Shown here piece after piece: positions 1-64,000 of a DNA stretch of 64,000 bases. The number at the start of each line of letters is the position of its first letter. The stretch's first letter is position 1. The DNA lies in the IMG/VR virus record IMGVR_UViG_3300010283_000005, positions 64,001 through 128,000 of that record, one strand, 5' to 3'. Origin of the DNA: a virus. Its lineage: Duplodnaviria; Caudoviricetes. The translations under genes were made by a program, and so were the position numbers. The notes beneath the pieces are model-generated. The model saw only the letters and a program-made list of their open reading frames with translations. It had not been told where the DNA came from and did no database searches.

Positions 1-627
1 ACTGAAGCTTCTTCAGGCGGATCAGAACGAGAGACTTTATCTCATGCTAAAGTACAGGGACCTAAGACACTATCGATGTTAGGTAAAGCTATTACTCTAC
101 CTGACTTCTATGATATGACTATGGAGCAGCCTGGAGTTCTTCAGTGCAGTGCACTAGATTGGTCAGTCGATGATGGTAAGTATGTATCCTTACCATATAT
201 TGTTGATCTGTATATAGTACCTACTGATGGTGGAGATTGTTCTACTGAGCAGCTTAGTGGCATCAAGCAGTACTTCAATAATCAGAGGACTATGTCTTCG
301 ATTACTATTCATACTTATAGTGCAAATTACAAGGAAGTAGATATTGACGCTACAGTTTATGCTATAATTAGTGAGGCTAAGAAGGAGTCACTCAGAAGTG
401 CAATCGAGACTCGAATCAAGAACTACTTCAAACCTGAGAATCTGAAGTTCGGATCAGGTATCCAGCCTTCTAACATATCTACTTTGATTGAAACTACTTC
501 AGAAGCTATTGACTACGTAGAGCTGAATGCTCCTAATAAGGCTGATAAGCTGGATCTGACTCAGTTTCCTAAGCTTGGTAACGTGAAGATTGAGATCGTA
601 AGGAACAGCGTACGAATGTCTGATTGA
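1..627 (+). CDS. Baseplate J/wedge-like protein, C-terminal part (5'-truncated by window)
   Basis: Frame is open from base 1 (TEASSGGSERETL...AITLPDF). GG.D/E.E..., AIT..D and terminal IDYVEL..P motifs are typical of baseplate J/gp6-like proteins; tail context. Confidence 0.7.
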   Translation, partial: TEASSGGSERETLSHAKVQGPKTLSMLGKAITLPDFYDMTMEQPGVLQCSALDWSVDDGKYVSLPYIVDLYIVPTDGGDCSTEQLSGIKQYFNNQRTMSSITIHTYSANYKEVDIDATVYAIISEAKKESLRSAIETRIKNYFKPENLKFGSGIQPSNISTLIETTSEAIDYVELNAPNKADKLDLTQFPKLGNVKIEIVRNSVRMSD

Positions 628-633
628 AAGGAT

Positions 634-672
634 TCCTAGTCTAGTCTCATAATAAGATTAGACTAGGATCTT
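634..672 (+). terminator. Stem-loop, terminator-like or processing hairpin
   Basis: TCCTAGTCTAGTCT / AGATTAGACTAGGA, 14-bp stem with one G-U and a 7-nt loop, right after the stop codon; weak U tail. Confidence 0.5.
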
Positions 673-674
673 AC

Positions 675-688
675 GCTTAACCGTTAGA
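675..688 (+). promoter_or_regulatory. Candidate late-promoter motif GCTTAMCCGTTAGA, copy 1
   Basis: Intergenic; the motif recurs at 11231 and 13547, each time 40-66 nt upstream of a structural gene start. Confidence 0.5.
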
Positions 689-736
689 GAGCTTCGACAT
701 CGAAGTAAGGTAACATAGAAAGGAGGAAATCTATCA

Positions 737-2362
737 ATGAATATGGAACCTCTGATTCCTCATTCACTACTTGAGGATGAAGATTACCAAGTATTCTTGG
801 AACTGATATCAATCGTGCATGATGATATCAAAAGCATGATTGCTGAGTTCCCTGAGCTAGTCGATATTGATAATGCTCCTGAGATATTCCTTCCTAAGTT
901 ATCGGCATTGATTAGATATCGATATCGATATGATATTGATGAAGATATACAGAGGGAGATAATCAAACGAATTATCTCAATCTACAGGGATAGAGGTACT
1001 GATGATTCTATCAGTATGGCTGCAACTTATGGCGATGATCCTAACTGGATAGGTAGCCATGTATTCTTACCTGGAGCTAATACTAATAAGGATAGAGCTC
1101 AAGTAACCCACCCTGTGGAGGAGATATTCAGGCATGATATCTCTAAGCATTCAGGTACTCATAGATTCGCTGATGCAGTCAGATGGAGAGATGGTACTTT
1201 AATCATTAAGGCTAGCAAGATCAATGATGATATTCGTGCAGCTATCAAGAAAGTGATACCTGCAGGATTGAGAGTCTATTTCGACTTGATCAATAATTCA
1301 CCTGGTGATGGTTACTTTAATGAACTGACCTTTGGAGAGTGGACTTTATCAGTTGATTATGAGCTTGATTATGATATGGTCATCAAAGATAAGCTAGAAG
1401 TAGCTACCTTTGACGTACGTGGCAATGGTCGTAGGCTGAGATCAGGTCGTCAAATAGTATTTTCTAACTATGAGCTAGAGTATGGCATGGGATCTAGTAT
1501 GATTCCTACAGAGGATAAATTCGGTATAGGGAATACTATCCTAGCTGATGCTAAGCCTAGTGATCTAGTGATGACTACTGACAGATCTGGAAACTTCTTT
1601 TACTCTAAGTTAAGTAATCTAGATAAGATGCTAAGATTGAGAGCTACAAGAAATCAGCAGATTATCAATGTATCAGCTAGTCAAGCTAAGCTTACTGATC
1701 TGATAGTTAGAGATAATTCTCAGATAGAAGATCTAGTAATAGCTAATTCTATAATTCATAGAATTGATTATACTATTACAGGATTTGACTTACTAACTAG
1801 GCATCAAGGCATTCCAGCTAGATCTACTTCTAGAGCAGCTCGGAGTGGTAGATATGCTTATGATGGAACTTATACTGGTGAGATCTTCATGCAAACTGAA
1901 ATTCGAGAAGTCACTCCTCAGGATGTAAGATATCCTGTATCAGTAGTCAAATCACTTAAAGTGCATGAGTATCTCAAAGATTATACTAATCCAGTTGAGG
2001 TAGTATTCGAGCCTGATCCTACTCCTACTAGTGTAGGCGATTTGACTCTCGATAGCATAATCGTCAATAAATACTCATCTGAGGTATTTGGTGAAGCAGT
2101 AACTGAATTATCTCCTTCTAATAGGTCTGGAGACTACAATCCTAAAGATTTACTACTATCAGATATTATTAGTAAGCTTCCTAGTCAATCAGTGCGAGTA
2201 GATACTAAGATTTCAGATCTGAAACTTTCTAGTAAGATAGTCACTTCTAGTGGAGTAATGATTCTAGGTGAATTACTCAATAAGGTTACCATAGGAGATT
2301 CAGAAATCAGTCTAGCTGAGCTAGGACTTGATAATTCGTTCCTAGAAGTAATAAATCAATAA
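737..2362 (+). CDS. Baseplate/tail protein (P2 gpI-like N-terminus)
   Basis: DIDNAPEIFLPKL...QREIIKRIISIYRDRGT and IKKVIPAG motifs resemble tail-I-like baseplate proteins; follows the J-like gene; AGGAGG RBS. Confidence 0.65.
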   Translation: MNMEPLIPHSLLEDEDYQVFLELISIVHDDIKSMIAEFPELVDIDNAPEIFLPKLSALIRYRYRYDIDEDIQREIIKRIISIYRDRGTDDSISMAATYGDDPNWIGSHVFLPGANTNKDRAQVTHPVEEIFRHDISKHSGTHRFADAVRWRDGTLIIKASKINDDIRAAIKKVIPAGLRVYFDLINNSPGDGYFNELTFGEWTLSVDYELDYDMVIKDKLEVATFDVRGNGRRLRSGRQIVFSNYELEYGMGSSMIPTEDKFGIGNTILADAKPSDLVMTTDRSGNFFYSKLSNLDKMLRLRATRNQQIINVSASQAKLTDLIVRDNSQIEDLVIANSIIHRIDYTITGFDLLTRHQGIPARSTSRAARSGRYAYDGTYTGEIFMQTEIREVTPQDVRYPVSVVKSLKVHEYLKDYTNPVEVVFEPDPTPTSVGDLTLDSIIVNKYSSEVFGEAVTELSPSNRSGDYNPKDLLLSDIISKLPSQSVRVDTKISDLKLSSKIVTSSGVMILGELLNKVTIGDSEISLAELGLDNSFLEVINQ

Positions 2363-2379
2363 AATAAGGAGGATAAATT

Positions 2380-5300
2380 ATGTCTGAGCTCGAAAAACTT
2401 GATTTAGTTAAGGATAGCATAAGACAGCTATTAGCTAAGTCTAAGAATAATTTTGAGAAATTAGGGATCACTCAAGAAGAACTAGTATCTCGAATTACTA
2501 ACTTAGTAGCTAATAGTGGAGAAGCTACGCAAGGTAACTCAGAATTGATCGATATCCGAGTCGGATCGGACGGATCAATATATGCAACTGCAGGTGATGC
2601 AGTCCGAGCAGTAGGCTACCGTTTGGACGAATTCAGTCAGGAAGTTAGTGATCTAGTAGGATCCAAGATTCCTGATGGATTCATTGTAGAGGATAATATG
2701 CTGTATCTAGCTAGAAACGGAGAAATCGTCTCTGAAGGAGTAGAGTTGCCTTCAGGTGGTGGCGGAGGTGGCGGAGGATCCTCATCTACCATCAAACTAA
2801 GGAATGAATCTTTGTCTACTTCTCTAGCTATAGCAGAAGGGGAGAATGCTACTTTGAAATTTAATTTCTCATCTATTGATGAGGATGGAAATGAATCAGG
2901 TAGTGGTACGCTTCAGGTGTATGTGAATAACATCCTGAAACTGAATAAAATCATTCCTCAAGGTAGTAATGAACTGGATGTCACTTCGTTACTATCTGCA
3001 GGTAATAATAGTGTACGTATCAAAGTCACTGATTCTTATGGTTTATCTAAGCAGATTTCTTACTCTATCGCAGTTATCGCATTATCAATTACTTCGACTC
3101 TGGATGAATCACAGCAGTATGATTCAGATGTCTCATTCCGATACATCCCAGTAGGTGCTGTTGAGAAAGTCATTCACTTTGAGCTGGATGGAACTGAGAT
3201 TGCTACAACTACTACTAGCTCATCTGGTCGTCAGATGACTCAGGTCATTCCAGTACAGTCACATGGTACGCATTTACTCCGAGTGTGGATCACTGCTGAG
3301 GTCAATGGTATCTCAATTTCAAGTAACATCTTGATTTATGATATAATGTTTGTTGATTCTAGTATTACTACTCCAATCATTGCCAGTCCATTTGCAGTGA
3401 CTGAAGTTGAGGAGGGTACTTTCATCAGCATCCCTTATACAGTATATGATCCTAAGAATCTGATGTGCGAGGTTACTTTGGAGATTATTTCTAGAGGAAC
3501 TACATCCGATAAAGTAGTAAGTACTTCTAAGGTGACTGTCGATCGTACTAAGCAGACTTGGAATATCAGAAAATATCCTGTAGGCAATACTGTATTCAGG
3601 ATCAAGTATGGATCAGTTACTAAGGAGTTTTTAGTCAAGGTTAAGGAATCAGCAATTCAAGTAGACATTGAGACTAATGGCTTGGAATTCTACCTAGATG
3701 CAGAGGGTAAATCCAATCAGGGATCTGATAAGGATAGCTGGGAATCAAATGGCTATGCTACTCAGTTCACTGATGTGAACTTCTTATCTAATGGATGGGA
3801 TACTGACAGTGAAGGCAATACTCGTCTGAAGCTGGCAGGTGATGCTAGAGCTTACAATCCATTTCAGATCTTCAAGACTGATAGTTCTTACACTGGTCGA
3901 ACTATTGAGGTTGACTTATTAGTATCTGATGTACAGGATCAGAATGCAGTAGTAATAGATTGCATGTCTGGAGATATTGGTCTTCAGATCATGGCTAATA
4001 AGGCAGTACTCAAAAGCGAATTGAGTGAAGTATCAGCTCCATTCGGTACTGATGCTCATATCAGATTATCCTTTGTCATTGATAAGAGTGGTGATGGTTC
4101 TGAAAGAATGATTCTTCTCTATATCAATGGTATTGCATCCGGAGCAATGCAGTATCCTGACGGAGATAACTTCAGTCAGGTTCTTAATCCAGTCGGAATT
4201 ACGATGGGATCAAACTTATGTACTACGTATATCTACTCGATTGCAGTATATGATTACAATATTACTAAGTATCAGATTCTTAATAACTTTATTGCAGGTG
4301 CTCAGGATCCAGCAGAATTAGCTGAACGTTACCATCGTAATGATATATTCGATGAATATAGCAATATAGTTATTGATAAACTACCTGAGGATACTCCTTA
4401 TCTGATCGTAGAATCCGATACTTTACCTCAGTACAAGGGAGATAAGAAGAAACAGATATCTGGTTCGTTCCACTATCCTATGGATATCACTAAGAACTTT
4501 ACTTTTGAAGGAGCAGAGATTGATGTCCAAGGTACTTCTTCTGCAGTATATAAAGTTAAGAACTTAAAATTCAAGTTCAAGGGTGGATTTGTGGATGAAG
4601 ATGGTACTAAGTACGAAGTCTACTCAATTGCTTACGGAGGAATTGGTGAGAGTACTTTCACCTTCAAAGCTGACGTAGCATCTTCAGAAGGTACTAACAA
4701 CGTTATGCTTATGGAAATCTACAATCTGCTCAATCCATATCGCACTCCTCCTCAGCAGGAAGATAACCGAATCAGACAAACTATCAGTAGTATGCCAATA
4801 GTTATGTTTCAGTATATGCCTGCTACTAGTACTACTAAGTTCATCGGAAAGTACAACTTCAATAACGATAAGGGTACTCCTAATACTTTCGGATTTGATA
4901 GTACAAAATGGCCATTATGTCAGAGTTGGGAGTTCCGCAATAATACTTCTAATCGTATGCTATTCAAATCTGATGATTTTGATAGCTTAGATGAGTCTGG
5001 TGAACCAGCATGGCTATCTGACTTTGAAGCTAGGTACCCTGATGGTAGTGCTGACTGCACTCAGCTCAAAAGAGTAGTATCTTGGGTATGTAGTACCGAT
5101 ACTAAGCAAGCTACTGGTAAGACTCTAGCTAGTGCTGTAACTTACGACGGAGTCGAATATAATAAAGATACTGCTGAGTACCGTCTTGCTAAGTTTAAGA
5201 ATGAGTTTGAAGATTACTTCATCAAGGATGCAATAATCTTCTACTTTTTATTCACTGAAGTATTCCTCATGGTGGATAGCCGAGCTAAGAATGCTTTCTT

Positions 5301-8300
5301 GACTACCTGGGATGGTATCCATTGGCTGATGCTGGCCTACGATGGCGATACTGCAATCGGTATCAACAACGAAGGTGCTCTAGTATATGGATATAGCTAC
5401 AACTCAACTGATACAATCGGTTCTCAGGATGTCTTTAATGGTAAGGAATCTGTGCTGTGGCTTAACCTGGAAGCTGCATTCGCTGACGATATCAAGGCTA
5501 TGTATAAAGACTTACGTAGTAATTCTGTATTCTCAGCAGAAGGAGTCATCTCTATTTTTGATAAGCATCAGAGTGCTTGGTCAGAAGCGATCTTCAATGA
5601 GGATGGCTGGTTCAAATACATTGAACCATTGATCAGTGATAATAATGCAGCATATCTGGATATGCTACAGGGTTCTAAGAAATCACAGAGAGACTGGTGG
5701 CTTAAGAATCGATTCTTATATGAGGATAGTAAATACAATGCAGGTGGAGCAGTATCTGATGCCATTACTTTCAGATTGTATACTCCTGCTAACTGGAATG
5801 CTATTGAACCTAATTCTGATATCACTATTACTCCTGCAGCTGATCATTATGTAAGTATCAAATATGGTTCTTATCTGGTGCAGAAAAGAGCTACTGCAGG
5901 CGAGGAAGTCCTCATGGAATGTCCAATGGATACTACCAACGATACTGAGACTTACATCTACAGTGCAGGAGCAGTAGCTGATGTAGGTGACTTAGCTCCA
6001 CTGTATATCGGTTATTGTGATATTTCCAAGGCTACTAAGCTGAAACACCTTAAGATTGGTGATGGTACAAAGGGGTACTCCAACTCGAACTTCACGTCCC
6101 TGTCAGTAGGTAATAATCCTCTGCTAGAAGATATTGATATTCAGAATTGTCCTCAGTTCAAACAGACTCTGGATTTATCTGGATGTGATAACATCAAGTC
6201 AGTCAAGGCTAAAGGATCTGGAGCTACTTCAGTAAAACTTCCGGATGGTGGATATCTAGAAACTCTAGAGCTTCCTAACTCAGTATCTAACTTGACTATC
6301 AAGAAGCATACTAAGTTCAAGACTTTGAGCATGGATAGTTATGCATCTCTGACTACCTTATGGGTTGAAGATACTCCTAATATTCCAGTTGAGGATATCG
6401 TGAGCTCTGCAACTCATCTGAATCGAGTCCGATTGACTAATATCAATTGGTCAACTGATAAGATTGATACTATCCTGAAGCTAGCTAAGTGCGCTGGACT
6501 TGACGACTACGGTAATAATACTGATACAGCTTGGGTGACTGGTACTGTGACTATCGATACCTTGTATAGTCATGATCTAGATACAATCAAATCAGCATTC
6601 CCGTACCTGACTGTCAAATATAATCATCTAATTCATGTAGTTACATTCCTGAATGAAGATGGCTCATTCTTATCTAAGCAGGAAGTTGAGGATAATAACA
6701 ATGCAGATACTCCTCAGGATCCTACTAAGGCATATGATAAGCATTATTACTATGTCTTCAAGGGATGGGATACGACTTATACTAAGGTCAAGAAAGACTT
6801 AACGATCAAGGCTACGTATGACTATATCACTCAGACTTATCATCTGAAGTTATACAAGAATAAATCAGATTCTAATCCAGCAGCTGAAGTTGACGTACTC
6901 TATGAGAATACGTTCACTTACGATAAGTCACTATTCACTACTGACGATTCAGTATTAGCTGGTTGGACTAATGATGATGGTACCCTATTTGAAGATAACT
7001 TCATGTTCGATTCGATGGCAGTGATCAACTCTGCAGGTAATCCAGTAGATATCAAACTGTATGCTAAACGATATACTATTGAACTTCCTAGTCAGTCCAG
7101 CAACTTATCTGACTTGAACTATGGTCAGATTAAGGCTGTTAGTAATATGATTCAAGGTCAGACTATGGAAGGAGCTTCTATCAAGTACTTCTCTGATACT
7201 CGAGAATACATCATTACTAACTCCAAGAATGGTACTACTGTATCAGTGGCAGTAGGCGATGTCAAGGATATCGTTCTTAGAGATGGAGAACCTATCACAC
7301 TTGCAGTTCTTGATTTCAAGCATGATTATCAGGATTTAGAGGAATCTAAGGGTACTGGTATGACAATTGGATTCAAGAACTTGATGGCTAAGACTCAGCA
7401 GATGAATAAGGGTACTAAAACTAAGTACAATTATACACTAGGTGGAGTCAAGGCTGATGCTACTACGTTCTCGCATGAGGTAAGTACAGAAGAAGCAGTC
7501 TCTGGATACTGTGAGCTAAAGGCTGCTAGTCAGTCTTACATCTCCTTGATTAAGAAAGAATCTGCATCTGGAGAAGTTACTACCTGGGCATTTGACCGTA
7601 GAGGATTCTACTGTATGCAGGATCTATCAGGTGATTCTAAGCCTAGTACTAATACTTGGTACACTGCTGACGATGATCCTAATACTTATAAATTTGGTAA
7701 GATGCTTCTACAGGATAACTCTGCTATCGATTGGATGAGTACTCAGCTGCAGAAGTATGCTATTCAAGGTAGTACTACTAAGTTTAGTAACTTCGGAGGT
7801 ATGATTATTGATACTACTGCTCATGATAATTTGTATAATGCAGATTCAGCAGTGAGATTCTACAGTGACTACACTAACGATTGGAACAACTTCACTGAAT
7901 TAACTCAGAATGCTATAATCAAGATCCCAGTAGTAGCAGGAGATACGGTTACGGTATATGCTTATACTAGTGCTCGTAATACTAATGGTTATCGTGATAC
8001 TGATCTGAGAGACTACTTGATCAACGAGCTGTACTATCTGTTACCACTAGGAGTCAGAGAATTGATTATTCCAGTAGTCAAGAAGTTCTCCATTGGTAAT
8101 AGATGCCCTATCATTGATTACGTTATTGATCCGATCTGGCTACTAAGTTCTCGAGAAGTCAATGGCTTCAATTCGGATCCGTATGATAAAGAAGGTAAGG
8201 TTTATCCTATCTTCAGTAATAATGAGTCACGTAAGAAGTACTTAGCTAATGGTACAGGTGATGTGTACTGGTGGTGGTTGCGTGGTCCTGGTGTTAGTGG

Positions 8301-8397
8301 TTCGGGCAGTTTCTGTAGTGTGTATACGGATGGTTATCCGAGCGGCAACGACTGGGCTTACCACTCTGGTGGTGTCTCCCCTAGCTTCTGTTGGTAA
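2380..8397 (+). CDS. Giant multidomain tail/adhesin protein, DGR1 target (Ig-like, LamG-like, CotH-like, LRR-like, C-terminal DUF6273/CLec-like variable domain)
   Basis: 2005 aa. The C-terminal WWWLRGP...GVSPSFC is encoded by VR1, which matches TR1. Internal KADVASSE, GKYNFNNDK, DSRAKN and YDGDTAIG motifs; LRR-like LEDIDIQNC/LDLSGCDNI. Confidence 0.85.
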   Translation: MSELEKLDLVKDSIRQLLAKSKNNFEKLGITQEELVSRITNLVANSGEATQGNSELIDIRVGSDGSIYATAGDAVRAVGYRLDEFSQEVSDLVGSKIPDGFIVEDNMLYLARNGEIVSEGVELPSGGGGGGGGSSSTIKLRNESLSTSLAIAEGENATLKFNFSSIDEDGNESGSGTLQVYVNNILKLNKIIPQGSNELDVTSLLSAGNNSVRIKVTDSYGLSKQISYSIAVIALSITSTLDESQQYDSDVSFRYIPVGAVEKVIHFELDGTEIATTTTSSSGRQMTQVIPVQSHGTHLLRVWITAEVNGISISSNILIYDIMFVDSSITTPIIASPFAVTEVEEGTFISIPYTVYDPKNLMCEVTLEIISRGTTSDKVVSTSKVTVDRTKQTWNIRKYPVGNTVFRIKYGSVTKEFLVKVKESAIQVDIETNGLEFYLDAEGKSNQGSDKDSWESNGYATQFTDVNFLSNGWDTDSEGNTRLKLAGDARAYNPFQIFKTDSSYTGRTIEVDLLVSDVQDQNAVVIDCMSGDIGLQIMANKAVLKSELSEVSAPFGTDAHIRLSFVIDKSGDGSERMILLYINGIASGAMQYPDGDNFSQVLNPVGITMGSNLCTTYIYSIAVYDYNITKYQILNNFIAGAQDPAELAERYHRNDIFDEYSNIVIDKLPEDTPYLIVESDTLPQYKGDKKKQISGSFHYPMDITKNFTFEGAEIDVQGTSSAVYKVKNLKFKFKGGFVDEDGTKYEVYSIAYGGIGESTFTFKADVASSEGTNNVMLMEIYNLLNPYRTPPQQEDNRIRQTISSMPIVMFQYMPATSTTKFIGKYNFNNDKGTPNTFGFDSTKWPLCQSWEFRNNTSNRMLFKSDDFDSLDESGEPAWLSDFEARYPDGSADCTQLKRVVSWVCSTDTKQATGKTLASAVTYDGVEYNKDTAEYRLAKFKNEFEDYFIKDAIIFYFLFTEVFLMVDSRAKNAFLTTWDGIHWLMLAYDGDTAIGINNEGALVYGYSYNSTDTIGSQDVFNGKESVLWLNLEAAFADDIKAMYKDLRSNSVFSAEGVISIFDKHQSAWSEAIFNEDGWFKYIEPLISDNNAAYLDMLQGSKKSQRDWWLKNRFLYEDSKYNAGGAVSDAITFRLYTPANWNAIEPNSDITITPAADHYVSIKYGSYLVQKRATAGEEVLMECPMDTTNDTETYIYSAGAVADVGDLAPLYIGYCDISKATKLKHLKIGDGTKGYSNSNFTSLSVGNNPLLEDIDIQNCPQFKQTLDLSGCDNIKSVKAKGSGATSVKLPDGGYLETLELPNSVSNLTIKKHTKFKTLSMDSYASLTTLWVEDTPNIPVEDIVSSATHLNRVRLTNINWSTDKIDTILKLAKCAGLDDYGNNTDTAWVTGTVTIDTLYSHDLDTIKSAFPYLTVKYNHLIHVVTFLNEDGSFLSKQEVEDNNNADTPQDPTKAYDKHYYYVFKGWDTTYTKVKKDLTIKATYDYITQTYHLKLYKNKSDSNPAAEVDVLYENTFTYDKSLFTTDDSVLAGWTNDDGTLFEDNFMFDSMAVINSAGNPVDIKLYAKRYTIELPSQSSNLSDLNYGQIKAVSNMIQGQTMEGASIKYFSDTREYIITNSKNGTTVSVAVGDVKDIVLRDGEPITLAVLDFKHDYQDLEESKGTGMTIGFKNLMAKTQQMNKGTKTKYNYTLGGVKADATTFSHEVSTEEAVSGYCELKAASQSYISLIKKESASGEVTTWAFDRRGFYCMQDLSGDSKPSTNTWYTADDDPNTYKFGKMLLQDNSAIDWMSTQLQKYAIQGSTTKFSNFGGMIIDTTAHDNLYNADSAVRFYSDYTNDWNNFTELTQNAIIKIPVVAGDTVTVYAYTSARNTNGYRDTDLRDYLINELYYLLPLGVRELIIPVVKKFSIGNRCPIIDYVIDPIWLLSSREVNGFNSDPYDKEGKVYPIFSNNESRKKYLANGTGDVYWWWLRGPGVSGSGSFCSVYTDGYPSGNDWAYHSGGVSPSFCW
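8278..8385 (+). repeat. DGR1 variable repeat VR1
   Basis: 108-nt ungapped match to 8937-9044; 20 mismatches by manual alignment, all opposite TR adenines (15 G, 3 T, 2 C). Confidence 0.95.
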
Positions 8398-8422
8398 GCT
8401 TGAATTATTGGAGGATTAACTT

Positions 8423-8908
8423 ATGTCGGTGTATGAAAGCGAACGTAGGAAATCTACTAGAGATTTTATCAAATATGCTAGAGCAATGCAGCTAAAGTCA
8501 TTAAGTTATACTTCTCAATTTCCTGAGAAGTATACTGATATGGCTAAATACATAAACAATCTAGCATTTGAAGTGCATGATCAAGCTAAGAGAGCAGAAG
8601 ATTATCCTGATAATTTTGTACAAGATTTAGTACAAATTAGAATCTACCTACTGAGTTCGCGAGCTGCTCTCACTAGTCTGATATCTCAAGTTGATTTAGC
8701 TTATGAATTATTTCCACTTAGTGGATATTCATATACTAATAGGAGGAATAACGATGAAGAATCTGATCAGAAGATCGAAGTCGCTAGTCTTAAGGATTTA
8801 AATAAAAGTACTAGAATTCTTAGAGACTGGTCAGCTTCTCTATTTGATGCATTAACTGCATTAGATGAAGCTATCAAGCATATAGATGGCAGGATATCCT
8901 GCCCTTGA
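8423..8908 (+). CDS. avd: Accessory variability determinant (Avd-like four-helix bundle)
   Basis: 161-aa helical protein between VR and TR; MSV.ES.R..S start, FP.KY and late W motif typical of Avd. Confidence 0.75.
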   Translation: MSVYESERRKSTRDFIKYARAMQLKSLSYTSQFPEKYTDMAKYINNLAFEVHDQAKRAEDYPDNFVQDLVQIRIYLLSSRAALTSLISQVDLAYELFPLSGYSYTNRRNNDEESDQKIEVASLKDLNKSTRILRDWSASLFDALTALDEAIKHIDGRISCP

Positions 8909-8936
8909 ATATGTAGGTTGCATTCTGTATTACCCA

Positions 8937-9044
8937 TTGCGTGGTCCTAATGTTAGTAATTCGAACAATTTCTGTAATGTGAATACAGATGGTAATCCGA
9001 ACAACAACAACTGGGCTAACAACTCTAATGGTGTCTCCCCTAGA
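8937..9044 (+). repeat. DGR1 template repeat TR1
   Basis: AAY-rich copy of VR1 between avd and RT (34 adenines). Confidence 0.95.
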
Positions 9045-9274
9045 TCCTGCAATTCAGCAGATTTAAATCCTAGCTAGGCATGCTATTATCTGCCTTATTA
9101 CAGAAGGAGAATGCAACCTTCCACTTAAAGTGGTAAATAAGTACCTTAGATATGATTAGGAGGACGCTTCTTGCATGGTTAGCTGCTTAAGCATTTCAGC
9201 TAATTTCATTCCTAGTATCATTTAGCAGTAAGTCAGAATGCTTAGTATCAAGTACTGTACGAGGTAACCCTAGA

Positions 9275-10441
9275 ATGAATAGTGTAGAACGACATGAAGC
9301 TCGTTATCAACGTAGACGAGCTAGAAGACTTAAACGCAAGTCTGAGTATGATTCAGGTTGCGTGACTACTGAAGATGTATTTACTTATGATAATTTATAT
9401 GCTTCGTACAAGAAGTGCTTGAGAGGAGTGAATTGGAAATATAGCGTGCAATCCTATCAGGCTGATGCTCCTATCCTAGTATATCAATCATACCGTGAAA
9501 TAGCTGAAGATAGACTAGTAGTCAGACCTGGAAGTAGATTCATTCTATATGAGCGTGGTAAATTAAGGAAGATTCGAGGAGTCAATATCAAGGAGCGAGT
9601 TATTCAGAAATGTTTAAGTGATCACTGCTTGAAACGAGTACTAGGCAGATCATTGATCTATGATAATCATGCTAGTAGAGCAGGTAAGGGTACTCGTAAG
9701 GCTAGAGAACGACTACAATGTCATCTTGAACGTCAGATCAGAAGGCATGGTCCTAATAGCTATGCTCTAGTATTCGACTTTTCAGGATTCTTCGATAGTT
9801 TCGATCACAATCTAGTACGTCAGTATCTTATGAATACTGTAGGTGATCCTAGAATTGTGGACCTAACTATGAAATTTGTTAACTCATCAGATATAGGTAG
9901 AGGACTCGAGTTAGGTAGTGAAGTCAATCAGGATTTAGCTATCAGTGTATCTAGTATTATTGATCACTTTGTGAAAGAAGTACTGCAGATACATAATTAT
10001 GGTCGATATATGGATGATGGATACATGCTTCACGAAAGTAAAGAGTATCTAGAGCAGTGTTTAGTAAGATTCAAAGAATTCGTAGAATCACTAGGATTCA
10101 AGCTAAATACTAAGAAGACTAGGATAATCTCTTTGACCAAGGATGGATTCCAATTCTTAAAGACTAAGTATCGAGTCACTCAGACTGGTAAGATTATAAA
10201 GAGATGCGTTCATTCTAGCGTAGTTAGAATGAGACTTAAGCTCAAGAAACTAAGGATCAAACTTACTGAGGGTAAATTGAAATTCCTTAGTATCTACTCA
10301 GCATTTCAGTCCTGGAAATCTAGTATATCACACTGCAACTGCTACGTCACAGTGAAATCAATGACTAAATTATTCCTCAGGCTTTATCATAATGAATGCA
10401 CTGAAGCAGGATTTATCAATAAATTAAGGAGGTGCTTATAA
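9275..10441 (+). CDS. DGR reverse transcriptase RT1
   Basis: ERGKLRKI, ERVIQK, GKGT, DFSGFFDS, GLELGSEVNQ, YGRYMDD and FLK motifs; 388 aa. Confidence 0.95.
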   Translation: MNSVERHEARYQRRRARRLKRKSEYDSGCVTTEDVFTYDNLYASYKKCLRGVNWKYSVQSYQADAPILVYQSYREIAEDRLVVRPGSRFILYERGKLRKIRGVNIKERVIQKCLSDHCLKRVLGRSLIYDNHASRAGKGTRKARERLQCHLERQIRRHGPNSYALVFDFSGFFDSFDHNLVRQYLMNTVGDPRIVDLTMKFVNSSDIGRGLELGSEVNQDLAISVSSIIDHFVKEVLQIHNYGRYMDDGYMLHESKEYLEQCLVRFKEFVESLGFKLNTKKTRIISLTKDGFQFLKTKYRVTQTGKIIKRCVHSSVVRMRLKLKKLRIKLTEGKLKFLSIYSAFQSWKSSISHCNCYVTVKSMTKLFLRLYHNECTEAGFINKLRRCL

Positions 10442-11181
10442 TGTACTATAAAGTAGTAAGCGATGATAAGATTATCGATGTCCTAGAATCAGCTAGCTTC
10501 GTCAGATATCAGAGCAAGAATGATCTAATGCTAGTATGCGATAAGGATTCTGCAGAAGGAGTACTATCTTCAGATGGTAATTCGATTTATCGTATCGTAG
10601 AAGAGTGCTCAACTAAGCTTCAAGAATATGATCTAGTAGAATTGTATGAGATCGATCAGAAGGAATTCGATATCTTAGCTGATCTGATTAAATCCAATGA
10701 TACTCCTGTAGATGATCCTTCTGAGGATTCTCAGGACATTGAAGCTCTAACCCTAGATTATGCTAAGACTAAAGCTATCTCGAAGTTGAATACTATTTGT
10801 CATGAGAAGATTGTTGAGGGATTCACTATGAGTCTCGATAATGGAGAGAAATATCATTTTGATATGGCTATTGAAGATCAGCTCAATATCAACTCACTAG
10901 CTGCATTCGTGGCTAAGGGTATGACTATCATTCCATACAATCTGCCTAATGATTGCGTATTCCTGAGCGTGGATGAAGTCAATCGACTGATTGTTGCAGC
11001 ATCTGCTCATAAGATCAGTCAGCTATCCTACTATAAATCTCTCAAGAGATATATCATGAGTATGACTAGTCTTACTAAGGTAGGTAAGGTAGAATATGGC
11101 ATGGAAATTCCTGAGAAGTATTGGTCTTCAGTATATAAGGAGATTCAGGATGGCAATTTCGATTTAAGTAGCCTGATGTAA
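10441..11181 (+). CDS. DUF4376-like tail-associated/fibre-assembly protein
   Basis: CHEKIVEGF...FDMAIEDQLNI...YN..YG pattern; paralogous to 23574-24326; ATG overlaps the RT1 stop (TAATG). Confidence 0.55.
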   Translation: MYYKVVSDDKIIDVLESASFVRYQSKNDLMLVCDKDSAEGVLSSDGNSIYRIVEECSTKLQEYDLVELYEIDQKEFDILADLIKSNDTPVDDPSEDSQDIEALTLDYAKTKAISKLNTICHEKIVEGFTMSLDNGEKYHFDMAIEDQLNINSLAAFVAKGMTIIPYNLPNDCVFLSVDEVNRLIVAASAHKISQLSYYKSLKRYIMSMTSLTKVGKVEYGMEIPEKYWSSVYKEIQDGNFDLSSLM

Positions 11182-11230
11182 TCAAAGGATGGATTATCAG
11201 CTTATATAGCTATTTCAATCCTAATATTAG

Positions 11231-11244
11231 GCTTACCCGTTAGA
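11231..11244 (+). promoter_or_regulatory. Candidate late-promoter motif, copy 2
   Basis: GCTTACCCGTTAGA, intergenic. Confidence 0.5.
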
Positions 11245-11284
11245 AACGGTTGGCATGCAAATCAAATGAAAGGTGGTTAAATAT

Positions 11285-13030
11285 ATGGCTAAACAAACGA
11301 TTGATCTCGAGAATGATAAACTTGGGACCATATTCCAGAAAACTAATGAAAACTTCGATGAGCTGTATCAGAAATCAGCAGATCAGGATACTGAGATCGG
11401 CAATCGAGCTACTAAGAAGGAGTTAGCTGATGTCAAGACTAGAGTTGATAACATTGCTAGCTTACCTGAAGGTAGTACTACTGCTGATGCTGAGCTAATC
11501 GATATCAGAGTAGGAGCTGACGGTAAGAAGTATGATTCTGCTGGTGAAGCTGTAAGGCAGCAGATCAGCTCCAATCTAGGAGAACTGCTAGGATTATCTG
11601 CTAATATTAATAGCATGCTAGAACTAATGCAGCTAGGAGCAACTAATCGGGTACTTGATCTAGATAGAATAGAGCTAGGAACTATAAACTTAGGACAGAA
11701 TGCTGATGATCCTACTAATTATAAAATTAGGACTAAAGATTTCCTTATATGTTCAGTTCCGTATGTAGTGACTGCTGATCAAGGCGTTATAGTAACTATC
11801 CATGAATACGACTTGTCGAAAAATTGGATTAGAGAAGTAGGTCAGATTAATTATCAAGGCTTATCATCTTATCAATTAGCTACTAATAAACTATATAGGC
11901 TAGTAATTTATTATTATCCTGGTAAAATACTGGATCAGGATCTTATATCTAGTTTAGCAGCAGCTGTACATCTAAGTTTTCAATTAGATGCTAATCTGAC
12001 ATTATTATCAGATCAGATGGCTAATCTTACTAAATTAGCTAATTCTACAGCAAGGAAGCACTATATCCCAGTGACTCCTACTGATATATTAGATAATCCT
12101 GGATTTATGAATTATAACAATGGGCAGATATCTACCAGCTCAGGATTTTATTATACTTCAATAGAGGTACACCCAGGAGAATCCTACAAATTATCAGGAT
12201 ACTCTTGGCTAGCAATGATGCCAGTAGTAATCCTAGATAATAATAATCAAGTAGTAAGTTATTATCCTGAACAAGAAACTAAAAGTATTACCTATCAGAA
12301 TATAGAATTTACTATACCTGAGAATGGTGCTAGATTATATCTGAATATGAGATGGGAATCATCTAATGCTAGACAGTACTACGTATCACTATATAAATTT
12401 GATAAGTATATTGCTAATCATGATGAGACTCACAAGATCTCAGTGATAGGAGATAGCCTTAGTGCAGGATTTACTATCGCAGCAGATAGGTACTTGAATT
12501 ATCTAGAAGCCTCAGATAATTATATAATAGAGAATTTCTCTAGAAATGGACATGGTTATCTAAGATCAGATGATCAATTGTATGCATTCTGGCAGCAAGC
12601 TTCTACTATTTCTGACGATACTGAGATAGCTCTAGTATTTGGCTCATTCAATGATATGCCTAAATTTGATCTTTTAGGTAATATTACTGATACTAATACT
12701 AATACTATATGCGGATGCATCAATACTACTATAGATAATATACGCAGTAAATCAGATTCTATCAAAATCGGGATAGTAACTCCTACTCCATGGAGGGATT
12801 ATCATCCTGGAGTGGAGTCCAGTGATGCGTATGTATCTGCTATTCTAGATATATGCGCTAGCAGAGGGGTAGCAGTACTAGATCTCTATCATAAGAGTCA
12901 ACTTCGACCTTATGATCCCGACTTTAACCAGAAATACTTCAATAATGCTGATGGCACTCACCCTACTTCTATAGGTCACCAGTTGTTCATTTATCCTGAA
13001 ATTAGAGATTTTGTAAGAAGTCTCAGATGA
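11285..13030 (+). CDS. Tail-associated protein with C-terminal SGNH/GDSL esterase
   Basis: GDSLS, GSFND and DGTHP blocks; N-terminal [11 protein letters not shown]...AGEAVR shared with the 2005-aa protein. Confidence 0.8.
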
Positions 13031-13044
13031 TTGGAGGTGAGACT

Positions 13045-13488
13045 ATGCTAGACAATTATCAAATTGATAAGCTAGATAGATCTAAGGATTGGAAAGAAAT
13101 CTTTGATCAGATCGATTCTAACTTCTCTAAGGTAGCGGACTACTTTGCTACCTTAGGCAATAGAGTCATGATCGAATCATTCTCTGCTAAAGCTAATCAG
13201 TCAGAATTTGAGTTATCTGAAAGCTACAATACTCTCAGAAACTGCTTAGCAGTCTATAAGAATGGTGTAAGACAGTGGCTCAATGATTCTTATTATGAAT
13301 CAAGTTCTAAGTCTTTCACTATGGCAGTACCTTGTAAGGAAGGAGATAAGATCGTAGCAGTATATAATAAGTACTATGTAGTACAAGATACTGCTCCGCT
13401 TGATGCTATGATCCTAGTATCACCTAATGGATCCAAATTCAAGGTGACTGTCGATGATGAGGGTAATCTACAATCTACTAGAGTTTAA
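13045..13488 (+). CDS. Small tail/baseplate-associated protein
   Basis: GGAGG RBS; VYKNGVRQ and SPNGSKFKVTVDDEGNL motifs common in tail-fibre-associated proteins. Confidence 0.5.
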   Translation: MLDNYQIDKLDRSKDWKEIFDQIDSNFSKVADYFATLGNRVMIESFSAKANQSEFELSESYNTLRNCLAVYKNGVRQWLNDSYYESSSKSFTMAVPCKEGDKIVAVYNKYYVVQDTAPLDAMILVSPNGSKFKVTVDDEGNLQSTRV

Positions 13489-13540
13489 TTCTCTCATGAA
13501 AAGGTTGCTAATACCCTAATAATCACTAAATGAAACTGGT

Positions 13541-13588
13541 CATCAGGCTTACCCGTTAGAGGGTTTCCTTGTAAGGGTAAGCCTGATG
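13541..13588 (+). promoter_or_regulatory. Candidate late-promoter motif copy 3 (13547-13560) within a perfect 14-bp inverted repeat
   Basis: CATCAGGCTTACCC-N20-GGGTAAGCCTGATG. Confidence 0.5.
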
Positions 13589-13625
13589 TCTTATCATATC
13601 TAATCAGAGAAAGGAGGTAATCGAC

Positions 13626-14141
13626 GTGGCAGTAACCTTGCTGAAAGGACACGTAAGTAGAGCTCTTGACTTCTATAATAAATCTGATATTTATTTAGGA
13701 TTAGGTAAAACTACTCCTTGGGAGGAGGGTGAGAGTAATCCTCCTACTCCATTGAATACAGATAGTCTAGTAGAGATTGCTGGATATAAGAAAGTCGAGT
13801 CCAAGTTCTTAGTTATTCCTGACGATACTGGTACTGGAGAGCTATCCTATCAGAATCGTAGATGGAAGATTGTACCTTATGATCAGGCACTTGAGAAAGG
13901 TGCTCGATGGGTATATATCTCTACTTACATCGCATACAATGAATTCCCGACTGATCTAGTATATAGGCAGATTGGAGTATTCACTGGACTGAAAGTCAAA
14001 TCCAATGTGACTTCTAGTTCATTCGCTTTGACTCCTGATCAGGTCGAGAGTCAGGGTATCCCTGAAGCACTTGATAATCGTACTCCGATCTATCGAGAAG
14101 CAGACCAGCGAGAACGTCTCACAATGATCATCGAATTTTAG
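13626..14141 (+). CDS. Baseplate structural protein
   Basis: YLGLGKTTPW...PPTP, GYKK, GARWVY, YRQIG and DNRTPIYR motifs typical of the small baseplate gene preceding DUF4815 in large Bacillota myoviruses. Confidence 0.65.
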   Translation: MAVTLLKGHVSRALDFYNKSDIYLGLGKTTPWEEGESNPPTPLNTDSLVEIAGYKKVESKFLVIPDDTGTGELSYQNRRWKIVPYDQALEKGARWVYISTYIAYNEFPTDLVYRQIGVFTGLKVKSNVTSSSFALTPDQVESQGIPEALDNRTPIYREADQRERLTMIIEF

Positions 14142-14152
14142 GGGGGGGGGGG
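14141..14152 (+). repeat. G12 homopolymer at the RBS position of a homing endonuclease gene
   Basis: 12 consecutive G, ending 7 nt before ATG 14160. Confidence 0.8.
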
Positions 14153-14159
14153 AATCCAA

Positions 14160-14960
14160 ATGTATGGATATACTTATAAGACTACGAATCTTATCAATGG
14201 TAAAATTTACATTGGTAAGCAAAAGTCAGAAGAATTCGATCCCACTTACAAGGGATCAGGTACTCACTTATGGAACTCAATACGTAAGTATGGTTGGGAT
14301 AACTTCCTAGTAGAAATGCTTAGTCCCTGCTTCTCAGAGGATGAGTTAAATGCTGAGGAAGAACTCCTGATAGATCTATTCAACTCGAGAGATCGATCAA
14401 TCGGCTACAATATAGCTAAGGGCGGAGCAGGTGGCTCAGGTCCTTGTTCTGATGAAACTAAGGCTAAGATAAGTAAGTCACTTCGTGAGGGAGGTAAACT
14501 TGCTGGTTCTAATAATCCAATGTATGGAGTATCTAGAACTGGACAGGATTCTCCTCATTATGGATGCAAGCATTCTCAAGAAACTCGTGAGTTATTGAGT
14601 AAACTAGCTACAGGACGACCTAGTCCTATGAAAGGCAAGCATCTTAGTGAAGCTGCTAGAGCTAATATCAAAGCTGCAAGGCAGTACACTTCTGATGAAT
14701 CTCGTAAGAAAATGAGTGATGCTAAGCGTGGTCATAGCAACTGGACTGATGCTGGACGTCAGCAGATGAGCCAACGACTAATTGGCAATACTTATGCTTC
14801 AGCTTGCAAGGGTCAGAAACGATCTGATGAAGCTAAGGCTAGGTACTCAGCAGTAGCTAAGAATCGACGCTGGATTCATAAGGATGGAGTAATCAAAGCA
14901 GTTCAATTAGAAGAACTTGATGCTTACCTAGCCGATGGATGGAAGAGAGGTAGAAAATGA
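14160..14960 (+). CDS. GIY-YIG homing endonuclease with NUMOD3-like repeats (HEG1)
   Basis: YTYKTTNLINGKIYIG, YKGSG, GYNIAKGG and HSQETR repeats. Confidence 0.9.
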   Translation: MYGYTYKTTNLINGKIYIGKQKSEEFDPTYKGSGTHLWNSIRKYGWDNFLVEMLSPCFSEDELNAEEELLIDLFNSRDRSIGYNIAKGGAGGSGPCSDETKAKISKSLREGGKLAGSNNPMYGVSRTGQDSPHYGCKHSQETRELLSKLATGRPSPMKGKHLSEAARANIKAARQYTSDESRKKMSDAKRGHSNWTDAGRQQMSQRLIGNTYASACKGQKRSDEAKARYSAVAKNRRWIHKDGVIKAVQLEELDAYLADGWKRGRK

Positions 14961-15121
14961 TCAGGTATCATCCCATTTAACTATATAAGATATGAGGTAA
15001 ACATTATGCCATCAAGCATAATCATCCGACTCATTGCTGAATATATGAATCTCATACTTCAGCTAATGGTAATAATCAACTTCAAATAACAACTTCGTAA
15101 ATTAAGGAAGGAGGATAAATA

Positions 15122-18100
15122 ATGCCTAAGACTTATCCTGGAGCTCCTTATTACGATGATTATGATCCTACTAAGGAATATGTACAGCAATTAGCATTAC
15201 CTGGTAAAGCTGAGCAGGCTAGAGAGTTCACTCAGATTCAGAGTATGCAGCTGGACTTCTTAGGAAGATTAGGTGATTCCATTTATACTAGTGGTACTAT
15301 TATTGATGGATGTACCTTAATCATCAGTGATAAGAAAGCCGTAATTTCATCAGGACGTATCTATCTTGACGGATTAGTGCGAATCGTTGATGGAGCTACT
15401 CTGACAATCAATGGAGTAGGTTCTGAGATCATTGGTGCTAAAGTCGTTACTTCAATTGTCACTGAGACTGAGGATGATTCACTACGTGATCCTGCTCAGG
15501 GATATGAAAACTATGGTCAGGAAGGTGCTCATCGTCTTAAGGAGCATGTAGTCTTCACTGTCAATGATGCAGAAGCAGCAGCAGTCTATCGATTAGAAGA
15601 AGGCGAGCTAGTAGCTGATTCTACTACTGGTGAAGGCAATATGCTGACAGATACCTTAGCTCGTAGAACTTATGAGGAAAATGGTAACTACAAGATTCGA
15701 GGTCTCGAACTTCGTGATCGTAATGAAACTCGTGATGGTCAGATCCTACTGTCAATGACTGAGGGTAAAGCTTACATCATGGGTTATGAAGTACCTAAGG
15801 AGACTGCTACTACAGTCCGACTCAATTATAGCCAGACTGTACGTGAGGTTCTAAGTGAGCCTAAGACTTATCAGAGTGCTCAGACTAAGTATAAGCTGAG
15901 CAATCAGCCAGTCAAGGAATTCACTAATGTCACTGCTATTGTTCAGGTAACTGATAATATCACTAGAGGTAACATTCAGGGTGGTATTGATTATCTGCTC
16001 AATACTCCAGTCGATTCTATTGTGAGCATCAGTGGATATGAACAGGGTACTGATTATCAGTTGACTAATGATGGTGTCGACTGGTCTCTACCTGGTAAAG
16101 AACCTGCTACTGGTACTACTTATGCTGTTACCTACACATATAGTAGATCCATGAAACTCGGAGAAGATATCCAGATGACCGAGGAGAATGGAGAGAATTA
16201 TCTTGAGTTCTTGCCTGATGGTAAGAAGCCTAATCAGGGTACTCGATTCTACATTAGCTACACTTTCTACTTAGCTAGAAAGGACTTGGTATGCCTATCT
16301 AAGAATGGTGAAATCGTAATTCTCGAAGGTAAGCCTAACGTAGCTCGATTAACTGAATCAGAGATCAATCAGGATGATAATAATCTAGCAATCGGTAGTG
16401 TACTTATCATGCCTAACTCCAGCAATGTAGAGATTATCAACTTTGATACAGTCAGATTATCTCAGTCTGACCTCTACAATGTGCGTAAGCGAGTAGATGA
16501 CCTTGAGTACAATCAGGCTATGACTGATCTTGATACTGAAGCTGAGGAAGGTGAGGATGCTACTGAGCTAAAGGGCATCTTGACTGATGGATTCTTAGGT
16601 CTGAGTAAATGCGATACAACTCATCCTGAGTTCGATTGCACTATTGACCTTGATAATAATGAGCTAACTCTACCTTTGATCACTTCAGTCAATGCAGTTA
16701 AGCCTAACCTAGATACTAAAGAGACTAATGTCTCAGTTCTAGGTGATGTCATTATGGCTCCTTATAAGGAAGTCATTGCTAAACAGCAGATTTATGCGAC
16801 CACTTCGATGCTAGTCAATCCTTATGCTGTCTATAATCCAATGAGCATCGTGAGATTATCACCTTCAGTTGATAACTGGATCGATACTAGTAAGATCGTA
16901 GTCAATAAGAAACAGACAGTTACTACTACACTTCGTAGATGGTGGTATCATCGTGGTGAGTCCTGGGCAGAATCTGAGAAGGCTAAGTGGCAGCAGCTAG
17001 GATTTGCTGATGGTGGTCAGTCGCTACAGTGGGCTAATGGTACTGCAACTTCTACTACCGTCACCTCTGCAGTCGTCCTTGATGAAGCTATCATGTACAT
17101 GAGACAGATTAAGGTCACTGTCACTGGTAGAAACTTCATTCCTAATGTGGATAATATCAAGTGTACTTTCAATGATACAGTAGTTCCGCTGACTCCTACT
17201 GATGCTAGCCTCAAGGGTACTCAGACTGGTACTGTCAAGGCTAATGCTAAGGGTCAGGTTTCTGCTACATTCACCGTTCCGCCTAACGTACCTTGTGGTA
17301 GTGTTGAGGTTAAGCTATCTTATGCTAATGGTGAAGGTTCTGCAATATATCAGGCTCAAGGTAGAAAGCAGATCATCCAGGATACAGTCCTGACAACTAC
17401 TACAGTTGCTAAGACTACTGACCCTCTAGCTCAGTCATTCTCCTTCGAGGATGATACAGTTCTGACTAAGGTTGGTCTGTACTTCGCTTCCAAGGATCCT
17501 AATAAATCGATTATCGTTCAGATTCGTAGTGTTGATAATGGTTATCCTGGTACTACTCTGTATACTTCTAAGGAGTTACGAGCTGAGGATGTCAAGGTAT
17601 CTGGTAATTCTAGTGCAGTTACTGAAGTCTCTTTCGATGATCCTGTCTACTGCAAGGCAGATACTCAGTACGCTATCTGCATCCTATCTGACTCTAATCT
17701 GTACTCTATGTTCATTGCTGAGTTAGGCAAGATGGATGTACTAAGAGGTAACCTAGTTACTAGTCAGCCTTACACTAATGGTGTGCTATTCTCCTCAAGT
17801 AACAACTTGACTTGGACTGCTCATCAGACCATGGACCTCAAGTTCGACTTGTATAAGGCTCAGTACACTGGTAAAGGTACCATCATCTTCAATGATGTAT
17901 CTGATATCCAGATCAATAGACTGCTACTTGCAGCTCAAGCTATTGACTACAAGAATGCAGGTATCGAATGGTTCTATAAGATCGGTACTAATGGTTCTTG
18001 GCTACCGATTGAGACCTACGTAGATCGAGATATTTCTTCAGTATCAGCTATTAATCGAGTCTCCTTGAAGGCAGTACTTAATGTAGCTTACTCAACTTCT

Positions 18101-18457
18101 CCGATCATCGCTAAGGATTGCATCAACTTAATCGGATTCCTCGAAAAGAGTAAAGGTACTTACATCTCTCGTCAGGTGACTATGAGTGATGCATTCACTC
18201 GAGCTAGAATCATCATGGACATCGCTAAGCCGTCAGGTACTGCAGTTGATGTCTACATTATGACTGATGCTGGCACTAGCTGGCGTAAGGTGACTGATAC
18301 TCCTACTGTGACTCCGGTCGATGAGGAATTTAGTACTTACGAGTGGACAATCAGTGGTCTCAATTCTAAGAACTACAGAGTTAAGATCGCAATGGAGACT
18401 TCTAATCCGTTGATCAAGCCTAGAATCCGTAAGTTACGTAACATCCTGAAGTATTAA
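15122..18457 (+). CDS. DUF4815-like large baseplate/virion structural protein
   Basis: PYYDDYD, QAREFTQIQ, LARRTYEENGNY, DPLAQSF and DLKF motifs. Confidence 0.8.
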   Translation: MPKTYPGAPYYDDYDPTKEYVQQLALPGKAEQAREFTQIQSMQLDFLGRLGDSIYTSGTIIDGCTLIISDKKAVISSGRIYLDGLVRIVDGATLTINGVGSEIIGAKVVTSIVTETEDDSLRDPAQGYENYGQEGAHRLKEHVVFTVNDAEAAAVYRLEEGELVADSTTGEGNMLTDTLARRTYEENGNYKIRGLELRDRNETRDGQILLSMTEGKAYIMGYEVPKETATTVRLNYSQTVREVLSEPKTYQSAQTKYKLSNQPVKEFTNVTAIVQVTDNITRGNIQGGIDYLLNTPVDSIVSISGYEQGTDYQLTNDGVDWSLPGKEPATGTTYAVTYTYSRSMKLGEDIQMTEENGENYLEFLPDGKKPNQGTRFYISYTFYLARKDLVCLSKNGEIVILEGKPNVARLTESEINQDDNNLAIGSVLIMPNSSNVEIINFDTVRLSQSDLYNVRKRVDDLEYNQAMTDLDTEAEEGEDATELKGILTDGFLGLSKCDTTHPEFDCTIDLDNNELTLPLITSVNAVKPNLDTKETNVSVLGDVIMAPYKEVIAKQQIYATTSMLVNPYAVYNPMSIVRLSPSVDNWIDTSKIVVNKKQTVTTTLRRWWYHRGESWAESEKAKWQQLGFADGGQSLQWANGTATSTTVTSAVVLDEAIMYMRQIKVTVTGRNFIPNVDNIKCTFNDTVVPLTPTDASLKGTQTGTVKANAKGQVSATFTVPPNVPCGSVEVKLSYANGEGSAIYQAQGRKQIIQDTVLTTTTVAKTTDPLAQSFSFEDDTVLTKVGLYFASKDPNKSIIVQIRSVDNGYPGTTLYTSKELRAEDVKVSGNSSAVTEVSFDDPVYCKADTQYAICILSDSNLYSMFIAELGKMDVLRGNLVTSQPYTNGVLFSSSNNLTWTAHQTMDLKFDLYKAQYTGKGTIIFNDVSDIQINRLLLAAQAIDYKNAGIEWFYKIGTNGSWLPIETYVDRDISSVSAINRVSLKAVLNVAYSTSPIIAKDCINLIGFLEKSKGTYISRQVTMSDAFTRARIIMDIAKPSGTAVDVYIMTDAGTSWRKVTDTPTVTPVDEEFSTYEWTISGLNSKNYRVKIAMETSNPLIKPRIRKLRNILKY

Positions 18458-18466
18458 GAATTCTAT

Positions 18467-18499
18467 GAGGACTAGGTGAGATACCCTAGTCCTCTATTT
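18467..18499 (+). terminator. Stem-loop/terminator
   Basis: GAGGACTAGG / CCTAGTCCTC 10-bp stem followed by TATTT. Confidence 0.55.
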
Positions 18500-18519
18500 G
18501 AAGAAGGAGGTAGTGCTGT

Positions 18520-18690
18520 ATGGCATATCGTAAGATTGATCCTGAAACAGGATTCATCGAGTACATTCGCACTCCTGAGGAGAATTCTATTATTCAGATG
18601 CGTCAGGAGAATGCAGAAATGAAAGCAGAGATTGAGAACTTGAAGAAGCAGTTATCTCAATCTAGTAATAATAATAAGAAGGAGGGATAA
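18520..18690 (+). CDS. 56-aa coiled-coil protein (not in ORF track)
   Basis: AAGGAGG RBS; MAYRKIDPETG...ENAEMKAEIENLKKQL; fills the gap after the DUF4815-like gene. Confidence 0.7.
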   Translation: MAYRKIDPETGFIEYIRTPEENSIIQMRQENAEMKAEIENLKKQLSQSSNNNKKEG

Positions 18691-18693
18691 CCT

Positions 18694-20682
18694 ATGGGTG
18701 ACAATAGAGTAACTTCAACTATGGTCGAACTGAATATGAGTAGGGGTGACCAAGCTACTCTTAGAGACTTTCTAGATACTAGTAAGGTCCTACCTATAGG
18801 TGCATTCTGCAAGACTTCTGTAGCTCAAGCTATTACAGATGCTATCAACTACTTAACTGCTAAGCAAGATGGTGGTGTCTATGTTCCAGCTGATAAATCC
18901 AATAAGGCTACTCAGATTGTATCTTCAATTGACAAATCAGGTAAGTTGAAGATCAATTATATCACTTCTAATTACCGTTATCCTATCAATAAAGAAGCTC
19001 GTCCATTCACTGGAGATGCTTGGCAGATCGGTGACTTAGTATATAATACTGACACTGATGAGAATAAATGCCTAGGATGGGTATGTACAGAAGCAGGTAT
19101 CCCTGGATCGTGGGGAGTAATCGGATTTATTAGGAGCTGGGCTACTGAGCTTGAAGAAGTGACTGCATTGCCTGATCCAGGTCCAATGCAGATCAATCGT
19201 CAGGTAGTATGTGCTGGTAGAGCTTACATCTGCAAGCTAGTAGATGGTGAGTACAACTGGTACTGGATGGACTATGCTTATGGTAATAGCAGTCAGCATC
19301 CTACTACTGACCTACGAGTAGGACTCCCTTACTACAATATACAGACAGGCTTACCTGAGTGGTGGAATGGTTCAGAATGGGTAGCAGTAGCTAAGGCTAA
19401 CCATACTCATGAAGACCTAGGTGCATCAGATACTCCTAAATATCTGACTAAGTCAGTAGAGAATACTAATGATAAGCTGATCTATCTACCTAATTCTCGA
19501 GAAGGATTCCTGTCAGTCAATTTAATCGGTAAACCTGGCATGGTAGCTAGTGAACTGAGTATCTCTTCACTAGAGAATCAGGCTAAGTTTGATGAATTAG
19601 TCAAACTCGATGATACTAATTCTAGTTATCAAGTTGATGGTGATACTCTGACCTTAGTTAAGAGTACTGACTCAACTGCTCAGATTCAAGTAGCTAAGAT
19701 TCCTATCCGAGTCAAAGCAGGAGCTCAGTATCGATGCTACTATGATCTCGAGACTACTAATGAAGCTAAAATCATCGTAGGTATGAAGAAGACTGGAATC
19801 GTAGCTTCATTCAAACCTGATGGTAGTGTCGAGTGCAACTTTGATGGTACTGAAGATACTGATGCTGAGCTAGTCTTCATGTTTGATCTTAATACTAAGA
19901 TCAATAGCATTGCTTACATAAAGAATTTCTTCTTAGTAGACATCGCTAATAAATCAGTTGACTTCGTACTTGAAGATTACATCCCAGGTCAAGAACTCAG
20001 ATGCGTTAGGAATTATGCAGCTGATGAGCTTATTGATAATGTCTTCTATAAGAGAGTAGTCGACCTTAAGCTGTATACTTATGGTGATGAGGTAGAGTTC
20101 GCAAACCAAGGTACATTTGCTAATGATGGATATTTAGTTATCCTTCAGAATCATAAGCATTCTTACTTAGGTAGATCAATGTATGTGCCTAAGGATGATC
20201 AAACTGCATCTGCAATTAAGATCAGCGGATTCAGTACTGAGGCTTATGATAAGGTACGTTTAGGTAGTACTGATGGACTCAAGATCGGAATCAGTTCTGA
20301 AGGTATGGTAGCTTACAACATTCCTAATAGTTTAGTAGGTAATTATTCTGTAACCTATTACTTGAAGTACTTAGCTGAGAAGATCAATACAGCTTCTATA
20401 ATTCCATTAGCAGAACCAGTAGTTAGTGAGTTAGTAATGTATCCAGCTCCTATTAGATGCCATACTCGTGGTGTCTTATTACTGAGTAAGTTTAATGTGA
20501 ACTTAGATATCAAGTATCCTGCTAATGCTGCTGCAGTGACTGAGATGACTGCTGATATCTTGCAGAAGGTTGCTAATCAGAGAATCAAGTACAATGAAGC
20601 TCCTCTAAGCTGGTCTGATAAGATCACTTGGGGTACAGCTGCAAAAAATAATAAGAATTGGAGAGGTGAGAAGAATGCCTAA
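18694..20682 (+). CDS. Tail fibre/adsorption protein
   Basis: WQIGDLVYN...GWVCTEAGIPGSW and PEWWNGSEW motifs of fibre proteins; tail context. Confidence 0.6.
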   Translation: MGDNRVTSTMVELNMSRGDQATLRDFLDTSKVLPIGAFCKTSVAQAITDAINYLTAKQDGGVYVPADKSNKATQIVSSIDKSGKLKINYITSNYRYPINKEARPFTGDAWQIGDLVYNTDTDENKCLGWVCTEAGIPGSWGVIGFIRSWATELEEVTALPDPGPMQINRQVVCAGRAYICKLVDGEYNWYWMDYAYGNSSQHPTTDLRVGLPYYNIQTGLPEWWNGSEWVAVAKANHTHEDLGASDTPKYLTKSVENTNDKLIYLPNSREGFLSVNLIGKPGMVASELSISSLENQAKFDELVKLDDTNSSYQVDGDTLTLVKSTDSTAQIQVAKIPIRVKAGAQYRCYYDLETTNEAKIIVGMKKTGIVASFKPDGSVECNFDGTEDTDAELVFMFDLNTKINSIAYIKNFFLVDIANKSVDFVLEDYIPGQELRCVRNYAADELIDNVFYKRVVDLKLYTYGDEVEFANQGTFANDGYLVILQNHKHSYLGRSMYVPKDDQTASAIKISGFSTEAYDKVRLGSTDGLKIGISSEGMVAYNIPNSLVGNYSVTYYLKYLAEKINTASIIPLAEPVVSELVMYPAPIRCHTRGVLLLSKFNVNLDIKYPANAAAVTEMTADILQKVANQRIKYNEAPLSWSDKITWGTAAKNNKNWRGEKNA

Positions 20683-22048
20683 AGTTAATTTTGACTACAT
20701 TGGTAGTAATGAACAATTAAGTCCTGCCAAGGTCAACGCTAACTTCCAGACACTAGAGAATATGATTAACTCTGGTGAGCTAAGTGGCGGTGGCGGAGGT
20801 GGTACTGTCACGGGTTCTGAGTATGGAGTTGAATGGGATATCACTAATAAAAGATTCACTAGACTGAATAATGCATTAGGATTGTCTGCTACGCTCGGAT
20901 CCAATGGCATTGTCAGCTCAGATTTTGATAATGTCTACCCTTGGTCGGAGATGAGACGATGCAATCTAAGTGATGACGGAGTAGTCACTGCCTACTACGG
21001 AGACTCGAATTTCTCAGAGACTGGATCTAATGGTCAGGTCATGGTCGAGATTCCTAAGTTCTATTATAAGACAATTCCAGTAGCCTACACAGTGAGCAAT
21101 GGAGATGTAGTTCCTACTAAAGTACAGTTCTACATATCTGATGCTAAACTGGATGGATACTCTCTTCATCCAGCATTTATCCGAGATAATGTCATCCTTG
21201 ATTATATCTACCTTGGAGCGTATGAAGCATCTGTCTACGATGTATCAGCTGCTAGGTATGTAGCTGACTTCGGATTCGATGGTGCTAATGATATCCTCGG
21301 ATCAGTCAAAGGTCTCAAGCCAGTAAGTGGAAAGACTTCTACTTTCACTAGAGCAATTGCTCGTAATATGGCTCGTAGACGTGGTGCTGGATGGGAACAG
21401 CAGGATTTCTTATCCACTAGTGCAGTTCAGCTCATGATGTTGATAGAATTCGCATCATTCGATAGTCAGACTGATATTGGTGCAGGTGTCTCTAATAAGA
21501 CTGATGATGGATCCAGTAACATGGCTGAAAATACTGGATACACCTCTGAATTAGGTAATAAATCTGGTAATGCTGCTACTTCTAGTAGCTCTTATAGAGC
21601 AGTTACTTATCGTGGTATTGAGAACCTATGGGGCAATATTTGGGTATGGATCGATGGCATCAATATCCAGAACAGTAGCCTTGGGTATCCTTGGATTGCT
21701 GATCATGGATTCGCTGATGATATCATGACTGAACCATATCATCGGATCAATGGTAAGATTCCTGCATCTGATGGATACATCGATAAGCTTATTTATGATG
21801 TATCCAATGACTTTGCAATGCTACCTTCTTCAGCTGGTGGTGCATCAAATACTCCTGTCAACAGCTATATGTGGCAGAGAGTAGCATCTACTTCAATGAT
21901 GGTGGCTGGGCTTGGTGGTAGCTGGCTTTATGGCTCTGCTTGTGGTGGCTGGGGCTGGGGTCTGGCTTATGCCTCTTCTTATTCTGGTCGGGATATCGGG
22001 GCTCGGCTTGGATTCTACAAGAAGACGACTCATGCTCAAGCTGCGTAA
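20675..22048 (+). CDS. DGR2 target: receptor-binding protein with CLec/FGE-like C-terminal domain
   Basis: GQVMVEIPKFY, YLGAYE, YRGIENLWGNIW, GGSW...IGARL; the 3' end is VR2. Confidence 0.85.
   Translation: MPKVNFDYIGSNEQLSPAKVNANFQTLENMINSGELSGGGGGGTVTGSEYGVEWDITNKRFTRLNNALGLSATLGSNGIVSSDFDNVYPWSEMRRCNLSDDGVVTAYYGDSNFSETGSNGQVMVEIPKFYYKTIPVAYTVSNGDVVPTKVQFYISDAKLDGYSLHPAFIRDNVILDYIYLGAYEASVYDVSAARYVADFGFDGANDILGSVKGLKPVSGKTSTFTRAIARNMARRRGAGWEQQDFLSTSAVQLMMLIEFASFDSQTDIGAGVSNKTDDGSSNMAENTGYTSELGNKSGNAATSSSSYRAVTYRGIENLWGNIWVWIDGINIQNSSLGYPWIADHGFADDIMTEPYHRINGKIPASDGYIDKLIYDVSNDFAMLPSSAGGASNTPVNSYMWQRVASTSMMVAGLGGSWLYGSACGGWGWGLAYASSYSGRDIGARLGFYKKTTHAQAA
21902..22016 (+). repeat. DGR2 variable repeat VR2
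   Basis: 115-nt ungapped match to 22225-22339; 25 mismatches at TR adenines (18 G, 4 T, 3 C) plus one T>G. Confidence 0.95.
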
Positions 22049-22052
22049 TCGG

Positions 22053-22071
22053 TGCTAATTAAAAATTAGCA
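22053..22071 (+). promoter_or_regulatory. Hairpin/cruciform 3' of VR2 (candidate DGR target-recognition element)
   Basis: TGCTAATT-AAA-AATTAGCA, 8-bp stem just after the target stop; position analogous to the BPP-1 post-IMH hairpin. Confidence 0.6.
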
Positions 22072-22189
22072 TCTTTCCTATAAATTGTAGGTTATATCCT
22101 ATGAGTGACCGATGGTACTAACCATAATTGATCGCAGGTGATTTGATCACTTGTTCCATGAACCTAGAACTGCTCAGTCGCATCTATGT

Positions 22190-22220
22190 AATTTATGGGA
22201 GGGAATCCCTCCCATAAATT
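22190..22220 (+). repeat. 31-nt perfect inverted repeat immediately 5' of TR2
   Basis: AATTTATGGGAGGGA-A-TCCCTCCCATAAATT. Confidence 0.85.
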
Positions 22221-22224
22221 TCAA

Positions 22225-22339
22225 GTGGCTAAACTTGGTGGTAACTGGAATAATGGCTCTAATTGTGGTAGCTGGTACTGGAATCTGAATAATACCTCTT
22301 CTAATTCTAATCGGAATATCGGAGCTCAGCTTAAATTCT
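22225..22339 (+). repeat. DGR2 template repeat TR2
   Basis: AAY-rich copy of VR2 upstream of RT2 (32 adenines). Confidence 0.95.
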
Positions 22340-22525
22340 TACTATAATATTGGATATGGTGTAGGATATGACCTGACCTCTCGGTCGAACATAAAAATAG
22401 CAGAACTTTAATCTGTGTTAGTAGGTCCTTCATTTTATGATTTATATTATACATTGATGTGGCTCGGACGCTCAGAACTGCGTAAGAATCCAATAAATAA
22501 ATACAAAGGAGGATAACCTCGAGGT

Positions 22526-23623
22526 ATGAAACGCATCGGGAATCTATACGATGAAGTATGTAGTATCGAGAACCTGCGTGAAGCACATCAGCGTGCACGT
22601 AAAGGTAAAGGATGGTACGCTGAGGTAATTGCTGTCGATAATGACTTGGATAATAAACTTGAAGAATTGTCCAAGATGATGAAAGAACACCGCTACCGTA
22701 CTAGTGAGTATACGATCTTTAAGAAGAAGGAAGGTAAGAAAGTCAGAGAAATCTGTAAACTTCCTTATTATCCTGATCGAATCGCTCAATGGGCAGTAAT
22801 GCTCGTAATTGAGAAGTATCTCACTAAGAATCTGATTATTGATACATACTCAGCAATCAAGGGTAGAGGAATTCATAAAGGTCTCAAGAAGATCAAAGAA
22901 TGCATACTTAATGATGCTGAAGGGACTAAGTACTGCTTAAAGATGGATGTTCATCATTACTACGCAAGTATTAATCATGATATCCTCAAAGCTACTTTCG
23001 CTAGATTATTTAAAGATCCAGACTTATTATGGCTGATCGGAGAGATTATCGATTCTACTCCGGGAGATACTGGTATTCCAATCGGTAATTATTTATCGCA
23101 ATGGAGTGGCAATATCTACTTGAGTAGGCTAGATCACTGGCTGAAAGAAGTTAAGCATGTCAAGTATTACTTCCGATACATGGATGACATGATCATCCTA
23201 TGTGATAGTAAAGAAACCTTGCATCAACTGAGAAAAGATATCTCTGAGTACTTAGAGACTAATCTTAAACTGAAACTTAAATCTAACTGGCAAGTCTTCC
23301 CTACTTTAGTAAGAGGAATTGACTTCTTAGGATACAGATTCTTCCGTGATTATGTATTACTGAGACAATCTATCGCTGATAAGTTCAAATCTACTATGCT
23401 TAAGATTAAGCATAAGTTAGTTACTGGAAAGTCCATCACTTACCATGACTTCTGCTCAGCTAATAGCTATAAGGGATGGCTAAAGCACTGTGATTCATGG
23501 CGAATAAGACTTAAGTATATAGTACCTATTCAACCTAGTCTAGATGACTATTATAGAAAGGAGATCAAGAATCATGGAACCAAAACGAATCGATTATCAG
23601 GTCCAGTCTACTGTCAAGCCTGA
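22526..23623 (+). CDS. DGR reverse transcriptase RT2
   Basis: MKRIGNLY, PDRIAQWA, GRGIH, KMDVHHYY, GIPIGNYLSQ, YFRYMDD and IDFLGY motifs. Confidence 0.95.
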   Translation: MKRIGNLYDEVCSIENLREAHQRARKGKGWYAEVIAVDNDLDNKLEELSKMMKEHRYRTSEYTIFKKKEGKKVREICKLPYYPDRIAQWAVMLVIEKYLTKNLIIDTYSAIKGRGIHKGLKKIKECILNDAEGTKYCLKMDVHHYYASINHDILKATFARLFKDPDLLWLIGEIIDSTPGDTGIPIGNYLSQWSGNIYLSRLDHWLKEVKHVKYYFRYMDDMIILCDSKETLHQLRKDISEYLETNLKLKLKSNWQVFPTLVRGIDFLGYRFFRDYVLLRQSIADKFKSTMLKIKHKLVTGKSITYHDFCSANSYKGWLKHCDSWRIRLKYIVPIQPSLDDYYRKEIKNHGTKTNRLSGPVYCQA

Positions 23624-24326
23624 TGCTATTGCTATGACTGACTTCGAAGTCTTTATCAGAACTAACATCTCTGCTAAAGAAGTAGAAGATGAGATGTCCT
23701 CTAGTAGCAAGAAGAAATCTACTCATACGATGTATATCTATACTGAAATTGTATATGATAAGAACGAGTACTTCACTAAGCTAGCAGAATCTACTGATCT
23801 ACCAGTAGTGGTCGATCGAGCTGCTATGTCAGATGAAGACCTAATTGCTTACCTCAAGAATTACTTCAATCAGAAGTGCGAAGATGCACTAGCAGTTGGT
23901 ATTGAAGTTGATGTACCTGACTTAGGTAGAAAAAACTTCAGCTGCAAGCTAGAAGATCAGGTCAATATCGAAGCTATAGCTAAGGGCATCACTGCTGATA
24001 CTACTGAGGTTTATTATCACTCCAATGGTGATAAATGCCGTCTGTATGATGTAGCTACCTTTGCAGAGATCACTGGTAAGGTGTTCGTATGCAAGTACCA
24101 GCAGACTGCATACTGTAATCTACTCAAATCCTATGTAGAGGGTGAAGCTACTGCGGATGAGCGTAGAACTATCGAGTATGGAGATGTACCTTCTGAGGAG
24201 TTCAGCAATGAGCTATCTAAGATCGTACTGCAAGGAGTTACTTCTACTGCAGCTAGCTTCCTTACTCCAAATGAGACTTTCAACAAAGTCATCGAGTCAC
24301 TAGTTTCTCAGTTAACTAGCAATTAA
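23574..24326 (+). CDS. DUF4376-like tail-associated protein
   Basis: CEDALAVGI...FSCKLEDQVNI...YH..G..CRLY...YCNLLK..IEYG; AAGGAG RBS lies inside the RT2 3' end. Confidence 0.55.
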   Translation: MEPKRIDYQVQSTVKPDAIAMTDFEVFIRTNISAKEVEDEMSSSSKKKSTHTMYIYTEIVYDKNEYFTKLAESTDLPVVVDRAAMSDEDLIAYLKNYFNQKCEDALAVGIEVDVPDLGRKNFSCKLEDQVNIEAIAKGITADTTEVYYHSNGDKCRLYDVATFAEITGKVFVCKYQQTAYCNLLKSYVEGEATADERRTIEYGDVPSEEFSNELSKIVLQGVTSTAASFLTPNETFNKVIESLVSQLTSN

Positions 24327-24345
24327 CTAGAAAGTAGGTGATAAC

Positions 24346-24813
24346 ATGCGAAATTCTTCTAAATTGTTGAAAGTACTTCTGATCTGGTTCATCCTAGGCA
24401 TGATGTACTTCACTTTAGAAGGAATTTGGAGGATACCTAAAGGCGGATACGCTAATATCGCTATGTTACCAGTAGGTGGATTGTGTGGATTATGTGTAGG
24501 TACCATCAACCAGATTCCTAAGTTCTATAATATGAAGATCATATATCAATCTATTATAGGAGCAGTAATCACAACTATCATAGAATTCATTTCAGGATTA
24601 TTCCTGAACTGCTACTTACAATTAGGAATATGGGATTACTCAAACTTGCCATTTAATATATTAGGTCAAGTATGCTTACCATTCAGTCTGATTTGGTTTG
24701 TCATCATGCCTTTATGCATATGGTTAGAAGATAAGATTCGTTACGTATTCTGGAACGAAGGTAGTAATTACTCACTGAAGTCTATCTATGTAGAATTCAT
24801 TACTCTACATTAA
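24346..24813 (+). CDS. Membrane protein (putative ABC-transporter-permease-like/CmpB family)
   Basis: About four TM segments; EFISG...WDYSNLPFNILGQVCL motif. Confidence 0.7.
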   Translation: MRNSSKLLKVLLIWFILGMMYFTLEGIWRIPKGGYANIAMLPVGGLCGLCVGTINQIPKFYNMKIIYQSIIGAVITTIIEFISGLFLNCYLQLGIWDYSNLPFNILGQVCLPFSLIWFVIMPLCIWLEDKIRYVFWNEGSNYSLKSIYVEFITLH

Positions 24814-24843
24814 CTAATCATATGTATAGAAGGAGGTCAGCCA

Positions 24844-25392
24844 ATGGACAGTCTAATGAAATTGGTAGGTGATTATGAAATCGATGGAATAAAGGTAGCT
24901 ACTTTTATTTTACTGATCTCAGCAATCGTCTATCTGTACAAATTATACAAGAAAGCTAAGCAATTAATAATTGCTAAGTATGAGGAAGAAACTGAGAAAG
25001 ATAAGAAGATCAATGAAACTTATAATAGAATGGAGCAATATCAGGAGGATCAGAAGAAGTTACTAGGTACAATAGAGAAAATGCAGAGAATGCAGGAGAA
25101 ACTCTCTGAGCAGCTTCATCAGATCGATGAGAAGAATAAGAAATATGAGCTAGCCAATTCTCGAGATAGATTGCTTCAGAGTTATCGTTATTATACTAAT
25201 AGGGAGAAAAACCCTATGCAATCTTGGACTGAACTGGAGAAAGAAGCATTCTTCGAAGTATTTGGAAATTACGAGGATGCTGGTGGAGATGGATTCATGC
25301 ATACTACAGTTCAGCCTGAGATGAATAAGCTCACTGTCATTCCAATGCATGAAACTACTGAGATTGCTGAGCTCATGGCTAGCCGACGCTAA
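24844..25392 (+). CDS. Membrane-anchored coiled-coil protein (holin-like/lysis accessory)
   Basis: N-terminal TM, coiled coil, Y..AGGDG motif; directly upstream of the endolysin. Confidence 0.5.
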   Translation: MDSLMKLVGDYEIDGIKVATFILLISAIVYLYKLYKKAKQLIIAKYEEETEKDKKINETYNRMEQYQEDQKKLLGTIEKMQRMQEKLSEQLHQIDEKNKKYELANSRDRLLQSYRYYTNREKNPMQSWTELEKEAFFEVFGNYEDAGGDGFMHTTVQPEMNKLTVIPMHETTEIAELMASRR

Positions 25393-25442
25393 GGTATTAA
25401 CCTAATTGGTTGATATAAATATTCAGAAAGGGAGGTCATAGT

Positions 25443-26879
25443 ATGACTAATCAGGAATTTATCGAGCAAGTCGCTAAGTATGTCAGAAAGTATGCTAAAT
25501 CTTATGGAATTCTAGTACACAGTCCTATCATTGCTCAGGCTATCCTTGAGAGTGGATGGGGTAAAAGTTCCCTAGCTGCAAAGTACCATAACTACTTTGG
25601 ACTCAAGTGTGGTAGCAAGTGGACTGGTAAGTCAGTCAACATGACTACTCAAGAGGAGTACTCAGTAGGTACACTCACTACTATCAAGGATAATTTCCGA
25701 GTTTATGATAGTATGGAGGATGGAATCAAGGGCTACTTTGAATTCATTCAGTTAGCTAGATATGCTAACCTGAAAGGTATCACTGATCCTAAGACTTACT
25801 TAGAGACTATCAAGGCAGATGGTTATGCTACTAGTAGCAAGTATGTAGACAATAACTACAACTTGATCACTCAGTATAACCTTACGAAATATGATAAGAA
25901 GGAGGATAATGCGTCTATGAAAACTAGAAGTGCAGTAGTTGCTCTAGCTCAGTCGTGGCTAGGCAAGAATGAAGCTGATGGAAGCTATAAATCCATCATC
26001 GACATCTACAATTCCTATAAGGGTACATTCCCTCGTGGTACTAAGATGTCTTACAGCTGGGCATGGTGCGCATGTACTTGGTCAGCTCTAGCAATCAAGC
26101 TAGGATACACTGATATCATGCCTATTGAAATCAGCTGCTATTATATCATCCAGAGTGCTAAGGCTATGGGTATCTGGGTCGAAGATGATGCCTATGTTCC
26201 TAGTCCAGGTGATGCAGTACTGTATGATTGGGATGACAATGGTATTGGTGACAATACTGGTAACCCTGATCATATCGGTACTGTGGAGACAGTCAATGCA
26301 TCCGCTGGTACTTTCACTGTCATCGAGGGTAATTATTCCAATGCAGTAAAACGTAGAACTATGGGCATCAATGGTAAATTCATCAGAGGATTTATCTGCC
26401 CTAAGTATGATGCTACGGGAGAAGTTCCTACTCCTAGCTACACTAAGAAATCTACTGAGGAGATCGCTAAGGAAGTCATTGCAGGTAGATGGGGTACTGG
26501 TGATACTCGTAAGACTGCTCTGACTAACGCAGGCTATGATTATGCTACAATTCAGGATAAGGTCAATGAACTCCTGAAATCTGGTGGCACCTCTACTCCT
26601 GCTAAGAAATCAGTAGATACCATTGCTGATGAAGTTCTTCAGGGTATCTGGGGTAATGGTGATACTCGTAAGAAGAAACTTGAAGCTGCTGGATACAATT
26701 ATTCTGAAGTTCAGGCTGCAGTCAATCGCAAAGTCAAAGGATCCACTAAATCAGTTACTGCAGTAGCTAAAGAAGTCATTGCAGGTAAATGGGGTAATGG
26801 ATCTGAGCGTAAGAAGAAACTCGAAGCAGCAGGATATAATTACTCCGAGGTTCAGGCTATGGTGAATAAGCTTCTCTAA
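25443..26879 (+). CDS. Endolysin: GH73 glucosaminidase + CHAP + 3 CW_7-like repeats
   Basis: AQAILESGWG, NYFGLK, GYATS; WCA, DHIG and IEGN; three copies of A.EVI.G.WG.G..RK..L..AGY.Y..VQ..VN. Confidence 0.9.
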   Translation: MTNQEFIEQVAKYVRKYAKSYGILVHSPIIAQAILESGWGKSSLAAKYHNYFGLKCGSKWTGKSVNMTTQEEYSVGTLTTIKDNFRVYDSMEDGIKGYFEFIQLARYANLKGITDPKTYLETIKADGYATSSKYVDNNYNLITQYNLTKYDKKEDNASMKTRSAVVALAQSWLGKNEADGSYKSIIDIYNSYKGTFPRGTKMSYSWAWCACTWSALAIKLGYTDIMPIEISCYYIIQSAKAMGIWVEDDAYVPSPGDAVLYDWDDNGIGDNTGNPDHIGTVETVNASAGTFTVIEGNYSNAVKRRTMGINGKFIRGFICPKYDATGEVPTPSYTKKSTEEIAKEVIAGRWGTGDTRKTALTNAGYDYATIQDKVNELLKSGGTSTPAKKSVDTIADEVLQGIWGNGDTRKKKLEAAGYNYSEVQAAVNRKVKGSTKSVTAVAKEVIAGKWGNGSERKKKLEAAGYNYSEVQAMVNKLL

Positions 26880-26917
26880 GCTAATTCATATATCAAATTT
26901 ATAAGGAGGTACTTATT

Positions 26918-27385
26918 ATGGAAGCAATTCAGGGTGCATTATTGGATGCAGGTGTCACTATTGCAGTAGCTCTCATCAGCTTACTTGCAATCGTAGCAGT
27001 TCTCTACATTAACAAGCTTAAGGCTAAGGTGATCGCAGAGACTGAGAAGATCAATGATCAGGCTACTCGCGACTATGCTCAGGGAGTCCTGACTAAGGTC
27101 ACGGATGCCTTATCGATCGCAGTCGATAAGATGGAATCCACGATGGTCAAAGAATTAAAGGGTAAATCTTCTGACGGTAAGCTCACTAAGGAGGAGCAGA
27201 AGGAGATTGCTGACCAGGCTAAGAAACTAGCAAATGAAATTCTAGGTACTGACATGAAGAACTTGCTAGTAGGCATCATTGGTGATTCTGAGAAATATGT
27301 GGATGCTCAGATTGCATCCCTAGTCATTCAGAAGAAGAATGAGCTACTAGGTCAGACTGAGGATAATAGCTCACTCAACAGCTGA
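26918..27385 (+). CDS. Holin-like protein
   Basis: N-terminal TM, then AV...E...V.ELK....DGKLT.EE pattern; follows the endolysin. Confidence 0.6.
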   Translation: MEAIQGALLDAGVTIAVALISLLAIVAVLYINKLKAKVIAETEKINDQATRDYAQGVLTKVTDALSIAVDKMESTMVKELKGKSSDGKLTKEEQKEIADQAKKLANEILGTDMKNLLVGIIGDSEKYVDAQIASLVIQKKNELLGQTEDNSSLNS

Positions 27386-27411
27386 GCTACTCTCTAATCA
27401 TAATAAGGTAT

Positions 27412-27453
27412 AAAAATGGGGTAGGATCCTACAATGGGTCCTACCCTGTTTTA
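27412..27453. terminator. Bidirectional intrinsic terminator
   Basis: AAAAA-TGGGGTAGGATCC-loop-GGGTCCTACCCTG-TTTT between convergent genes. Confidence 0.75.
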
Positions 27454-27957
27454 TTATGCATTGATAATCTTCTTGCTGATCTCAAGATTAGGATACTTTT
27501 GAGATACATGACTAGGTATCTCACGATGGATGCAATTACGTAGCTGCATCTTAGCTAGCTTAACTCCAGCTGACTCCAAGTCATCACATAAGGACTGAAG
27601 TCGAATATACTTGTGACCATTCCAAGTGTACTCACTATGATCAATCTTGCCAGCTACCATATAGATATCTACGTCAATATGTACTTCAGTAGGATTAACT
27701 TCTTCCTCATGATCATCTGCCACGTAGTAACTAGTAGGAATATCACTAGTCTCATCATCATACTCTAGTAATCCTAAGTAAGCCTTAGGCACTCTATGCT
27801 TAGTAGCGATAAACTGCAGCTGAGCTGGTTTGATGTCTACTCCAAGTAGAGCTAGCTTACTCACTACTTCATGAGAATCAATCACTTCGCCATTTATCTT
27901 ATAAATCACATCATGATGATTATCATAGCATTTACTCAATTTGATTGGCATATCCAC
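27454..27957 (-). CDS. Hypothetical protein with two internal HTH-like repeats
   Basis: The only credible minus-strand gene: AAGGAGGT RBS, its own GAGT-N17-CGTTTATA promoter and a terminator. Confidence 0.65.
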   Translation of the reverse strand: MDMPIKLSKCYDNHHDVIYKINGEVIDSHEVVSKLALLGVDIKPAQLQFIATKHRVPKAYLGLLEYDDETSDIPTSYYVADDHEEEVNPTEVHIDVDIYMVAGKIDHSEYTWNGHKYIRLQSLCDDLESAGVKLAKMQLRNCIHREIPSHVSQKYPNLEISKKIINA

Positions 27958-27970
27958 ACCTCCTTACCAT

Positions 27971-27999
27971 TATAAACGTATCTATGAAAAAATTTACTC
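27971..27999 (-). promoter_or_regulatory. Phage promoter motif GAGY-N17-CGTTTATA
   Basis: Reverse strand reads GAGT-17 nt-CGTTTATA upstream of the minus-strand gene. Confidence 0.75.
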
Positions 28000-28017
28000 A
28001 AATTTAGTAAAAACCTT

Positions 28018-28046
28018 TTGACATTTGACGTAAAATGTGTTATAAT
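28018..28046 (+). promoter_or_regulatory. Host sigma-A/70 early promoter 1
   Basis: TTGACA-17 nt-TATAAT with extended TG and an A/T-rich UP region. Confidence 0.9.
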
Positions 28047-28070
28047 TAGTATAGGGGGTAACTAAATATA

Positions 28071-28099
28071 GAGTAATTAGAAGGTGATGAACGTTTATA
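28071..28099 (+). promoter_or_regulatory. Phage promoter motif GAGY-N17-CGTTTATA
   Basis: GAGT-17 nt-CGTTTATA between the two sigma-A promoters. Confidence 0.75.
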
Positions 28100-28189
28100 G
28101 GTAAGGAAAGGAAGGTTTCGGCAAATTGCCCAAATTTCACACCCTAGATTTGGTCAAAACGCTGAAATTTAAAAATTTGCTAAAAACGT

Positions 28190-28218
28190 TTGCAATTTGA
28201 CGTAAAATGTGTTATAAT
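28190..28218 (+). promoter_or_regulatory. Host sigma-A/70 early promoter 2
   Basis: TTGCAA-17 nt-TATAAT with extended TG. Confidence 0.85.
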
Positions 28219-28304
28219 TAGTATAGGGGGTAACTAAATATAGCAAGATGAGGTTACCAACTAAGCTTAAGAAGAAATTCACTTAAATAAGGAGTTCCAT
28301 TAAA

Positions 28305-29285
28305 ATGGCAGAGAACAAAGAATTCAAATTTGAAGGTAACGAAGTTGATCTTGAGGAAGTCCTCAAGTGGGCAAATGGTCTGGTTAAGGAAGCTAAGGCT
28401 AGCAAGGCTGATGAAAAGATGAACAAGGTTAAGGAGATCGTTGAGGGAGTTGCTCGTAAGTATGCTTCCAAGTGGATCGATCGCGAAGACCTGGAGCAGG
28501 ACTTGTGGGTATCTAGCTTGGAGCTCATCAATCGTTGCGGAGGAATTGAAAATACCGACCTCAAGCTCATCGCTAAGAATGCTTGGAATAAGGCAGTTGA
28601 CTCCTACCGCTACAACCGCAGAAGACATGATTCCAAAGTTCGCTTGATTGATGAGAGCGAATCCGACGATGGTGATTATTCTGCTGGTGGAGCGGATCAA
28701 GCTCAGTACTTCACAGCCAAATCAAGGACAGGCTATGATGAAGCAATTCTGAGAGAGGTAATCGATCTCTTCCCTGAAGGATCCAGACAGCGTAAGTATG
28801 TGGTCGCTAAGCTGTACTCCTATGGTGAAATCGATGACAACTCCGGATTGCCTGATGAACTTCAGCTCCCTGAGGCTGATGACGAAGCGAGCTTCCTGAA
28901 GCTGATCGGATTCAACTCCCGTTATCCTGCTTCTTGGGGCAAGATGAAATATGAAATCCGTGAGAAGATCTACCGTTACTTAGGTCTGATGCCGGAGTCT
29001 TACGAAGACGATCCTAAGAAAATGCTCGAGTGCATCCGTGATCGAGTTGAGACCTTGTTCAGTGAGACTCGTTCTGGATACATTGGTTTGGACAGGCTTG
29101 CAAAGGATAAGGTTCTGATCCTGATGGGTGCAAATGAAGATCGCATCTGGGAAGCTATGACTTCCAGCAGAAAGCTCCTCAGAGGACTCACTGCTCAGGG
29201 TGGCAAGTTCTTAATGAAGGACGAGCCTAGATACCACAAGAACTCCGAGAAGAACCACGATGTAATCATTCCTCGTGAGAAATAA
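28305..29285 (+). CDS. Phage RNA polymerase sigma-factor-like protein
   Basis: VARKY...DREDLEQDLWV..LE...AWNKAVDSYRYNRRR resembles sigma70 region 2; LREVIDLFPE...R resembles the start of region 4; sits behind strong host promoters. Confidence 0.7.
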   Translation: MAENKEFKFEGNEVDLEEVLKWANGLVKEAKASKADEKMNKVKEIVEGVARKYASKWIDREDLEQDLWVSSLELINRCGGIENTDLKLIAKNAWNKAVDSYRYNRRRHDSKVRLIDESESDDGDYSAGGADQAQYFTAKSRTGYDEAILREVIDLFPEGSRQRKYVVAKLYSYGEIDDNSGLPDELQLPEADDEASFLKLIGFNSRYPASWGKMKYEIREKIYRYLGLMPESYEDDPKKMLECIRDRVETLFSETRSGYIGLDRLAKDKVLILMGANEDRIWEAMTSSRKLLRGLTAQGGKFLMKDEPRYHKNSEKNHDVIIPREK

Positions 29286-29300
29286 GAGGACAGGCTATCG

Positions 29301-29330
29301 GTCAGCTCTGAGCAATCGGAGCTGACTTTT
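29301..29330 (+). terminator. Intrinsic terminator
   Basis: GTCAGCTCTGA-GCAA-TCGGAGCTGAC-TTTT. Confidence 0.85.
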
Positions 29331-29347
29331 GTCGTCAGACGTTTATA
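29319..29347 (+). promoter_or_regulatory. Phage promoter motif GAGY-N17-CGTTTATA
   Basis: GAGC-17 nt-CGTTTATA overlapping the terminator. Confidence 0.75.
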
Positions 29348-29538
29348 ATTTTGGTAGGACTTGGAACTCAGGATTTCCTAAGCCGTTCCGCAAGGGGCAA
29401 ACTCCTCTAATCACCTCGTGAGAAGCCGTCAGAAGCTCGTAGAAGCGTTTGATTTGCTTTGGCGAAGGGGCGGAAGGGTGCGAAATCAAAGCGTTCTAGA
29501 GCCTTATAGAAGCCAATTAAATGAAAGGAGATATCAAT

Positions 29539-30303
29539 TTGTATGGCTACATATATGAAACTACTAATCTAATCAATGGCAATAAATACATAGGTCAGCA
29601 TGTATCTGAAGAATTTGATCCTAATTATAAAGGATCAGGCAAGTTACTATGGCGAGCTATCAATAAGTATGGATGGGATAACTTCTCAGTGAGGGTGCTC
29701 TGTCCATGCTTCAGTCAAGAAGAACTAAATGAAGAAGAGATAATGGCTATAGCTCACTTCAACGCAGTAGAATCTACTAATTACTACAACTTAGCAGCTG
29801 GAGGTCAAACTGGTCATCTAGCTGGTAGTAGATTATCTGAAGATACTAAACTCAAGATGAGTCAATCGCATAAAGGATTAATGGTAGGCGAATCAAACCC
29901 TATGTATGGTAGATCTCCTAGTGCACAGACTAGAGCAAAGCTAAGCAAGTCACTACATGGCAAATTAGCTGGTAGTAAGAATCCTAGATATGGATATAAA
30001 ATGACTCCTGAGGAGAATTCTCATTTATCTGAGCTTACTTCAGGGGAGAATAATCCATTCTATGGAAAGAAACACTCTGCAGAATCATTAGCTAAGATGA
30101 GATCAGCTAAGCTAGGAGATCGTAATCCAGGTGCTAATAAAGTCTGGATTACTAGAAATGGTAAGAATAAGAGAGTCCATCCAGATGAACTAGACGTTTA
30201 CATTCAAGAAGGATGGAAGAAAGGAAGGTATGTAACAGATGAAACAAGAAGGAAATGCTCAGAACGAAACCTTAGAAGGTATCACCCAGAGTTATTCAGC
30301 TGA
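29539..30303 (+). CDS. GIY-YIG homing endonuclease (HEG2)
   Basis: TTG start after AAGGAG; YIYETTNLINGNKYIG; NP(M/F)YG NUMOD3-like repeats. Confidence 0.9.
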   Translation: MYGYIYETTNLINGNKYIGQHVSEEFDPNYKGSGKLLWRAINKYGWDNFSVRVLCPCFSQEELNEEEIMAIAHFNAVESTNYYNLAAGGQTGHLAGSRLSEDTKLKMSQSHKGLMVGESNPMYGRSPSAQTRAKLSKSLHGKLAGSKNPRYGYKMTPEENSHLSELTSGENNPFYGKKHSAESLAKMRSAKLGDRNPGANKVWITRNGKNKRVHPDELDVYIQEGWKKGRYVTDETRRKCSERNLRRYHPELFS

Positions 30304-32179
30304 TAAGATCTTAGTCTTGTCTGATTTGGATCATATCAGAACTCGACCGATGATGTATGTCGACTCAGTGGATGATCCTAGACAGCTATTCTCTGAAGCA
30401 TTAGATAATGCTCTAGATGAAGCTCAGTCAGGCTACTCCAAACTCACTGAAGTATTTGTGGATTCTACTTCCCATGAATACACCATTCGAGATTATGGTA
30501 GAGGTATTCCTATTGGTATGAAGACATTACCTGATGGAATTACTAAAGAGACTCTGGAGGTACTGTGTACTAAATCATTCTCAGGTGGTAAATTCAGTGG
30601 AGATAACTACAAGCTACGTGGTGGACTTCATGGCGTAGGACTCGGATGCTGCAATGCATTAGGCGAGAAATTTGAGATTGCTACTCATCGTGATGGTAAG
30701 GCTGTGTATCTGTATTGTGAACGAGGTGAAGTCATGTCACTTCAATATTACAATACTGCTGAAGATAATGGTACAGAGATCACGATTCAGGCTGATCCTG
30801 AGATCTATGATACTGTAATCATTCCTATGGATTACATTATTAATCGATGCCTCGTAGCTAAGGCATTTGGGTATCCAGTTGATCTCTACATAGATGGAGC
30901 TCAGTATCAGCTCCCTGCAGAGACTTTAGCTGATCTAATCCCTAAGGAAGATGCAAATGAGTATGCTCAGTTCGAGGTATCTGCTAGTACAGATTCAGGT
31001 GAATTCATCAAAGTAGTCCTGAAGTACAACTCTGAAACTTCCACTAAGTACTTCGGTTACTCGAATCTGATCTACAATCGATATGGTGGTACTCATACTC
31101 GACTGATTGATCGAGCTATTGAAGAAGTATGGAAGGATTACTACGGAGAGGCTGATGTAATCGAGCTTCGTGACTCAGATTGTAAAGTCGGACTTCGTAC
31201 CTTATGTGCAGTATTCATTAGTGAAGTCGCATTCAGTAGCCAGACTAAAGATAAGCTGACTGTCAAGAATGAAGTAGTCCAGCCTTTGATTGATGCATTC
31301 AAGGTCGAATTCAAGAAGGTACTTGAAGATCAACCTGAACTCCGTAAAGCTTTAATCAAACGATTTGCTGAGTATCGTCAGAGTCAGAATCGACTGACTG
31401 CTCGTAAGGAGATCATGGACTTAGTCAAAGTCAATGGTCGTACTGATTCAGGTACGGTTCGACGCAGATCAATCGTCAATGGATTGATTGAATGTACTTC
31501 TCCGTTCTTAGACGGTACTGAACTGTACCTTGTTGAAGGTAATTCTGCAGGTGGTACTGCTGCTCGAGCTCGTAATAAGAAAACTCAATCAGTACTTCCG
31601 CTGAGAGGTAAAATCAAGAACATCACTTACATGAGTATCGCTCAGGCACTTAAATCTGAAGATATTCGTAAAGTAGTCAATGCTACTGGTGCTGGAGTAG
31701 GCGATGAAACTGATCCTGATCGCTGCAGATATGAGAAGATCATCATCGCTGCAGATGCTGACCCTGATGGTAAGCATATCACTGCACTTCTGATTTCAGT
31801 GTATGTGAATCTGATGCCTGCACTAGTCAAGGCTGGTAGAGTGTACGTACTTGAGCCACCTCTGTTCGGATACATTCAGGATAAGCATTATGTGTTCACC
31901 AATGAATTCGAGGAGATTCCTGAGAAGCTCAGAACTACTAAAGGTTATACTCGATACAAAGGACTTGGTGAGATGGATGATGATGAATTCCGTGATTCTT
32001 GTATGACTCCTGGAAATCAGAATCTCTATCAGGTAGTTTATCCTGAGGATATTGATGCATTCAATCGCATCCTCGGAACTACAGATGGTCGTAGAGAGTT
32101 ACTTGTTAACTTAGGTATTATTCGATATGTCAATGGCAATCAGGACGATGATGATAGCATGACAGACATCGAGGATTAA
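30239..32179 (+). CDS. gyrB: Type IIA topoisomerase subunit B (GyrB/ParE-like)
   Basis: HIRTRPMMY, EALDNALDE, DYGRGIP, GGLHGVG, VEGNSAGG, PLRGK, DADPDG and RYKGLGEM motifs. Confidence 0.93.
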   Translation: MKQEGNAQNETLEGITQSYSADKILVLSDLDHIRTRPMMYVDSVDDPRQLFSEALDNALDEAQSGYSKLTEVFVDSTSHEYTIRDYGRGIPIGMKTLPDGITKETLEVLCTKSFSGGKFSGDNYKLRGGLHGVGLGCCNALGEKFEIATHRDGKAVYLYCERGEVMSLQYYNTAEDNGTEITIQADPEIYDTVIIPMDYIINRCLVAKAFGYPVDLYIDGAQYQLPAETLADLIPKEDANEYAQFEVSASTDSGEFIKVVLKYNSETSTKYFGYSNLIYNRYGGTHTRLIDRAIEEVWKDYYGEADVIELRDSDCKVGLRTLCAVFISEVAFSSQTKDKLTVKNEVVQPLIDAFKVEFKKVLEDQPELRKALIKRFAEYRQSQNRLTARKEIMDLVKVNGRTDSGTVRRRSIVNGLIECTSPFLDGTELYLVEGNSAGGTAARARNKKTQSVLPLRGKIKNITYMSIAQALKSEDIRKVVNATGAGVGDETDPDRCRYEKIIIAADADPDGKHITALLISVYVNLMPALVKAGRVYVLEPPLFGYIQDKHYVFTNEFEEIPEKLRTTKGYTRYKGLGEMDDDEFRDSCMTPGNQNLYQVVYPEDIDAFNRILGTTDGRRELLVNLGIIRYVNGNQDDDDSMTDIED

Positions 32180-32189
32180 GGAGGTATCC

Positions 32190-33077
32190 ATGAAGTACTA
32201 TGCAGTGCGTAAGGGTAGAACTCCAGGTATCTTCATGGATTGGGCATCATGTCAAGAATCAGTAAAGGGCTATAAAGGAGCAGAATTCAAGTCCTTTACT
32301 GACCTTCTTGCTGCTAAATCGTATCTCACTGAGATCAATAATCATGAAGAATACACGATTGACGAGGATACCTTAGTTATATATGTTGACGGTAGCTACA
32401 GAGATCAAGATAAATTAGTAGGTTCAGGAGTAGTAATCCTTGATTCTCAAAATCATATTATGAAGACTACTAGCTTCTCATCTACTAGAGAATCTGACAT
32501 CTCTATGAGAAACGTAGCTGGAGAAGTCAGAGCAGCTATCTATGCTATGCAAGCAACAGCATCTAGCTTATACGAGAAAGTAGTAATCAATTATGATTAT
32601 GAAGGAATTGCTAAGTGGTGCAATGGATCATGGAGTGCTAATACTAAACTCACATTGGAGTATCAGAAGATCTATAGAGATTACAAATCTAATGGATTGA
32701 AGATCTACTTCAATAAGATAGCAGCTCATACAGGAGAAGTCTATAATGAACTAGCAGATATCCTAGCTAAGCAAGCAGTAGGAATCGCTAATCATGACGA
32801 TGTACTAAAGCAGATGATCAACTGCTGCTACTCAAACTATCAGAAACTTGATCATCCTAGTCTAGATTCTAGTAATAGGCTGCTAAAGATGACCGAACAG
32901 ATTAGCCAGTTTCAGCTAGAACTGAAAGCTTCTCAATTACAGTCAGAAATCCTAGCAGATATATCTACTGAAGGTACTCTGCTGAGGATCTACGATGGAT
33001 CAGCTAGCTTGATTATTCAGCTAGAATTTGATGAGAATAATACTATAAAGTTAGGAGATTACTTAGATGATATGTGA
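32190..33077 (+). CDS. rnhA: Ribonuclease HI with N-terminal viroplasmin/hybrid-binding domain
   Basis: KYYAVRKGRTPGIF..W; YVDGS, RNVAGE, DYEG, AHTG..YNELADILAK. Confidence 0.9.
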   Translation: MKYYAVRKGRTPGIFMDWASCQESVKGYKGAEFKSFTDLLAAKSYLTEINNHEEYTIDEDTLVIYVDGSYRDQDKLVGSGVVILDSQNHIMKTTSFSSTRESDISMRNVAGEVRAAIYAMQATASSLYEKVVINYDYEGIAKWCNGSWSANTKLTLEYQKIYRDYKSNGLKIYFNKIAAHTGEVYNELADILAKQAVGIANHDDVLKQMINCCYSNYQKLDHPSLDSSNRLLKMTEQISQFQLELKASQLQSEILADISTEGTLLRIYDGSASLIIQLEFDENNTIKLGDYLDDM

Positions 33078-33648
33078 GAAATGTAACTTATGCAAAGAAG
33101 CCACTAAACAATGCTTCCCATCTGGATCAGATCATCCTTTGATCTATATCGTAGGAGAAGCTCCAGGTAAGGAAGAAGATGAAGCAGGAGTACCATTCGT
33201 AGGCAGATCCGGACAATTACTCCGAGAAGCACTGCGTACCGTAGGAATCTCGGAGGATCAGTTCAGATTATTTAATATCGTTAGATGTATCCCTAGAAAT
33301 AATCGAGGAGTACGAGCTCCTAGCGATGAGGAGAAATCTGCTTGTCATGAGTACCTGTATGCAGATATTGTGAAGCATCAACCTGGAGTTATCCTGACTC
33401 TAGGTGGATCTAGTAGTTCGTATCTTCTTGGAGATAAATTCTCGACAATAACTAGGACTCGAGGTATCTTGAATAGAGATATGACTATCAGCTATCAGTG
33501 GAATGGTAATACCTACAGCTACACTACTGCTATCATCGCCTCATTCCATCCATCTTACCTGCTCCGCAATGGTAAGAATCCTGAGTTAATGGATAAATTG
33601 TATCATGATATCTCTCTAGCTAGAGACTATGCTATAGGTAGAATCTAG
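33067..33648 (+). CDS. Uracil-DNA glycosylase, family 4
   Basis: C..C.LC, VGEAPG.EED..G.PFVGRSG, NIVRC.P and FHPSYLLR motifs. Confidence 0.9.
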   Translation: MICEKCNLCKEATKQCFPSGSDHPLIYIVGEAPGKEEDEAGVPFVGRSGQLLREALRTVGISEDQFRLFNIVRCIPRNNRGVRAPSDEEKSACHEYLYADIVKHQPGVILTLGGSSSSYLLGDKFSTITRTRGILNRDMTISYQWNGNTYSYTTAIIASFHPSYLLRNGKNPELMDKLYHDISLARDYAIGRI

Positions 33649-33677
33649 AGTAATCTAGGTCTACCTTTACGTTTATA
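33648..33677 (+). promoter_or_regulatory. Phage promoter motif (18-nt spacer)
   Basis: GAGT-18 nt-CGTTTATA. Confidence 0.65.
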
Positions 33678-33701
33678 CATTATGGAAAGGATGGTGCTGA
33701 G

Positions 33702-35516
33702 ATGGTGAAACAGTATAACTGGGACTATAATGATTTCAGTAGTGAAGCTCTACTCAAGAGAGCTGATTATCTGCTGGATGTCATTGATAATATACCTAAT
33801 AAAGCTACTAGCAATGATCTGAAGAAACTACCTAAAGGTCGAGTACTCGTGAACTACGGTCCAGCTAGTGGTAAATCTACTGCAATACGTCAGTATTTGT
33901 GCGAAAATCAGATGAACTATATAATCTATGCTACAGCTAGGAAAGCTGATGTAGATTCTATGTACTATGACCTACTTGCAATGAAGGAGAAGGGAGTAAT
34001 CGTCAGGGAGTGTAGAATTGCTAAGTTCCACTCGAATTATGATCCAGGTGAAGATGCTCTAAGAAGTAGTAATATCCTGATCTGTACTCATGAGAGATTG
34101 ATGATTGAACCTCCTTCGATTTTGTATCGATTGACTGGTGATATCCCTAACCATCTAGGTCAAGTGATTCGTAGTGAAATGATTATTGACGAACTTCCTA
34201 AATTCTACAAATCATTCAAGGTCACTGGGACTCTGATGATGGGGCTAGGCTATGTCAATGATCAACTTGATAAATTCAAGTATGATAAGCGTCAGAGACT
34301 AGCCTACCGTTATGCTCGATTCAGGAGTCTGATGGAAGCTTATCTTAATGGTGAGAGGATGAGTACTACTGAATGCGGAGCAGTAGTCAGTCTGATGTCT
34401 GCTTATCAAGGTAGTAACATTGTAATCAACGATAATGATAGAGAACGAGCAGTACGTAAATTCGCATACTTCTCCGATCTGCTAGCAGAGAAACTGCTAG
34501 AATCCACTACAGAAGATGGAGTCATGGATGTTATTGATCGTAATCTGTACTATACTCTGTTAGATATCGAAGTACCTAATATCAAAATCTTCGATGGTAC
34601 AGGAGACCTGATCCTAAGAGGTTCTACTTCGTGGAATATTCAGAAGGATCCTAGATTCAGTCGAGAACTCAAGCTCCGAACTCCAATTCAATCTCTAGAT
34701 GGTACATCTATGATGAGACATGTAGCTAGATCTGAGGATCTAGAATATACTCGAAGTAAGATAGGCAAGTTGATCGATCATATTAGAAGTATCTTATCTC
34801 ATAAGGATGAAAGAGTACTCCTATATACCTGGAAATCGATCAGATTGCACTACAACTACTATGAAGACGAGGATACTGAAGTTGAAGATAATCATACTCC
34901 TGATCTGAAGTATCTTCCTGACTACATTAGAAATCAGTTGACTCCAGATGAGAATGATCGACTAGACATCACTTACTATGGATCAGGTAAGGAGAGAGTC
35001 ACGTCTGAATTCTCGAATTGCAATTCAATTGTGATAGCTGGTAAGTTCTTCATACCTAATTCTGCTATTAGTAATTATAATGAAGTCAACTCTACTGAGA
35101 TCACTTCACTTGATTATACAAAATCACTTATTATTCAAGCTATCTACCGTACTGCAGCTAGGCATAATCAAGCTATCAGTATCTATTTCAGTGATGATTA
35201 CAGTCAAGATTTGATAAATTCTATCATGAGTGAATTCGATAAGATTACTTTAGGAGATACTGAATGTACTGGATTCTATAAATTCAGTCAGATGATTAAT
35301 CATACTTCTAGGAATAAGAAGCATTATGATCATATAGCTAGATACTTCAATCAGATTTATACTGAAGGAGAAGCTATACTTACAGTACCTAAAGGTTCTA
35401 CTGGTAGTTTTACTAGGGATTATAAGATAGCTATTCAGACTTTAGTTAAGGATTCACCTATTATCTATCAGAATATAGATAATAGTAATCAATTCAAATT
35501 ATTATACAAAGGGTGA
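33702..35516 (+). CDS. Divergent SF2 helicase-like P-loop protein
   Basis: GPASGKST, ICTHE, IIDELP, FDGT and IQAIYR motifs. Confidence 0.6.
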   Translation: MVKQYNWDYNDFSSEALLKRADYLLDVIDNIPNKATSNDLKKLPKGRVLVNYGPASGKSTAIRQYLCENQMNYIIYATARKADVDSMYYDLLAMKEKGVIVRECRIAKFHSNYDPGEDALRSSNILICTHERLMIEPPSILYRLTGDIPNHLGQVIRSEMIIDELPKFYKSFKVTGTLMMGLGYVNDQLDKFKYDKRQRLAYRYARFRSLMEAYLNGERMSTTECGAVVSLMSAYQGSNIVINDNDRERAVRKFAYFSDLLAEKLLESTTEDGVMDVIDRNLYYTLLDIEVPNIKIFDGTGDLILRGSTSWNIQKDPRFSRELKLRTPIQSLDGTSMMRHVARSEDLEYTRSKIGKLIDHIRSILSHKDERVLLYTWKSIRLHYNYYEDEDTEVEDNHTPDLKYLPDYIRNQLTPDENDRLDITYYGSGKERVTSEFSNCNSIVIAGKFFIPNSAISNYNEVNSTEITSLDYTKSLIIQAIYRTAARHNQAISIYFSDDYSQDLINSIMSEFDKITLGDTECTGFYKFSQMINHTSRNKKHYDHIARYFNQIYTEGEAILTVPKGSTGSFTRDYKIAIQTLVKDSPIIYQNIDNSNQFKLLYKG

Positions 35517-35604
35517 ATTACCTTACCTTAAAAAGTATATAATAATAAATAATATATTATAATTATTAATTTAATTATAATAGATAGATAAGGAGATAAG
35601 AATT

Positions 35605-35805
35605 ATGAGTAAAGTTAGCATTCAGATGAATGATCAATCTATCAGAGATAGAGTAAAGGAGAATGATGGATACTGTATTTGTTCATTAGTTAGAACTGAA
35701 GATACTAAATGCATGTGTAAGGAATTCAGATCTACTGAAGCTACTTCAGAAGGAGTAACTTGCCATTGTGGATTGTACACTAAGTATCTCAAGGAGGATG
35801 AGTAA
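35605..35805 (+). CDS. Ferredoxin-thioredoxin reductase catalytic-subunit-like small Fe-S protein
   Basis: GYCIC...KCMC...CHCGLY. Confidence 0.7.
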   Translation: MSKVSIQMNDQSIRDRVKENDGYCICSLVRTEDTKCMCKEFRSTEATSEGVTCHCGLYTKYLKEDE

Positions 35806-36707
35806 TGAAGAGAGTCTTATTCACACATATTGATCTCGATGGAGTAGGTAGTAGGCTTATGGTTCAGCTAATCTATCCTGATATTGAGATTTATCATGTA
35901 GATTACAATTTTGAATCAGATATGAATAATCGTAAGATTATGGCTGATGCTGATTCGATCATCTTCACTGATATCTCAATCAATCGAGATATGGCTGAGT
36001 TACTAGAGTCTACTAGACAGCAGGGTAAGGAATTACTGCTGCTTGATCATCATGCATCTGCACTCGAAAATTTAGGTGACTTAGGGTACGAGTGGCTACA
36101 TATAGATACTTCTCAGTCAGGAGCACTACTTGCCTACCATTACTTTGAGAATGAGATCAAGTCTAAGTATCCTAATGATGCTGCCAATTATGAGATAGTC
36201 GCTAAGCTAGTAAGTGACTATGACCTATGGGAGCATAAGTACTCTCAGTCAGTAGTTCTTCAGTTTTACTGGAGCAAGGTAGGCAATGAGGATTTCATCA
36301 GGAGATTCCTTCAGAACTCGAGTGCAGTATTCACTCCTGAGGAGCAATCTCTCATCAAGGAATCTGAGGACGCATTAGCAGAATCGTATCAGATTGCATC
36401 ATCCAATATGGAATGGGAGACTGATAGCTATGGTAGGAAGTGGATCCTGATCAAGAACATCGGATTGATGTACAGCTTAGTAGCATCGAGAATTCTTAAG
36501 GAGAATCCTGATGCAGTCTACTGCGTAGTAATGGGTAAGAAGAATAACCTCAGTTTTAGAAGTACTGGATTTGATGTCAAGTCTATTGCTGAGAAGCTAG
36601 GCGGTGGAGGGCATCCTCAAGCCGCTGGATGCTCGATTCCTCAAGGATTGATTGATATTCCATCATCAGTCAATTATCAGGAATGGGCTGAATATCCGTT
36701 CAAGTAG
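35805..36707 (+). CDS. DHH/DHHA1 phosphoesterase
   Basis: THIDLDG, TD, LDHH, DYDLW, SFRS and GGGGHPQAAG motifs. Confidence 0.9.
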   Translation: MKRVLFTHIDLDGVGSRLMVQLIYPDIEIYHVDYNFESDMNNRKIMADADSIIFTDISINRDMAELLESTRQQGKELLLLDHHASALENLGDLGYEWLHIDTSQSGALLAYHYFENEIKSKYPNDAANYEIVAKLVSDYDLWEHKYSQSVVLQFYWSKVGNEDFIRRFLQNSSAVFTPEEQSLIKESEDALAESYQIASSNMEWETDSYGRKWILIKNIGLMYSLVASRILKENPDAVYCVVMGKKNNLSFRSTGFDVKSIAEKLGGGGHPQAAGCSIPQGLIDIPSSVNYQEWAEYPFK

Positions 36708-36727
36708 CTAAATAAAGCTATCGTTCG

Positions 36728-36756
36728 GAGCAAATTAAGTAATTGAGACGTTTATA
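36728..36756 (+). promoter_or_regulatory. Phage promoter motif GAGY-N17-CGTTTATA
   Basis: GAGC-17 nt-CGTTTATA. Confidence 0.75.
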
Positions 36757-36784
36757 CTTGTGAAGTTTGAAAGGAGGTACGTAA

Positions 36785-38647
36785 ATGTCTGATAAAGTGG
36801 TAGAAATTCCTGAGTCTAGAGAAGCTACGGAAATCGTAGGTCAGTGCTACACTGAGTTGTCCAAGTATGTTACTAAGACTAGAGCCTACGCATCTGCAGT
36901 TGATGGACTCAAGACCGTCTATCGTCGAGTAATCTATGCATCTGCTGGTTATCACAAGCGAGTGAAATCTGCGTCCATTGTAGGTGATGCGATCAAATTC
37001 CATCCTCATGGTGATGCATCAGTGTACGATGCTCTAGTTCAGATGACTTGCGAATTTGGTAGATTTCCATTATACGATAAGAAAGGTAACTTTGGTGGAC
37101 AAGGTCAGGGATATGCAGCAATGCGATATACTGAAGCTTGCCTATCTGAGATGGCTAGGCTGATGTATCTTGAGCTTATCGATTATGCTGAAATGATCGA
37201 TGGTGAAGCTGGTTATCCTGAGCCTAAATACCTTCCTGCATTGATTCCTTATTGTCTGCTGGTAGGTACTACTGCAATTCCAGTAGGTATGCCAGTGCCT
37301 AATATTCCATCGTTCAATGCGATCGAGTTGATCGATTATTACATCGGAATGCTGGAAGGTACTAATCCTCAGTATCCTACTCCTGACTTAGGAGAGATCA
37401 TCTTGGATTGTGGCAGAGAGGATGTCATCAATCCTTTGATCAAGAATGGCGAGGGTAGGCTGTGGTACAAAGGGCTCATCATTCAGGAAGATACAAATAA
37501 GTTTGTAGTCACTGCTGAAACTCCTAACTGCAATTTCTGGAAGTTGAAGAGTAAGGTTGACCACTGGATCGATCAGGAAGTTCTTGATTACATTGATGAG
37601 ACTGATGGTAATGGTGATCGTCATGTCTTCATCATTACTAATCCTGCTAAGCTAAGTCCTGATGAGCTCAAACATACTCTTGAGAGAGCACTGAAATGCT
37701 CAGTCAACTATAGATTCATTCTTGAGGATAATGAGCATGCGATCTACTGCGGATTCGATGACATCGTTGCCAAGAATCTTAAGTATCTGAGAGAATGCGC
37801 AGTACGTAAGTTCCAGGATTGTTCTCAGAAGACTCAGTCTCGATTGAGCATTCTGCAAGCAATCAGAGATTTCAAGAATGCTGGATATGTTGATGGAATG
37901 GATAAGCGTTCTGATGAAGATGCTATTGCTAAAGTGGTAAGCTTAGGCTATGAGGAGTGGGTCGGTAAGACTATGCTTGATAAGCCTATGAAGTATCTGA
38001 CTCGATCTCATGATGAAGAGATTGTAGCACTGCAGGACGAATTAGCATCATATCAGAATTACCTTGCTAATCCTGATGAGTACTTGCTGACACTCTATCA
38101 TAGACTTAGAGATATGGTACTGCCAATCTACAATAAGAAAGGTCATAGTATCGTAGCTTCTGAGCTTGCTAATATCAAGCCTAAGTATGCTAAGTTGGAT
38201 ATTGATGCTCAGCTGATCCAAATCTCTGAGGATGCTGAGGGAGGAGTTCAGTGGAATAGACAGTTGTTCTTAGTAGCAAATGAAGGTACGGTGACTAGCA
38301 AATATGTTGCATCAAGAACTGCTACTGATGTGGATTTGACTTCAGAAGAGGTCAGATATTCAGGAATCGGCTCTGATAAGGGTAAATACCTAGTAGTAGT
38401 CCTTGATCGTAATTTGTTCGTTAAGCAGATCGATAGCCTAGGTGGATCTAGACAGAGATTCAAATCCTGGGATGGTCTAGAAGTGACTAAGGTATTCACT
38501 TCTAAGTCCGAAGATATTAGAGTGATCGATGAACGAGGTAACTCAATTGATATCCATCTGGCGGATTGGGAGAAGTCCCGAATCTCAAATCCGATCAGAG
38601 CTACTAAATATACAATTACGGAGATCCAGGAGATTGAGCGTAGTTGA
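36785..38647 (+). CDS. gyrA: Type IIA topoisomerase subunit A (GyrA/ParC-like)
   Basis: DGLKTVYRR, KSASIVG, FHPHGD, GNFG and AAMRYTE motifs; short C-terminal domain with no GyrA-box seen. Confidence 0.9.
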   Translation: MSDKVVEIPESREATEIVGQCYTELSKYVTKTRAYASAVDGLKTVYRRVIYASAGYHKRVKSASIVGDAIKFHPHGDASVYDALVQMTCEFGRFPLYDKKGNFGGQGQGYAAMRYTEACLSEMARLMYLELIDYAEMIDGEAGYPEPKYLPALIPYCLLVGTTAIPVGMPVPNIPSFNAIELIDYYIGMLEGTNPQYPTPDLGEIILDCGREDVINPLIKNGEGRLWYKGLIIQEDTNKFVVTAETPNCNFWKLKSKVDHWIDQEVLDYIDETDGNGDRHVFIITNPAKLSPDELKHTLERALKCSVNYRFILEDNEHAIYCGFDDIVAKNLKYLRECAVRKFQDCSQKTQSRLSILQAIRDFKNAGYVDGMDKRSDEDAIAKVVSLGYEEWVGKTMLDKPMKYLTRSHDEEIVALQDELASYQNYLANPDEYLLTLYHRLRDMVLPIYNKKGHSIVASELANIKPKYAKLDIDAQLIQISEDAEGGVQWNRQLFLVANEGTVTSKYVASRTATDVDLTSEEVRYSGIGSDKGKYLVVVLDRNLFVKQIDSLGGSRQRFKSWDGLEVTKVFTSKSEDIRVIDERGNSIDIHLADWEKSRISNPIRATKYTITEIQEIERS

Positions 38648-39155
38648 TCTGACATTCAAGTTCTGCAATTTCAAGCCAGTATCAGTAAACGATGCTTACG
38701 TGCCTACTGCTAGGAAACGTAAGAAATATGGTGGAGGATTTGGAGGAGCATTCCTGAGAAAATCTGATGCATTGAGGAACTGGCAAGATAAGATTCAGAA
38801 ATCCTTCGATGATGAATTCTTCTATACAAAAGATTATCTTGATACCTTAGCTTCATGGATCAATGGCATGAAGCTAGGCTTGAATCTGCAACTTAAAATA
38901 AGTATTCCTGAGGAGGAGTACTGGTCAGAGGATTATACTTTATACCGAAATGATGCTAGTAATTTCATCAAAGCAATCGAGGACTCTGTCGCTAGGGGAA
39001 TCGGAGTTGATGATACTAAGAATATCAGAGTAATGGTAGAGAAGGGATATAACGAGGATGGAATCTGGTACATAGAAGCTCACCTGTCAGAGACTTCTAC
39101 AAATAATAAGATCGACGTAGACATACGTGGTGCATACTATAATCAGGAGGAATAA
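38634..39155 (+). CDS. RusA-like Holliday junction resolvase
   Basis: PVSVN...RNDASNFIKAIEDS...GVDD; start codon uncertain. Confidence 0.75.
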   Translation: MSVVDLTFKFCNFKPVSVNDAYVPTARKRKKYGGGFGGAFLRKSDALRNWQDKIQKSFDDEFFYTKDYLDTLASWINGMKLGLNLQLKISIPEEEYWSEDYTLYRNDASNFIKAIEDSVARGIGVDDTKNIRVMVEKGYNEDGIWYIEAHLSETSTNNKIDVDIRGAYYNQEE

Positions 39156-39158
39156 ACT

Positions 39159-39494
39159 ATGGCTAATGAAATTCGAATTGATGACATGGCTACTAAAGTA
39201 GCTGAATCACTGAAAACTTCTGGAATTGAGATGAGTGATTCAGTAGTCAAGCTTATCATTGAAGGCTATGTCACTCAGAAACGTGAGCAGTTCCTTATGG
39301 GTAACGCAGTAGTCGAAGATGGCATTGGTACTCAGAGACCTGGCTATCGTCGAGTATCTAATGCATTCAATCCAAGATACCCGTACACTGCTAAGATGAT
39401 TACTGATATCGATTATGGGCTGAAAGATGCTATCATCGAGAAACTCAGTACTGATGGAGAATTCCGAGTAGCAGTAGGTGCTACCGAATTATAA
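39159..39494 (+). CDS. HU/IHF-like DNA-binding protein (divergent)
   Basis: Helical N-terminus, then G..V...GIGT...R....FNP pattern. Confidence 0.45.
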   Translation: MANEIRIDDMATKVAESLKTSGIEMSDSVVKLIIEGYVTQKREQFLMGNAVVEDGIGTQRPGYRRVSNAFNPRYPYTAKMITDIDYGLKDAIIEKLSTDGEFRVAVGATEL

Positions 39495-39509
39495 GGAGGA
39501 TAAACTAAT

Positions 39510-40523
39510 ATGAAAGAATTTAATGAGAAGTTTGACATCACCAAGGTAGTGACTCCCTTGACGGAGCTCATCGTAGTCGATCCTGACACAGTTCAGGACT
39601 CTGGCAAGAACTATTATTCACTGAGCTCGGATGCAGCTAAACGACTTGCTAGCGTCACTAGTATGAACAATGCTACGTTCAGCCGTAAGCTGTATCAGAC
39701 TGATGCTGAGTGCTGGAGAATGCTCTTCAATAAGAAGACTTCTCTCAAGGAAGTAGCAGAACTTATGGCTAAGAATAATGCAGTACTGGTCGATGACAGT
39801 ATGCTGATGCTGGCTGAAGGAGATACTCATATCGAGGATGTAGTTCGTAGTATCAATAAGTTTGTCGAGGATGATTCCTTGAGTACTTGCTATCAGCTGT
39901 ATGATCAGAATCAGCTTATGGTAATTGCTACCAATGCTGAAACTCATCGTGGAGTACTGATTCAGTACTATATGTCTGCTAATTGGGTTGTAGTATCTAA
40001 CTGCTACTTCAATAAAGCTGAGAAGCATTTCTTCATCTCTCCGTTTACTGAGCTCGATGTACGAGTTGATGAGGATATTGAAGCTCTGATGGAGAAAGAT
40101 ACTCTGATCTCTAATAGTGGAGCATTTATCGAGATGGTTCTTGATAAGAATCGAGAGAGAATGGCTAATACATACATGTCTGTCGAGGAGTTCTGCTGGT
40201 ACATGAAGAAACTGTTCAAGATCAAGCTGACTATCGACAAATTCAGTATTTTTGATTATGCAGCTGATCATGAGGAACTCAGTGGTCGAGCTACTCAGCT
40301 GATGTCTGATCTGATCGATAAGTTCTATATCGATGATACTGATCCGATGCTGGTGAATGCAGCATGGCTGAAGAAGTCTATTCAGATGACTCGCATTAGT
40401 TATCAGGATTTCAGCAATCTGCTTGAAACTTTAGTCATCGAGGATGTGATTCCAGTGAATGTGCTTCAGGACTTCCAGTCCAAGGTTATCAAGAAGGATA
40501 CTCATTATAATCAGCTCAACTAA
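39510..40523 (+). CDS. Hypothetical protein
   Basis: 337-aa ORF with AAGGAGG RBS. Confidence 0.7.
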   Translation: MKEFNEKFDITKVVTPLTELIVVDPDTVQDSGKNYYSLSSDAAKRLASVTSMNNATFSRKLYQTDAECWRMLFNKKTSLKEVAELMAKNNAVLVDDSMLMLAEGDTHIEDVVRSINKFVEDDSLSTCYQLYDQNQLMVIATNAETHRGVLIQYYMSANWVVVSNCYFNKAEKHFFISPFTELDVRVDEDIEALMEKDTLISNSGAFIEMVLDKNRERMANTYMSVEEFCWYMKKLFKIKLTIDKFSIFDYAADHEELSGRATQLMSDLIDKFYIDDTDPMLVNAAWLKKSIQMTRISYQDFSNLLETLVIEDVIPVNVLQDFQSKVIKKDTHYNQLN

Positions 40524-40556
40524 TTCGAAAAATTTACTAAATAAAGTGATATTTCG

Positions 40557-40585
40557 GAGCAAATTAGCCTGTTCGGACGTTTATA
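40557..40585 (+). promoter_or_regulatory. Phage promoter motif GAGY-N17-CGTTTATA
   Basis: GAGC-17 nt-CGTTTATA; shares TTCGGAGCAAATTA with the 36728 copy. Confidence 0.75.
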
Positions 40586-40653
40586 TGTTTGGAAAGGTTG
40601 GAAAGCAAGCAACCTTGCTAAGAAACTTAATTCAAATATGGAGGATAACGAAC

Positions 40654-41193
40654 ATGGAAGAAGCAATGGTAATGACAGAAGACATAAGGAAGGCATTTGA
40701 GCCTAGAATCCAGCAACTGAATGCAATCGCTGAGGAGCTGATCGCTACAAATACGAAGGATGAGTACGGGTACCTGGTAACAGGAATCTCTAAGCTCACT
40801 TCAATGATGCTGGATTGCGAGCAGTACAACACGGAGATTGATCCTGATGGTGAGGCTATCCTGACGGAGCGAGTGGTCAAAGTTAATCGCTACATCAAGA
40901 ATGTGTTTCTTGACCTGCATGGTGTGGATCGTACCGTAGTCGGAGGATTGTTCATCGCAGTCCCAGTGTATCTGCTCCCTGCGAATAAGGTGAACAAGGC
41001 GATCAAGAACCGATACAAATCAGTGATCAATCCTGAGGAGTATGGACTTCCTAGTGAGGAAGTGTGCAACTACTGCACATTCAAACCGATCTCTGCAACT
41101 GCGTACATGGCAGTAGCTAAGTTTGAGGGCAACTATGCCAACGAGCTGATTACCACTGCACGAAACTATGATTACGTTTACCTCAAGAAATAA
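40654..41193 (+). CDS. Hypothetical protein
   Basis: GGAGG RBS before ATG 40654; the track start at 40459 is probably over-extended. Confidence 0.65.
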   Translation: MEEAMVMTEDIRKAFEPRIQQLNAIAEELIATNTKDEYGYLVTGISKLTSMMLDCEQYNTEIDPDGEAILTERVVKVNRYIKNVFLDLHGVDRTVVGGLFIAVPVYLLPANKVNKAIKNRYKSVINPEEYGLPSEEVCNYCTFKPISATAYMAVAKFEGNYANELITTARNYDYVYLKK

Positions 41194-41207
41194 GAGGGAC
41201 CTGAGAT

Positions 41208-42713
41208 ATGATAGAGATACTCAACAATTTCCTCAAGGTGAGAAGCTCCGATAAGGAGCTTTTCTCTATCCTTAAGGATTATCTCCGTATCGTCGATGAT
41301 TCTGATAAAGACAATGTTATCCTTCAAGACTTGTTTACAGTAGACGATAACGGAGACATGCTCATCCCTCGAGGTCTCGATCAGTTTATTCCAGATCAAG
41401 TCCCTAGGGTGAATCAGGAGAAGATTCTGATACCTAGGGACTTTTCTATTGATTACGAAAACCTAGCTCATAAATTCGGTAGCATTGTAATGAGAGATGA
41501 TCAGTTAATTGGTATCAGAAAGATGCTTATGCTAAGACGAGGTATCATGCAGTTAGCTACTGGAGCAGGTAAAACGGAAATCATGACAGGATTCCTGATG
41601 GCACTCGAGGAGATATGTGGTAAATATCCTACCACGATTATACTTGAGCCTACTACTTTGCTAGTTGATGCAACTGTAGAGAGGATGAATAAGTACGGAG
41701 TACCTGCAGTGCCTTATTCTGAATCTAGAGGAGTGATCGAAGGGATCATGGTCACTCACCCTAGCTCACTTAATAATGATCTCAAGAAGAATCCAGACTT
41801 ACTGAAGAATCTGAAAGTATTCCTTAGTGATGAAGGTCATCATCTGCAGGCAGATACTTGGAATCGCTTACTGAAGAGTGCTCCTGGTATCGAATTCAGC
41901 ATAGCTATGTCAGCCTCAGTAATTAACCCTGCTAGGATTCCAGTGACTGAGCTTAATCACTTGGATTATGGCGAAGCACTAGTGATCGGAGCTACTGGCA
42001 ATATCATACTGAACATACCTCCATCATTCTACATCGAAGCTGGAATTCTAGCTACTCCAATTCTGTACCGAATCATGAATAGTGCTGATGAATGGATCAA
42101 GCGAGATAATGATTGGCATCAGATTCGTAAGTATCGATTGGAATCTCCTAAGCGTACTATGCTTCTAGCTAAAATCTCGACATTCTTAGCTAGTGTCCAT
42201 TATAAGAGCCTGATCCTAGTAGGTACTAAGGAGCATGCATATCGTATCCTGGAGCTAGTACATTCCTATGGATTAGGAGATGTCTGCAGATGCTCATTCG
42301 GAGGAGGAGTGTACTTCAAGTACGATAATCAGTCAGATAAAGTAGTCAAATGCAAGAATGAGGATACTATGGATGGCTTTAAATCTGGGGAGTTCAAGAT
42401 TCTGATCGGTACTTCTCATATCTATGAAGGAGCTGATATCCCTGACTTGGATGTGATTATTCTAGCTAGTGTAGGCAAGGGACTGAGGAAGTACATTCAG
42501 GGAGTAGGTAGAGGACTTCGTAGAAGCAAGACAGGTAAGTATGCTCATATTGTTGACTTTACTGATCATTATGATCGAGTTCTAAATAAGCATAGCTTGG
42601 ATAGACTAGACATGTTCAGAACTGTGATTGGAGTCAGCGATACTAACATCTATGAATCCTTGAGTTTTGAGAGATTCAAGGAAGTATTCTGTAGAATCGA
42701 AGGAATCTGCTGA
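41208..42713 (+). CDS. SF2 DNA helicase (UvsW-like)
   Basis: ATGAGKT, DEGHH, SAS, EGADIP and QGVGRGLR motifs. Confidence 0.9.
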   Translation: MIEILNNFLKVRSSDKELFSILKDYLRIVDDSDKDNVILQDLFTVDDNGDMLIPRGLDQFIPDQVPRVNQEKILIPRDFSIDYENLAHKFGSIVMRDDQLIGIRKMLMLRRGIMQLATGAGKTEIMTGFLMALEEICGKYPTTIILEPTTLLVDATVERMNKYGVPAVPYSESRGVIEGIMVTHPSSLNNDLKKNPDLLKNLKVFLSDEGHHLQADTWNRLLKSAPGIEFSIAMSASVINPARIPVTELNHLDYGEALVIGATGNIILNIPPSFYIEAGILATPILYRIMNSADEWIKRDNDWHQIRKYRLESPKRTMLLAKISTFLASVHYKSLILVGTKEHAYRILELVHSYGLGDVCRCSFGGGVYFKYDNQSDKVVKCKNEDTMDGFKSGEFKILIGTSHIYEGADIPDLDVIILASVGKGLRKYIQGVGRGLRRSKTGKYAHIVDFTDHYDRVLNKHSLDRLDMFRTVIGVSDTNIYESLSFERFKEVFCRIEGIC

Positions 42714-42742
42714 GAGCTCAATGAAGCTCTAGAACGTTTATA
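42714..42742 (+). promoter_or_regulatory. Phage promoter motif GAGY-N17-CGTTTATA
   Basis: GAGC-17 nt-CGTTTATA. Confidence 0.75.
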
Positions 42743-42771
42743 CTTGTGTAAGTTGAAGGAGGTAGCTTAAA

Positions 42772-45234
42772 TTGAATATCGAATCGTCATCCGAGTTTCA
42801 ACGCATCGTACTGTCAACTGTGATCAAAGATACCTACATGTTCACTCGAACTAGTAGATACATAACTGAGGAATTTTACGATAAGTATCAGTACAAGCTT
42901 ATCTACAAGTCTCTGAAGTACTACTACGATAAGTACTCCAAACTTCCTAGTCTGGATGAATTGTTGGTAGTTATCGCTGAGTTCAATAATTCTCAGGTAT
43001 GTGATCTTAATACAGTCCGACAGGAGTGCATTGATCTCTATAATACTCCTCGTTATGAGGAAAATTTCGTGATGGATAAAATCACTACGTTCATTCGTAG
43101 AAATAATGTTGAGAAGACTTTGAAGGATTATCTTCCTAAGCTCAACAATGGTGAGTCCATTGCAATTGATACAATTGGTGAGGAACTCATGAAGGGATTG
43201 AGTTTTAGCATCATGAAATCTTCAGCATTCCGTCTTAGTGATGTGAATGAAATCTCTTCAGTACGTAAATCTGCAATTGGTACTGAAGATAATCCCTTGA
43301 TTATCAAGTCCTTTATTGAAGGCATCAATCAGTCCTTGCAGTTCAAGGGTTATAAACCTGGAGATCTGATCATGGTATGCCTAGTAGGCAGTACTAAGAT
43401 CATGACTCTCGATGGAAAACCTCATACTATTGAGGAACTTTATGATTTATCTCAGAAGGGAATCAATAAGGGTATATATACAATCGATCCTTACGAGATG
43501 AAGAAAGATCGTTATTGTGCAGTCGAACCTACTACCTATGCTAAAGTCGAACTTACTAAATATGTGACTGATACAGTAAGAATTACCCTTGATAATGGAT
43601 CTATAGTAGAAACTACTCCTGATCATCGATTCTTACTCAGATCAGGAGAGTATGTAGAAGCTATTGACTTAAGTATCGACGATTCTTTGATGCCTATTTA
43701 CAAAGATTATCGTAGAGTAGCTCCTCAGGATCTAGTAGATAAGTCTGAAGGCTATGAGTGCATCAGGGATGGAAATGGTAGATGGGATTATACTCATCGT
43801 AGAGTAGCAGAACTTATTCCAGGTATATCTGAGTATAATTCTCAAGTACATCATCTCGATGATAATCGTCTCAATAATGATTTTGATAACCTAGGCTGGA
43901 TATCTAGATCAGAGCATATGTCTATTACTAGCAAAGCTAGAGCTGCTAGAGGAGAGATCCTAGGCAGACCTTATAGAAAAGGTGAGCATCATGGTAGAGA
44001 GATTCGAAAGGGAGAGCATCTGAGTCCTGCTACTGAGTACACTTCTGAATACATCAGAGATCGTAATCTCAGGAATTGGAGTGATCCTGATTATCGTGCT
44101 AAGATGACTGAACACATGCTTAGAATTGCTAAGGATCCTGAAATTCTCAGGAAACGAGAAGTCAGTAGAGTTCTCAAAGCACTAAATAGAATCATTGCAG
44201 TATATGGTAGAGATCAGGTTACAATTGAGAGCTATCAGAATCTGATCCCTTCTGCTGGAAGTAGAAAACCTACTATCTGGAATATAGCTGATAAGTTCAA
44301 CTGTTTGAATGAATCTAATGAGGTAGATGAAAATCTTCTAGAAAGTCGTTGGGATGAAATCCTTGATAAGGCTGAAAGTTTCAATCATTATATTGTCAAT
44401 ATTGAATATGTTCACTATGATGAAGCTATCCCAGTATATGATATCATCAATGCTGGACCTTACAATAACTTTGCTATTGATTTAGGAGATGATTCTGGAA
44501 TCTTTGTGCATAATTGTGCTGCACCTGGTGTCGGTAAAACTATGTTCATGATCAATGAAGGTGCGAATGCATCCATGCAGGGATTCAAAGTTCTGCACTT
44601 ATTCTTGGGAGATATGAAAGAGTACGATGGATTTGTTAGATACTCGTCCAAGTACACTCAGATTCCTCAGGATGACATCGTAGGAATGTCGATTGAGCAA
44701 CAGCAAGAAATGATCAGAAAGTTCAATATGCAAGGGTACTTCTCGAACATTGTAGTTGCTGCTTATGCTGCTGGTGAAATCACTATCGATGAAATGGTGC
44801 AGGAAGTTTATCGACTTCAGGATGAAAATCATATGCATTTTGATATGATTTTAGTAGACTATGCGGATAACTTACTTCCTGATTCTGATATGATGTATGA
44901 ATCAGGTGGTAATATCTATAATAAGCTGTCACTCTTAGGCTCCAAGAATCGTAGTGTAATCATTGTAGGTTCTCAGCCTAAGCCAGCGTACTGGGATGAT
45001 GAAATCATTCCTAAGAATGCTGCTGCTGATTCAAGTAGAAAGCAGCATGTCATTGATGTGATGCTCACTATGGGTATGACCAATCGAGGGTCAAGCATTG
45101 GCTCGATCTTCATGCCTAAGGTCAGACGAGGTAGTGAGGGCAAAATTATTCGTATCCAAACCTACTTCGAGAGAGCTCATCTGGAAGCTATCTCTGAACA
45201 GGAATACCTGAAGTTGAAAGGTGGGCAAGGATAA
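42772..45234 (+). CDS. dnaB: Replicative DnaB-like helicase containing an intein
   Basis: Exteins join as GDLIMV/CAAPGVGKT; LVDYAD, SQ and ADS..K motifs. Confidence 0.85.
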   Translation: MNIESSSEFQRIVLSTVIKDTYMFTRTSRYITEEFYDKYQYKLIYKSLKYYYDKYSKLPSLDELLVVIAEFNNSQVCDLNTVRQECIDLYNTPRYEENFVMDKITTFIRRNNVEKTLKDYLPKLNNGESIAIDTIGEELMKGLSFSIMKSSAFRLSDVNEISSVRKSAIGTEDNPLIIKSFIEGINQSLQFKGYKPGDLIMVCLVGSTKIMTLDGKPHTIEELYDLSQKGINKGIYTIDPYEMKKDRYCAVEPTTYAKVELTKYVTDTVRITLDNGSIVETTPDHRFLLRSGEYVEAIDLSIDDSLMPIYKDYRRVAPQDLVDKSEGYECIRDGNGRWDYTHRRVAELIPGISEYNSQVHHLDDNRLNNDFDNLGWISRSEHMSITSKARAARGEILGRPYRKGEHHGREIRKGEHLSPATEYTSEYIRDRNLRNWSDPDYRAKMTEHMLRIAKDPEILRKREVSRVLKALNRIIAVYGRDQVTIESYQNLIPSAGSRKPTIWNIADKFNCLNESNEVDENLLESRWDEILDKAESFNHYIVNIEYVHYDEAIPVYDIINAGPYNNFAIDLGDDSGIFVHNCAAPGVGKTMFMINEGANASMQGFKVLHLFLGDMKEYDGFVRYSSKYTQIPQDDIVGMSIEQQQEMIRKFNMQGYFSNIVVAAYAAGEITIDEMVQEVYRLQDENHMHFDMILVDYADNLLPDSDMMYESGGNIYNKLSLLGSKNRSVIIVGSQPKPAYWDDEIIPKNAAADSSRKQHVIDVMLTMGMTNRGSSIGSIFMPKVRRGSEGKIIRIQTYFERAHLEAISEQEYLKLKGGQG
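43378..44514 (+). mobile_element. Intein (379 aa) with HNH endonuclease
   Basis: Begins CLVGSTKI; block B TPDHRF; HHLDDNRLNN..NL HNH; ends VYD...NF...GIFVHN followed by Cys+1. Confidence 0.93.
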
Positions 45235-45265
45235 TTAAGGAGTGTAATTAAGGAGTGTGGAGAAC

Positions 45266-45433
45266 ATGTCAAATTATAATGTAGGTCAGGTTATAATTCA
45301 CGAAGGAAGAAGATGTAAGATCACTAAGCTAACTGATCATACTGCTAAGCTGGTAAACTTAAGTCCGATCGGTCCTAATGACTGGAAGACTTTAGAAATA
45401 TTACTTATGGATATTAAGGAGGAACTGAAATGA
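45266..45433 (+). CDS. 55-aa hypothetical protein (not in ORF track)
   Basis: AAGGAG RBS; MSNYNVGQVIIHEGRRCKI...; stop overlaps the next ATG (ATGA). Confidence 0.6.
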   Translation: MSNYNVGQVIIHEGRRCKITKLTDHTAKLVNLSPIGPNDWKTLEILLMDIKEELK

Positions 45434-46110
45434 ATAACTCATTCTTGGAACTTATCAATTGTCCTGCATTGAATACGGACAATGCAGTACGATACTCTCT
45501 GATGTATCAGACTAAGCCTGAGAGCTTAGCTGATCACATCGCTGACGTATCAGTACTCTCTTACCTGCTCACACTTCGACTCAACAACTATGGTGAGAAT
45601 CTCGATGTAGGCAAGGTACTGGAAAAGGTACTTCTTCATGATCTCGATGAAGTCTTGACTGGTGACATTCCTCGTAGTACTAAGTACTACTCTGAGGATG
45701 GTCTGAACGCTATGCGTGGAGTCGCACTTGATGCAATCACTAAGTTATCTGAAGGACTGGTCGGTGGAGAAGGCATCGTTGAGAAGTGGAAGTTAGCTAA
45801 GTCAGAGCGAGAAGGAGCAATCCTGGTAATCGCTGATATGATCTGTGTAGCTAGAAAAACAGTTACTGAGGTCAAAATCCTTGGCAATGGTTATTTCCTT
45901 AAGGTAGCTTACGAGATGCTCGATAATCTGAAAGGTTTGAGAGCTGAGCTTGAATCTGGAGAGATGAGTACATTCAATGATCAATCCAAGGCTTACATAA
46001 ATCAGCTGATTCATGATGCTATTGAGATTATGGATGAATTGCTCAGTAGCGATGATCGTCTGAGCCGATATGGAGTTGATCAGAATGTCTTCAGAAAGAA
46101 GAGTCAGTGA
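45430..46110 (+). CDS. HD-domain deoxynucleotide phosphohydrolase (YfbR/DatZ-like)
   Basis: RY...ESLADH, LLHDLDEVLTGDIP...K and AD motifs. Confidence 0.85.
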   Translation: MNNSFLELINCPALNTDNAVRYSLMYQTKPESLADHIADVSVLSYLLTLRLNNYGENLDVGKVLEKVLLHDLDEVLTGDIPRSTKYYSEDGLNAMRGVALDAITKLSEGLVGGEGIVEKWKLAKSEREGAILVIADMICVARKTVTEVKILGNGYFLKVAYEMLDNLKGLRAELESGEMSTFNDQSKAYINQLIHDAIEIMDELLSSDDRLSRYGVDQNVFRKKSQ

Positions 46111-46784
46111 TGTATGGCTACATCTATAAGACTACCAACTTAATCAATGGCAAGATTTACATCGGTAAGAAAACTTCTGAGAAATTCGATCCTAATTACA
46201 AGGGATCAGGTAAAATCCTCAAGCAAGCTATCAAGAAGTATGGTTGGGATAACTTTCAAGTTGAGCTAATATGCGAATGCTCATCTCCTGAGGAGCTCAA
46301 TTCTCAGGAGAGAGCTATGATTATCAAGTATGATAGTAGAATTCCTCAAGGTAAAGGCTATAATATATCTGAAGGAGGAGACTGGGGAGATATCTCGAAG
46401 GGATTAACTCCTGAGCAGTATACTTCTTGGAATCAGCATAAAAGTGAAGCTCAGAAAGGTCAGAAATTCACTAAGGAGCACTGTCTGCATATCTCGCAGG
46501 CTATGCAAGGTGAGAATAACCATTGTTACGGTAAGCGAGGACCTGATTCTCACAATTATGGAAAGAAGCATCCTAATCGTACATTTCATAGGATTTGCCG
46601 AGAATGTGGAGCTGAATTCATAAGTAGATCTAATCGTGCTTTGATTTGTGATCAATGCAGAGAGATCCTCAAAAGACCTAAGAATCCTAATAGAATATTC
46701 AAGGTAGTTTGCTTGGAGTGTGGATCAGAGTTTCAGAGTTATTCTAATAATCCTAGGCAGAAATGCCCAGCATGCAGGAGGTGA
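46110..46784 (+). CDS. GIY-YIG homing endonuclease with two C-terminal Zn-ribbon repeats (HEG3)
   Basis: YIYKTTNLINGKIYIG; two copies of C..CG.EF.S.SN....C..C. Confidence 0.9.
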   Translation: MYGYIYKTTNLINGKIYIGKKTSEKFDPNYKGSGKILKQAIKKYGWDNFQVELICECSSPEELNSQERAMIIKYDSRIPQGKGYNISEGGDWGDISKGLTPEQYTSWNQHKSEAQKGQKFTKEHCLHISQAMQGENNHCYGKRGPDSHNYGKKHPNRTFHRICRECGAEFISRSNRALICDQCREILKRPKNPNRIFKVVCLECGSEFQSYSNNPRQKCPACRR

Positions 46785-46788
46785 TCAA

Positions 46789-47784
46789 GTGACTGTTAAT
46801 ATCTATAATAAGAAAAACTACATCATATCTCAGATGGGAGAAGATTATATAGATGCAGGTCACTTCGAGATGAGGTATCAATGTCCATTCTGTATGGATC
46901 AAGGACTTCGTTATGATGATTACAAATTGTATGTGAATTATGCCAAGGGAGTTTATTGGTGCCACCGATGTGAGTCAACTGGTATCATTCAGATGGATTC
47001 ATTGCTCACTCAGGGTTCTAATTCTGATGCTTCCAATTATCTTGAAGCATATATGAAAGCATTGAGTGGTAGTGATTCTAATTCTGAAGAAGAATCTAAT
47101 TACTATCTGATTCCTAAGAATATACCAATGCCTGGCACCTTAGCTTGGGATTATCTGATTTCTAGAGGAATAACTCCAGCAGATATGAGCTTCTACAATA
47201 TCAGAATTCCTGGATTGCATGATGAATCTAAATTTAAGGGTAGAATCATCATCCCTAATAAGGTCATCAGTAATATATGGACTGACTTGTACGTAGCTAG
47301 AACATTCATTGATGATCCAGTTCGTTATAAGAATCCATCTTCAAGTAAGGCTCACGATATAGTATTCAATTTGCATCGGATACCTGATAATCCTGAGCGT
47401 ATCATCTTGAATGAGGGTGCCATAAATTCGATAATTGCTGGAACTGATTCGATTGCTACTTATGGCAAGCACGTATCAGATATTCAGCTTAACCAGATTC
47501 TGCAGAAGCATCCTAAGAGACTATATGTATCATTAGATACTGATGCAGAGAATATCGCTGAAGAGTTGTGCAGGAGAATCAAATCCCTTAGTGATACTAA
47601 GTTATATCTATTGGAACTCCCTCAGGTTTGGAGTGAGTCTGATAAGAAATACAAGGGATTGGATGCTTCTGATCTAGGTAGAGATAGATACTTAGGATAT
47701 GTAGACTCGGCTAGAGAGTACACTTCTAGTAGTATCTTCACTATCGAGAAGTACATGACTTCTATAGTGGATGGAGCTAAATGA
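46789..47784 (+). CDS. DNA primase (Zn finger + TOPRIM)
   Basis: CPFC..CHRC, YL.SRG, RIIIP, Y.NP, EG, LDTDA and DASD; GTG start after AGGAGG. Confidence 0.85.
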   Translation: MTVNIYNKKNYIISQMGEDYIDAGHFEMRYQCPFCMDQGLRYDDYKLYVNYAKGVYWCHRCESTGIIQMDSLLTQGSNSDASNYLEAYMKALSGSDSNSEEESNYYLIPKNIPMPGTLAWDYLISRGITPADMSFYNIRIPGLHDESKFKGRIIIPNKVISNIWTDLYVARTFIDDPVRYKNPSSSKAHDIVFNLHRIPDNPERIILNEGAINSIIAGTDSIATYGKHVSDIQLNQILQKHPKRLYVSLDTDAENIAEELCRRIKSLSDTKLYLLELPQVWSESDKKYKGLDASDLGRDRYLGYVDSAREYTSSSIFTIEKYMTSIVDGAK

Positions 47785-47802
47785 GCTCCTCAACCGTTTA
47801 TA
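47774..47802 (+). promoter_or_regulatory. Phage promoter motif GAGY-N17-CGTTTATA
   Basis: GAGC-17 nt-CGTTTATA. Confidence 0.75.
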
Positions 47803-47905
47803 CTTATGTAAGGGTCGGACCAACTCAGCAATGGGTTGAGACTTCTTAATAAAGATCTGTATGATCTAAGAACAACAAAACTAAGTCGTAAAGGAGAACA
47901 AAGAA

Positions 47906-49021
47906 ATGAGTAATGTACCAGGAATCGATCTAGGTAATGTGCTTGCTCAGGCAGCACAGGTAACTCAGGAGCAGTCTGAGAAGGATAATGCTGGCAATAT
48001 GAAGTTGTTGTATCCTCAGAATGGTGAACTGAAAGTTCGTCTGCTCTACAATCAGCCGTCAGGCGTAGTGATGAGAAAGTTTGAGCGTCATAAAATCAAT
48101 GGTTCTCAGATTACTTGTCTCACTAATTATGGTCAGGAATGCCCTGTCTGCAAGATGTTGGATAACATCCAGAATGTCAAGGGTGCTGATCTCTGGCAGT
48201 TAAAGCGTACTACTCGTGGTATTGCTTATGCCGAGTTCATCGAAGCTAACTACAGATGGGATAATCCTCAGGATGCTCCTGCTAAGGGAGAGATCGTGTT
48301 ACTGATGTTCCCGTGGACGGTCTACACTGATCTGAATCGACTGATCAACAGTGCTGGTCAGAATATCTACAATCTGATCGCATCCAATGTAGGTGGAGTC
48401 TTCAAGATTTCTCGTTGGGTGGAGAAAGGTCAGACTAAGTATCGTGCTGAAATTGATCCGTTTGATCAGAATCATCAGACTTGTGCTACCGAGGATGAGT
48501 ATCAGAAGCTCATCATGGAGCTTCCTTCTCTGAACGAGAAGTTCGTACCAATCGAAATCAATGACAACATTATCAAGGCTGCTAAGAACTGTGCAGATGA
48601 GCTCAATGCAGAGTATCTGTCTCCGAATGTTTATCAGCCTAACGTAGGTAATGCTGGAAGCAATCTGGGAGTTTATGCTGCTCCTGCAGCTCCGTCGACT
48701 CCGACTCCTCCTCCGGCATCTGCTCCTCAGACCTATACTGATCCAAACTCCGGGATTACATATGATCTGATCAACAATCAGTGGGTACCTCGTCCTGCAG
48801 CTCCAGCACCTAGTGCTCCGTCAATGCCTCCGATGGGAGGTCCATCTCTTCCGCCAACTAATGCTGGTCAGCCTGCGGCACCTAGCGCACCTAGTATGCC
48901 TAGTGCATCTAGCAACAATCCTCCTTGCTTCGGCAAGCATGGATCCGCTGAAGTCAATGCCAATCAGTGCTTAGTATGCCCTAACGAAGCTACTTGCAAG
49001 ATGAGCTCAGGCGGTAGATAA
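47906..49021 (+). CDS. ssDNA-binding protein (T4 gp32-like) with Pro-rich tail
   Basis: KVRLL, H...C...G..CPVC Zn site; lies between primase and recA. Confidence 0.7.
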   Translation: MSNVPGIDLGNVLAQAAQVTQEQSEKDNAGNMKLLYPQNGELKVRLLYNQPSGVVMRKFERHKINGSQITCLTNYGQECPVCKMLDNIQNVKGADLWQLKRTTRGIAYAEFIEANYRWDNPQDAPAKGEIVLLMFPWTVYTDLNRLINSAGQNIYNLIASNVGGVFKISRWVEKGQTKYRAEIDPFDQNHQTCATEDEYQKLIMELPSLNEKFVPIEINDNIIKAAKNCADELNAEYLSPNVYQPNVGNAGSNLGVYAAPAAPSTPTPPPASAPQTYTDPNSGITYDLINNQWVPRPAAPAPSAPSMPPMGGPSLPPTNAGQPAAPSAPSMPSASSNNPPCFGKHGSAEVNANQCLVCPNEATCKMSSGGR

Positions 49022-49028
49022 ATCTCGG

Positions 49029-49070
49029 TGGGGTTAGTGCTATCATATGGGTAGCCTAACCCCATTTTTA
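49029..49070 (+). terminator. Intrinsic terminator
   Basis: TGGGGTTAG...CTAACCCCA followed by a T-run. Confidence 0.75.
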
Positions 49071-49093
49071 TTATTAATCAGGAGGTAACTTTA

Positions 49094-50545
49094 ATGGCAC
49101 GTAGAAAGAATAACAATGATGATGGCTCGAATGAGGCATTTGATAATGCAATCGAAGCCTTAGCTAAAGGTACTGGATTTCAGCTTGGTATCAAATCTAA
49201 GGTTCTGACTGCTAGACGTAAAGTCAAGACTCCGATTGAAGTCTTGAATATCTTACTTGGAGGAGGACTTCCGTTTGGTACGGTAGCTCAGTCTTACGGT
49301 CCTCCTAAGGTTGGTAAGTCAACTTGGCTGTATCAGATGATGGGTATCTTTCAGAAACAGTATCCAGAAGGAATTGCTGTAATCATCGATAGTGAGGCTT
49401 CAGCTGATAATGAACGTATCACTTTCTTAGGAGTAGATACTAGCCGAGTACTTCGACTTCCTGCATCTTCGATTGAAGCTGGATTCTTAGCTCTGATGAA
49501 GATGCTTGAAAATAAGGCTAATAGCGAGGAGCTGAAAGATGTACCAGTGTTTGTCATCTGGGATACTATCTCTAAGGGACTTGCTCAGGATAATTCTACT
49601 CAGTCTCGTATGAATGCTCAGGATCGAGCTCGTATCATCAAGAACTACATGAGTCCTGTTATGGCTGAGATTGAGAAGCATGACTTCATCCTTGGACTTC
49701 TGAATCAGGTCATCTACACTACTGACTCCTACGGCAATCGTAAGATGGATTCAGGTGGTGGTATTGCTCTGAAGCATGATGTCCATTTCAGTACTAGACT
49801 GACTCCTGCTCAGGATACCTGGGATGGTAACTTCTTAGTACGCAGAGCTTCTCGACTTGATATCGATAAATCTAAGATCGGACCTGAGATTGGTAACATT
49901 CCTATGATTCTCGATATCACTGAGGGTGGTATAATTGATGAAGTAGGTAGTTTCCTTGAGTACTTCTTATGGTCTGGATTCATCAATCAGACTTCAGGCT
50001 GGTACAAGCTCAAGGATCTACTTGATGCTACTAAGATGAGTCCGTTCTATAAGATCATCGCTGATCATGATAGCTCTTATCGTTACGGTGATCTGCTTAA
50101 CATGGTCAAGGACAATCCTGATGTGTACCATGCTATGAGATTGTTCTTCATGAATTTCTTAGCTAGCAAGTACAAGCTTCAGGCTAAGGTCATGGATGAG
50201 TACACTAAGGAGTGCGTAACTACACTTCGTACTTATTACAATCCAGCAGACTTGTATCTGATGGATGATGAGCAGGAACGTCAGAGAGTCATCGGAAAAC
50301 TTAGATCCAATGAGGAATTGCTCACTACGATCGAGAGTAGAATTGATGATTGTCAGGCGATCTGTCTCGATTGTGGTATGGTTCATGATGATCTCTATCC
50401 TTATTGCGATTGTGGCGAAGGATCGCTAGTAGTCAGCAAGGCTACTGCTCAGAGTATTCTTGACGAGATCCATGGTCATGCAGCTGAGAATACTGAAGAA
50501 CAGGAGGTAAGTGCTGATGGAGCAATTGCAGAAGAGACTGAGTAA
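49094..50545 (+). CDS. recA: RecA/UvsX-like recombinase
   Basis: LGGGLPFG, GPPKVGKST, IDSE, VIWDT, LNQ and GGIALKH motifs. Confidence 0.85.
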   Translation: MARRKNNNDDGSNEAFDNAIEALAKGTGFQLGIKSKVLTARRKVKTPIEVLNILLGGGLPFGTVAQSYGPPKVGKSTWLYQMMGIFQKQYPEGIAVIIDSEASADNERITFLGVDTSRVLRLPASSIEAGFLALMKMLENKANSEELKDVPVFVIWDTISKGLAQDNSTQSRMNAQDRARIIKNYMSPVMAEIEKHDFILGLLNQVIYTTDSYGNRKMDSGGGIALKHDVHFSTRLTPAQDTWDGNFLVRRASRLDIDKSKIGPEIGNIPMILDITEGGIIDEVGSFLEYFLWSGFINQTSGWYKLKDLLDATKMSPFYKIIADHDSSYRYGDLLNMVKDNPDVYHAMRLFFMNFLASKYKLQAKVMDEYTKECVTTLRTYYNPADLYLMDDEQERQRVIGKLRSNEELLTTIESRIDDCQAICLDCGMVHDDLYPYCDCGEGSLVVSKATAQSILDEIHGHAAENTEEQEVSADGAIAEETE

Positions 50546-50560
50546 TCTAGGAGGTATAAA

Positions 50561-51262
50561 TTGGAAGTATATAAAATAACTTCAATTGATACTGGGAAGA
50601 TATACATTGGTAGTACTAAGCAGGATAAATATGCTAGATGGAGCAAGCAAGGCTGGAGTCATCTAGCTACTGCTGATAGTGGTAGTGATAGACCACTGTA
50701 CTGTGATATTCGTAAATATGGAGAATCAAGATTTACTCTAGAAACTATCGAGCTAGTAGATAATGTGGATGAACTAGAAGCTAGAGAAGATTATTGGATA
50801 AAGCATTACTGGGATTCTTTAGGTCCAGATCATCTCTATAATATGTACCGAGGAGTGCGTATCTCAGGAGATGGAATGCAATTAGTCACTCCGGAAGCTA
50901 GGGCTAAACGTAATTCTACTATGCTAGATAGATATGGAACTTTATTCAAAGTCGATCAAGCTGGTGTAATGAAGCGTACTGCAACTCATCAATCAAATCA
51001 TACAGCCATCTATTCCTATGAAGCATTCAAGAATAGATCTGGTCATTATCAACTACCTGATTGTACTATAAAGTATGGATTAACTGAGTTGCTAGAGTAC
51101 ATGCAATCTATTGGTTATGAAATTACTCATAGCCAGCTTAATCATTGGGTCAATGGTGGGTACTTATCTAAGCGTATGCAAGCTAAGTATCCTAGTTTGC
51201 TAAATTATCGTATAATTAGATTAGATTCTAAAGGAGGTGGTGCTAATGAATATGAATCCTAG
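50561..51262 (+). CDS. GIY-YIG homing endonuclease (HEG4)
   Basis: VYKITSIDTGKIYIGST..R, IRKYG, E.YWI and LYN motifs. Confidence 0.8.
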   Translation: MEVYKITSIDTGKIYIGSTKQDKYARWSKQGWSHLATADSGSDRPLYCDIRKYGESRFTLETIELVDNVDELEAREDYWIKHYWDSLGPDHLYNMYRGVRISGDGMQLVTPEARAKRNSTMLDRYGTLFKVDQAGVMKRTATHQSNHTAIYSYEAFKNRSGHYQLPDCTIKYGLTELLEYMQSIGYEITHSQLNHWVNGGYLSKRMQAKYPSLLNYRIIRLDSKGGGANEYES

Positions 51263-52373
51263 ATTGAGTAAAGTACTCATCATAGATGGTTCATATCTTT
51301 AGCTTATTCAAAGATCCCTGAATGTACCTGAATTATGGAATTTGAAGTCGAGTAAAGGACTGCGTACAGGAGGTATTTTCGGATTTTTAAGAAGCTTAAA
51401 TTATGAATTCAAAGGTTTAGATTACTACCCTGTAGTGACTTGGGATTCAGGATTAGCTAAGCGCAGAACTGAGGTCTATGAAAGCTACAAACGTAATCAT
51501 ATTCGTACTGCAGATAAACTTATGAGAGAATGCAAGGATGAGACTGATTTCTCAATCAAACTTGAAGAATCCTTCTCAGAGGAGAGTACTCTCAATGAAG
51601 CTATTGAATCAGTACGAGAGACTCTAGCAGCTAGTCGTATCGAAGCCGTTAACAAGATGGATGAAGATGACTATCGAGCTCAGTACCGTAGGCAGAGAGA
51701 TATCTTGATTACGATACTGAATGCAATCGGAGTTCCTTCCATCAAAGTCAATGGCTGGGAGGGTGATGATCTGATGACTCTCCTCACTAGAATCTCAGAA
51801 GAAAGCATCGTGATGACAGACGATAAGGACCTTATTCAGCTGATTGGTCCTCATACTCAGATCATCCGACCTATGCAGAAGCAGCATTTAGTATATGATA
51901 AGTATCTCCCTGAGCAAGATATCTCGTGCTCAAGAGAATTAGCCATTACTAAGGCAATCGAGGGCGATGGATCTGATAATATCCCTGGAGTCACTGATGG
52001 TCTCGAGACTAGTTACCGTGTAGGTCACGTGAGAGCTAAGCAGATCGCTAAGATTATCTTGGAGAATAATGAAGATCCTGATAAGTACCTGAAGGTGCTC
52101 CGAGATAGTGGTAAGAATTACTATCTAGGATTTGTTCAGCGTCATGATGATTATATTCGTAATATGAAACTGGTGGATCTGAGCTTAGTGCCTAATGATG
52201 AATCAGTAATCGAAACTGCAGTTACTGAGATCATGGCTAGAGCTGGAAAATGCAATTACTTATCTGCAGCTCAAATGCTGGCAGAACAGGAGATTACTTC
52301 ATTTGATTTGAGTGCATTCATCTCTAAGATGTCAATCTTGAGCTGTAGTATCAAGGCAGGAGGTAATTACTAA
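51246..52373 (+). CDS. 5'-3' exonuclease/flap endonuclease (PolI N-terminal/T4 RNase H-like), interrupted by an in-frame TAG at 51300-51302
   Basis: AAAGGAGG RBS, then MNMNPRLSKVLIIDGSYL*LIQRSL continuing in frame into WD, R..Y..YK.N, EGDD, DKDL.Q and GD.SDNIPGV. Confidence 0.85.
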
Positions 52374-52858
52374 TGGAAGTATTAGAGAATAGACTGGGTC
52401 AGGTGAATGATCCTGAATCACAAATAGCAGCTATTATCAAGCTGACTAAGGATATCTTAGGTGAGATGTCTGATTATGAGACTGGTATGATTAGAGATTC
52501 TATCAGAATGATTTCGATGGAAGCTCCATCTACTAAGCTGCTAGTTACTGAGCGTATCAATAAATTGAATCAATGCAAGTCGGAACTTCAGTATATCGTT
52601 CTTAAGGCTAAGGAGGTTAGGCGTACTTATAACATTCCATTCGTGAATATCTATAATACGTACTTCACTTTAGGTACTAAGAAGGGATTGCCTAGCAAGC
52701 AAGCTATCGAGTCCGAGATGTATCATGTGCATGCTGATATGCGTGAACGCAGAGATAAACTCGAGGATATCGATAACCTGCTAGAATTCCTATCGTCCTA
52801 CTTTGGACTGATCGATCGCACTATCTCAACCTTAGAGAGTAGAAGATACGACTTATAA
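52373..52858 (+). CDS. Helical protein, possibly a UvsY-like recombination mediator
   Basis: All-helical 161 aa near recA/SSB; weak resemblance only. Confidence 0.4.
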   Translation: MEVLENRLGQVNDPESQIAAIIKLTKDILGEMSDYETGMIRDSIRMISMEAPSTKLLVTERINKLNQCKSELQYIVLKAKEVRRTYNIPFVNIYNTYFTLGTKKGLPSKQAIESEMYHVHADMRERRDKLEDIDNLLEFLSSYFGLIDRTISTLESRRYDL

Positions 52859-52873
52859 CAAGGACGTCTCAGG

Positions 52874-52902
52874 GAGCTATCAGGCTTTCTGAGACGTTTA
52901 TA
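52874..52902 (+). promoter_or_regulatory. Phage promoter motif GAGY-N17-CGTTTATA
   Basis: GAGC-17 nt-CGTTTATA. Confidence 0.75.
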
Positions 52903-52930
52903 CTTATAGGACAGGAAAGGATGTGATTTA

Positions 52931-55900
52931 ATGTTATGTGAAGATTGTTATCTGAATGGGACTTGCAATCCTATATTTCCATCTGGATCAGATAATCCTG
53001 ATTTTTATGTAATAGGTGACCTTGCTACTCAATACGAGAGCGATGCTAATCAGGTATTTTCCATAAATTACCCAGCAGGTCAGTACCTTATGAATACAAT
53101 GATGTCCTTAGGTATGACTGCTGAGAATACTCGATTATTCAAGACTATTAGATGCTATCAAAAGACTTATACTGAGGACAATGAAGCATTGAGATCTCGA
53201 TGTGGTGTATTTGCTACTATGGATATCTACAAGCATAATCCTAAGATTATCATTGCACTCGGATCTGAAGTATCTAAGTATTTCATCAAGGATAAGTTCT
53301 CATACATTTCTAATGCTCGAGGTCGTATCTATGACGTAGAGATCAATGGTAAGATGTTCAAGGTTATGCCTACGTACAGTCCAAATTACGTAGTGAATAA
53401 TCCGAACCAAGCTGAGTCGTTCACTAATGATCTGCTTCATGCAATCTCTTACGTGAATGGTGAATTGATCGATATTGCTCAGAAAGATCTCCAGTATGCT
53501 CAGAATTATGAGGAATTCAAGACTTATTTCGATGAGCATCTAGCCAATGCAGAAATGCCTTCGTACGACTTGGAGACTAACGCTAGGGATCCTAGAAGTC
53601 AGGAAGCTCGTATGGTCGGATTCTCCTTGGCACCTGATGGGAGTACTGGTATCTATGTGGTAAGAAATTCTCTGGAGTATAAGATGCCAGAGGAAGACTG
53701 GAAGAAGATTGTCTCTCTAGTAATCGAGAAAGTCCTGAAGCAGAAGAAAGTTCTAGTACATAACTGTATGTACGAGATTCCGTTCACTGAGAATGAATGG
53801 CAATATTATATTCAGAACTTCGAAGATAGCTTGATCAAGGCTAGGCTTCTGCTGGGTGGCAAAATCGGTGCTGGTTTGAAGGATCAGTGTATTAAGAATC
53901 TAGGTTATCCTGACTGGGATAGCGACCTAGATATGTACAAATCCGCATTTATGCAGCTACTAGGTAAGCTTAAGCCTACTCCTGGTGGCAGGAATCGTTG
54001 GGATCTAGATTTCATCAGGAATCGAGGATTAGTAGCTCTGTATGATGAGTACGAACGTATCTTGAATGAGTCAGGGTTGGATGCTCGTTGCACTAATAAC
54101 TACAATGCAGTGTCTCGAATCAGAGATGTATGCTTAAAGTACTATACTACTGAGGCGGAGTATGCTATCATCATGGAGCTCGTAGGCGAAGAGATCGTAG
54201 CATTGATTGATGCAGGATACTCTGGACCATTCTCCTATGGATTTATTCCAATGAAAGTTATCACCAAGTACGGTGCTATGGATTCAGTTGGTACTCAGGA
54301 CTTGAATGAGTATCTTGATAAGCAGATCACTGATTATTCTAAACAATTAGGTATCGATCTGCGAGTAGGATACGATTACATGAAGCGTCACTACATTGCT
54401 GGTACCTGGATGGAGATGAATGGACTGTACTGGAATAACGAGGTAGCTGAGCAGGAGAAAGCTTGGTATGCAGAGCAGTGCTTGAAATCTGAACTAGCTA
54501 TGATCGATTCTCCATTCTTGGATGAGACCTTATTCCTTGAGCAGAGATGGATCTTCAATGATTATCTGGTCGAGAATAATCTGGATCTAGTAAGAGCTCA
54601 GCTCGGAGACTTTGATATCATGAAGTCTGGTATCAAACTCAGAACTACTGGAGAACTTATTAAATTCAAGGATATCTTGGAGCGTATGGGTAAAGAGTTC
54701 ATTGATTACAATCGTACTTTTATGCTTCAGTTAATTCGATCTAAGGCTCGTGAGCATAAGGATTATAAGGAACTTAAGTATATGTTCAATCCAGCTTCAC
54801 CTAAGCAGTCAACTAAGGATCTGATCAATAGTATCTTAGTAACTGATGAGATTCGAGTAGCTTACTTGATGAATAAGCTGAATGTCATGCTTGATGATCC
54901 TGAGTTTGACTTGCAGAAGTATCCTATGTCGGATAGACCGTTATTCCAGGTACTGATCGATGGTAAGAAGTATAATAAGTATGTTGATGAGTACAATAAG
55001 CGATTGGATGATGACGAGAATGATAAAGATATCATGGAAGAGCTTCAGGAACCTGAGTTCTACTCTGATGCATTCTCGAATGGAGTCGATTCCGAGGATG
55101 AGGATGATGAATCAGGTAAGGGTAGGAAAGTCAAACTTACTACTGGAGACTTGTTCCAGAAGTTTGTAGAGACTTTCTCCAAGATTCAGCTAAGATCAAG
55201 AGAGATTCAGCTATTAGCATCTGAAGCATTGAACTACAGACTAGATTCAGTATCCGAAGGTAACATTATTGAGCTGAATAGCTACTATGTGATCTCTGGA
55301 GTAGTACTCGATGACCAATCAACTTGGACTGATCGTTACTGGTTCTTAGTGAACTTCCGTATGTGGAAGAAATGCAATAAAATGATCACTACTTATATTG
55401 ATGGTCGTAAGGTTGGTCGAGGATCAGTCTGGATCGTTGATGAAGCTGATCTTGATACTGGAGAGCTTCTGACTAGACGTAAACGATTGTATGATGGTCT
55501 TCCTAAGGAGGGAGAATGCTGTGTAATGCAGCCTACCTACAAGGTATGTACAGCCAATTCGTTCAGATGGCAGGCTGGTATGCATACGATTCCTGCTGAG
55601 TCGAGTATCAAGAATATCTATACTTCGAGGTACGAAGGAGGATGTATTGCTGCACCTGACTTCTCGCAGATGGAGCTCCGTACAATGGCTGGTGCATCTC
55701 AATGTACTGCAATGATCGAAGCATTCCGAGCTGGTGCTGATATCCATATGCAGAATGCTTGTAAGATTTTCAAGAAGAAACCTGAGGATGTTACTTCTGC
55801 AGAACGACGTTATTCTAAGATGGCATCCTTCATGATCCTGTATGGTGGCGATTATCGTAACTTTGGTGAGGAGTTCTTGGATGGAGATATCAAGCTGGCT

Positions 55901-56590
55901 AAGTACATCTACGATTCTTTCTATGAAGCTTACCCTGAAGTAGCTCAGTATATCGAAGCTAAGCATGAGGAGATGAAGAAGTACGGCAAGGTAACTACCT
56001 TGATGAATATGTTCCTGAGTATCAGTCCTGAAGATGATGTCTGCCGAGGAGATGAGGGTAAGGCATTGCGTATTGCTCAGAACGCTCCTATTCAGTCTGC
56101 TGCTTCGATGATTGCAGGATGCTGCCTGTATGAGATTATGAAGTTCATTGTTGATCATAACATGAAGAGTAAGATCATTCTGTTTGTTCATGACTCCATC
56201 GAGGTAGATATTCATCCAGCAGAGATGCTCCAGCTAGCTTCTCAGATCGTGCCTATGATGAATAAATTCCCTAACGAGCAGTTCAACATGCCAGTTAAAG
56301 CTGACCTGGTTTTAGGTAAGTCTATTGGTCAGGAAGTCACCATTGAAGAAATTCATTGTAATGAAGATTTCACTGAGGGTGAGATGGTCTGCGAAGCTTA
56401 TGAACATGACTTCATGGCATTGATGAATGAGTGGAAGAAAGTCTACAAATCAGTTACCTGGGAAGATATCGATGAGCCTAAGGAAAAATATCTTAGCTGG
56501 AATCAGCTTTGGATTTCTAAGCTCGCAGTTCAGAAGGGATATGGTGTTACTAATACAGTAGTTCATCGTAGAGTCAAGGTGATCATCTGA
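52931..56590 (+). CDS. polA: Family A DNA polymerase with N-terminal UDG-like domain and 3'-5' exonuclease
   Basis: DLET, HN..YE and Y...D exonuclease motifs; DFSQMELR, R..SK...F..LYG and VHDS polymerase motifs. Confidence 0.92.
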   Translation: MLCEDCYLNGTCNPIFPSGSDNPDFYVIGDLATQYESDANQVFSINYPAGQYLMNTMMSLGMTAENTRLFKTIRCYQKTYTEDNEALRSRCGVFATMDIYKHNPKIIIALGSEVSKYFIKDKFSYISNARGRIYDVEINGKMFKVMPTYSPNYVVNNPNQAESFTNDLLHAISYVNGELIDIAQKDLQYAQNYEEFKTYFDEHLANAEMPSYDLETNARDPRSQEARMVGFSLAPDGSTGIYVVRNSLEYKMPEEDWKKIVSLVIEKVLKQKKVLVHNCMYEIPFTENEWQYYIQNFEDSLIKARLLLGGKIGAGLKDQCIKNLGYPDWDSDLDMYKSAFMQLLGKLKPTPGGRNRWDLDFIRNRGLVALYDEYERILNESGLDARCTNNYNAVSRIRDVCLKYYTTEAEYAIIMELVGEEIVALIDAGYSGPFSYGFIPMKVITKYGAMDSVGTQDLNEYLDKQITDYSKQLGIDLRVGYDYMKRHYIAGTWMEMNGLYWNNEVAEQEKAWYAEQCLKSELAMIDSPFLDETLFLEQRWIFNDYLVENNLDLVRAQLGDFDIMKSGIKLRTTGELIKFKDILERMGKEFIDYNRTFMLQLIRSKAREHKDYKELKYMFNPASPKQSTKDLINSILVTDEIRVAYLMNKLNVMLDDPEFDLQKYPMSDRPLFQVLIDGKKYNKYVDEYNKRLDDDENDKDIMEELQEPEFYSDAFSNGVDSEDEDDESGKGRKVKLTTGDLFQKFVETFSKIQLRSREIQLLASEALNYRLDSVSEGNIIELNSYYVISGVVLDDQSTWTDRYWFLVNFRMWKKCNKMITTYIDGRKVGRGSVWIVDEADLDTGELLTRRKRLYDGLPKEGECCVMQPTYKVCTANSFRWQAGMHTIPAESSIKNIYTSRYEGGCIAAPDFSQMELRTMAGASQCTAMIEAFRAGADIHMQNACKIFKKKPEDVTSAERRYSKMASFMILYGGDYRNFGEEFLDGDIKLAKYIYDSFYEAYPEVAQYIEAKHEEMKKYGKVTTLMNMFLSISPEDDVCRGDEGKALRIAQNAPIQSAASMIAGCCLYEIMKFIVDHNMKSKIILFVHDSIEVDIHPAEMLQLASQIVPMMNKFPNEQFNMPVKADLVLGKSIGQEVTIEEIHCNEDFTEGEMVCEAYEHDFMALMNEWKKVYKSVTWEDIDEPKEKYLSWNQLWISKLAVQKGYGVTNTVVHRRVKVII

Positions 56591-57405
56591 TGTATGGCTA
56601 TATTTATAGAACTACTAATATAATCAATGGCAAGATCTATATCGGTAAACATAAGAGTGCAGAATTTGATCCTAATTATAAGGGATCAGGATCTGCACTA
56701 TGGAATGCTATCAACAAATATGGATGGAGTGCATTTCATACTGAGATGTTATCTAGGTGTTTCTCATTGGAGGAACTCAATGAAGAGGAGATCATGCTTA
56801 TCGCTCATTTTAATGCTACTGATAGATCTATTGGATACAATCTTTTAGATGGAGGAGATGGAGGATCACTCTATGGTGAGCTCAATAGCTTCTATGGCAA
56901 GCATCATACTAAGGAGACTCGAGGTATCATCAGTTCAGTACTTAGAGCCTCATGGCAGGATGAAGACTATCGCAATCGTCAGCATGAATCTAGATTAGGC
57001 AATCAGAATTCTGCAGGGACTATCTGGATTCATAAAGGTGACATTAATCATAGAGCTAATTTAGATAATATTGAGAATTATCTAGTGGATGGCTGGGAGC
57101 TAGGCTGCTCGCTAGCTTCTAGTGAAAAGAAGAGATTAGCTGCGATTGGTAGACAGAATAATCTAGGAAAAGTGAGAATTCATAAGGGTGAGCTAGGCAG
57201 AATGGTAGACAGATCTCAGCTAGAATTATATCTAGAATCAGGCTGGGAATTAGGAATGAAGCCTAGTGCTACTAGATCTAGACTAGGTAGAAATGCTCCG
57301 CCTAATCGTAGATACCATGTTACTTGCAAGGTATGTGGAAAGCAGTTCTTAGGAACTAGTCCCAAATCTAATAAATGTCCTGAATGTAAAGGAGGTGATA
57401 CATGA
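56590..57405 (+). CDS. GIY-YIG homing endonuclease (HEG5)
   Basis: YIYRTTNIINGKIYIG; two WIHKG...YL..GWELG repeats; terminal Zn ribbon. Confidence 0.9.
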   Translation: MYGYIYRTTNIINGKIYIGKHKSAEFDPNYKGSGSALWNAINKYGWSAFHTEMLSRCFSLEELNEEEIMLIAHFNATDRSIGYNLLDGGDGGSLYGELNSFYGKHHTKETRGIISSVLRASWQDEDYRNRQHESRLGNQNSAGTIWIHKGDINHRANLDNIENYLVDGWELGCSLASSEKKRLAAIGRQNNLGKVRIHKGELGRMVDRSQLELYLESGWELGMKPSATRSRLGRNAPPNRRYHVTCKVCGKQFLGTSPKSNKCPECKGGDT

Positions 57406-57818
57406 TGTTCCTGATATCTTTGAGTAGACTAGCTCTCGAGTATCGTAATAATCGATTACTCCTGGATAGTACTTATAAAACTTATAGTAGCTGGAATTAT
57501 GATCTTGATGGTTCTAGTACTAAGCACTTGCCTAAGTTGATTAGCAGATATAGTTCTATCGTAGCTGCTATAGAGGAGACTTACTGTGAGTACTCTATCA
57601 ATCTAGATTACCTAGATGCAGGGTCAGATAATCTGGTTAAGATTTTGCAGTATATCTCTAAACTGGATGATAAGGATATTCCTATGCAGCTGATGACTGA
57701 TAGGACTAAGAAAGTCCCTATCAGCATTGAAGCTCTCAATCAGATCTATAGTCGAGCAGAGTTATCCTACCGATTAGCTAATGCTTCTCAAGTTGAGGAT
57801 GAAGTTGTTATCGACTAG
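57402..57818 (+). CDS. Hypothetical protein
   Basis: AAAGGAGGT RBS inside the HEG5 3' end. Confidence 0.6.
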   Translation: MMFLISLSRLALEYRNNRLLLDSTYKTYSSWNYDLDGSSTKHLPKLISRYSSIVAAIEETYCEYSINLDYLDAGSDNLVKILQYISKLDDKDIPMQLMTDRTKKVPISIEALNQIYSRAELSYRLANASQVEDEVVID

Positions 57819-57846
57819 AGTAAATATATCACTAGATACGTTTATA
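57818..57846 (+). promoter_or_regulatory. Phage promoter motif GAGY-N17-CGTTTATA
   Basis: GAGT-17 nt-CGTTTATA. Confidence 0.75.
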
Positions 57847-57910
57847 GTTTTGTAAGTCAAAGGGGCTATTAGTTAACCACTTTGATTAACAATAATAAGG
57901 AGGTACTTAT

Positions 57911-59086
57911 ATGAGTGAAACTAAATTATATCACTTATCGGATGAACGACATCTGAGCAAGGATGCCATACTGAAGATCTTGCTGACTCAGGATGAGCTT
58001 ATCTATGGCTATTTCAAGAATAGCGATGGTAGACTGATCATGGATCAGATTACTATGGATAATATCCATAACTTAGAAGACGACCTGGAATTCAGATTGT
58101 CTGAGGAATCTGACAATAAAATGGTCGGATATACTATGGTATACGATGAGTATGAATCTGGAGGAGTCCATGGTAATACTCACAAGGGTGCTTGGAGATT
58201 CTGCTTCCACTTAGCAGATGAATATAACGTACGAATGGGAAGGTACCCCGAGCTTTTGCGTAATTCAGGAGTCCATCGACACCATAAGGATGAGAATAAG
58301 CTCAATAGCAATCCTGATAATATCATCAGATTGACTGCTTCTGAGCATGCTACTATCCACGCAGATAGTCTTGCAGTATCACATACTGCCGAGAATCAGC
58401 TCCGTAGCAGAGCAGCTATTAATTTCAGCTATATCATCAGGATGCTGAAAGATCTCAAGGATAAGCATGGCTATATCAGTGAAGAGCTGTATGATGCTGA
58501 GAAGTACAATTACAAGGAGAAACCTGCTAAATGGCAGAGAATCATGGAGTACTGTGATGGTGATCTGGAGAAGCTGAATTACATGATCGATAATTATGAT
58601 TTACTTCTCGATGCTATTTCAGAAGTCAAGAGATCTGGTAAAGTCTACTTAGCAGGTGGATGGTTCGATGATGAGCAGGCTGAACGACTTGAAGCAGTCA
58701 AGAGTATTATTGTTGGTGCAGGATTCGAAATCTTTGCACCTAAGGATGAAGCCTTATGCGAGCCTGATAGTGATCAGGATTGGAGAAAGACAGTATTTGA
58801 TGGTAATTGCAGTGCTATCAATAACTGTAGCTTCATGGTTAATATCACTGATAAGAAGGATATGGGTACTATCTTCGAAGCTGGAGTAGCTTACGCATTA
58901 CATAGACCTATTATTTATTTCGCAGAGACCTTAGGTAACAATAAGTTCAACCTGATGCTAGCTCAGTCTGGAGTAGCAGTAGCTTCTTCTCGAGATGAGC
59001 TTAAATCGTTACTTAGAAATCCTATCCTGATGGAGTGCATACTGAATAATAGTAAGTATGAGGACTTTGAAGGAGACATCGAGTAA
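57911..59086 (+). CDS. HNH domain fused to a nucleoside 2-deoxyribosyltransferase/N-glycosidase domain
   Basis: HHKDENKLNS.PDNI....SEH...H; C-terminal VYLAGGWF...P.D...D.GT.FEAG.AYA...PI. Confidence 0.8.
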   Translation: MSETKLYHLSDERHLSKDAILKILLTQDELIYGYFKNSDGRLIMDQITMDNIHNLEDDLEFRLSEESDNKMVGYTMVYDEYESGGVHGNTHKGAWRFCFHLADEYNVRMGRYPELLRNSGVHRHHKDENKLNSNPDNIIRLTASEHATIHADSLAVSHTAENQLRSRAAINFSYIIRMLKDLKDKHGYISEELYDAEKYNYKEKPAKWQRIMEYCDGDLEKLNYMIDNYDLLLDAISEVKRSGKVYLAGGWFDDEQAERLEAVKSIIVGAGFEIFAPKDEALCEPDSDQDWRKTVFDGNCSAINNCSFMVNITDKKDMGTIFEAGVAYALHRPIIYFAETLGNNKFNLMLAQSGVAVASSRDELKSLLRNPILMECILNNSKYEDFEGDIE

Positions 59087-59097
59087 GGAGGAACTTT

Positions 59098-59724
59098 ATG
59101 GGATTACCTGTAGAAGTTCTCGAAGCTATCAATGCAGCTGATGTAGTTGTATTTGAAGGATTCGAGATGACTGGTAAGTCCTATTTAGCTAAGCAGATCA
59201 ATCAGGATTACGATTCGATATTATATCGACCTGATTGGGAAGGCAGTATGACTGATAAGGTTGTCAGTAGAGGTAACAGATATATTCCAGGACTAGCAAC
59301 ATTAGGATTGTGGAAGCAATTCCATCCTTATCTGCTAGAGCATGGTCAGTCACCTAAATTATTGATTGATCGATGGATGGCAGTTTCTTATGTGTACCAG
59401 ATTCTGTACAACCAGCAGTCAGATGCAATGAGCTTGGATGATTTAGTCCAAGCTCATCATTCTGCTGCTGAAGGACTTAATGTAATTATTATTCATAAAC
59501 AACACGAGGATGAGCATGAAGCTCGGAGAATGTATGAGATATCATCAGGTTCTGCAGATCACTCAGATATCTACGATAGATTTGATGATTTCGATACTTA
59601 CTACAGATCATATCTGAAATTCAATGATACATACCTGGATTTCTACCAGAATCATTGTCATTTTCCTACTTATCTAGTATCCTCGTTAGGCAATAAGCTA
59701 CTAGATAGGAGGAATGTAGAATGA
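59098..59724 (+). CDS. dNMP/thymidylate kinase-like P-loop protein
   Basis: FEGFEMTGKS and IDRW..S.VY motifs. Confidence 0.7.
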   Translation: MGLPVEVLEAINAADVVVFEGFEMTGKSYLAKQINQDYDSILYRPDWEGSMTDKVVSRGNRYIPGLATLGLWKQFHPYLLEHGQSPKLLIDRWMAVSYVYQILYNQQSDAMSLDDLVQAHHSAAEGLNVIIIHKQHEDEHEARRMYEISSGSADHSDIYDRFDDFDTYYRSYLKFNDTYLDFYQNHCHFPTYLVSSLGNKLLDRRNVE

Positions 59725-60779
59725 TCGTAGGAATATATACAGATGCCCATTTCAGCATTGCTAGTTCAATCCTGAATGGTACTTCAGGCTACAAGTACTC
59801 TGCTAGACTCGATATGTTGGTCAATTCATTCAAATGGATGTATAAGACTTTCAAGAACGAAGGAGTTGAGCTTATCTTCAATGGTGGAGACTTGATTGAT
59901 TCTGATTTCATCAAGGCTAGAGAGAGCTCTGCACTAGCAGAAGCACTTTCTTATGGAGGAGAGATCCCTGAGTATCATATCGTAGGCAATCATGAAAAAG
60001 AGGATAAGGCTAGTAAATTCACTTCATTGTCGATTCTAGATAAGAATCGTAAGATTACAGTGATTTCGGAGCCTACTAAAATCGATGATACGTTCTCAGT
60101 AATTCCTTATACTAGAGATCTTGATTATATTGATCTTGAACCTCTAGCTAATCGAGTACTGATTTCGCATATCGATTATGAAGGGATGAGCTTAGGTAAG
60201 ATTACTCTGACAAGTGGTCTGAATATGCAGTATGCTTGCAATTACTTTGATCTGATACTTAATGGTCATATTCATGCTCCTGCAGTGTATCATGATAAGA
60301 TTATGAACATCGGAGCAATGGTAGGTCATGGATTCGACGATAATTACTCATTGTGCTATCCTAGTATCATGATCTTGGATACAGAGACCTTACAAACTCG
60401 GAGAATTGTGAATCCATATTCAGCACTATTCCTGAAAGCTAAAGTAGGATCAGTAGCTGATACTATCAAGTATCTGAAGTCCTTGAATAATCTAGCTAAT
60501 CCTAAGTGTCTGAAGCTTGAAGTACCTTATACTATTCGAGATGAGATCAGAGATTATCTAGATTCTCAGTCAGCTACGTACAATCTGGTAGCTACTAGAA
60601 TCTCTAGTAAGGTAGAGAATTCTACTGTATTAGCAGAATCTAAGGAAGATATCGTGAAATTGCAGAGCTACGAATCTGGAGCATCTGCTATGAAGAACTA
60701 CGTTGATCTGCAGTCTGATGACAGCTTGCCAGCACCTAAGGCTAAGATGGTCAAATTTGTAGAAGATTATTTGCAGTAA
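59721..60779 (+). CDS. SbcD/Mre11-like nuclease (gp47-like)
   Basis: D.H, GD..D, GNHE, SH and GHIH motifs. Confidence 0.9.
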   Translation: MIVGIYTDAHFSIASSILNGTSGYKYSARLDMLVNSFKWMYKTFKNEGVELIFNGGDLIDSDFIKARESSALAEALSYGGEIPEYHIVGNHEKEDKASKFTSLSILDKNRKITVISEPTKIDDTFSVIPYTRDLDYIDLEPLANRVLISHIDYEGMSLGKITLTSGLNMQYACNYFDLILNGHIHAPAVYHDKIMNIGAMVGHGFDDNYSLCYPSIMILDTETLQTRRIVNPYSALFLKAKVGSVADTIKYLKSLNNLANPKCLKLEVPYTIRDEIRDYLDSQSATYNLVATRISSKVENSTVLAESKEDIVKLQSYESGASAMKNYVDLQSDDSLPAPKAKMVKFVEDYLQ

Positions 60780-60791
60780 GGAGGAGCTATC

Positions 60792-62543
60792 ATGAATATA
60801 CAATTCAATCGAGTCGAACTTGATGGGTTCATGTCATTTGATAGAGCTTCTTTGACTATCAGTGACTTAGGGATTGTTTCAGTAAAAGGTATCAATGAGT
60901 ACGAGCCACTCGCTACTTCTAATGGCTCAGGCAAATCAGCATTATCAGAATCAATTCTATGGTGCTTGACTGGTTCTACTTCTAGAGGAGCTACTGATGT
61001 AGCTAATCACATTCTAAATAAGGGAGTATATGTGACTCTGGATATGGACATCGATGATAACAACTATGTCATTACTCGAGCGAAGAATCACTGCGATTAT
61101 GGTAGTGCTCTAAAGATTGTCAGAAATGGCGAAGATATATCAGGCAATACTCTCACTAAATCTAAGGCTATCTTGGAAGAGGAATTCAATCATAGTCTAG
61201 ATTATGATACTCTGACTTCTATCATTATCTTGAGTCAGGGACTACCAGGTAGATTATCTACTTTGAAGCCTTCTAGTCGTAAATCTAGATTAGAGGAACT
61301 CAGCAAGACTGATCATTATATCGATGCTCTGCAGACTAAAGTCAATTCAGCAGTTGCTGATCTGAATCAGCAGTTCACTAGTATCAATGGTCAGATCATC
61401 CAGTGTACTACTAGAATCAATACTAGCAATATGAGCATCGGAGTTAATGCTCAGAAGATCAATACTATAAAGGAGAAGGCTAGCTCACTTATTGATGAAG
61501 CGACTGCTAGTCAACTTGAGTCAGAAATCATACCGGAGTTAAGCTCAGAAATTTCACAACTGAGCGCAGATATCTATCAGCTTACTACTCAGCGAAATGA
61601 GCTAGAAACTAGAGGTAGAGATCTAAGTAGAGAATTTGATAGTAAGAAGCTTGCTAACGACAATTATATGACTCAGTATCAGAGTTATCATTCTGCAGTG
61701 TGTCCGACTTGTAATCAAGTCATTGCTAATCAAGCTAATCTAGAAGCATTGAGATCTCAGCTCGAGAAGGACATGCAAGCTAATAAATCTAGATTGGTGG
61801 AGATTCTTAACGAACGTAATCAGATCGAATCTGAAGTTATCAGACTGAATGGAGACATTAGCCTGAAGCAGGAGAAACTCAATAATAGTCAAGCAGAGCT
61901 AGCTGCTTTCCAAGCTCAGATGAATGATTATAAATCTTATAGTAGTTCTACTACTCTGCTTGAAGAAGCTATTGATTCTGACAAGAAAGTGATTTTTGAA
62001 GAAACTACTCGAAAATCGGAATTAGAAGCTAGTATTGCAGAGATCAATGAATCGTTAGCAATAGCTAATTACTTCAAGAACCAGCTATCTCGTAAATTCC
62101 GATCCTTCCTTCTAGAAGGAGTTATTGAGTACATGAATCATAAAAGTGAAGAGTACTCGCCTTACTTATTTGAGAAGCAGGGATTAGTAAGATTGGAGAT
62201 AGATGGTAACAACATCAATATCTACTTAGGCAATCGTAGGTTTGAGGATTTATCAGGTGGTGAAGGACGGAGAGTAGACATTATTCTTCAGCTGATCCAG
62301 AGAGATCTAGCTAGGAATGAATCTGGATTCTCATCTAATCTGCTAGTACTTGATGAGATTCTTGATAACTTAGATGCTACTGGAGCAGATGCAGTTATCA
62401 ATCTTCTTGAGTACAAGTCTCCTGATATTAATTCTCTGCTGATCGTTAGTCATAAACCTGATATCAATATCCCTAGTGATAGTACTCTTACCGTAGTGAA
62501 GAATTCTGATCAGATATCTAGAATTATGAAAAGCGGTGAGTAA
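60792..62543 (+). CDS. SbcC/Rad50-like ATPase (gp46-like)
   Basis: NGSGKS, CPTC hook, LSGGE, LDEILDNLD and SH motifs. Confidence 0.92.
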   Translation: MNIQFNRVELDGFMSFDRASLTISDLGIVSVKGINEYEPLATSNGSGKSALSESILWCLTGSTSRGATDVANHILNKGVYVTLDMDIDDNNYVITRAKNHCDYGSALKIVRNGEDISGNTLTKSKAILEEEFNHSLDYDTLTSIIILSQGLPGRLSTLKPSSRKSRLEELSKTDHYIDALQTKVNSAVADLNQQFTSINGQIIQCTTRINTSNMSIGVNAQKINTIKEKASSLIDEATASQLESEIIPELSSEISQLSADIYQLTTQRNELETRGRDLSREFDSKKLANDNYMTQYQSYHSAVCPTCNQVIANQANLEALRSQLEKDMQANKSRLVEILNERNQIESEVIRLNGDISLKQEKLNNSQAELAAFQAQMNDYKSYSSSTTLLEEAIDSDKKVIFEETTRKSELEASIAEINESLAIANYFKNQLSRKFRSFLLEGVIEYMNHKSEEYSPYLFEKQGLVRLEIDGNNINIYLGNRRFEDLSGGEGRRVDIILQLIQRDLARNESGFSSNLLVLDEILDNLDATGADAVINLLEYKSPDINSLLIVSHKPDINIPSDSTLTVVKNSDQISRIMKSGE

Positions 62544-62545
62544 CC

Positions 62546-63262
62546 TTGGGATATCATAAGAGAGATATCATTGCCTTAGAACGTAAAGTGAAAGAGGCAT
62601 TTGCTAAGGATAAGTCAGCTCCTGAGATGTACACTACCATCAAGGAGCTGGCTGCAGCAATACTAGTAGTCAAACGTATGGCATTCAACTCGAATGAAGT
62701 TGACGAAATTTCTCATATGCTAGCTACAGACTTCTACTTAAAAATCAATCATGAAGGACTAGTAGTAGAGAAGTGGACTAAGTACATACGACTACGCTTG
62801 TATAATGCTCGAAGTGAGTACTTAAATGAAACTAGAGGAGTAGAATTCGAAGTATCAGATGTGATCGAAGCTGAGCAGTTTCGTGATCAATTATTCGGAT
62901 CAGCTAATAGATTCCGAACTGAGCAAGCAGCTATGGAGTTAGATAGTGTAGTTCAGTCAATGTCTACTCTAGCACTAGAGATTTTTGATAGCTATGTTCA
63001 CTATAAACCTGGTACTACTGAATACGAATTCATTAAGATATCAGTGATGTTCACTATCGAGGATAAGCTGAAGTATAATCGAGGTCGTGTAGTCCTGGTC
63101 AAGCTAGGAGAAGAATATCGAACTTATGTAAGATTCCTAGTATCATTGATCTATAAGAGACTAGGAGTTAACTTACGCAAACTACTAGGAGATGATCTAC
63201 ATCGATCTAGTGAGCTTAGTGAACTCATAGGAGCTAGCTGGAACATTGACAATTCAGATTAG
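62546..63262 (+). CDS. Hypothetical protein, possibly a second (late) sigma-like factor
   Basis: VDEISH.LA...YLKI...W..YIR.RLYN..SEYL loosely resembles sigma region 2. Confidence 0.35.
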   Translation: MGYHKRDIIALERKVKEAFAKDKSAPEMYTTIKELAAAILVVKRMAFNSNEVDEISHMLATDFYLKINHEGLVVEKWTKYIRLRLYNARSEYLNETRGVEFEVSDVIEAEQFRDQLFGSANRFRTEQAAMELDSVVQSMSTLALEIFDSYVHYKPGTTEYEFIKISVMFTIEDKLKYNRGRVVLVKLGEEYRTYVRFLVSLIYKRLGVNLRKLLGDDLHRSSELSELIGASWNIDNSD

Positions 63263-63273
63263 GAGGTGATCAA

Positions 63274-63753
63274 ATGACTAATAATATAGATGATGACATG
63301 ATGGAAGGACCTAGCTCAGAAGTCGATTCACTCCTGAAGAATGTACAAGATATGGGTGATCTGTATTTCGTAGCATTATTAGTGCTAGCTAAACTAGAAC
63401 CATCATCTAAGAATCAGAATCATATGATAGCAGAGTTGTCCTATCTGCTAGATACTCAATCCTTCATCAATCTACTATGGTATTTTGAAGGAGAAACTAT
63501 CAGAATCCCTACTAGAGATGAGCTGAAGGAAGTCCTGACTATGATGTCATTGTACTATCAGCATGAAGTCCTAGGTAAAGTCTGGAAGGATGCTTGCAGT
63601 GCAGTAGGACTGGAAGGTAATTCTCATTATGTAGGCAAGATCTGGAATCGATATCAGAAGTTCAAGAAGACCTTGAATTCGGTTCAATTACCAAAGAAGC
63701 TTCGTCGTCCAGATATGGATGATAAGCTCAAGATGGATCAGGGAGGTGATTGA
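63274..63753 (+). CDS. Hypothetical protein, Mor-like transcription regulator
   Basis: FINLL.YFEGETIRIP resembles the Mor-family L...FGG..IYIP motif; followed by a possible HTH. Confidence 0.4.
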   Translation: MTNNIDDDMMEGPSSEVDSLLKNVQDMGDLYFVALLVLAKLEPSSKNQNHMIAELSYLLDTQSFINLLWYFEGETIRIPTRDELKEVLTMMSLYYQHEVLGKVWKDACSAVGLEGNSHYVGKIWNRYQKFKKTLNSVQLPKKLRRPDMDDKLKMDQGGD

Positions 63754-63755
63754 TA

Positions 63756-64000
63756 TTGGCTAATGATGAATGGTCAAGGTATAATCGACTCCTAGGGGAT
63801 GCACATGACCTCATAGATGCAGCTCCAGCTGATCATGCACTAATTAAGAGAGCAATCTTATCTGCTATGAAGGCAGATAAGTTGCTTATTGCTGAGAAGA
63901 GGGCATCCGAGTCTCTAGGCTTATTGATTGATCTATCTACTACTCCTCAAGCATTGCAGGAAGCACTGACTGAGAGTGCTAAGGATATCAATACAATCGA
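63756..64000 (+). CDS. Hypothetical protein (3'-truncated)
   Basis: GGAGGT RBS, TTG start, frame open to the window end. Confidence 0.55.
   Translation, partial: MANDEWSRYNRLLGDAHDLIDAAPADHALIKRAILSAMKADKLLIAEKRASESLGLLIDLSTTPQALQEALTESAKDINTI

Follow-up and report, generated by a model that had tools for sequence, protein, structure and literature searches.

A probably self-contained DGR cassette without avd, and with a private structured insertion in its leader, in a phage that also carries an Avd-bearing DGR

We analysed a 64,000-nt stretch of DNA (the window), which comprises bases 64001-128000 of a 142,407-bp IMG/VR virus that has direct terminal repeats and is estimated to be complete. 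The window contains two DGRs, one in the order avd-TR-RT (DGR1) and one in the order target-TR-RT (DGR2). DGR1 is made up of a target gene (2380-8397) with VR1 at 8278-8390, a plus-strand 161-aa ORF at 8423-8908 that we refer to as Avd1, TR1 at 8937-9049, a plus-strand spacer RNA at 9074-9288 and RT1 at 9275-10441. The features of DGR2 described below all lie on the plus strand. Its target gene (20666-22048) encodes a 460-aa tail protein that matches phrog_5302 'tail protein' (E 2.9e-103) and carries VR2 (21902-22016) at its C-terminal end, 32 nt before the stop codon. TR2 (22225-22339) follows and then RT2 (22526-23623; 365 aa; RVT_1, E 2e-17; phrog_1423, E 4e-125), and the ORF of a 250-aa protein (23574-24326) overlaps the end of RT2. 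Beyond DGR2 we observed a probable lysis module (24346-26879) consisting of a membrane protein (PF06541), an ORF that is spanin-like and an ORF of 478 aa that holds three repeats of ~120 nt (26448-26867). Since this module comes after DGR2, the cassette sits at the tail/lysis boundary. Further on, 28000-28243 contains a 72-nt direct repeat, its copies 89% identical and 172 nt apart, with a promoter-like TTGACA...TATAAT sequence inside it. Neither blastn against phages nor exact-pattern scans of viral and metagenome contigs matched a close relative of this phage.

VR2 and TR2 align without gaps over 115 nt and differ at 26 positions, 25 of which are TR adenines (18 read G, 4 read T and 3 read C in VR2) while the last is a T to G change. 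An earlier reading of the locus from its sequence alone had counted 25 altered positions among the 32 adenines of TR2, and the alignment gave the same count. DGR2 has the features by which a DGR is recognised, namely TR/VR differences that fall almost only at adenines, a coding gene that ends in the VR region and an adjacent RT. The motifs IGNYLSQ and YMDD, read directly from the DNA, are present in RT2, and we take them to be marks of a DGR-type RT. Every RT2 relative that we checked adjoins a TR/VR pair. The identity between RT2 and RT1 is only 24%, which indicates that DGR2 is not a recent copy of DGR1.

The sequence-only reading had put about 175 nt, with no Avd-sized ORF, between the target stop and TR2. 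By our measurement 176 nt lie between the stop codon (22048) and the start of TR2 (22225), and no ORF of at least 60 aa was found there or between TR2 and RT2. The only ORFs of at least 50 aa that touch 22049-22525 are 22195-22347 on the plus strand (50 aa, the TR frame) and 22326-22598 on the minus strand (90 aa), and a Pfam search with the latter gave no match.

From IMG/VR we retrieved 80 loci whose RT resembles RT2 (37-58% identity), added the nearest isolate, Psychrobacillus phage Perkons (RT 46.6% identity), and located the TR/VR pairs of these relatives by an adenine-tolerant diagonal scan. We found that all RT2 relatives with enough upstream flank (about 70 loci and Perkons) have the order target-TR-RT. 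The distance from the end of VR to the start of TR is 51-166 nt, with one case of 284 nt, and an Avd-sized ORF was found in this gap in none of them. As a control, relatives of RT1 were treated by the same procedure; their gap is 458-862 nt in 19 of 19 cases and holds an ORF of 125-174 aa in 17 of the 19. The gap sizes therefore differ consistently between RT1 and RT2 relatives, and the two RT lineages have stable, different architectures.

Among 29 genomes that encode an RT2-type RT, including 16 virus records at least 90% complete and the complete genome of the Perkons isolate, none (0/29) gave a match to the Avd1-family profile or to PF05635, although the PF05635 result is weak evidence since that model misses Avd1 too. 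Each of the 29 genomes has exactly one RT, so the idea that relatives with a DGR2-type cassette always carry DGR1 or an avd as well did not hold. One group of 18 related contigs within the RT2 clade has 18 different VRs. For the 46 pairs of this group with identical TR cores, the VRs differ at 9-23 positions per pair, and 775 of the 789 differences (98%) fall at TR adenines. Avd-less relatives with a single DGR still diversify their VRs at adenines, and the RT2 lineage therefore needs no second, Avd-bearing DGR. A recent deletion of avd from DGR2 was also considered and rejected: no relative has an avd slot, and the leader upstream of TR2 is without similarity to Avd1, to the relatives' loci or to the rest of the genome. 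The lack of avd in DGR2 is a property of the clade and not a recent loss. The literature agrees with two such stable architectures: architecture A, which has no accessory gene, accounts for 29% of the 372 DGRs of Wu et al. 2018, where one RT lineage is avd-less throughout and has no avd elsewhere in its genomes (PMC5758913). Assigned by cassette architecture, DGR2, a TR-RT core without an accessory gene, belongs to architecture A; it has neither the avd nor the post-TR stem-loop of an Avd-containing DGR (architecture B, BPP-1 type).

The flanks of TR were examined by an ungapped helix scan of upstream versus downstream sequence, tested against shuffles, and the scan was repeated anchored on a conserved hairpin with one cassette per non-redundant relative. 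In the window a 5' arm at 22088-22103 pairs with a 3' arm at 22360-22375 so as to enclose TR2. This duplex was equalled by 0 of 200 shuffles in the hairpin-anchored scan and is present in the minimum-energy fold, and the whole region 22075-22530 folds with z = -4.5. An AU-rich linker of 20 nt (22340-22359), which holds no stem-loop, separates TR2 from the 3' arm. Next comes a small hairpin, GACC-TCTC-GGTC (22375-22386), with an A-run (22387-22399), together spanning 22375-22399, and further downstream a conserved single-stranded motif, GTGTTAGTAG (22415-22424), that is present in several lineages of the clade. We found that the enclosing helix, 9-21 bp long, is significant against shuffles (p <= 0.05) in 53 of 55 non-redundant cassettes. 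The clade contains 25 distinct 5'-arm sequences, and the outer end of the helix often reads AGG.../...CCT. Clade-wide, a 4-bp hairpin starts 0-1 nt past the 3' arm and is followed by the A-run. A hairpin of like position and shape was found in 55 of 62 non-redundant relatives, and its stems covary, with six Watson-Crick versions (GACC/GGTC in the window, TGCC/GGCA in most relatives).

In Bordetella phage the cPRT Stop comprises a duplex formed by the 3' end of avd with the spacer, a short stem-loop and adenosines that dock into the duplex; the element terminates cDNA synthesis, which ends just before the duplex, and priming requires it (10.1101/2023.10.23.563531). DGR2 has the same structural parts in its duplex (22088-22103/22360-22375), adjacent hairpin and A-run. 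Judged by predicted pairing, these correspond to the cPRT Stop of Bordetella phage, with the hairpin and A-run as the second half of the element. Since duplex, hairpin and A-run are kept across the clade and resemble the cPRT Stop, the TR-enclosing helix described from the sequence alone is real, conserved and known in kind.

The position of the 5' arm differs from that in DGR1. It had been placed ~120 nt from TR2, as against ~10 nt in DGR1, and we measured 121 nt here and 10 nt in DGR1, where the 5' arm is at 8915-8926. In relatives the distance is 0-73 nt (0-9 nt in most lineages). The intervening sequence is a structured insertion (22104-22224) composed of an irregular hairpin (22105-22181) and a perfect palindrome hairpin (22187-22223). 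The perfect 31-nt palindrome reported to abut TR2 proved exact at 22190-22220, with its central base unpaired, and lies four bases from TR2; the longer hairpin arms around it run from 22187 to 22204 and from 22206 to 22223. Folded alone, the leader 22104-22224 reaches -41.6 kcal/mol (z = -4.9), and 0 of 200 shuffles were equally stable. The 121-nt insertion is special to this phage among the relatives compared. We rejected the palindrome as a repeated element, since no second copy was found in the window, the 142-kb genome or IMG/VR. We also rejected it as an intrinsic terminator or promoter, since a consensus scan returned only a hairpin at 22051-22073 and no plus-strand promoter. That hairpin has a 10-pair stem and a T-rich tail and starts 3 nt past the target stop, and relatives also have a hairpin between the target stop and the 5' arm. 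From its sequence and position it could be a terminator to be read through by the TR RNA, or a VR-flanking DNA hairpin for target recognition.

In the Bordetella phage RNA an 11-bp stem-loop directly after TR is gripped by five of five Avd protomers (10.1101/2023.10.23.563531). The 20 nt from TR2 to the 3' arm are too few for an Avd-binding stem-loop, and the sequence around this linker (22333-22362) folds with -3.6 kcal/mol, no better than shuffles. Across the RT2 clade TR and the 3' arm mostly stand 18-67 nt apart; one case has 4 nt and another 15 nt. We also observed that locus L007 (3803-3828) and the related loci L008-L025, which are Avd-less and have a single DGR, contain an 11-bp GAAA-capped hairpin ~10 nt after TR, and that this hairpin has the position and shape of the Avd-binding stem-loop. 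Since the L007 group has a hairpin there, the absence of such an element does not hold for the whole clade.

At the far end of the spacer, a strand at 22482-22493 is complementary to the TR2 3' end (22335-22342) and also, along 9 nt, to the VR2 3' end (22008-22016). The TR2 pairing joins 22335-22342 to 22482-22489, and the inverted repeats I7 and I9 of the window are these pairings of the spacer tail with the TR2 and VR2 3' ends. Of 42 non-redundant cassettes, 19 show pairing between the terminal bases of TR and a strand that lies 2-36 nt ahead of the RT start. The pairing strands represent at least 7 different sequences or lineages (loci include L036, L040-L048, L055 and L061). In 14 cassettes the TR side of the duplex begins exactly one base past the last adenine that differs from VR, and in each of these 14 the spacer base after the pairing strand complements the base that VR has at the position of that adenine. 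Counted over seven independent lineages, the adjacent position is VR-complementary in 10 of 10, where chance would give one in three each time. By its complementarity this duplex looks like a template:primer duplex at the end of the spacer that matches the VR version of the boundary. The template:primer duplex may thus have been relocated, or else the spacer-tail strand may serve as an anti-IMH strand. A template:primer duplex that matches VR would fit the hybrid RNA-cDNA molecule known as the homing intermediate (PMC5703328).

The spacers of the two cassettes were compared with Rfam. The DGR1 spacer matches RT-2 (96 bits, E 5e-23). The DGR2 spacer aligns to RT-17 (RF03020) over the hairpin at the start of the model, the A-run and the tail; it scores 20.5 bits (E 0.1-0.36) as against a gathering score of 40.4 bits, which five close relatives (L004, L005, L036, L042 and L048) exceed with 41-57 bits. 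The RT motifs were described by Weinberg et al. 2017, where only RT-10 is tied to a DGR (PMC5737381). As a separate observation, the strong RT-2 match ties that motif to an avd-TR-RT DGR, and an avd slot is present in every RT1 relative.

The protein encoded at 8423-8908 in DGR1 gave no match when its sequence was searched against Pfam, NCBIfam and PDB. An exhaustive search found about 18-19 small remote homologues, two of which match PF05635. The AlphaFold model of the protein is a four-helix bundle (pLDDT 79) whose best PDB fold matches are 2GSC and the Avd chains of 8UB7 and 8UB8, which are DGR ribonucleoprotein entries; the Foldseek E-values are weak, with probabilities of 0.96-1.0. On the remote homologues and the predicted fold we accept this protein as an atypical Avd. 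Avds are usually basic. Avd1 has an unusually low pI of 5.7, and its 161 aa include a long fourth helix. The Avd1-family profile has a single match in the genome, at 8423-8908, which makes Avd1 its only Avd-like gene.

The protein encoded downstream of RT2 begins with a domain of ~85-90 aa (its first ~85 residues) that belongs to phrog_18126, and its C-terminal part is homologous to the DUF4376-containing protein encoded after RT1 (E 5e-8). The genes after RT1 (10432-11181) and RT2 (23574-24326) are paralogous over about 160 aa of this DUF4376-like sequence, which matches a 'tail fiber protein' PHROG. No DUF4376-like gene lies within 3 kb in the RT1-clade relatives, so the pair looks like a feature of the two fibre modules of this phage. 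Of 57 relatives with an RT identity of at least 46% and enough flank, 53 encode the phrog_18126 domain; each such locus has a single copy, which invariably comes right after the RT on its 3' side and in many cases overlaps the RT stop. In a reciprocal search of bacterial genomes seeded with this domain, an RT2-type RT lay directly upstream in 14 of 14 loci, which belong to Lachnospiraceae, Oscillospiraceae and relatives. With a mean pI of 4.2 the family is strongly acidic. Perkons, L042, L043, L055 and the branch at 37-42% RT identity do not have the domain, and all of these are without avd too. A fold search with the domain against the PDB and tblastn against GenBank phages gave no match. The possibility that the downstream protein is a hidden Avd was rejected, since its model is a beta-sheet with a helix (pLDDT 72) and not a helical bundle, and it had no fold match.

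It is probable that DGR2, taken as a whole, is a target-TR-RT cassette both complete and self-contained, and that its RT lineage works without Avd. Several points count against this. Avds are so divergent that Avd1 escapes Pfam and an unrecognised helper in the relatives is possible; the Avd-less L007 group has a hairpin where the Avd-binding stem-loop would be; and the spacer in the window falls well short of the RT-17 gathering score. The sequence-only reading had offered instead that RT2 borrows Avd1 in trans. That Avd1 is the sole Avd-like gene of the genome, that both DGRs lie within one late-gene region and that the 5' arms of the two enclosing helices are identical over their first 8 nt would all suit such borrowing, and in Bordetella phage avd, TR and brt do act in trans from a plasmid (PMC5758913). 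We nevertheless regard it as unlikely, given how dissimilar RT1 and RT2 are, the different families of their spacer RNAs (RT-2 and RT-17-type) and the missing stem-loop after TR2; borrowing is also unneeded, for the 29 single-RT relatives diversify their VRs with no detectable Avd and no second DGR. The same reading had suggested that extra RNA structure substitutes for Avd, with the leader at 22104-22224 replacing it as an RNA chaperone or scaffold. The leader is strongly structured and is placed where avd is in DGR1, but the entire clade lacks avd and this phage alone has the insertion, its Avd-less relatives managing with 0-73 nt and mostly with 0-9 nt; the insertion is therefore not what replaces Avd, and we give this explanation very little credence. 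Slightly less probable than borrowing in trans is that DGR2 is a relic, a dead element whose VR2/TR2 differences are historical and whose RNA was perhaps disrupted by the insertion. No relative has its 5' arm so far from TR, and the spacer scores poorly against RT-17, as would suit a relic, but a single non-adenine mismatch in 115 nt, an intact RT2 ORF with its catalytic motifs and the integrity of all conserved RNA elements speak against decay.

A role for the downstream gene is compatible with an Avd-independent DGR2, and the two can coexist. Through its acidic N-terminal domain, the protein after RT2 might be the accessory factor of the lineage, performing part of the Avd role or acting in cDNA integration; we consider this possible but doubtful. 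The earlier suggestion that RT2 uses this gene fared well in one respect, the tight linkage to the RT2 clade in both directions of search (53/57 and 14/14, with one copy per locus directly 3' of the RT), and poorly in another, in that the family is acidic, unlike the nucleic-acid-binding Avd, and is modelled with a fold that is not Avd-like and has no PDB match. Of the three suggestions made from the sequence, it is nevertheless the sole one to gain support. The domain is also missing from Perkons and the other relatives named above, which have no avd either. This phage has the domain fused to DUF4376-like sequence that is shared with the protein after RT1 and matches a tail-fibre PHROG, and so it may be a partner of the tail fibre that accompanies the target gene. 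The downstream protein is either an accessory factor of the DGR lineage or a fibre partner that moves with the target gene.

For the Avd-independent DGR2 that we favour, we propose the following course of events. The non-coding flanks of TR2 form the conserved DGR RNA scaffold, followed by RT-17-type spacer motifs, and RT2 would bind this RNA alone, without Avd. The enclosing duplex would position the template, and reverse transcription would start beside the duplex of the TR2 3' end with the spacer tail at 22482-22489. The 121-nt insertion may be a lineage-specific expansion that is tolerated inside the loop closed by the enclosing duplex. Because the Stop duplex has moved 121 nt away, the perfect hairpin (14-16 bp) abutting TR2 may be the physical end-point of the cDNA; alternatively, the cDNA could run on into the non-homologous leader sequence. 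Joined together, these parts would make DGR2 an Avd-independent DGR RNP in which a template:primer duplex at the far spacer tail matches VR (IMH), the Avd-binding stem-loop is dispensed with, an acidic ~90-aa protein serves as accessory factor, the hairpin at TR2 is the cDNA end-point, and two orthogonal machineries serve two tail proteins. We put this combined picture forward as speculative, somewhat less probable than the accessory-factor role of the downstream protein alone.

To our knowledge, mechanistic and structural work on DGRs has all been done on the Avd-dependent element of Bordetella phage, and the published survey of DGR RNA elements that we know of covered Avd-bearing DGRs only. 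Since one cassette of each type stands side by side in this phage, it is a natural test of the independence of the two machineries. The comparative data give predictions for the bench, namely the RNA strands that pair, the start and stop of the cDNA and a candidate small protein. Compact Avd-free DGRs would also offer simpler parts for DGR-based targeted-mutagenesis tools.

Compared with known systems, DGR2 resembles the A1 cassettes of Wu et al. (PMC5758913) in its target-TR-RT order, in its adenine-specific VR/TR differences and in a tail-protein target that carries the VR at its C-terminal end, and neither has an accessory gene from target to TR. As in the avd-less lineage of that study, the absence of avd in the RT2 clade tracks RT phylogeny. 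Unlike the A1 cassettes, DGR2 shares its phage with an avd-TR-RT cassette, and most relatives in the RT2 clade have a small conserved gene after the RT. DGR1 resembles DGR2 in its tail-protein target, in an enclosing helix with a 5' arm that starts with the same 8 nt, in the hairpin and A-run after the 3' arm and in the DUF4376-like gene downstream. DGR1 differs in having an Avd, in the closeness of its 5' arm to TR1 and in the stretch of 51-58 nt from TR1 to the 3' arm, which contains conserved hairpins that belong to the RT-2 model. The RT-17 RNA, like the DGR2 spacer, lies between TR and the RT gene on the same strand; the variable middle of the DGR2 spacer is 74 nt long as against 32 nt, and the Rfam model omits the partner strand upstream of TR that is present in DGR2. 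The BPP-1 DGR RNA (Handa et al., 10.1101/2023.10.23.563531) likewise has a duplex between the sequence upstream of TR and the spacer, then a short hairpin and adenosines, and more conserved spacer elements ahead of the RT gene. In contrast to BPP-1, DGR2 lacks an Avd gene, and no stem-loop follows TR ahead of its 3' arm. The partner of its TR 3' end is at the far end of the spacer instead of 2 nt upstream of the 3' arm. A distance of 121 nt separates its 5' arm from TR, whereas the BPP-1 cDNA ends just before the duplex. The Avd-less kind of DGR and the RNA clamp around TR are thus already known, and what is private to this phage is the structured insertion.

Follow-up and report, generated by a model that had tools for sequence, protein, structure and literature searches.

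Sequence analysis and structure modelling make it probable that this phage encodes an ECF-like sigma factor, itself produced from sigma-A promoters, that directs the host core RNA polymerase to 27 promoters of a distinctive bipartite type. The window that we analyzed is a stretch of 64,000 nucleotides from the genome (142,407 bp) of a phage with Gram-positive hosts, and coordinates below refer to this window unless the genome is named.

The proposal originated in an earlier note, which listed ten copies of the element CGTTTATA within the window. All ten are present where they had been reported, as compared with 1.11 expected from 100 shuffled sequences (maximum 4; none of the 100 reached 10). 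As also reported, nine of the ten carry a GAGY element at a spacing of 17 nt, and the copy at 33670 has a spacing of 18 nt. The whole genome carries 27 sites, 26 on the plus strand and one on the minus strand, and therefore 17 copies lie outside the window. A weight-matrix scan of the genome for further copies revealed only one extra near-site (CGTTTACA at genome position 14262) and no weaker copies within the virion block. The 27 sites yield the consensus rGAGYwAAT-N12-A-CGTTTATA-yTTnTGTAAGG, which adds to the earlier description a longer −35 box (rGAGYwAAT) and the conserved bases that follow the −10 element (yTTnTGTAAGG). The CGT trinucleotide and its spacing of about 16 nt to the −35 hexamer GGAGYA are found at every site.

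Each copy is intergenic and oriented with the next gene, a claim made for the window that holds genome-wide. The lone intragenic case, a site with its core at 40578 inside the ORF at 40459-41193, disappears if translation starts at the ATG at 40654, which is served by a GGAGGA ribosome-binding site. The single minus-strand site (GAGTAAAT-N-CGTTTATA, 27959-28000, core 27971-27978) lies directly upstream of the genome's sole leftward gene of appreciable size, a 167-aa entry of the ORF list (27454-27957, minus strand), and an AAGGAGG ribosome-binding site follows it immediately. Searches of Pfam, PHROGs and the ESM Atlas returned nothing for the product of this leftward gene. The other nine sites in the window are on the plus strand, and the first of these (28070-28111, core 28092-28099) confirms the copy noted upstream of the sigma-like gene. 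Further along, sites precede genes for a GIY-YIG homing endonuclease and gyrB (29318-29359, core 29340), a 604-aa gene (33647-33689, core 33670, the only copy with the 18-nt spacer), a topoisomerase/gyrase A-like gene (36727-36768, core 36749), and the small gene with the probable start at 40654 together with a DEAD-box/ResIII helicase gene (40556-40597, core 40578). The remaining four precede an intein-containing DnaB-like helicase gene (42713-42754, core 42735), a 371-aa gene and a RecA-like gene (47773-47814, core 47795), a gene for a UDG-PolA fusion DNA polymerase (52873-52914, core 52895), and a gene with a nucleoside 2-deoxyribosyltransferase domain (57817-57858, core 57839).

Genome-wide, the genes located 3′ of sites comprise those for replication, recombination, nucleotide metabolism and tRNAs or small RNAs, in addition to the sigma gene and the one leftward gene. 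The distance from a site to the next called ORF ranges from 6 to ~1,000 nt and is mostly about 25-110 nt; the longest gaps contain RNA genes or ORFs that were dropped by the ORF caller. The structural region is free of copies, as the earlier note had observed for its part of the genome. None occurs in the window from 1 to 27970 or between genome positions 36169 and 91970, leaving a 56-kb virion and lysis block with zero CGTTTATA sites.

This distribution bears on whether the motif is a promoter at all. It could instead be another type of repeated intergenic signal, such as an operator bound by a phage repressor, a site of RNA processing or the target of a homing endonuclease, as might be suspected because the motif often has a conserved hairpin behind it and because the support for a promoter role is sequence evidence. 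However, the sites comprise two boxes at a fixed spacing of 16-17 nt, they are strictly oriented (26 of 27 one way, with the single reverse copy before the single reverse gene), and neither coding sequence nor the late block contains any of them. They also lie 5′ of ORFs at the distances given above, and one stands behind the terminator that closes the sigma gene. On this evidence we regard a signal other than a promoter as very improbable.

Reading the motif as a promoter, we would place the transcription start 5-7 nt after CGTTTATA, within the conserved TGTAAGG. The ribosome-binding site of short leaders starts at this TGTAAGG, and the transcription start would accordingly lie just before it. 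Many leaders carry a 5′ hairpin that starts 0-2 nt from the T of TGTAAGG, and the mean leader folding energy (−8.0) is not clearly lower than that of random segments (−6.8, sd 3.1). Counted from the C of CGTTTATA, the conserved stretch runs from −22 to +19 and so includes the start region, a pattern also seen with promoters for single-subunit polymerases. An unrecognized RNA polymerase encoded by the phage might therefore read these sites, and several large ORFs without annotation (446, 464, 604 and 331 aa) leave room for such an enzyme or for a co-factor. This explanation appears highly unlikely, given that the scan of ORFs of at least 330 aa revealed no RNA polymerase family, and that the largest unannotated ORFs (745 and 604 aa) belong to PHROG families of unknown function or have no match. 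Moreover, a bipartite motif with a variable 12-nt spacer and a −35 box that changes between lineages is typical of sigma-dependent promoters, and the motif co-occurs with a sigma-like gene.

The candidate for the sigma factor that would read these promoters is the 326-aa product of the gene at 28305-29285 (plus strand), which was assigned on the basis of weak Pfam and TIGR matches, an AF2 model and structural matches. The control region of this gene has the organization that had been described. An upstream repeat of 72 nt (28000-28071 and 28172-28243, both on the plus strand) is 89% identical overall, and its last 49 nt are the exact duplication previously reported. Both copies carry a near-perfect sigma-A promoter with a 17-nt spacer, again as proposed. 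Copy 1 contains TTGACA-17-(TG)TATAAT at 28018-28046, a 12/12 match to the sigma-A consensus and the only such match in the genome that is both intergenic and gene-oriented, and copy 2 contains TTGCAA-17-(TG)TATAAT at 28190-28218. The gene is closed by an intrinsic-terminator-like hairpin with a T-run (29300-29333, plus strand; hairpin at 29300-29327), which is the sole such structure in that region. The promoter whose core is at 29340 does overlap this terminator, as evident by its −35 box being carried in the 3′ arm of the hairpin.

The protein itself exhibits the two-domain, small ECF-like architecture of sigma-70-type proteins, and the sigma fold suspected by the earlier note is thus supported by modelling. 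The AF2 model (pLDDT 89) is organized as sigma domain 2 (residues ~16-110), a disordered linker (112-142), a region 4-like helix-turn-helix (143-228) and a winged helix (235-312). Its helices at 16-111 and 143-226, separated by disordered residues 112-142, correspond to a small two-domain layout that lacks region 1.1 and domain 3. Sequence profiles recognize the protein at scores below their cut-offs: Pfam Sigma70_r2 matches residues 45-106 (E 0.01; 16.1 bits, cut-off 24), and TIGR02937 (sigma70-ECF) matches with E 0.005 (16.4 bits, cut-off 42.9). Within the family alignment, Sigma70_r2 matches 20 of 65 sequences and TIGR02937 matches 27 of 65. Pfam r4 profiles do not match the 326-aa protein, and a profile search of PDB sequences returned only marginal ECF sigma matches (E 0.1-0.5).

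Structural comparison supports both domains. Model residues 16-106 align with domain 2 of sigma-A bound to −10 DNA (3ugo) at Z 8.0 (rmsd 5.6, 89 residues aligned), where a VIA Z of 4-8 is a range that the tool calls common for helical domains; further matches to the N-terminal domain are the N-domains of SigE and pro-SigK. For the second domain, modelled in isolation (residues 138-232, pLDDT 90.6), a comparison with 48,161 chains placed sigma region 4 at 24 of the best 28 ranks, all of the top 15 among them. These matches (SigL, SigB, the phiEco32 sigma, CnrH, SigW and others) align 58-71 residues with the C-terminal domain at Z-scores of 3.9-5.0, which are low in absolute terms. Foldseek searches with the whole model and with the sigma4 domain gave no match at E ≤ 0.001, and sigma chains were frequent among the weak rows. 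The 326-aa protein is the only sigma-like gene product detected in the genome, as searches with Sigma70_r2, r4, r4_2 and the family profile identified no second sigma gene.

Homologues of this protein were found in phages HSE3, LIS04 and SP-15, in an uncultured 98-kb phage (G001) and in Streptococcus phage GXN1, and all of these carry sites of the same design. The CGTTTATA element, followed by yTTnTGTAA in all cases, occurs 34 times in HSE3, 39 times in LIS04, 17 times in G001 and four times in the 20 kb of SP-15 that were read. Phage GXN1 uses CGGTTATA, a one-base variant of CGTTTATA, as its −10 element; of its 32 CGGTTAT sites on the plus strand, about 31 fit rACTT-N16-CGGTTATA-TGTAAGG. Motif and sigma gene thus occur together in six phage lineages. 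No excess of the motif is seen in SPO1 or in those IMG/VR contigs without a homologue (14 of the 16 checked), and the SPO1 genome contains only three copies of CGTTTATA. Few short relative contigs were recovered from IMG/VR and a metagenome collection, one of which (L081) has a site just after its sigma gene.

The −35 box varies by lineage (GAGY, GGCTC, GCTC or rACTT), and its class tracks the predicted recognition helix of the protein, with PAS[WF] paired with GAG, SG[SA]Y with GCTC and SSGY with ACTT. There are three such classes, and shared ancestry could explain this covariation. Gene order is also partly retained, as the arrangement lysin-holin-sigma-x-gyrB is common to HSE3 and this phage. 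A sigma-A promoter close to consensus, whose spacer likewise starts with TTTGAC, precedes the sigma gene of G001, and no clear sigma-A consensus was seen before the sigma genes of HSE3 and LIS04.

Two of these homologues, HSE3 gp103 and LIS04_17, are labelled ‘sigma-70 family RNA polymerase sigma factor’ in GenBank. They belong to the same family (29-31% identity) and come with the same CGTTTATA promoters; they differ in lacking the C-terminal winged helix and in having GGCTC or GCTC as the −35 box. Their labels are based on homology only, and no paper on their promoters or function was found in the literature searched. The SP-15 genome paper mentions neither promoters nor a sigma factor, literature hits for CGTTTATA were only primers and unrelated contexts, and no description of the sigma/promoter pair was found in the literature searched. 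The earlier suggestion of an uncharacterized sigma/middle-promoter pair therefore stands with regard to the promoter, but the two GenBank labels mean that the protein family is not wholly unannotated.

A further possibility is that a host sigma factor reads the sites, either sigma-A via TATAnT or a host ECF sigma via CGT, assisted by a phage activator at the −35 position as in the sigma appropriation of T4 by MotA/AsiA; the sigma-like protein would then be the activator or have another role. The sequence CGTTTATAyT does contain TATAnT, a 5/6 match to TATAAT, but taking this as the −10 element puts the −35 box 20 nt upstream, too far for sigma-A, and the invariant CG has no role in sigma-A promoters. 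Host ECF sigmas of Bacillota use CGT-type −10 elements, which lends this idea some plausibility, as does the fact that the 326-aa protein scores below the sigma HMM cut-offs. Against this, both sigma domains are present in the protein, and the −10 element is common to phages of Bacillus, Listeria and the gut (with a one-base variant in the Streptococcus phage) only where the sigma homologue is present. We therefore judge reading by a host sigma to be improbable, and favor recognition by the phage protein.

A mechanism consistent with these observations would begin with host RNA polymerase and sigma-A transcribing the sigma gene from the promoters at 28018 and 28190. We infer that the phage sigma would then bind the host core polymerase and take it to the 27 promoters (rGAGYwAAT-N12-A-CGTTTATA), with the −35 box (GGAGYA, placed 16 nt before CGT) read by domain 4 and the CGTTTATA −10 element directly recognized by domain 2. 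Genes for replication, recombination, nucleotide metabolism and tRNAs or small RNAs, plus the leftward gene, would be transcribed from these promoters, presumably at a ‘middle’ time of infection. One phage-type promoter stands before the sigma gene itself and would let the factor stimulate its own synthesis (positive autoregulation). A third signal probably activates the virion and lysis block, which is devoid of phage promoters. A second motif, GCTTAmCCGTTAGAr, is found in four copies before virion genes and may be the late promoter. In the window it precedes a 541-aa gene of the tail block (677-691), a tail-fibre gene (11233-11247) and a virion structural protein gene (13549-13563), in each instance on the plus strand. 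We rejected its assignment as an SPO1-type late −35 element, as it contains CGTTAGA but has no GATATT at N17-19, and at one site a −35 reading would put the start inside the ribosome-binding site.

If the model is correct, it proposes a function for a protein family listed as unknown in PHROGs (phrog_37530) and provides a directly readable promoter map for large phages of Bacillota (Thornevirus SP-15/LIS04, HSE3, GXN1 and uncultured gut phages). The layout is unusually simple, in that nearly all non-structural genes appear to be switched on through a single gene that has host-type promoters. The relatives form a natural specificity series in which the −10 element is the same or one base off while at least four −35 boxes occur, with sigma4 helices differing to match. 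Such a series would offer a direct test of −35 reading by small sigmas, and could be a source of sigma/promoter pairs, orthogonal to one another, for use in Gram-positive hosts.

A more speculative reading concerns DNA chemistry. Among 50,697 phage records, full-length relatives of the UDG-PolA polymerase occur only in SP-15, HSE3 and LIS04, the same records that have the sigma factor and promoter, and SP-15 DNA carries bulky glycosylated thymine replacements (PMC13697223). The T-rich, near-invariant CGTTTATA element could consequently be read in modified form, and the sigma family would provide transcription for SP-15-like phages whose thymine is hypermodified. We consider this unlikely. Were it true, the phage sigma could read newly replicated phage DNA that host sigma-A would read poorly. 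The switch would then be enforced by the chemistry of the DNA and not by a protein inhibitor, and the winged-helix domain might help.

Comparisons with known systems place the proposed regulator among established types. In phage SPO1, the transcription cascade runs from sigma-A to gp28, the sigma factor for middle genes, and then to gp33/gp34, and the middle promoter consensus is AGGAGA/TTTnTTT. Both SPO1 and this phage are large virulent phages of Bacillota in which host sigma-A transcribes a small phage sigma gene whose product redirects the host core polymerase to bipartite promoters before replication genes, with virion genes using another signal; for the present phage these steps are predicted. 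They differ in that the SPO1 middle promoter is not the motif described here, that nearly all non-structural genes of this phage, not merely a middle class, carry a phage promoter, and that the 326-aa protein has an extra C-terminal winged helix. Assignment to a gp28-like family was attempted and rejected: the family profile found nothing in the SPO1 genome, hhalign gave non-significant probabilities (5.7% for gp28, 0.3% for gp34 and 1.4% for gp2.21), and there was no motif excess.

Bacterial ECF sigmas (group 4; SigW and SigX of Bacillus subtilis, SigE of Escherichia coli) share with this protein a core of ~200 aa made of sigma2 and sigma4, structural neighbors (SigL, SigW, SigK, CnrH and SigE) and a promoter copy upstream of the factor’s own gene, which suggests autoregulation. 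ECF-type promoters combine an AAC core at −35, a spacer of 16-17 nt and a CGT core at −10. The likeness to them drawn from the CGT core is partial: CGT lies at −10 and 16 nt after the −35 hexamer, and GXN1 has an AAC-type −35 box (AAACTT), whereas that of this phage is GGAGYA rather than GAAC. Other differences are the family scores below cut-offs, the lack of an identified anti-sigma partner here, a long, invariant −10 element (an 8-mer) that leads into a conserved start region, and a ~20-residue insertion in sigma4 along with the winged-helix tail; relatives of the protein are mostly ~185-240 aa, and only a minority have the winged helix.

An ECF-like phage sigma is already represented by gp36 of phiEco32 (PDB 9m7y chain F; PMC12276001), likewise a small phage sigma that takes over the host core polymerase, and its region 4 ranks third in our comparison, at a Z of 4.8 that is low in absolute terms. 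The phiEco32 system differs in having a proteobacterial host, in showing no sequence-level match, and in employing a partner, gp79, that displaces sigma-70, with no such partner identified in this phage. Phage sigma factors that redirect the polymerase of the host are a kind of regulator already known, and the 326-aa protein resembles the ECF sigmas.

The earlier note had proposed ten copies of a bipartite phage promoter with CGTTTATA as its 8-nucleotide -10 core. All ten sites were confirmed in place, compared with 1.1 copies expected in the window and with none of 100 shuffled sequences reaching ten. The GAGY element lies 17 nucleotides upstream at nine sites and 18 nucleotides upstream at position 33670. 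The viral record, of which the window is positions 64001-128000, spans 142,407 base pairs, is classed as complete by IMG/VR, and has ends that are identical over 123 base pairs. This genome (40% G+C, nearly all genes on the plus strand) carries 27 copies of the core, of which 26 are on the plus strand, and the lone minus-strand copy precedes the sole sizeable minus-strand gene. The suggested absence from the structural region also holds, as evidenced by a 56-kilobase head, tail and lysis block (genome positions 36169-91970) that carries no core. When the 27 sites are turned into a weight matrix and the genome is scanned with it, just one extra near-site emerges, and therefore the promoter set is sharply bounded.

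Alignment of these sites reveals a -35 box, rGAGYwAAT, that extends beyond GAGY, an A directly 5′ of CGTTTATA at 21 of 27 sites, and the sequence yTTnTGTAAGG directly 3′ of it. A subset of promoters also carries an A/T-rich box, TTTACTAAAT(TT), just 5′ of the -35 element (e.g. window positions 36705-36725, 40530-40550 and 28000-28013), and the uncultured 98-kilobase phage G001 has TTAAATTTA at the equivalent position. This box may be a UP-like element.

Transcription most likely starts within TGTAAGG, 5 to 7 nucleotides 3′ of CGTTTATA. Where the leader is short, its AAGGAGG ribosome-binding site starts at TGTAAGG, and many of the long leaders contain a stable hairpin that starts no more than two bases from the T of this sequence. 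Hairpins at the 5′ terminus would be expected to make transcripts more stable in Bacillota, but the leaders taken together show no significant folding advantage over random segments. Six leaders outside the window (genome positions 1067, 9668, 11738, 15966, 20848 and 27156) have TTGnnGATAGAATCTagactGGAGG in common. This element sits between the start codon and a post-promoter hairpin, which five of the six possess, and it may act as a leader RNA element or be an extended -10 sigma-A promoter.

Sequence evidence for a sigma identity from the 326-amino-acid product of the sigma-like gene (28305-29285, plus strand) is weak when this protein is considered alone. Its matches to Sigma70_r2 (E 0.01) and TIGR02937 (E 0.005) fall below curated cut-offs, and its best family match is PHROG 37530, labelled ‘unknown function’. 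HMMER, run in full against 1.84 billion representative proteins, yielded only 72 relatives, the closest with 75% to 40% identity. Most are ~185-240 amino acids long and align with query residues ~35-228. In a family alignment of 65 sequences (the query and 64 relatives), Sigma70_r2 is matched by 20 and the sigma70-ECF superfamily model by 27, and nearly all remaining matches are to other small sigma models. The conserved motifs EDLxQELW and then LIAxNxxNKAVDxYRxxRR resemble, by eye, the pattern of ECF regions 2.2-2.4.

An AlphaFold2 model derived from the family alignment is confident (pLDDT 89) and comprises three folded parts. Residues 16-110 align structurally with sigma domain 2, including 3ugo, a sigma-A domain 2 with -10 DNA bound (Z 8.0 over 89 residues), as well as 1sig, the SigE N-domain and pro-SigK. 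Residues 138-232, modelled in isolation (pLDDT 90.6) and compared with 48,161 PDB representatives, retrieve sigma region 4 at each of ranks 1 to 15 and at 24 of ranks 1 to 28, with every such match falling on the C-terminal -35-binding domain (among them SigL, SigB, the phiEco32 sigma, CnrH, SigD, BldN, SigW and sigma-28). These matches have low Z scores (3.9-5.0, with 58-71 residues aligned), and Foldseek searches with the model and with this domain returned nothing significant, such that it is the composition of the ranks rather than the score that persuades us of the region 4 assignment for the modelled domain. Residues 235-312 (window positions 29007-29240) form an extra C-terminal winged helix that is La motif/ESCRT-II-like (Z 8-9) and that most relatives lack. 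No second sigma-like gene is detectable in the 142,407-base-pair genome, and scanning of large open reading frames, several of which are unannotated, turned up no RNA polymerase.

Comparative sequence evidence for the pairing of this protein with the promoter appears decisive. A tblastn search of 50,697 phage records with the protein found only SP-15 (two records), Listeria phage LIS04 and Bacillus phage vB_BceM-HSE3 (HSE3), at ~30% identity. The latter shares the gene order observed here: lysin, holin, sigma, small gene, gyrB. There are 34 copies of CGTTTATA in HSE3 and 39 in LIS04, compared with three in SPO1, in whose genome the family profile finds nothing. An IMG/VR scan for the -10 core plus start-region pattern uncovered G001 (IMGVR_UViG_3300045988_148003), which encodes a homologue (E 8e-54) and contains 17 copies. 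Fourteen of the 15 other pattern-matching contigs, which are chance matches, carry no homologue, and the fifteenth has a marginal partial match (E 7e-8, 40 of 261 profile positions). Counted with ACGTTTATA, these 15 contigs all lack a motif excess.

An unplanned test was provided by Streptococcus phage GXN1, in which two homologues (E 1e-44 and 7e-27) accompany only two copies of CGTTTATA, the chance level. Unbiased k-mer statistics reveal that its top over-represented 8-mers all lie within aACGGTTATA, and ~31 of the 32 plus-strand copies of CGGTTAT fit rACTT-N16-CGGTTATA-ctaaTGTAAGG. To judge from this pattern, the GXN1 promoter is the same architecture with one -10 base changed. Across lineages, the -10 and start regions are almost constant, and the -35 box is fixed in position and variable in sequence: GGAGYA in this phage, AGAGTT in G001, GGCTCT in HSE3, GCTCkA in LIS04 and SP-15, and rACTT in GXN1. 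In the predicted sigma4 helix-turn-helix, the second helix varies in parallel, reading PAS[WF] with GAG, SG[SA]Y with GCTC and SSGY with ACTT. This is how covariation in a sigma-promoter pair should look, with only three classes in which shared ancestry and co-adaptation are inseparable. A second sigma-family paralogue is present in HSE3 (MF418016, 68-433), LIS04 (OQ999172, 86569-87207) and GXN1 (PQ819873, 67778-68506), perhaps serving another temporal class. This phage and G001 each carry a single family member.

The duplication reported upstream of the sigma gene proved to be a 72-nucleotide repeat with 89% identity whose final 49 nucleotides are exact. It carries two sigma-A promoters, as proposed: TTGACA-17-TATAAT with an upstream TG at 28018, which is the genome's sole perfect consensus that is both intergenic and gene-oriented, and TTGCAA-17-TATAAT at 28190. 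A hairpin and T-run (29300-29333) indeed close the gene, and the 3′ arm of the hairpin is the -35 box of the next promoter. The G001 sigma gene is preceded by TTTACA-17-TATAAT, with a spacer that opens with TTTGAC as it does here, which supports the idea that host sigma-A fires first. No clear sigma-A consensus was found before the sigma genes of HSE3 and LIS04.

Virion genes, including those for tail and tail fibre, occupy window positions 1-27400 and end with endolysin (25443-26879) and holin (26918-27385). The leftward gene (27454-27957, minus strand, 167 amino acids) forms a divergent pair with the sigma gene and is predicted to be driven by the phage promoter. No homologue family was detectable for it. 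Reverse promoter copies likewise adjoin the sigma genes of HSE3, LIS04 and SP-15. From 28305 onward are the sigma-like gene, a GIY-YIG homing endonuclease, gyrase/topoisomerase subunits, helicases, an intein-containing DnaB, RecA, a UDG-PolA polymerase and an SbcC-like ATPase. The DnaB-like helicase gene (42772-45234) is split by an intein with an HNH endonuclease. Two GIY-YIG genes belong to one PHROG family, one directly 3′ of the sigma gene (29521-30303) and one within the virion block (14160-14960).

From sequence analysis and structure prediction, we propose a cascade in which the host sigma-A holoenzyme would transcribe the sigma gene from the duplicated consensus promoters. The phage sigma would then act at 28092 on its own gene, at 27971 on the leftward gene and at the promoters of 25 other transcription units, including those for replication and nucleotide metabolism. 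Another signal would turn on the virion block. A candidate for this third tier, a late promoter, is the 15-mer GCTTAmCCGTTAGAr, which occurs at four intergenic plus-strand sites, only in the block that lacks CGTTTATA: before the portal and head module (genome positions 40395-40409), a 541-amino-acid tail-block gene (genome 64677, window 677-691), a tail-fibre gene (genome 75233, window 11233-11247) and a virion protein gene (genome 77549, window 13549-13563). The 15-mer includes CGTTAGA, which in SPO1 late promoters serves as the -35 heptamer (CGTTAGA-N17-19-GATATT; PMC3601020). GATATT is absent at this spacing, and a start site positioned from a -35 element would fall within the ribosome-binding site at one location. 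Therefore, the 15-mer looks more like a -10-type element having CGTT in common with the main promoter. It was not found in the relatives.

Full-length relatives of the UDG-PolA polymerase (52931-56590) occur, among the 50,697 phage records, only in SP-15, HSE3 and LIS04, which also carry the sigma and promoter pair. The SP15-like polymerase group is tied to glycosylated, hypermodified thymine (PMC13697223), which suggests that the DNA of this phage may be modified. The T-rich invariant -10 core could then be read in modified form.

Our literature search found no paper describing this promoter or regulon. Within the searchable literature, CGTTTATA is confined to primers and unrelated sequence. 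The genome paper on SP-15 mentions neither promoters nor a sigma factor. Two GenBank homologues already carry the label ‘sigma-70 family’, and the protein studied here does not reach the formal HMM cut-offs of sigma-70 models. The system is valuable for the annotation that it makes possible and as a natural series of -35 specificities. The protein belongs to neither the gp28 family nor the gp34 family of SPO1. The proposed takeover of the host core polymerase by a phage sigma is like that by SPO1 gp28 and phiEco32 gp36, and the likeness to ECF sigma factors is in predicted fold and in promoter geometry, which is a -35 hexamer, 16 nucleotides and CGT.
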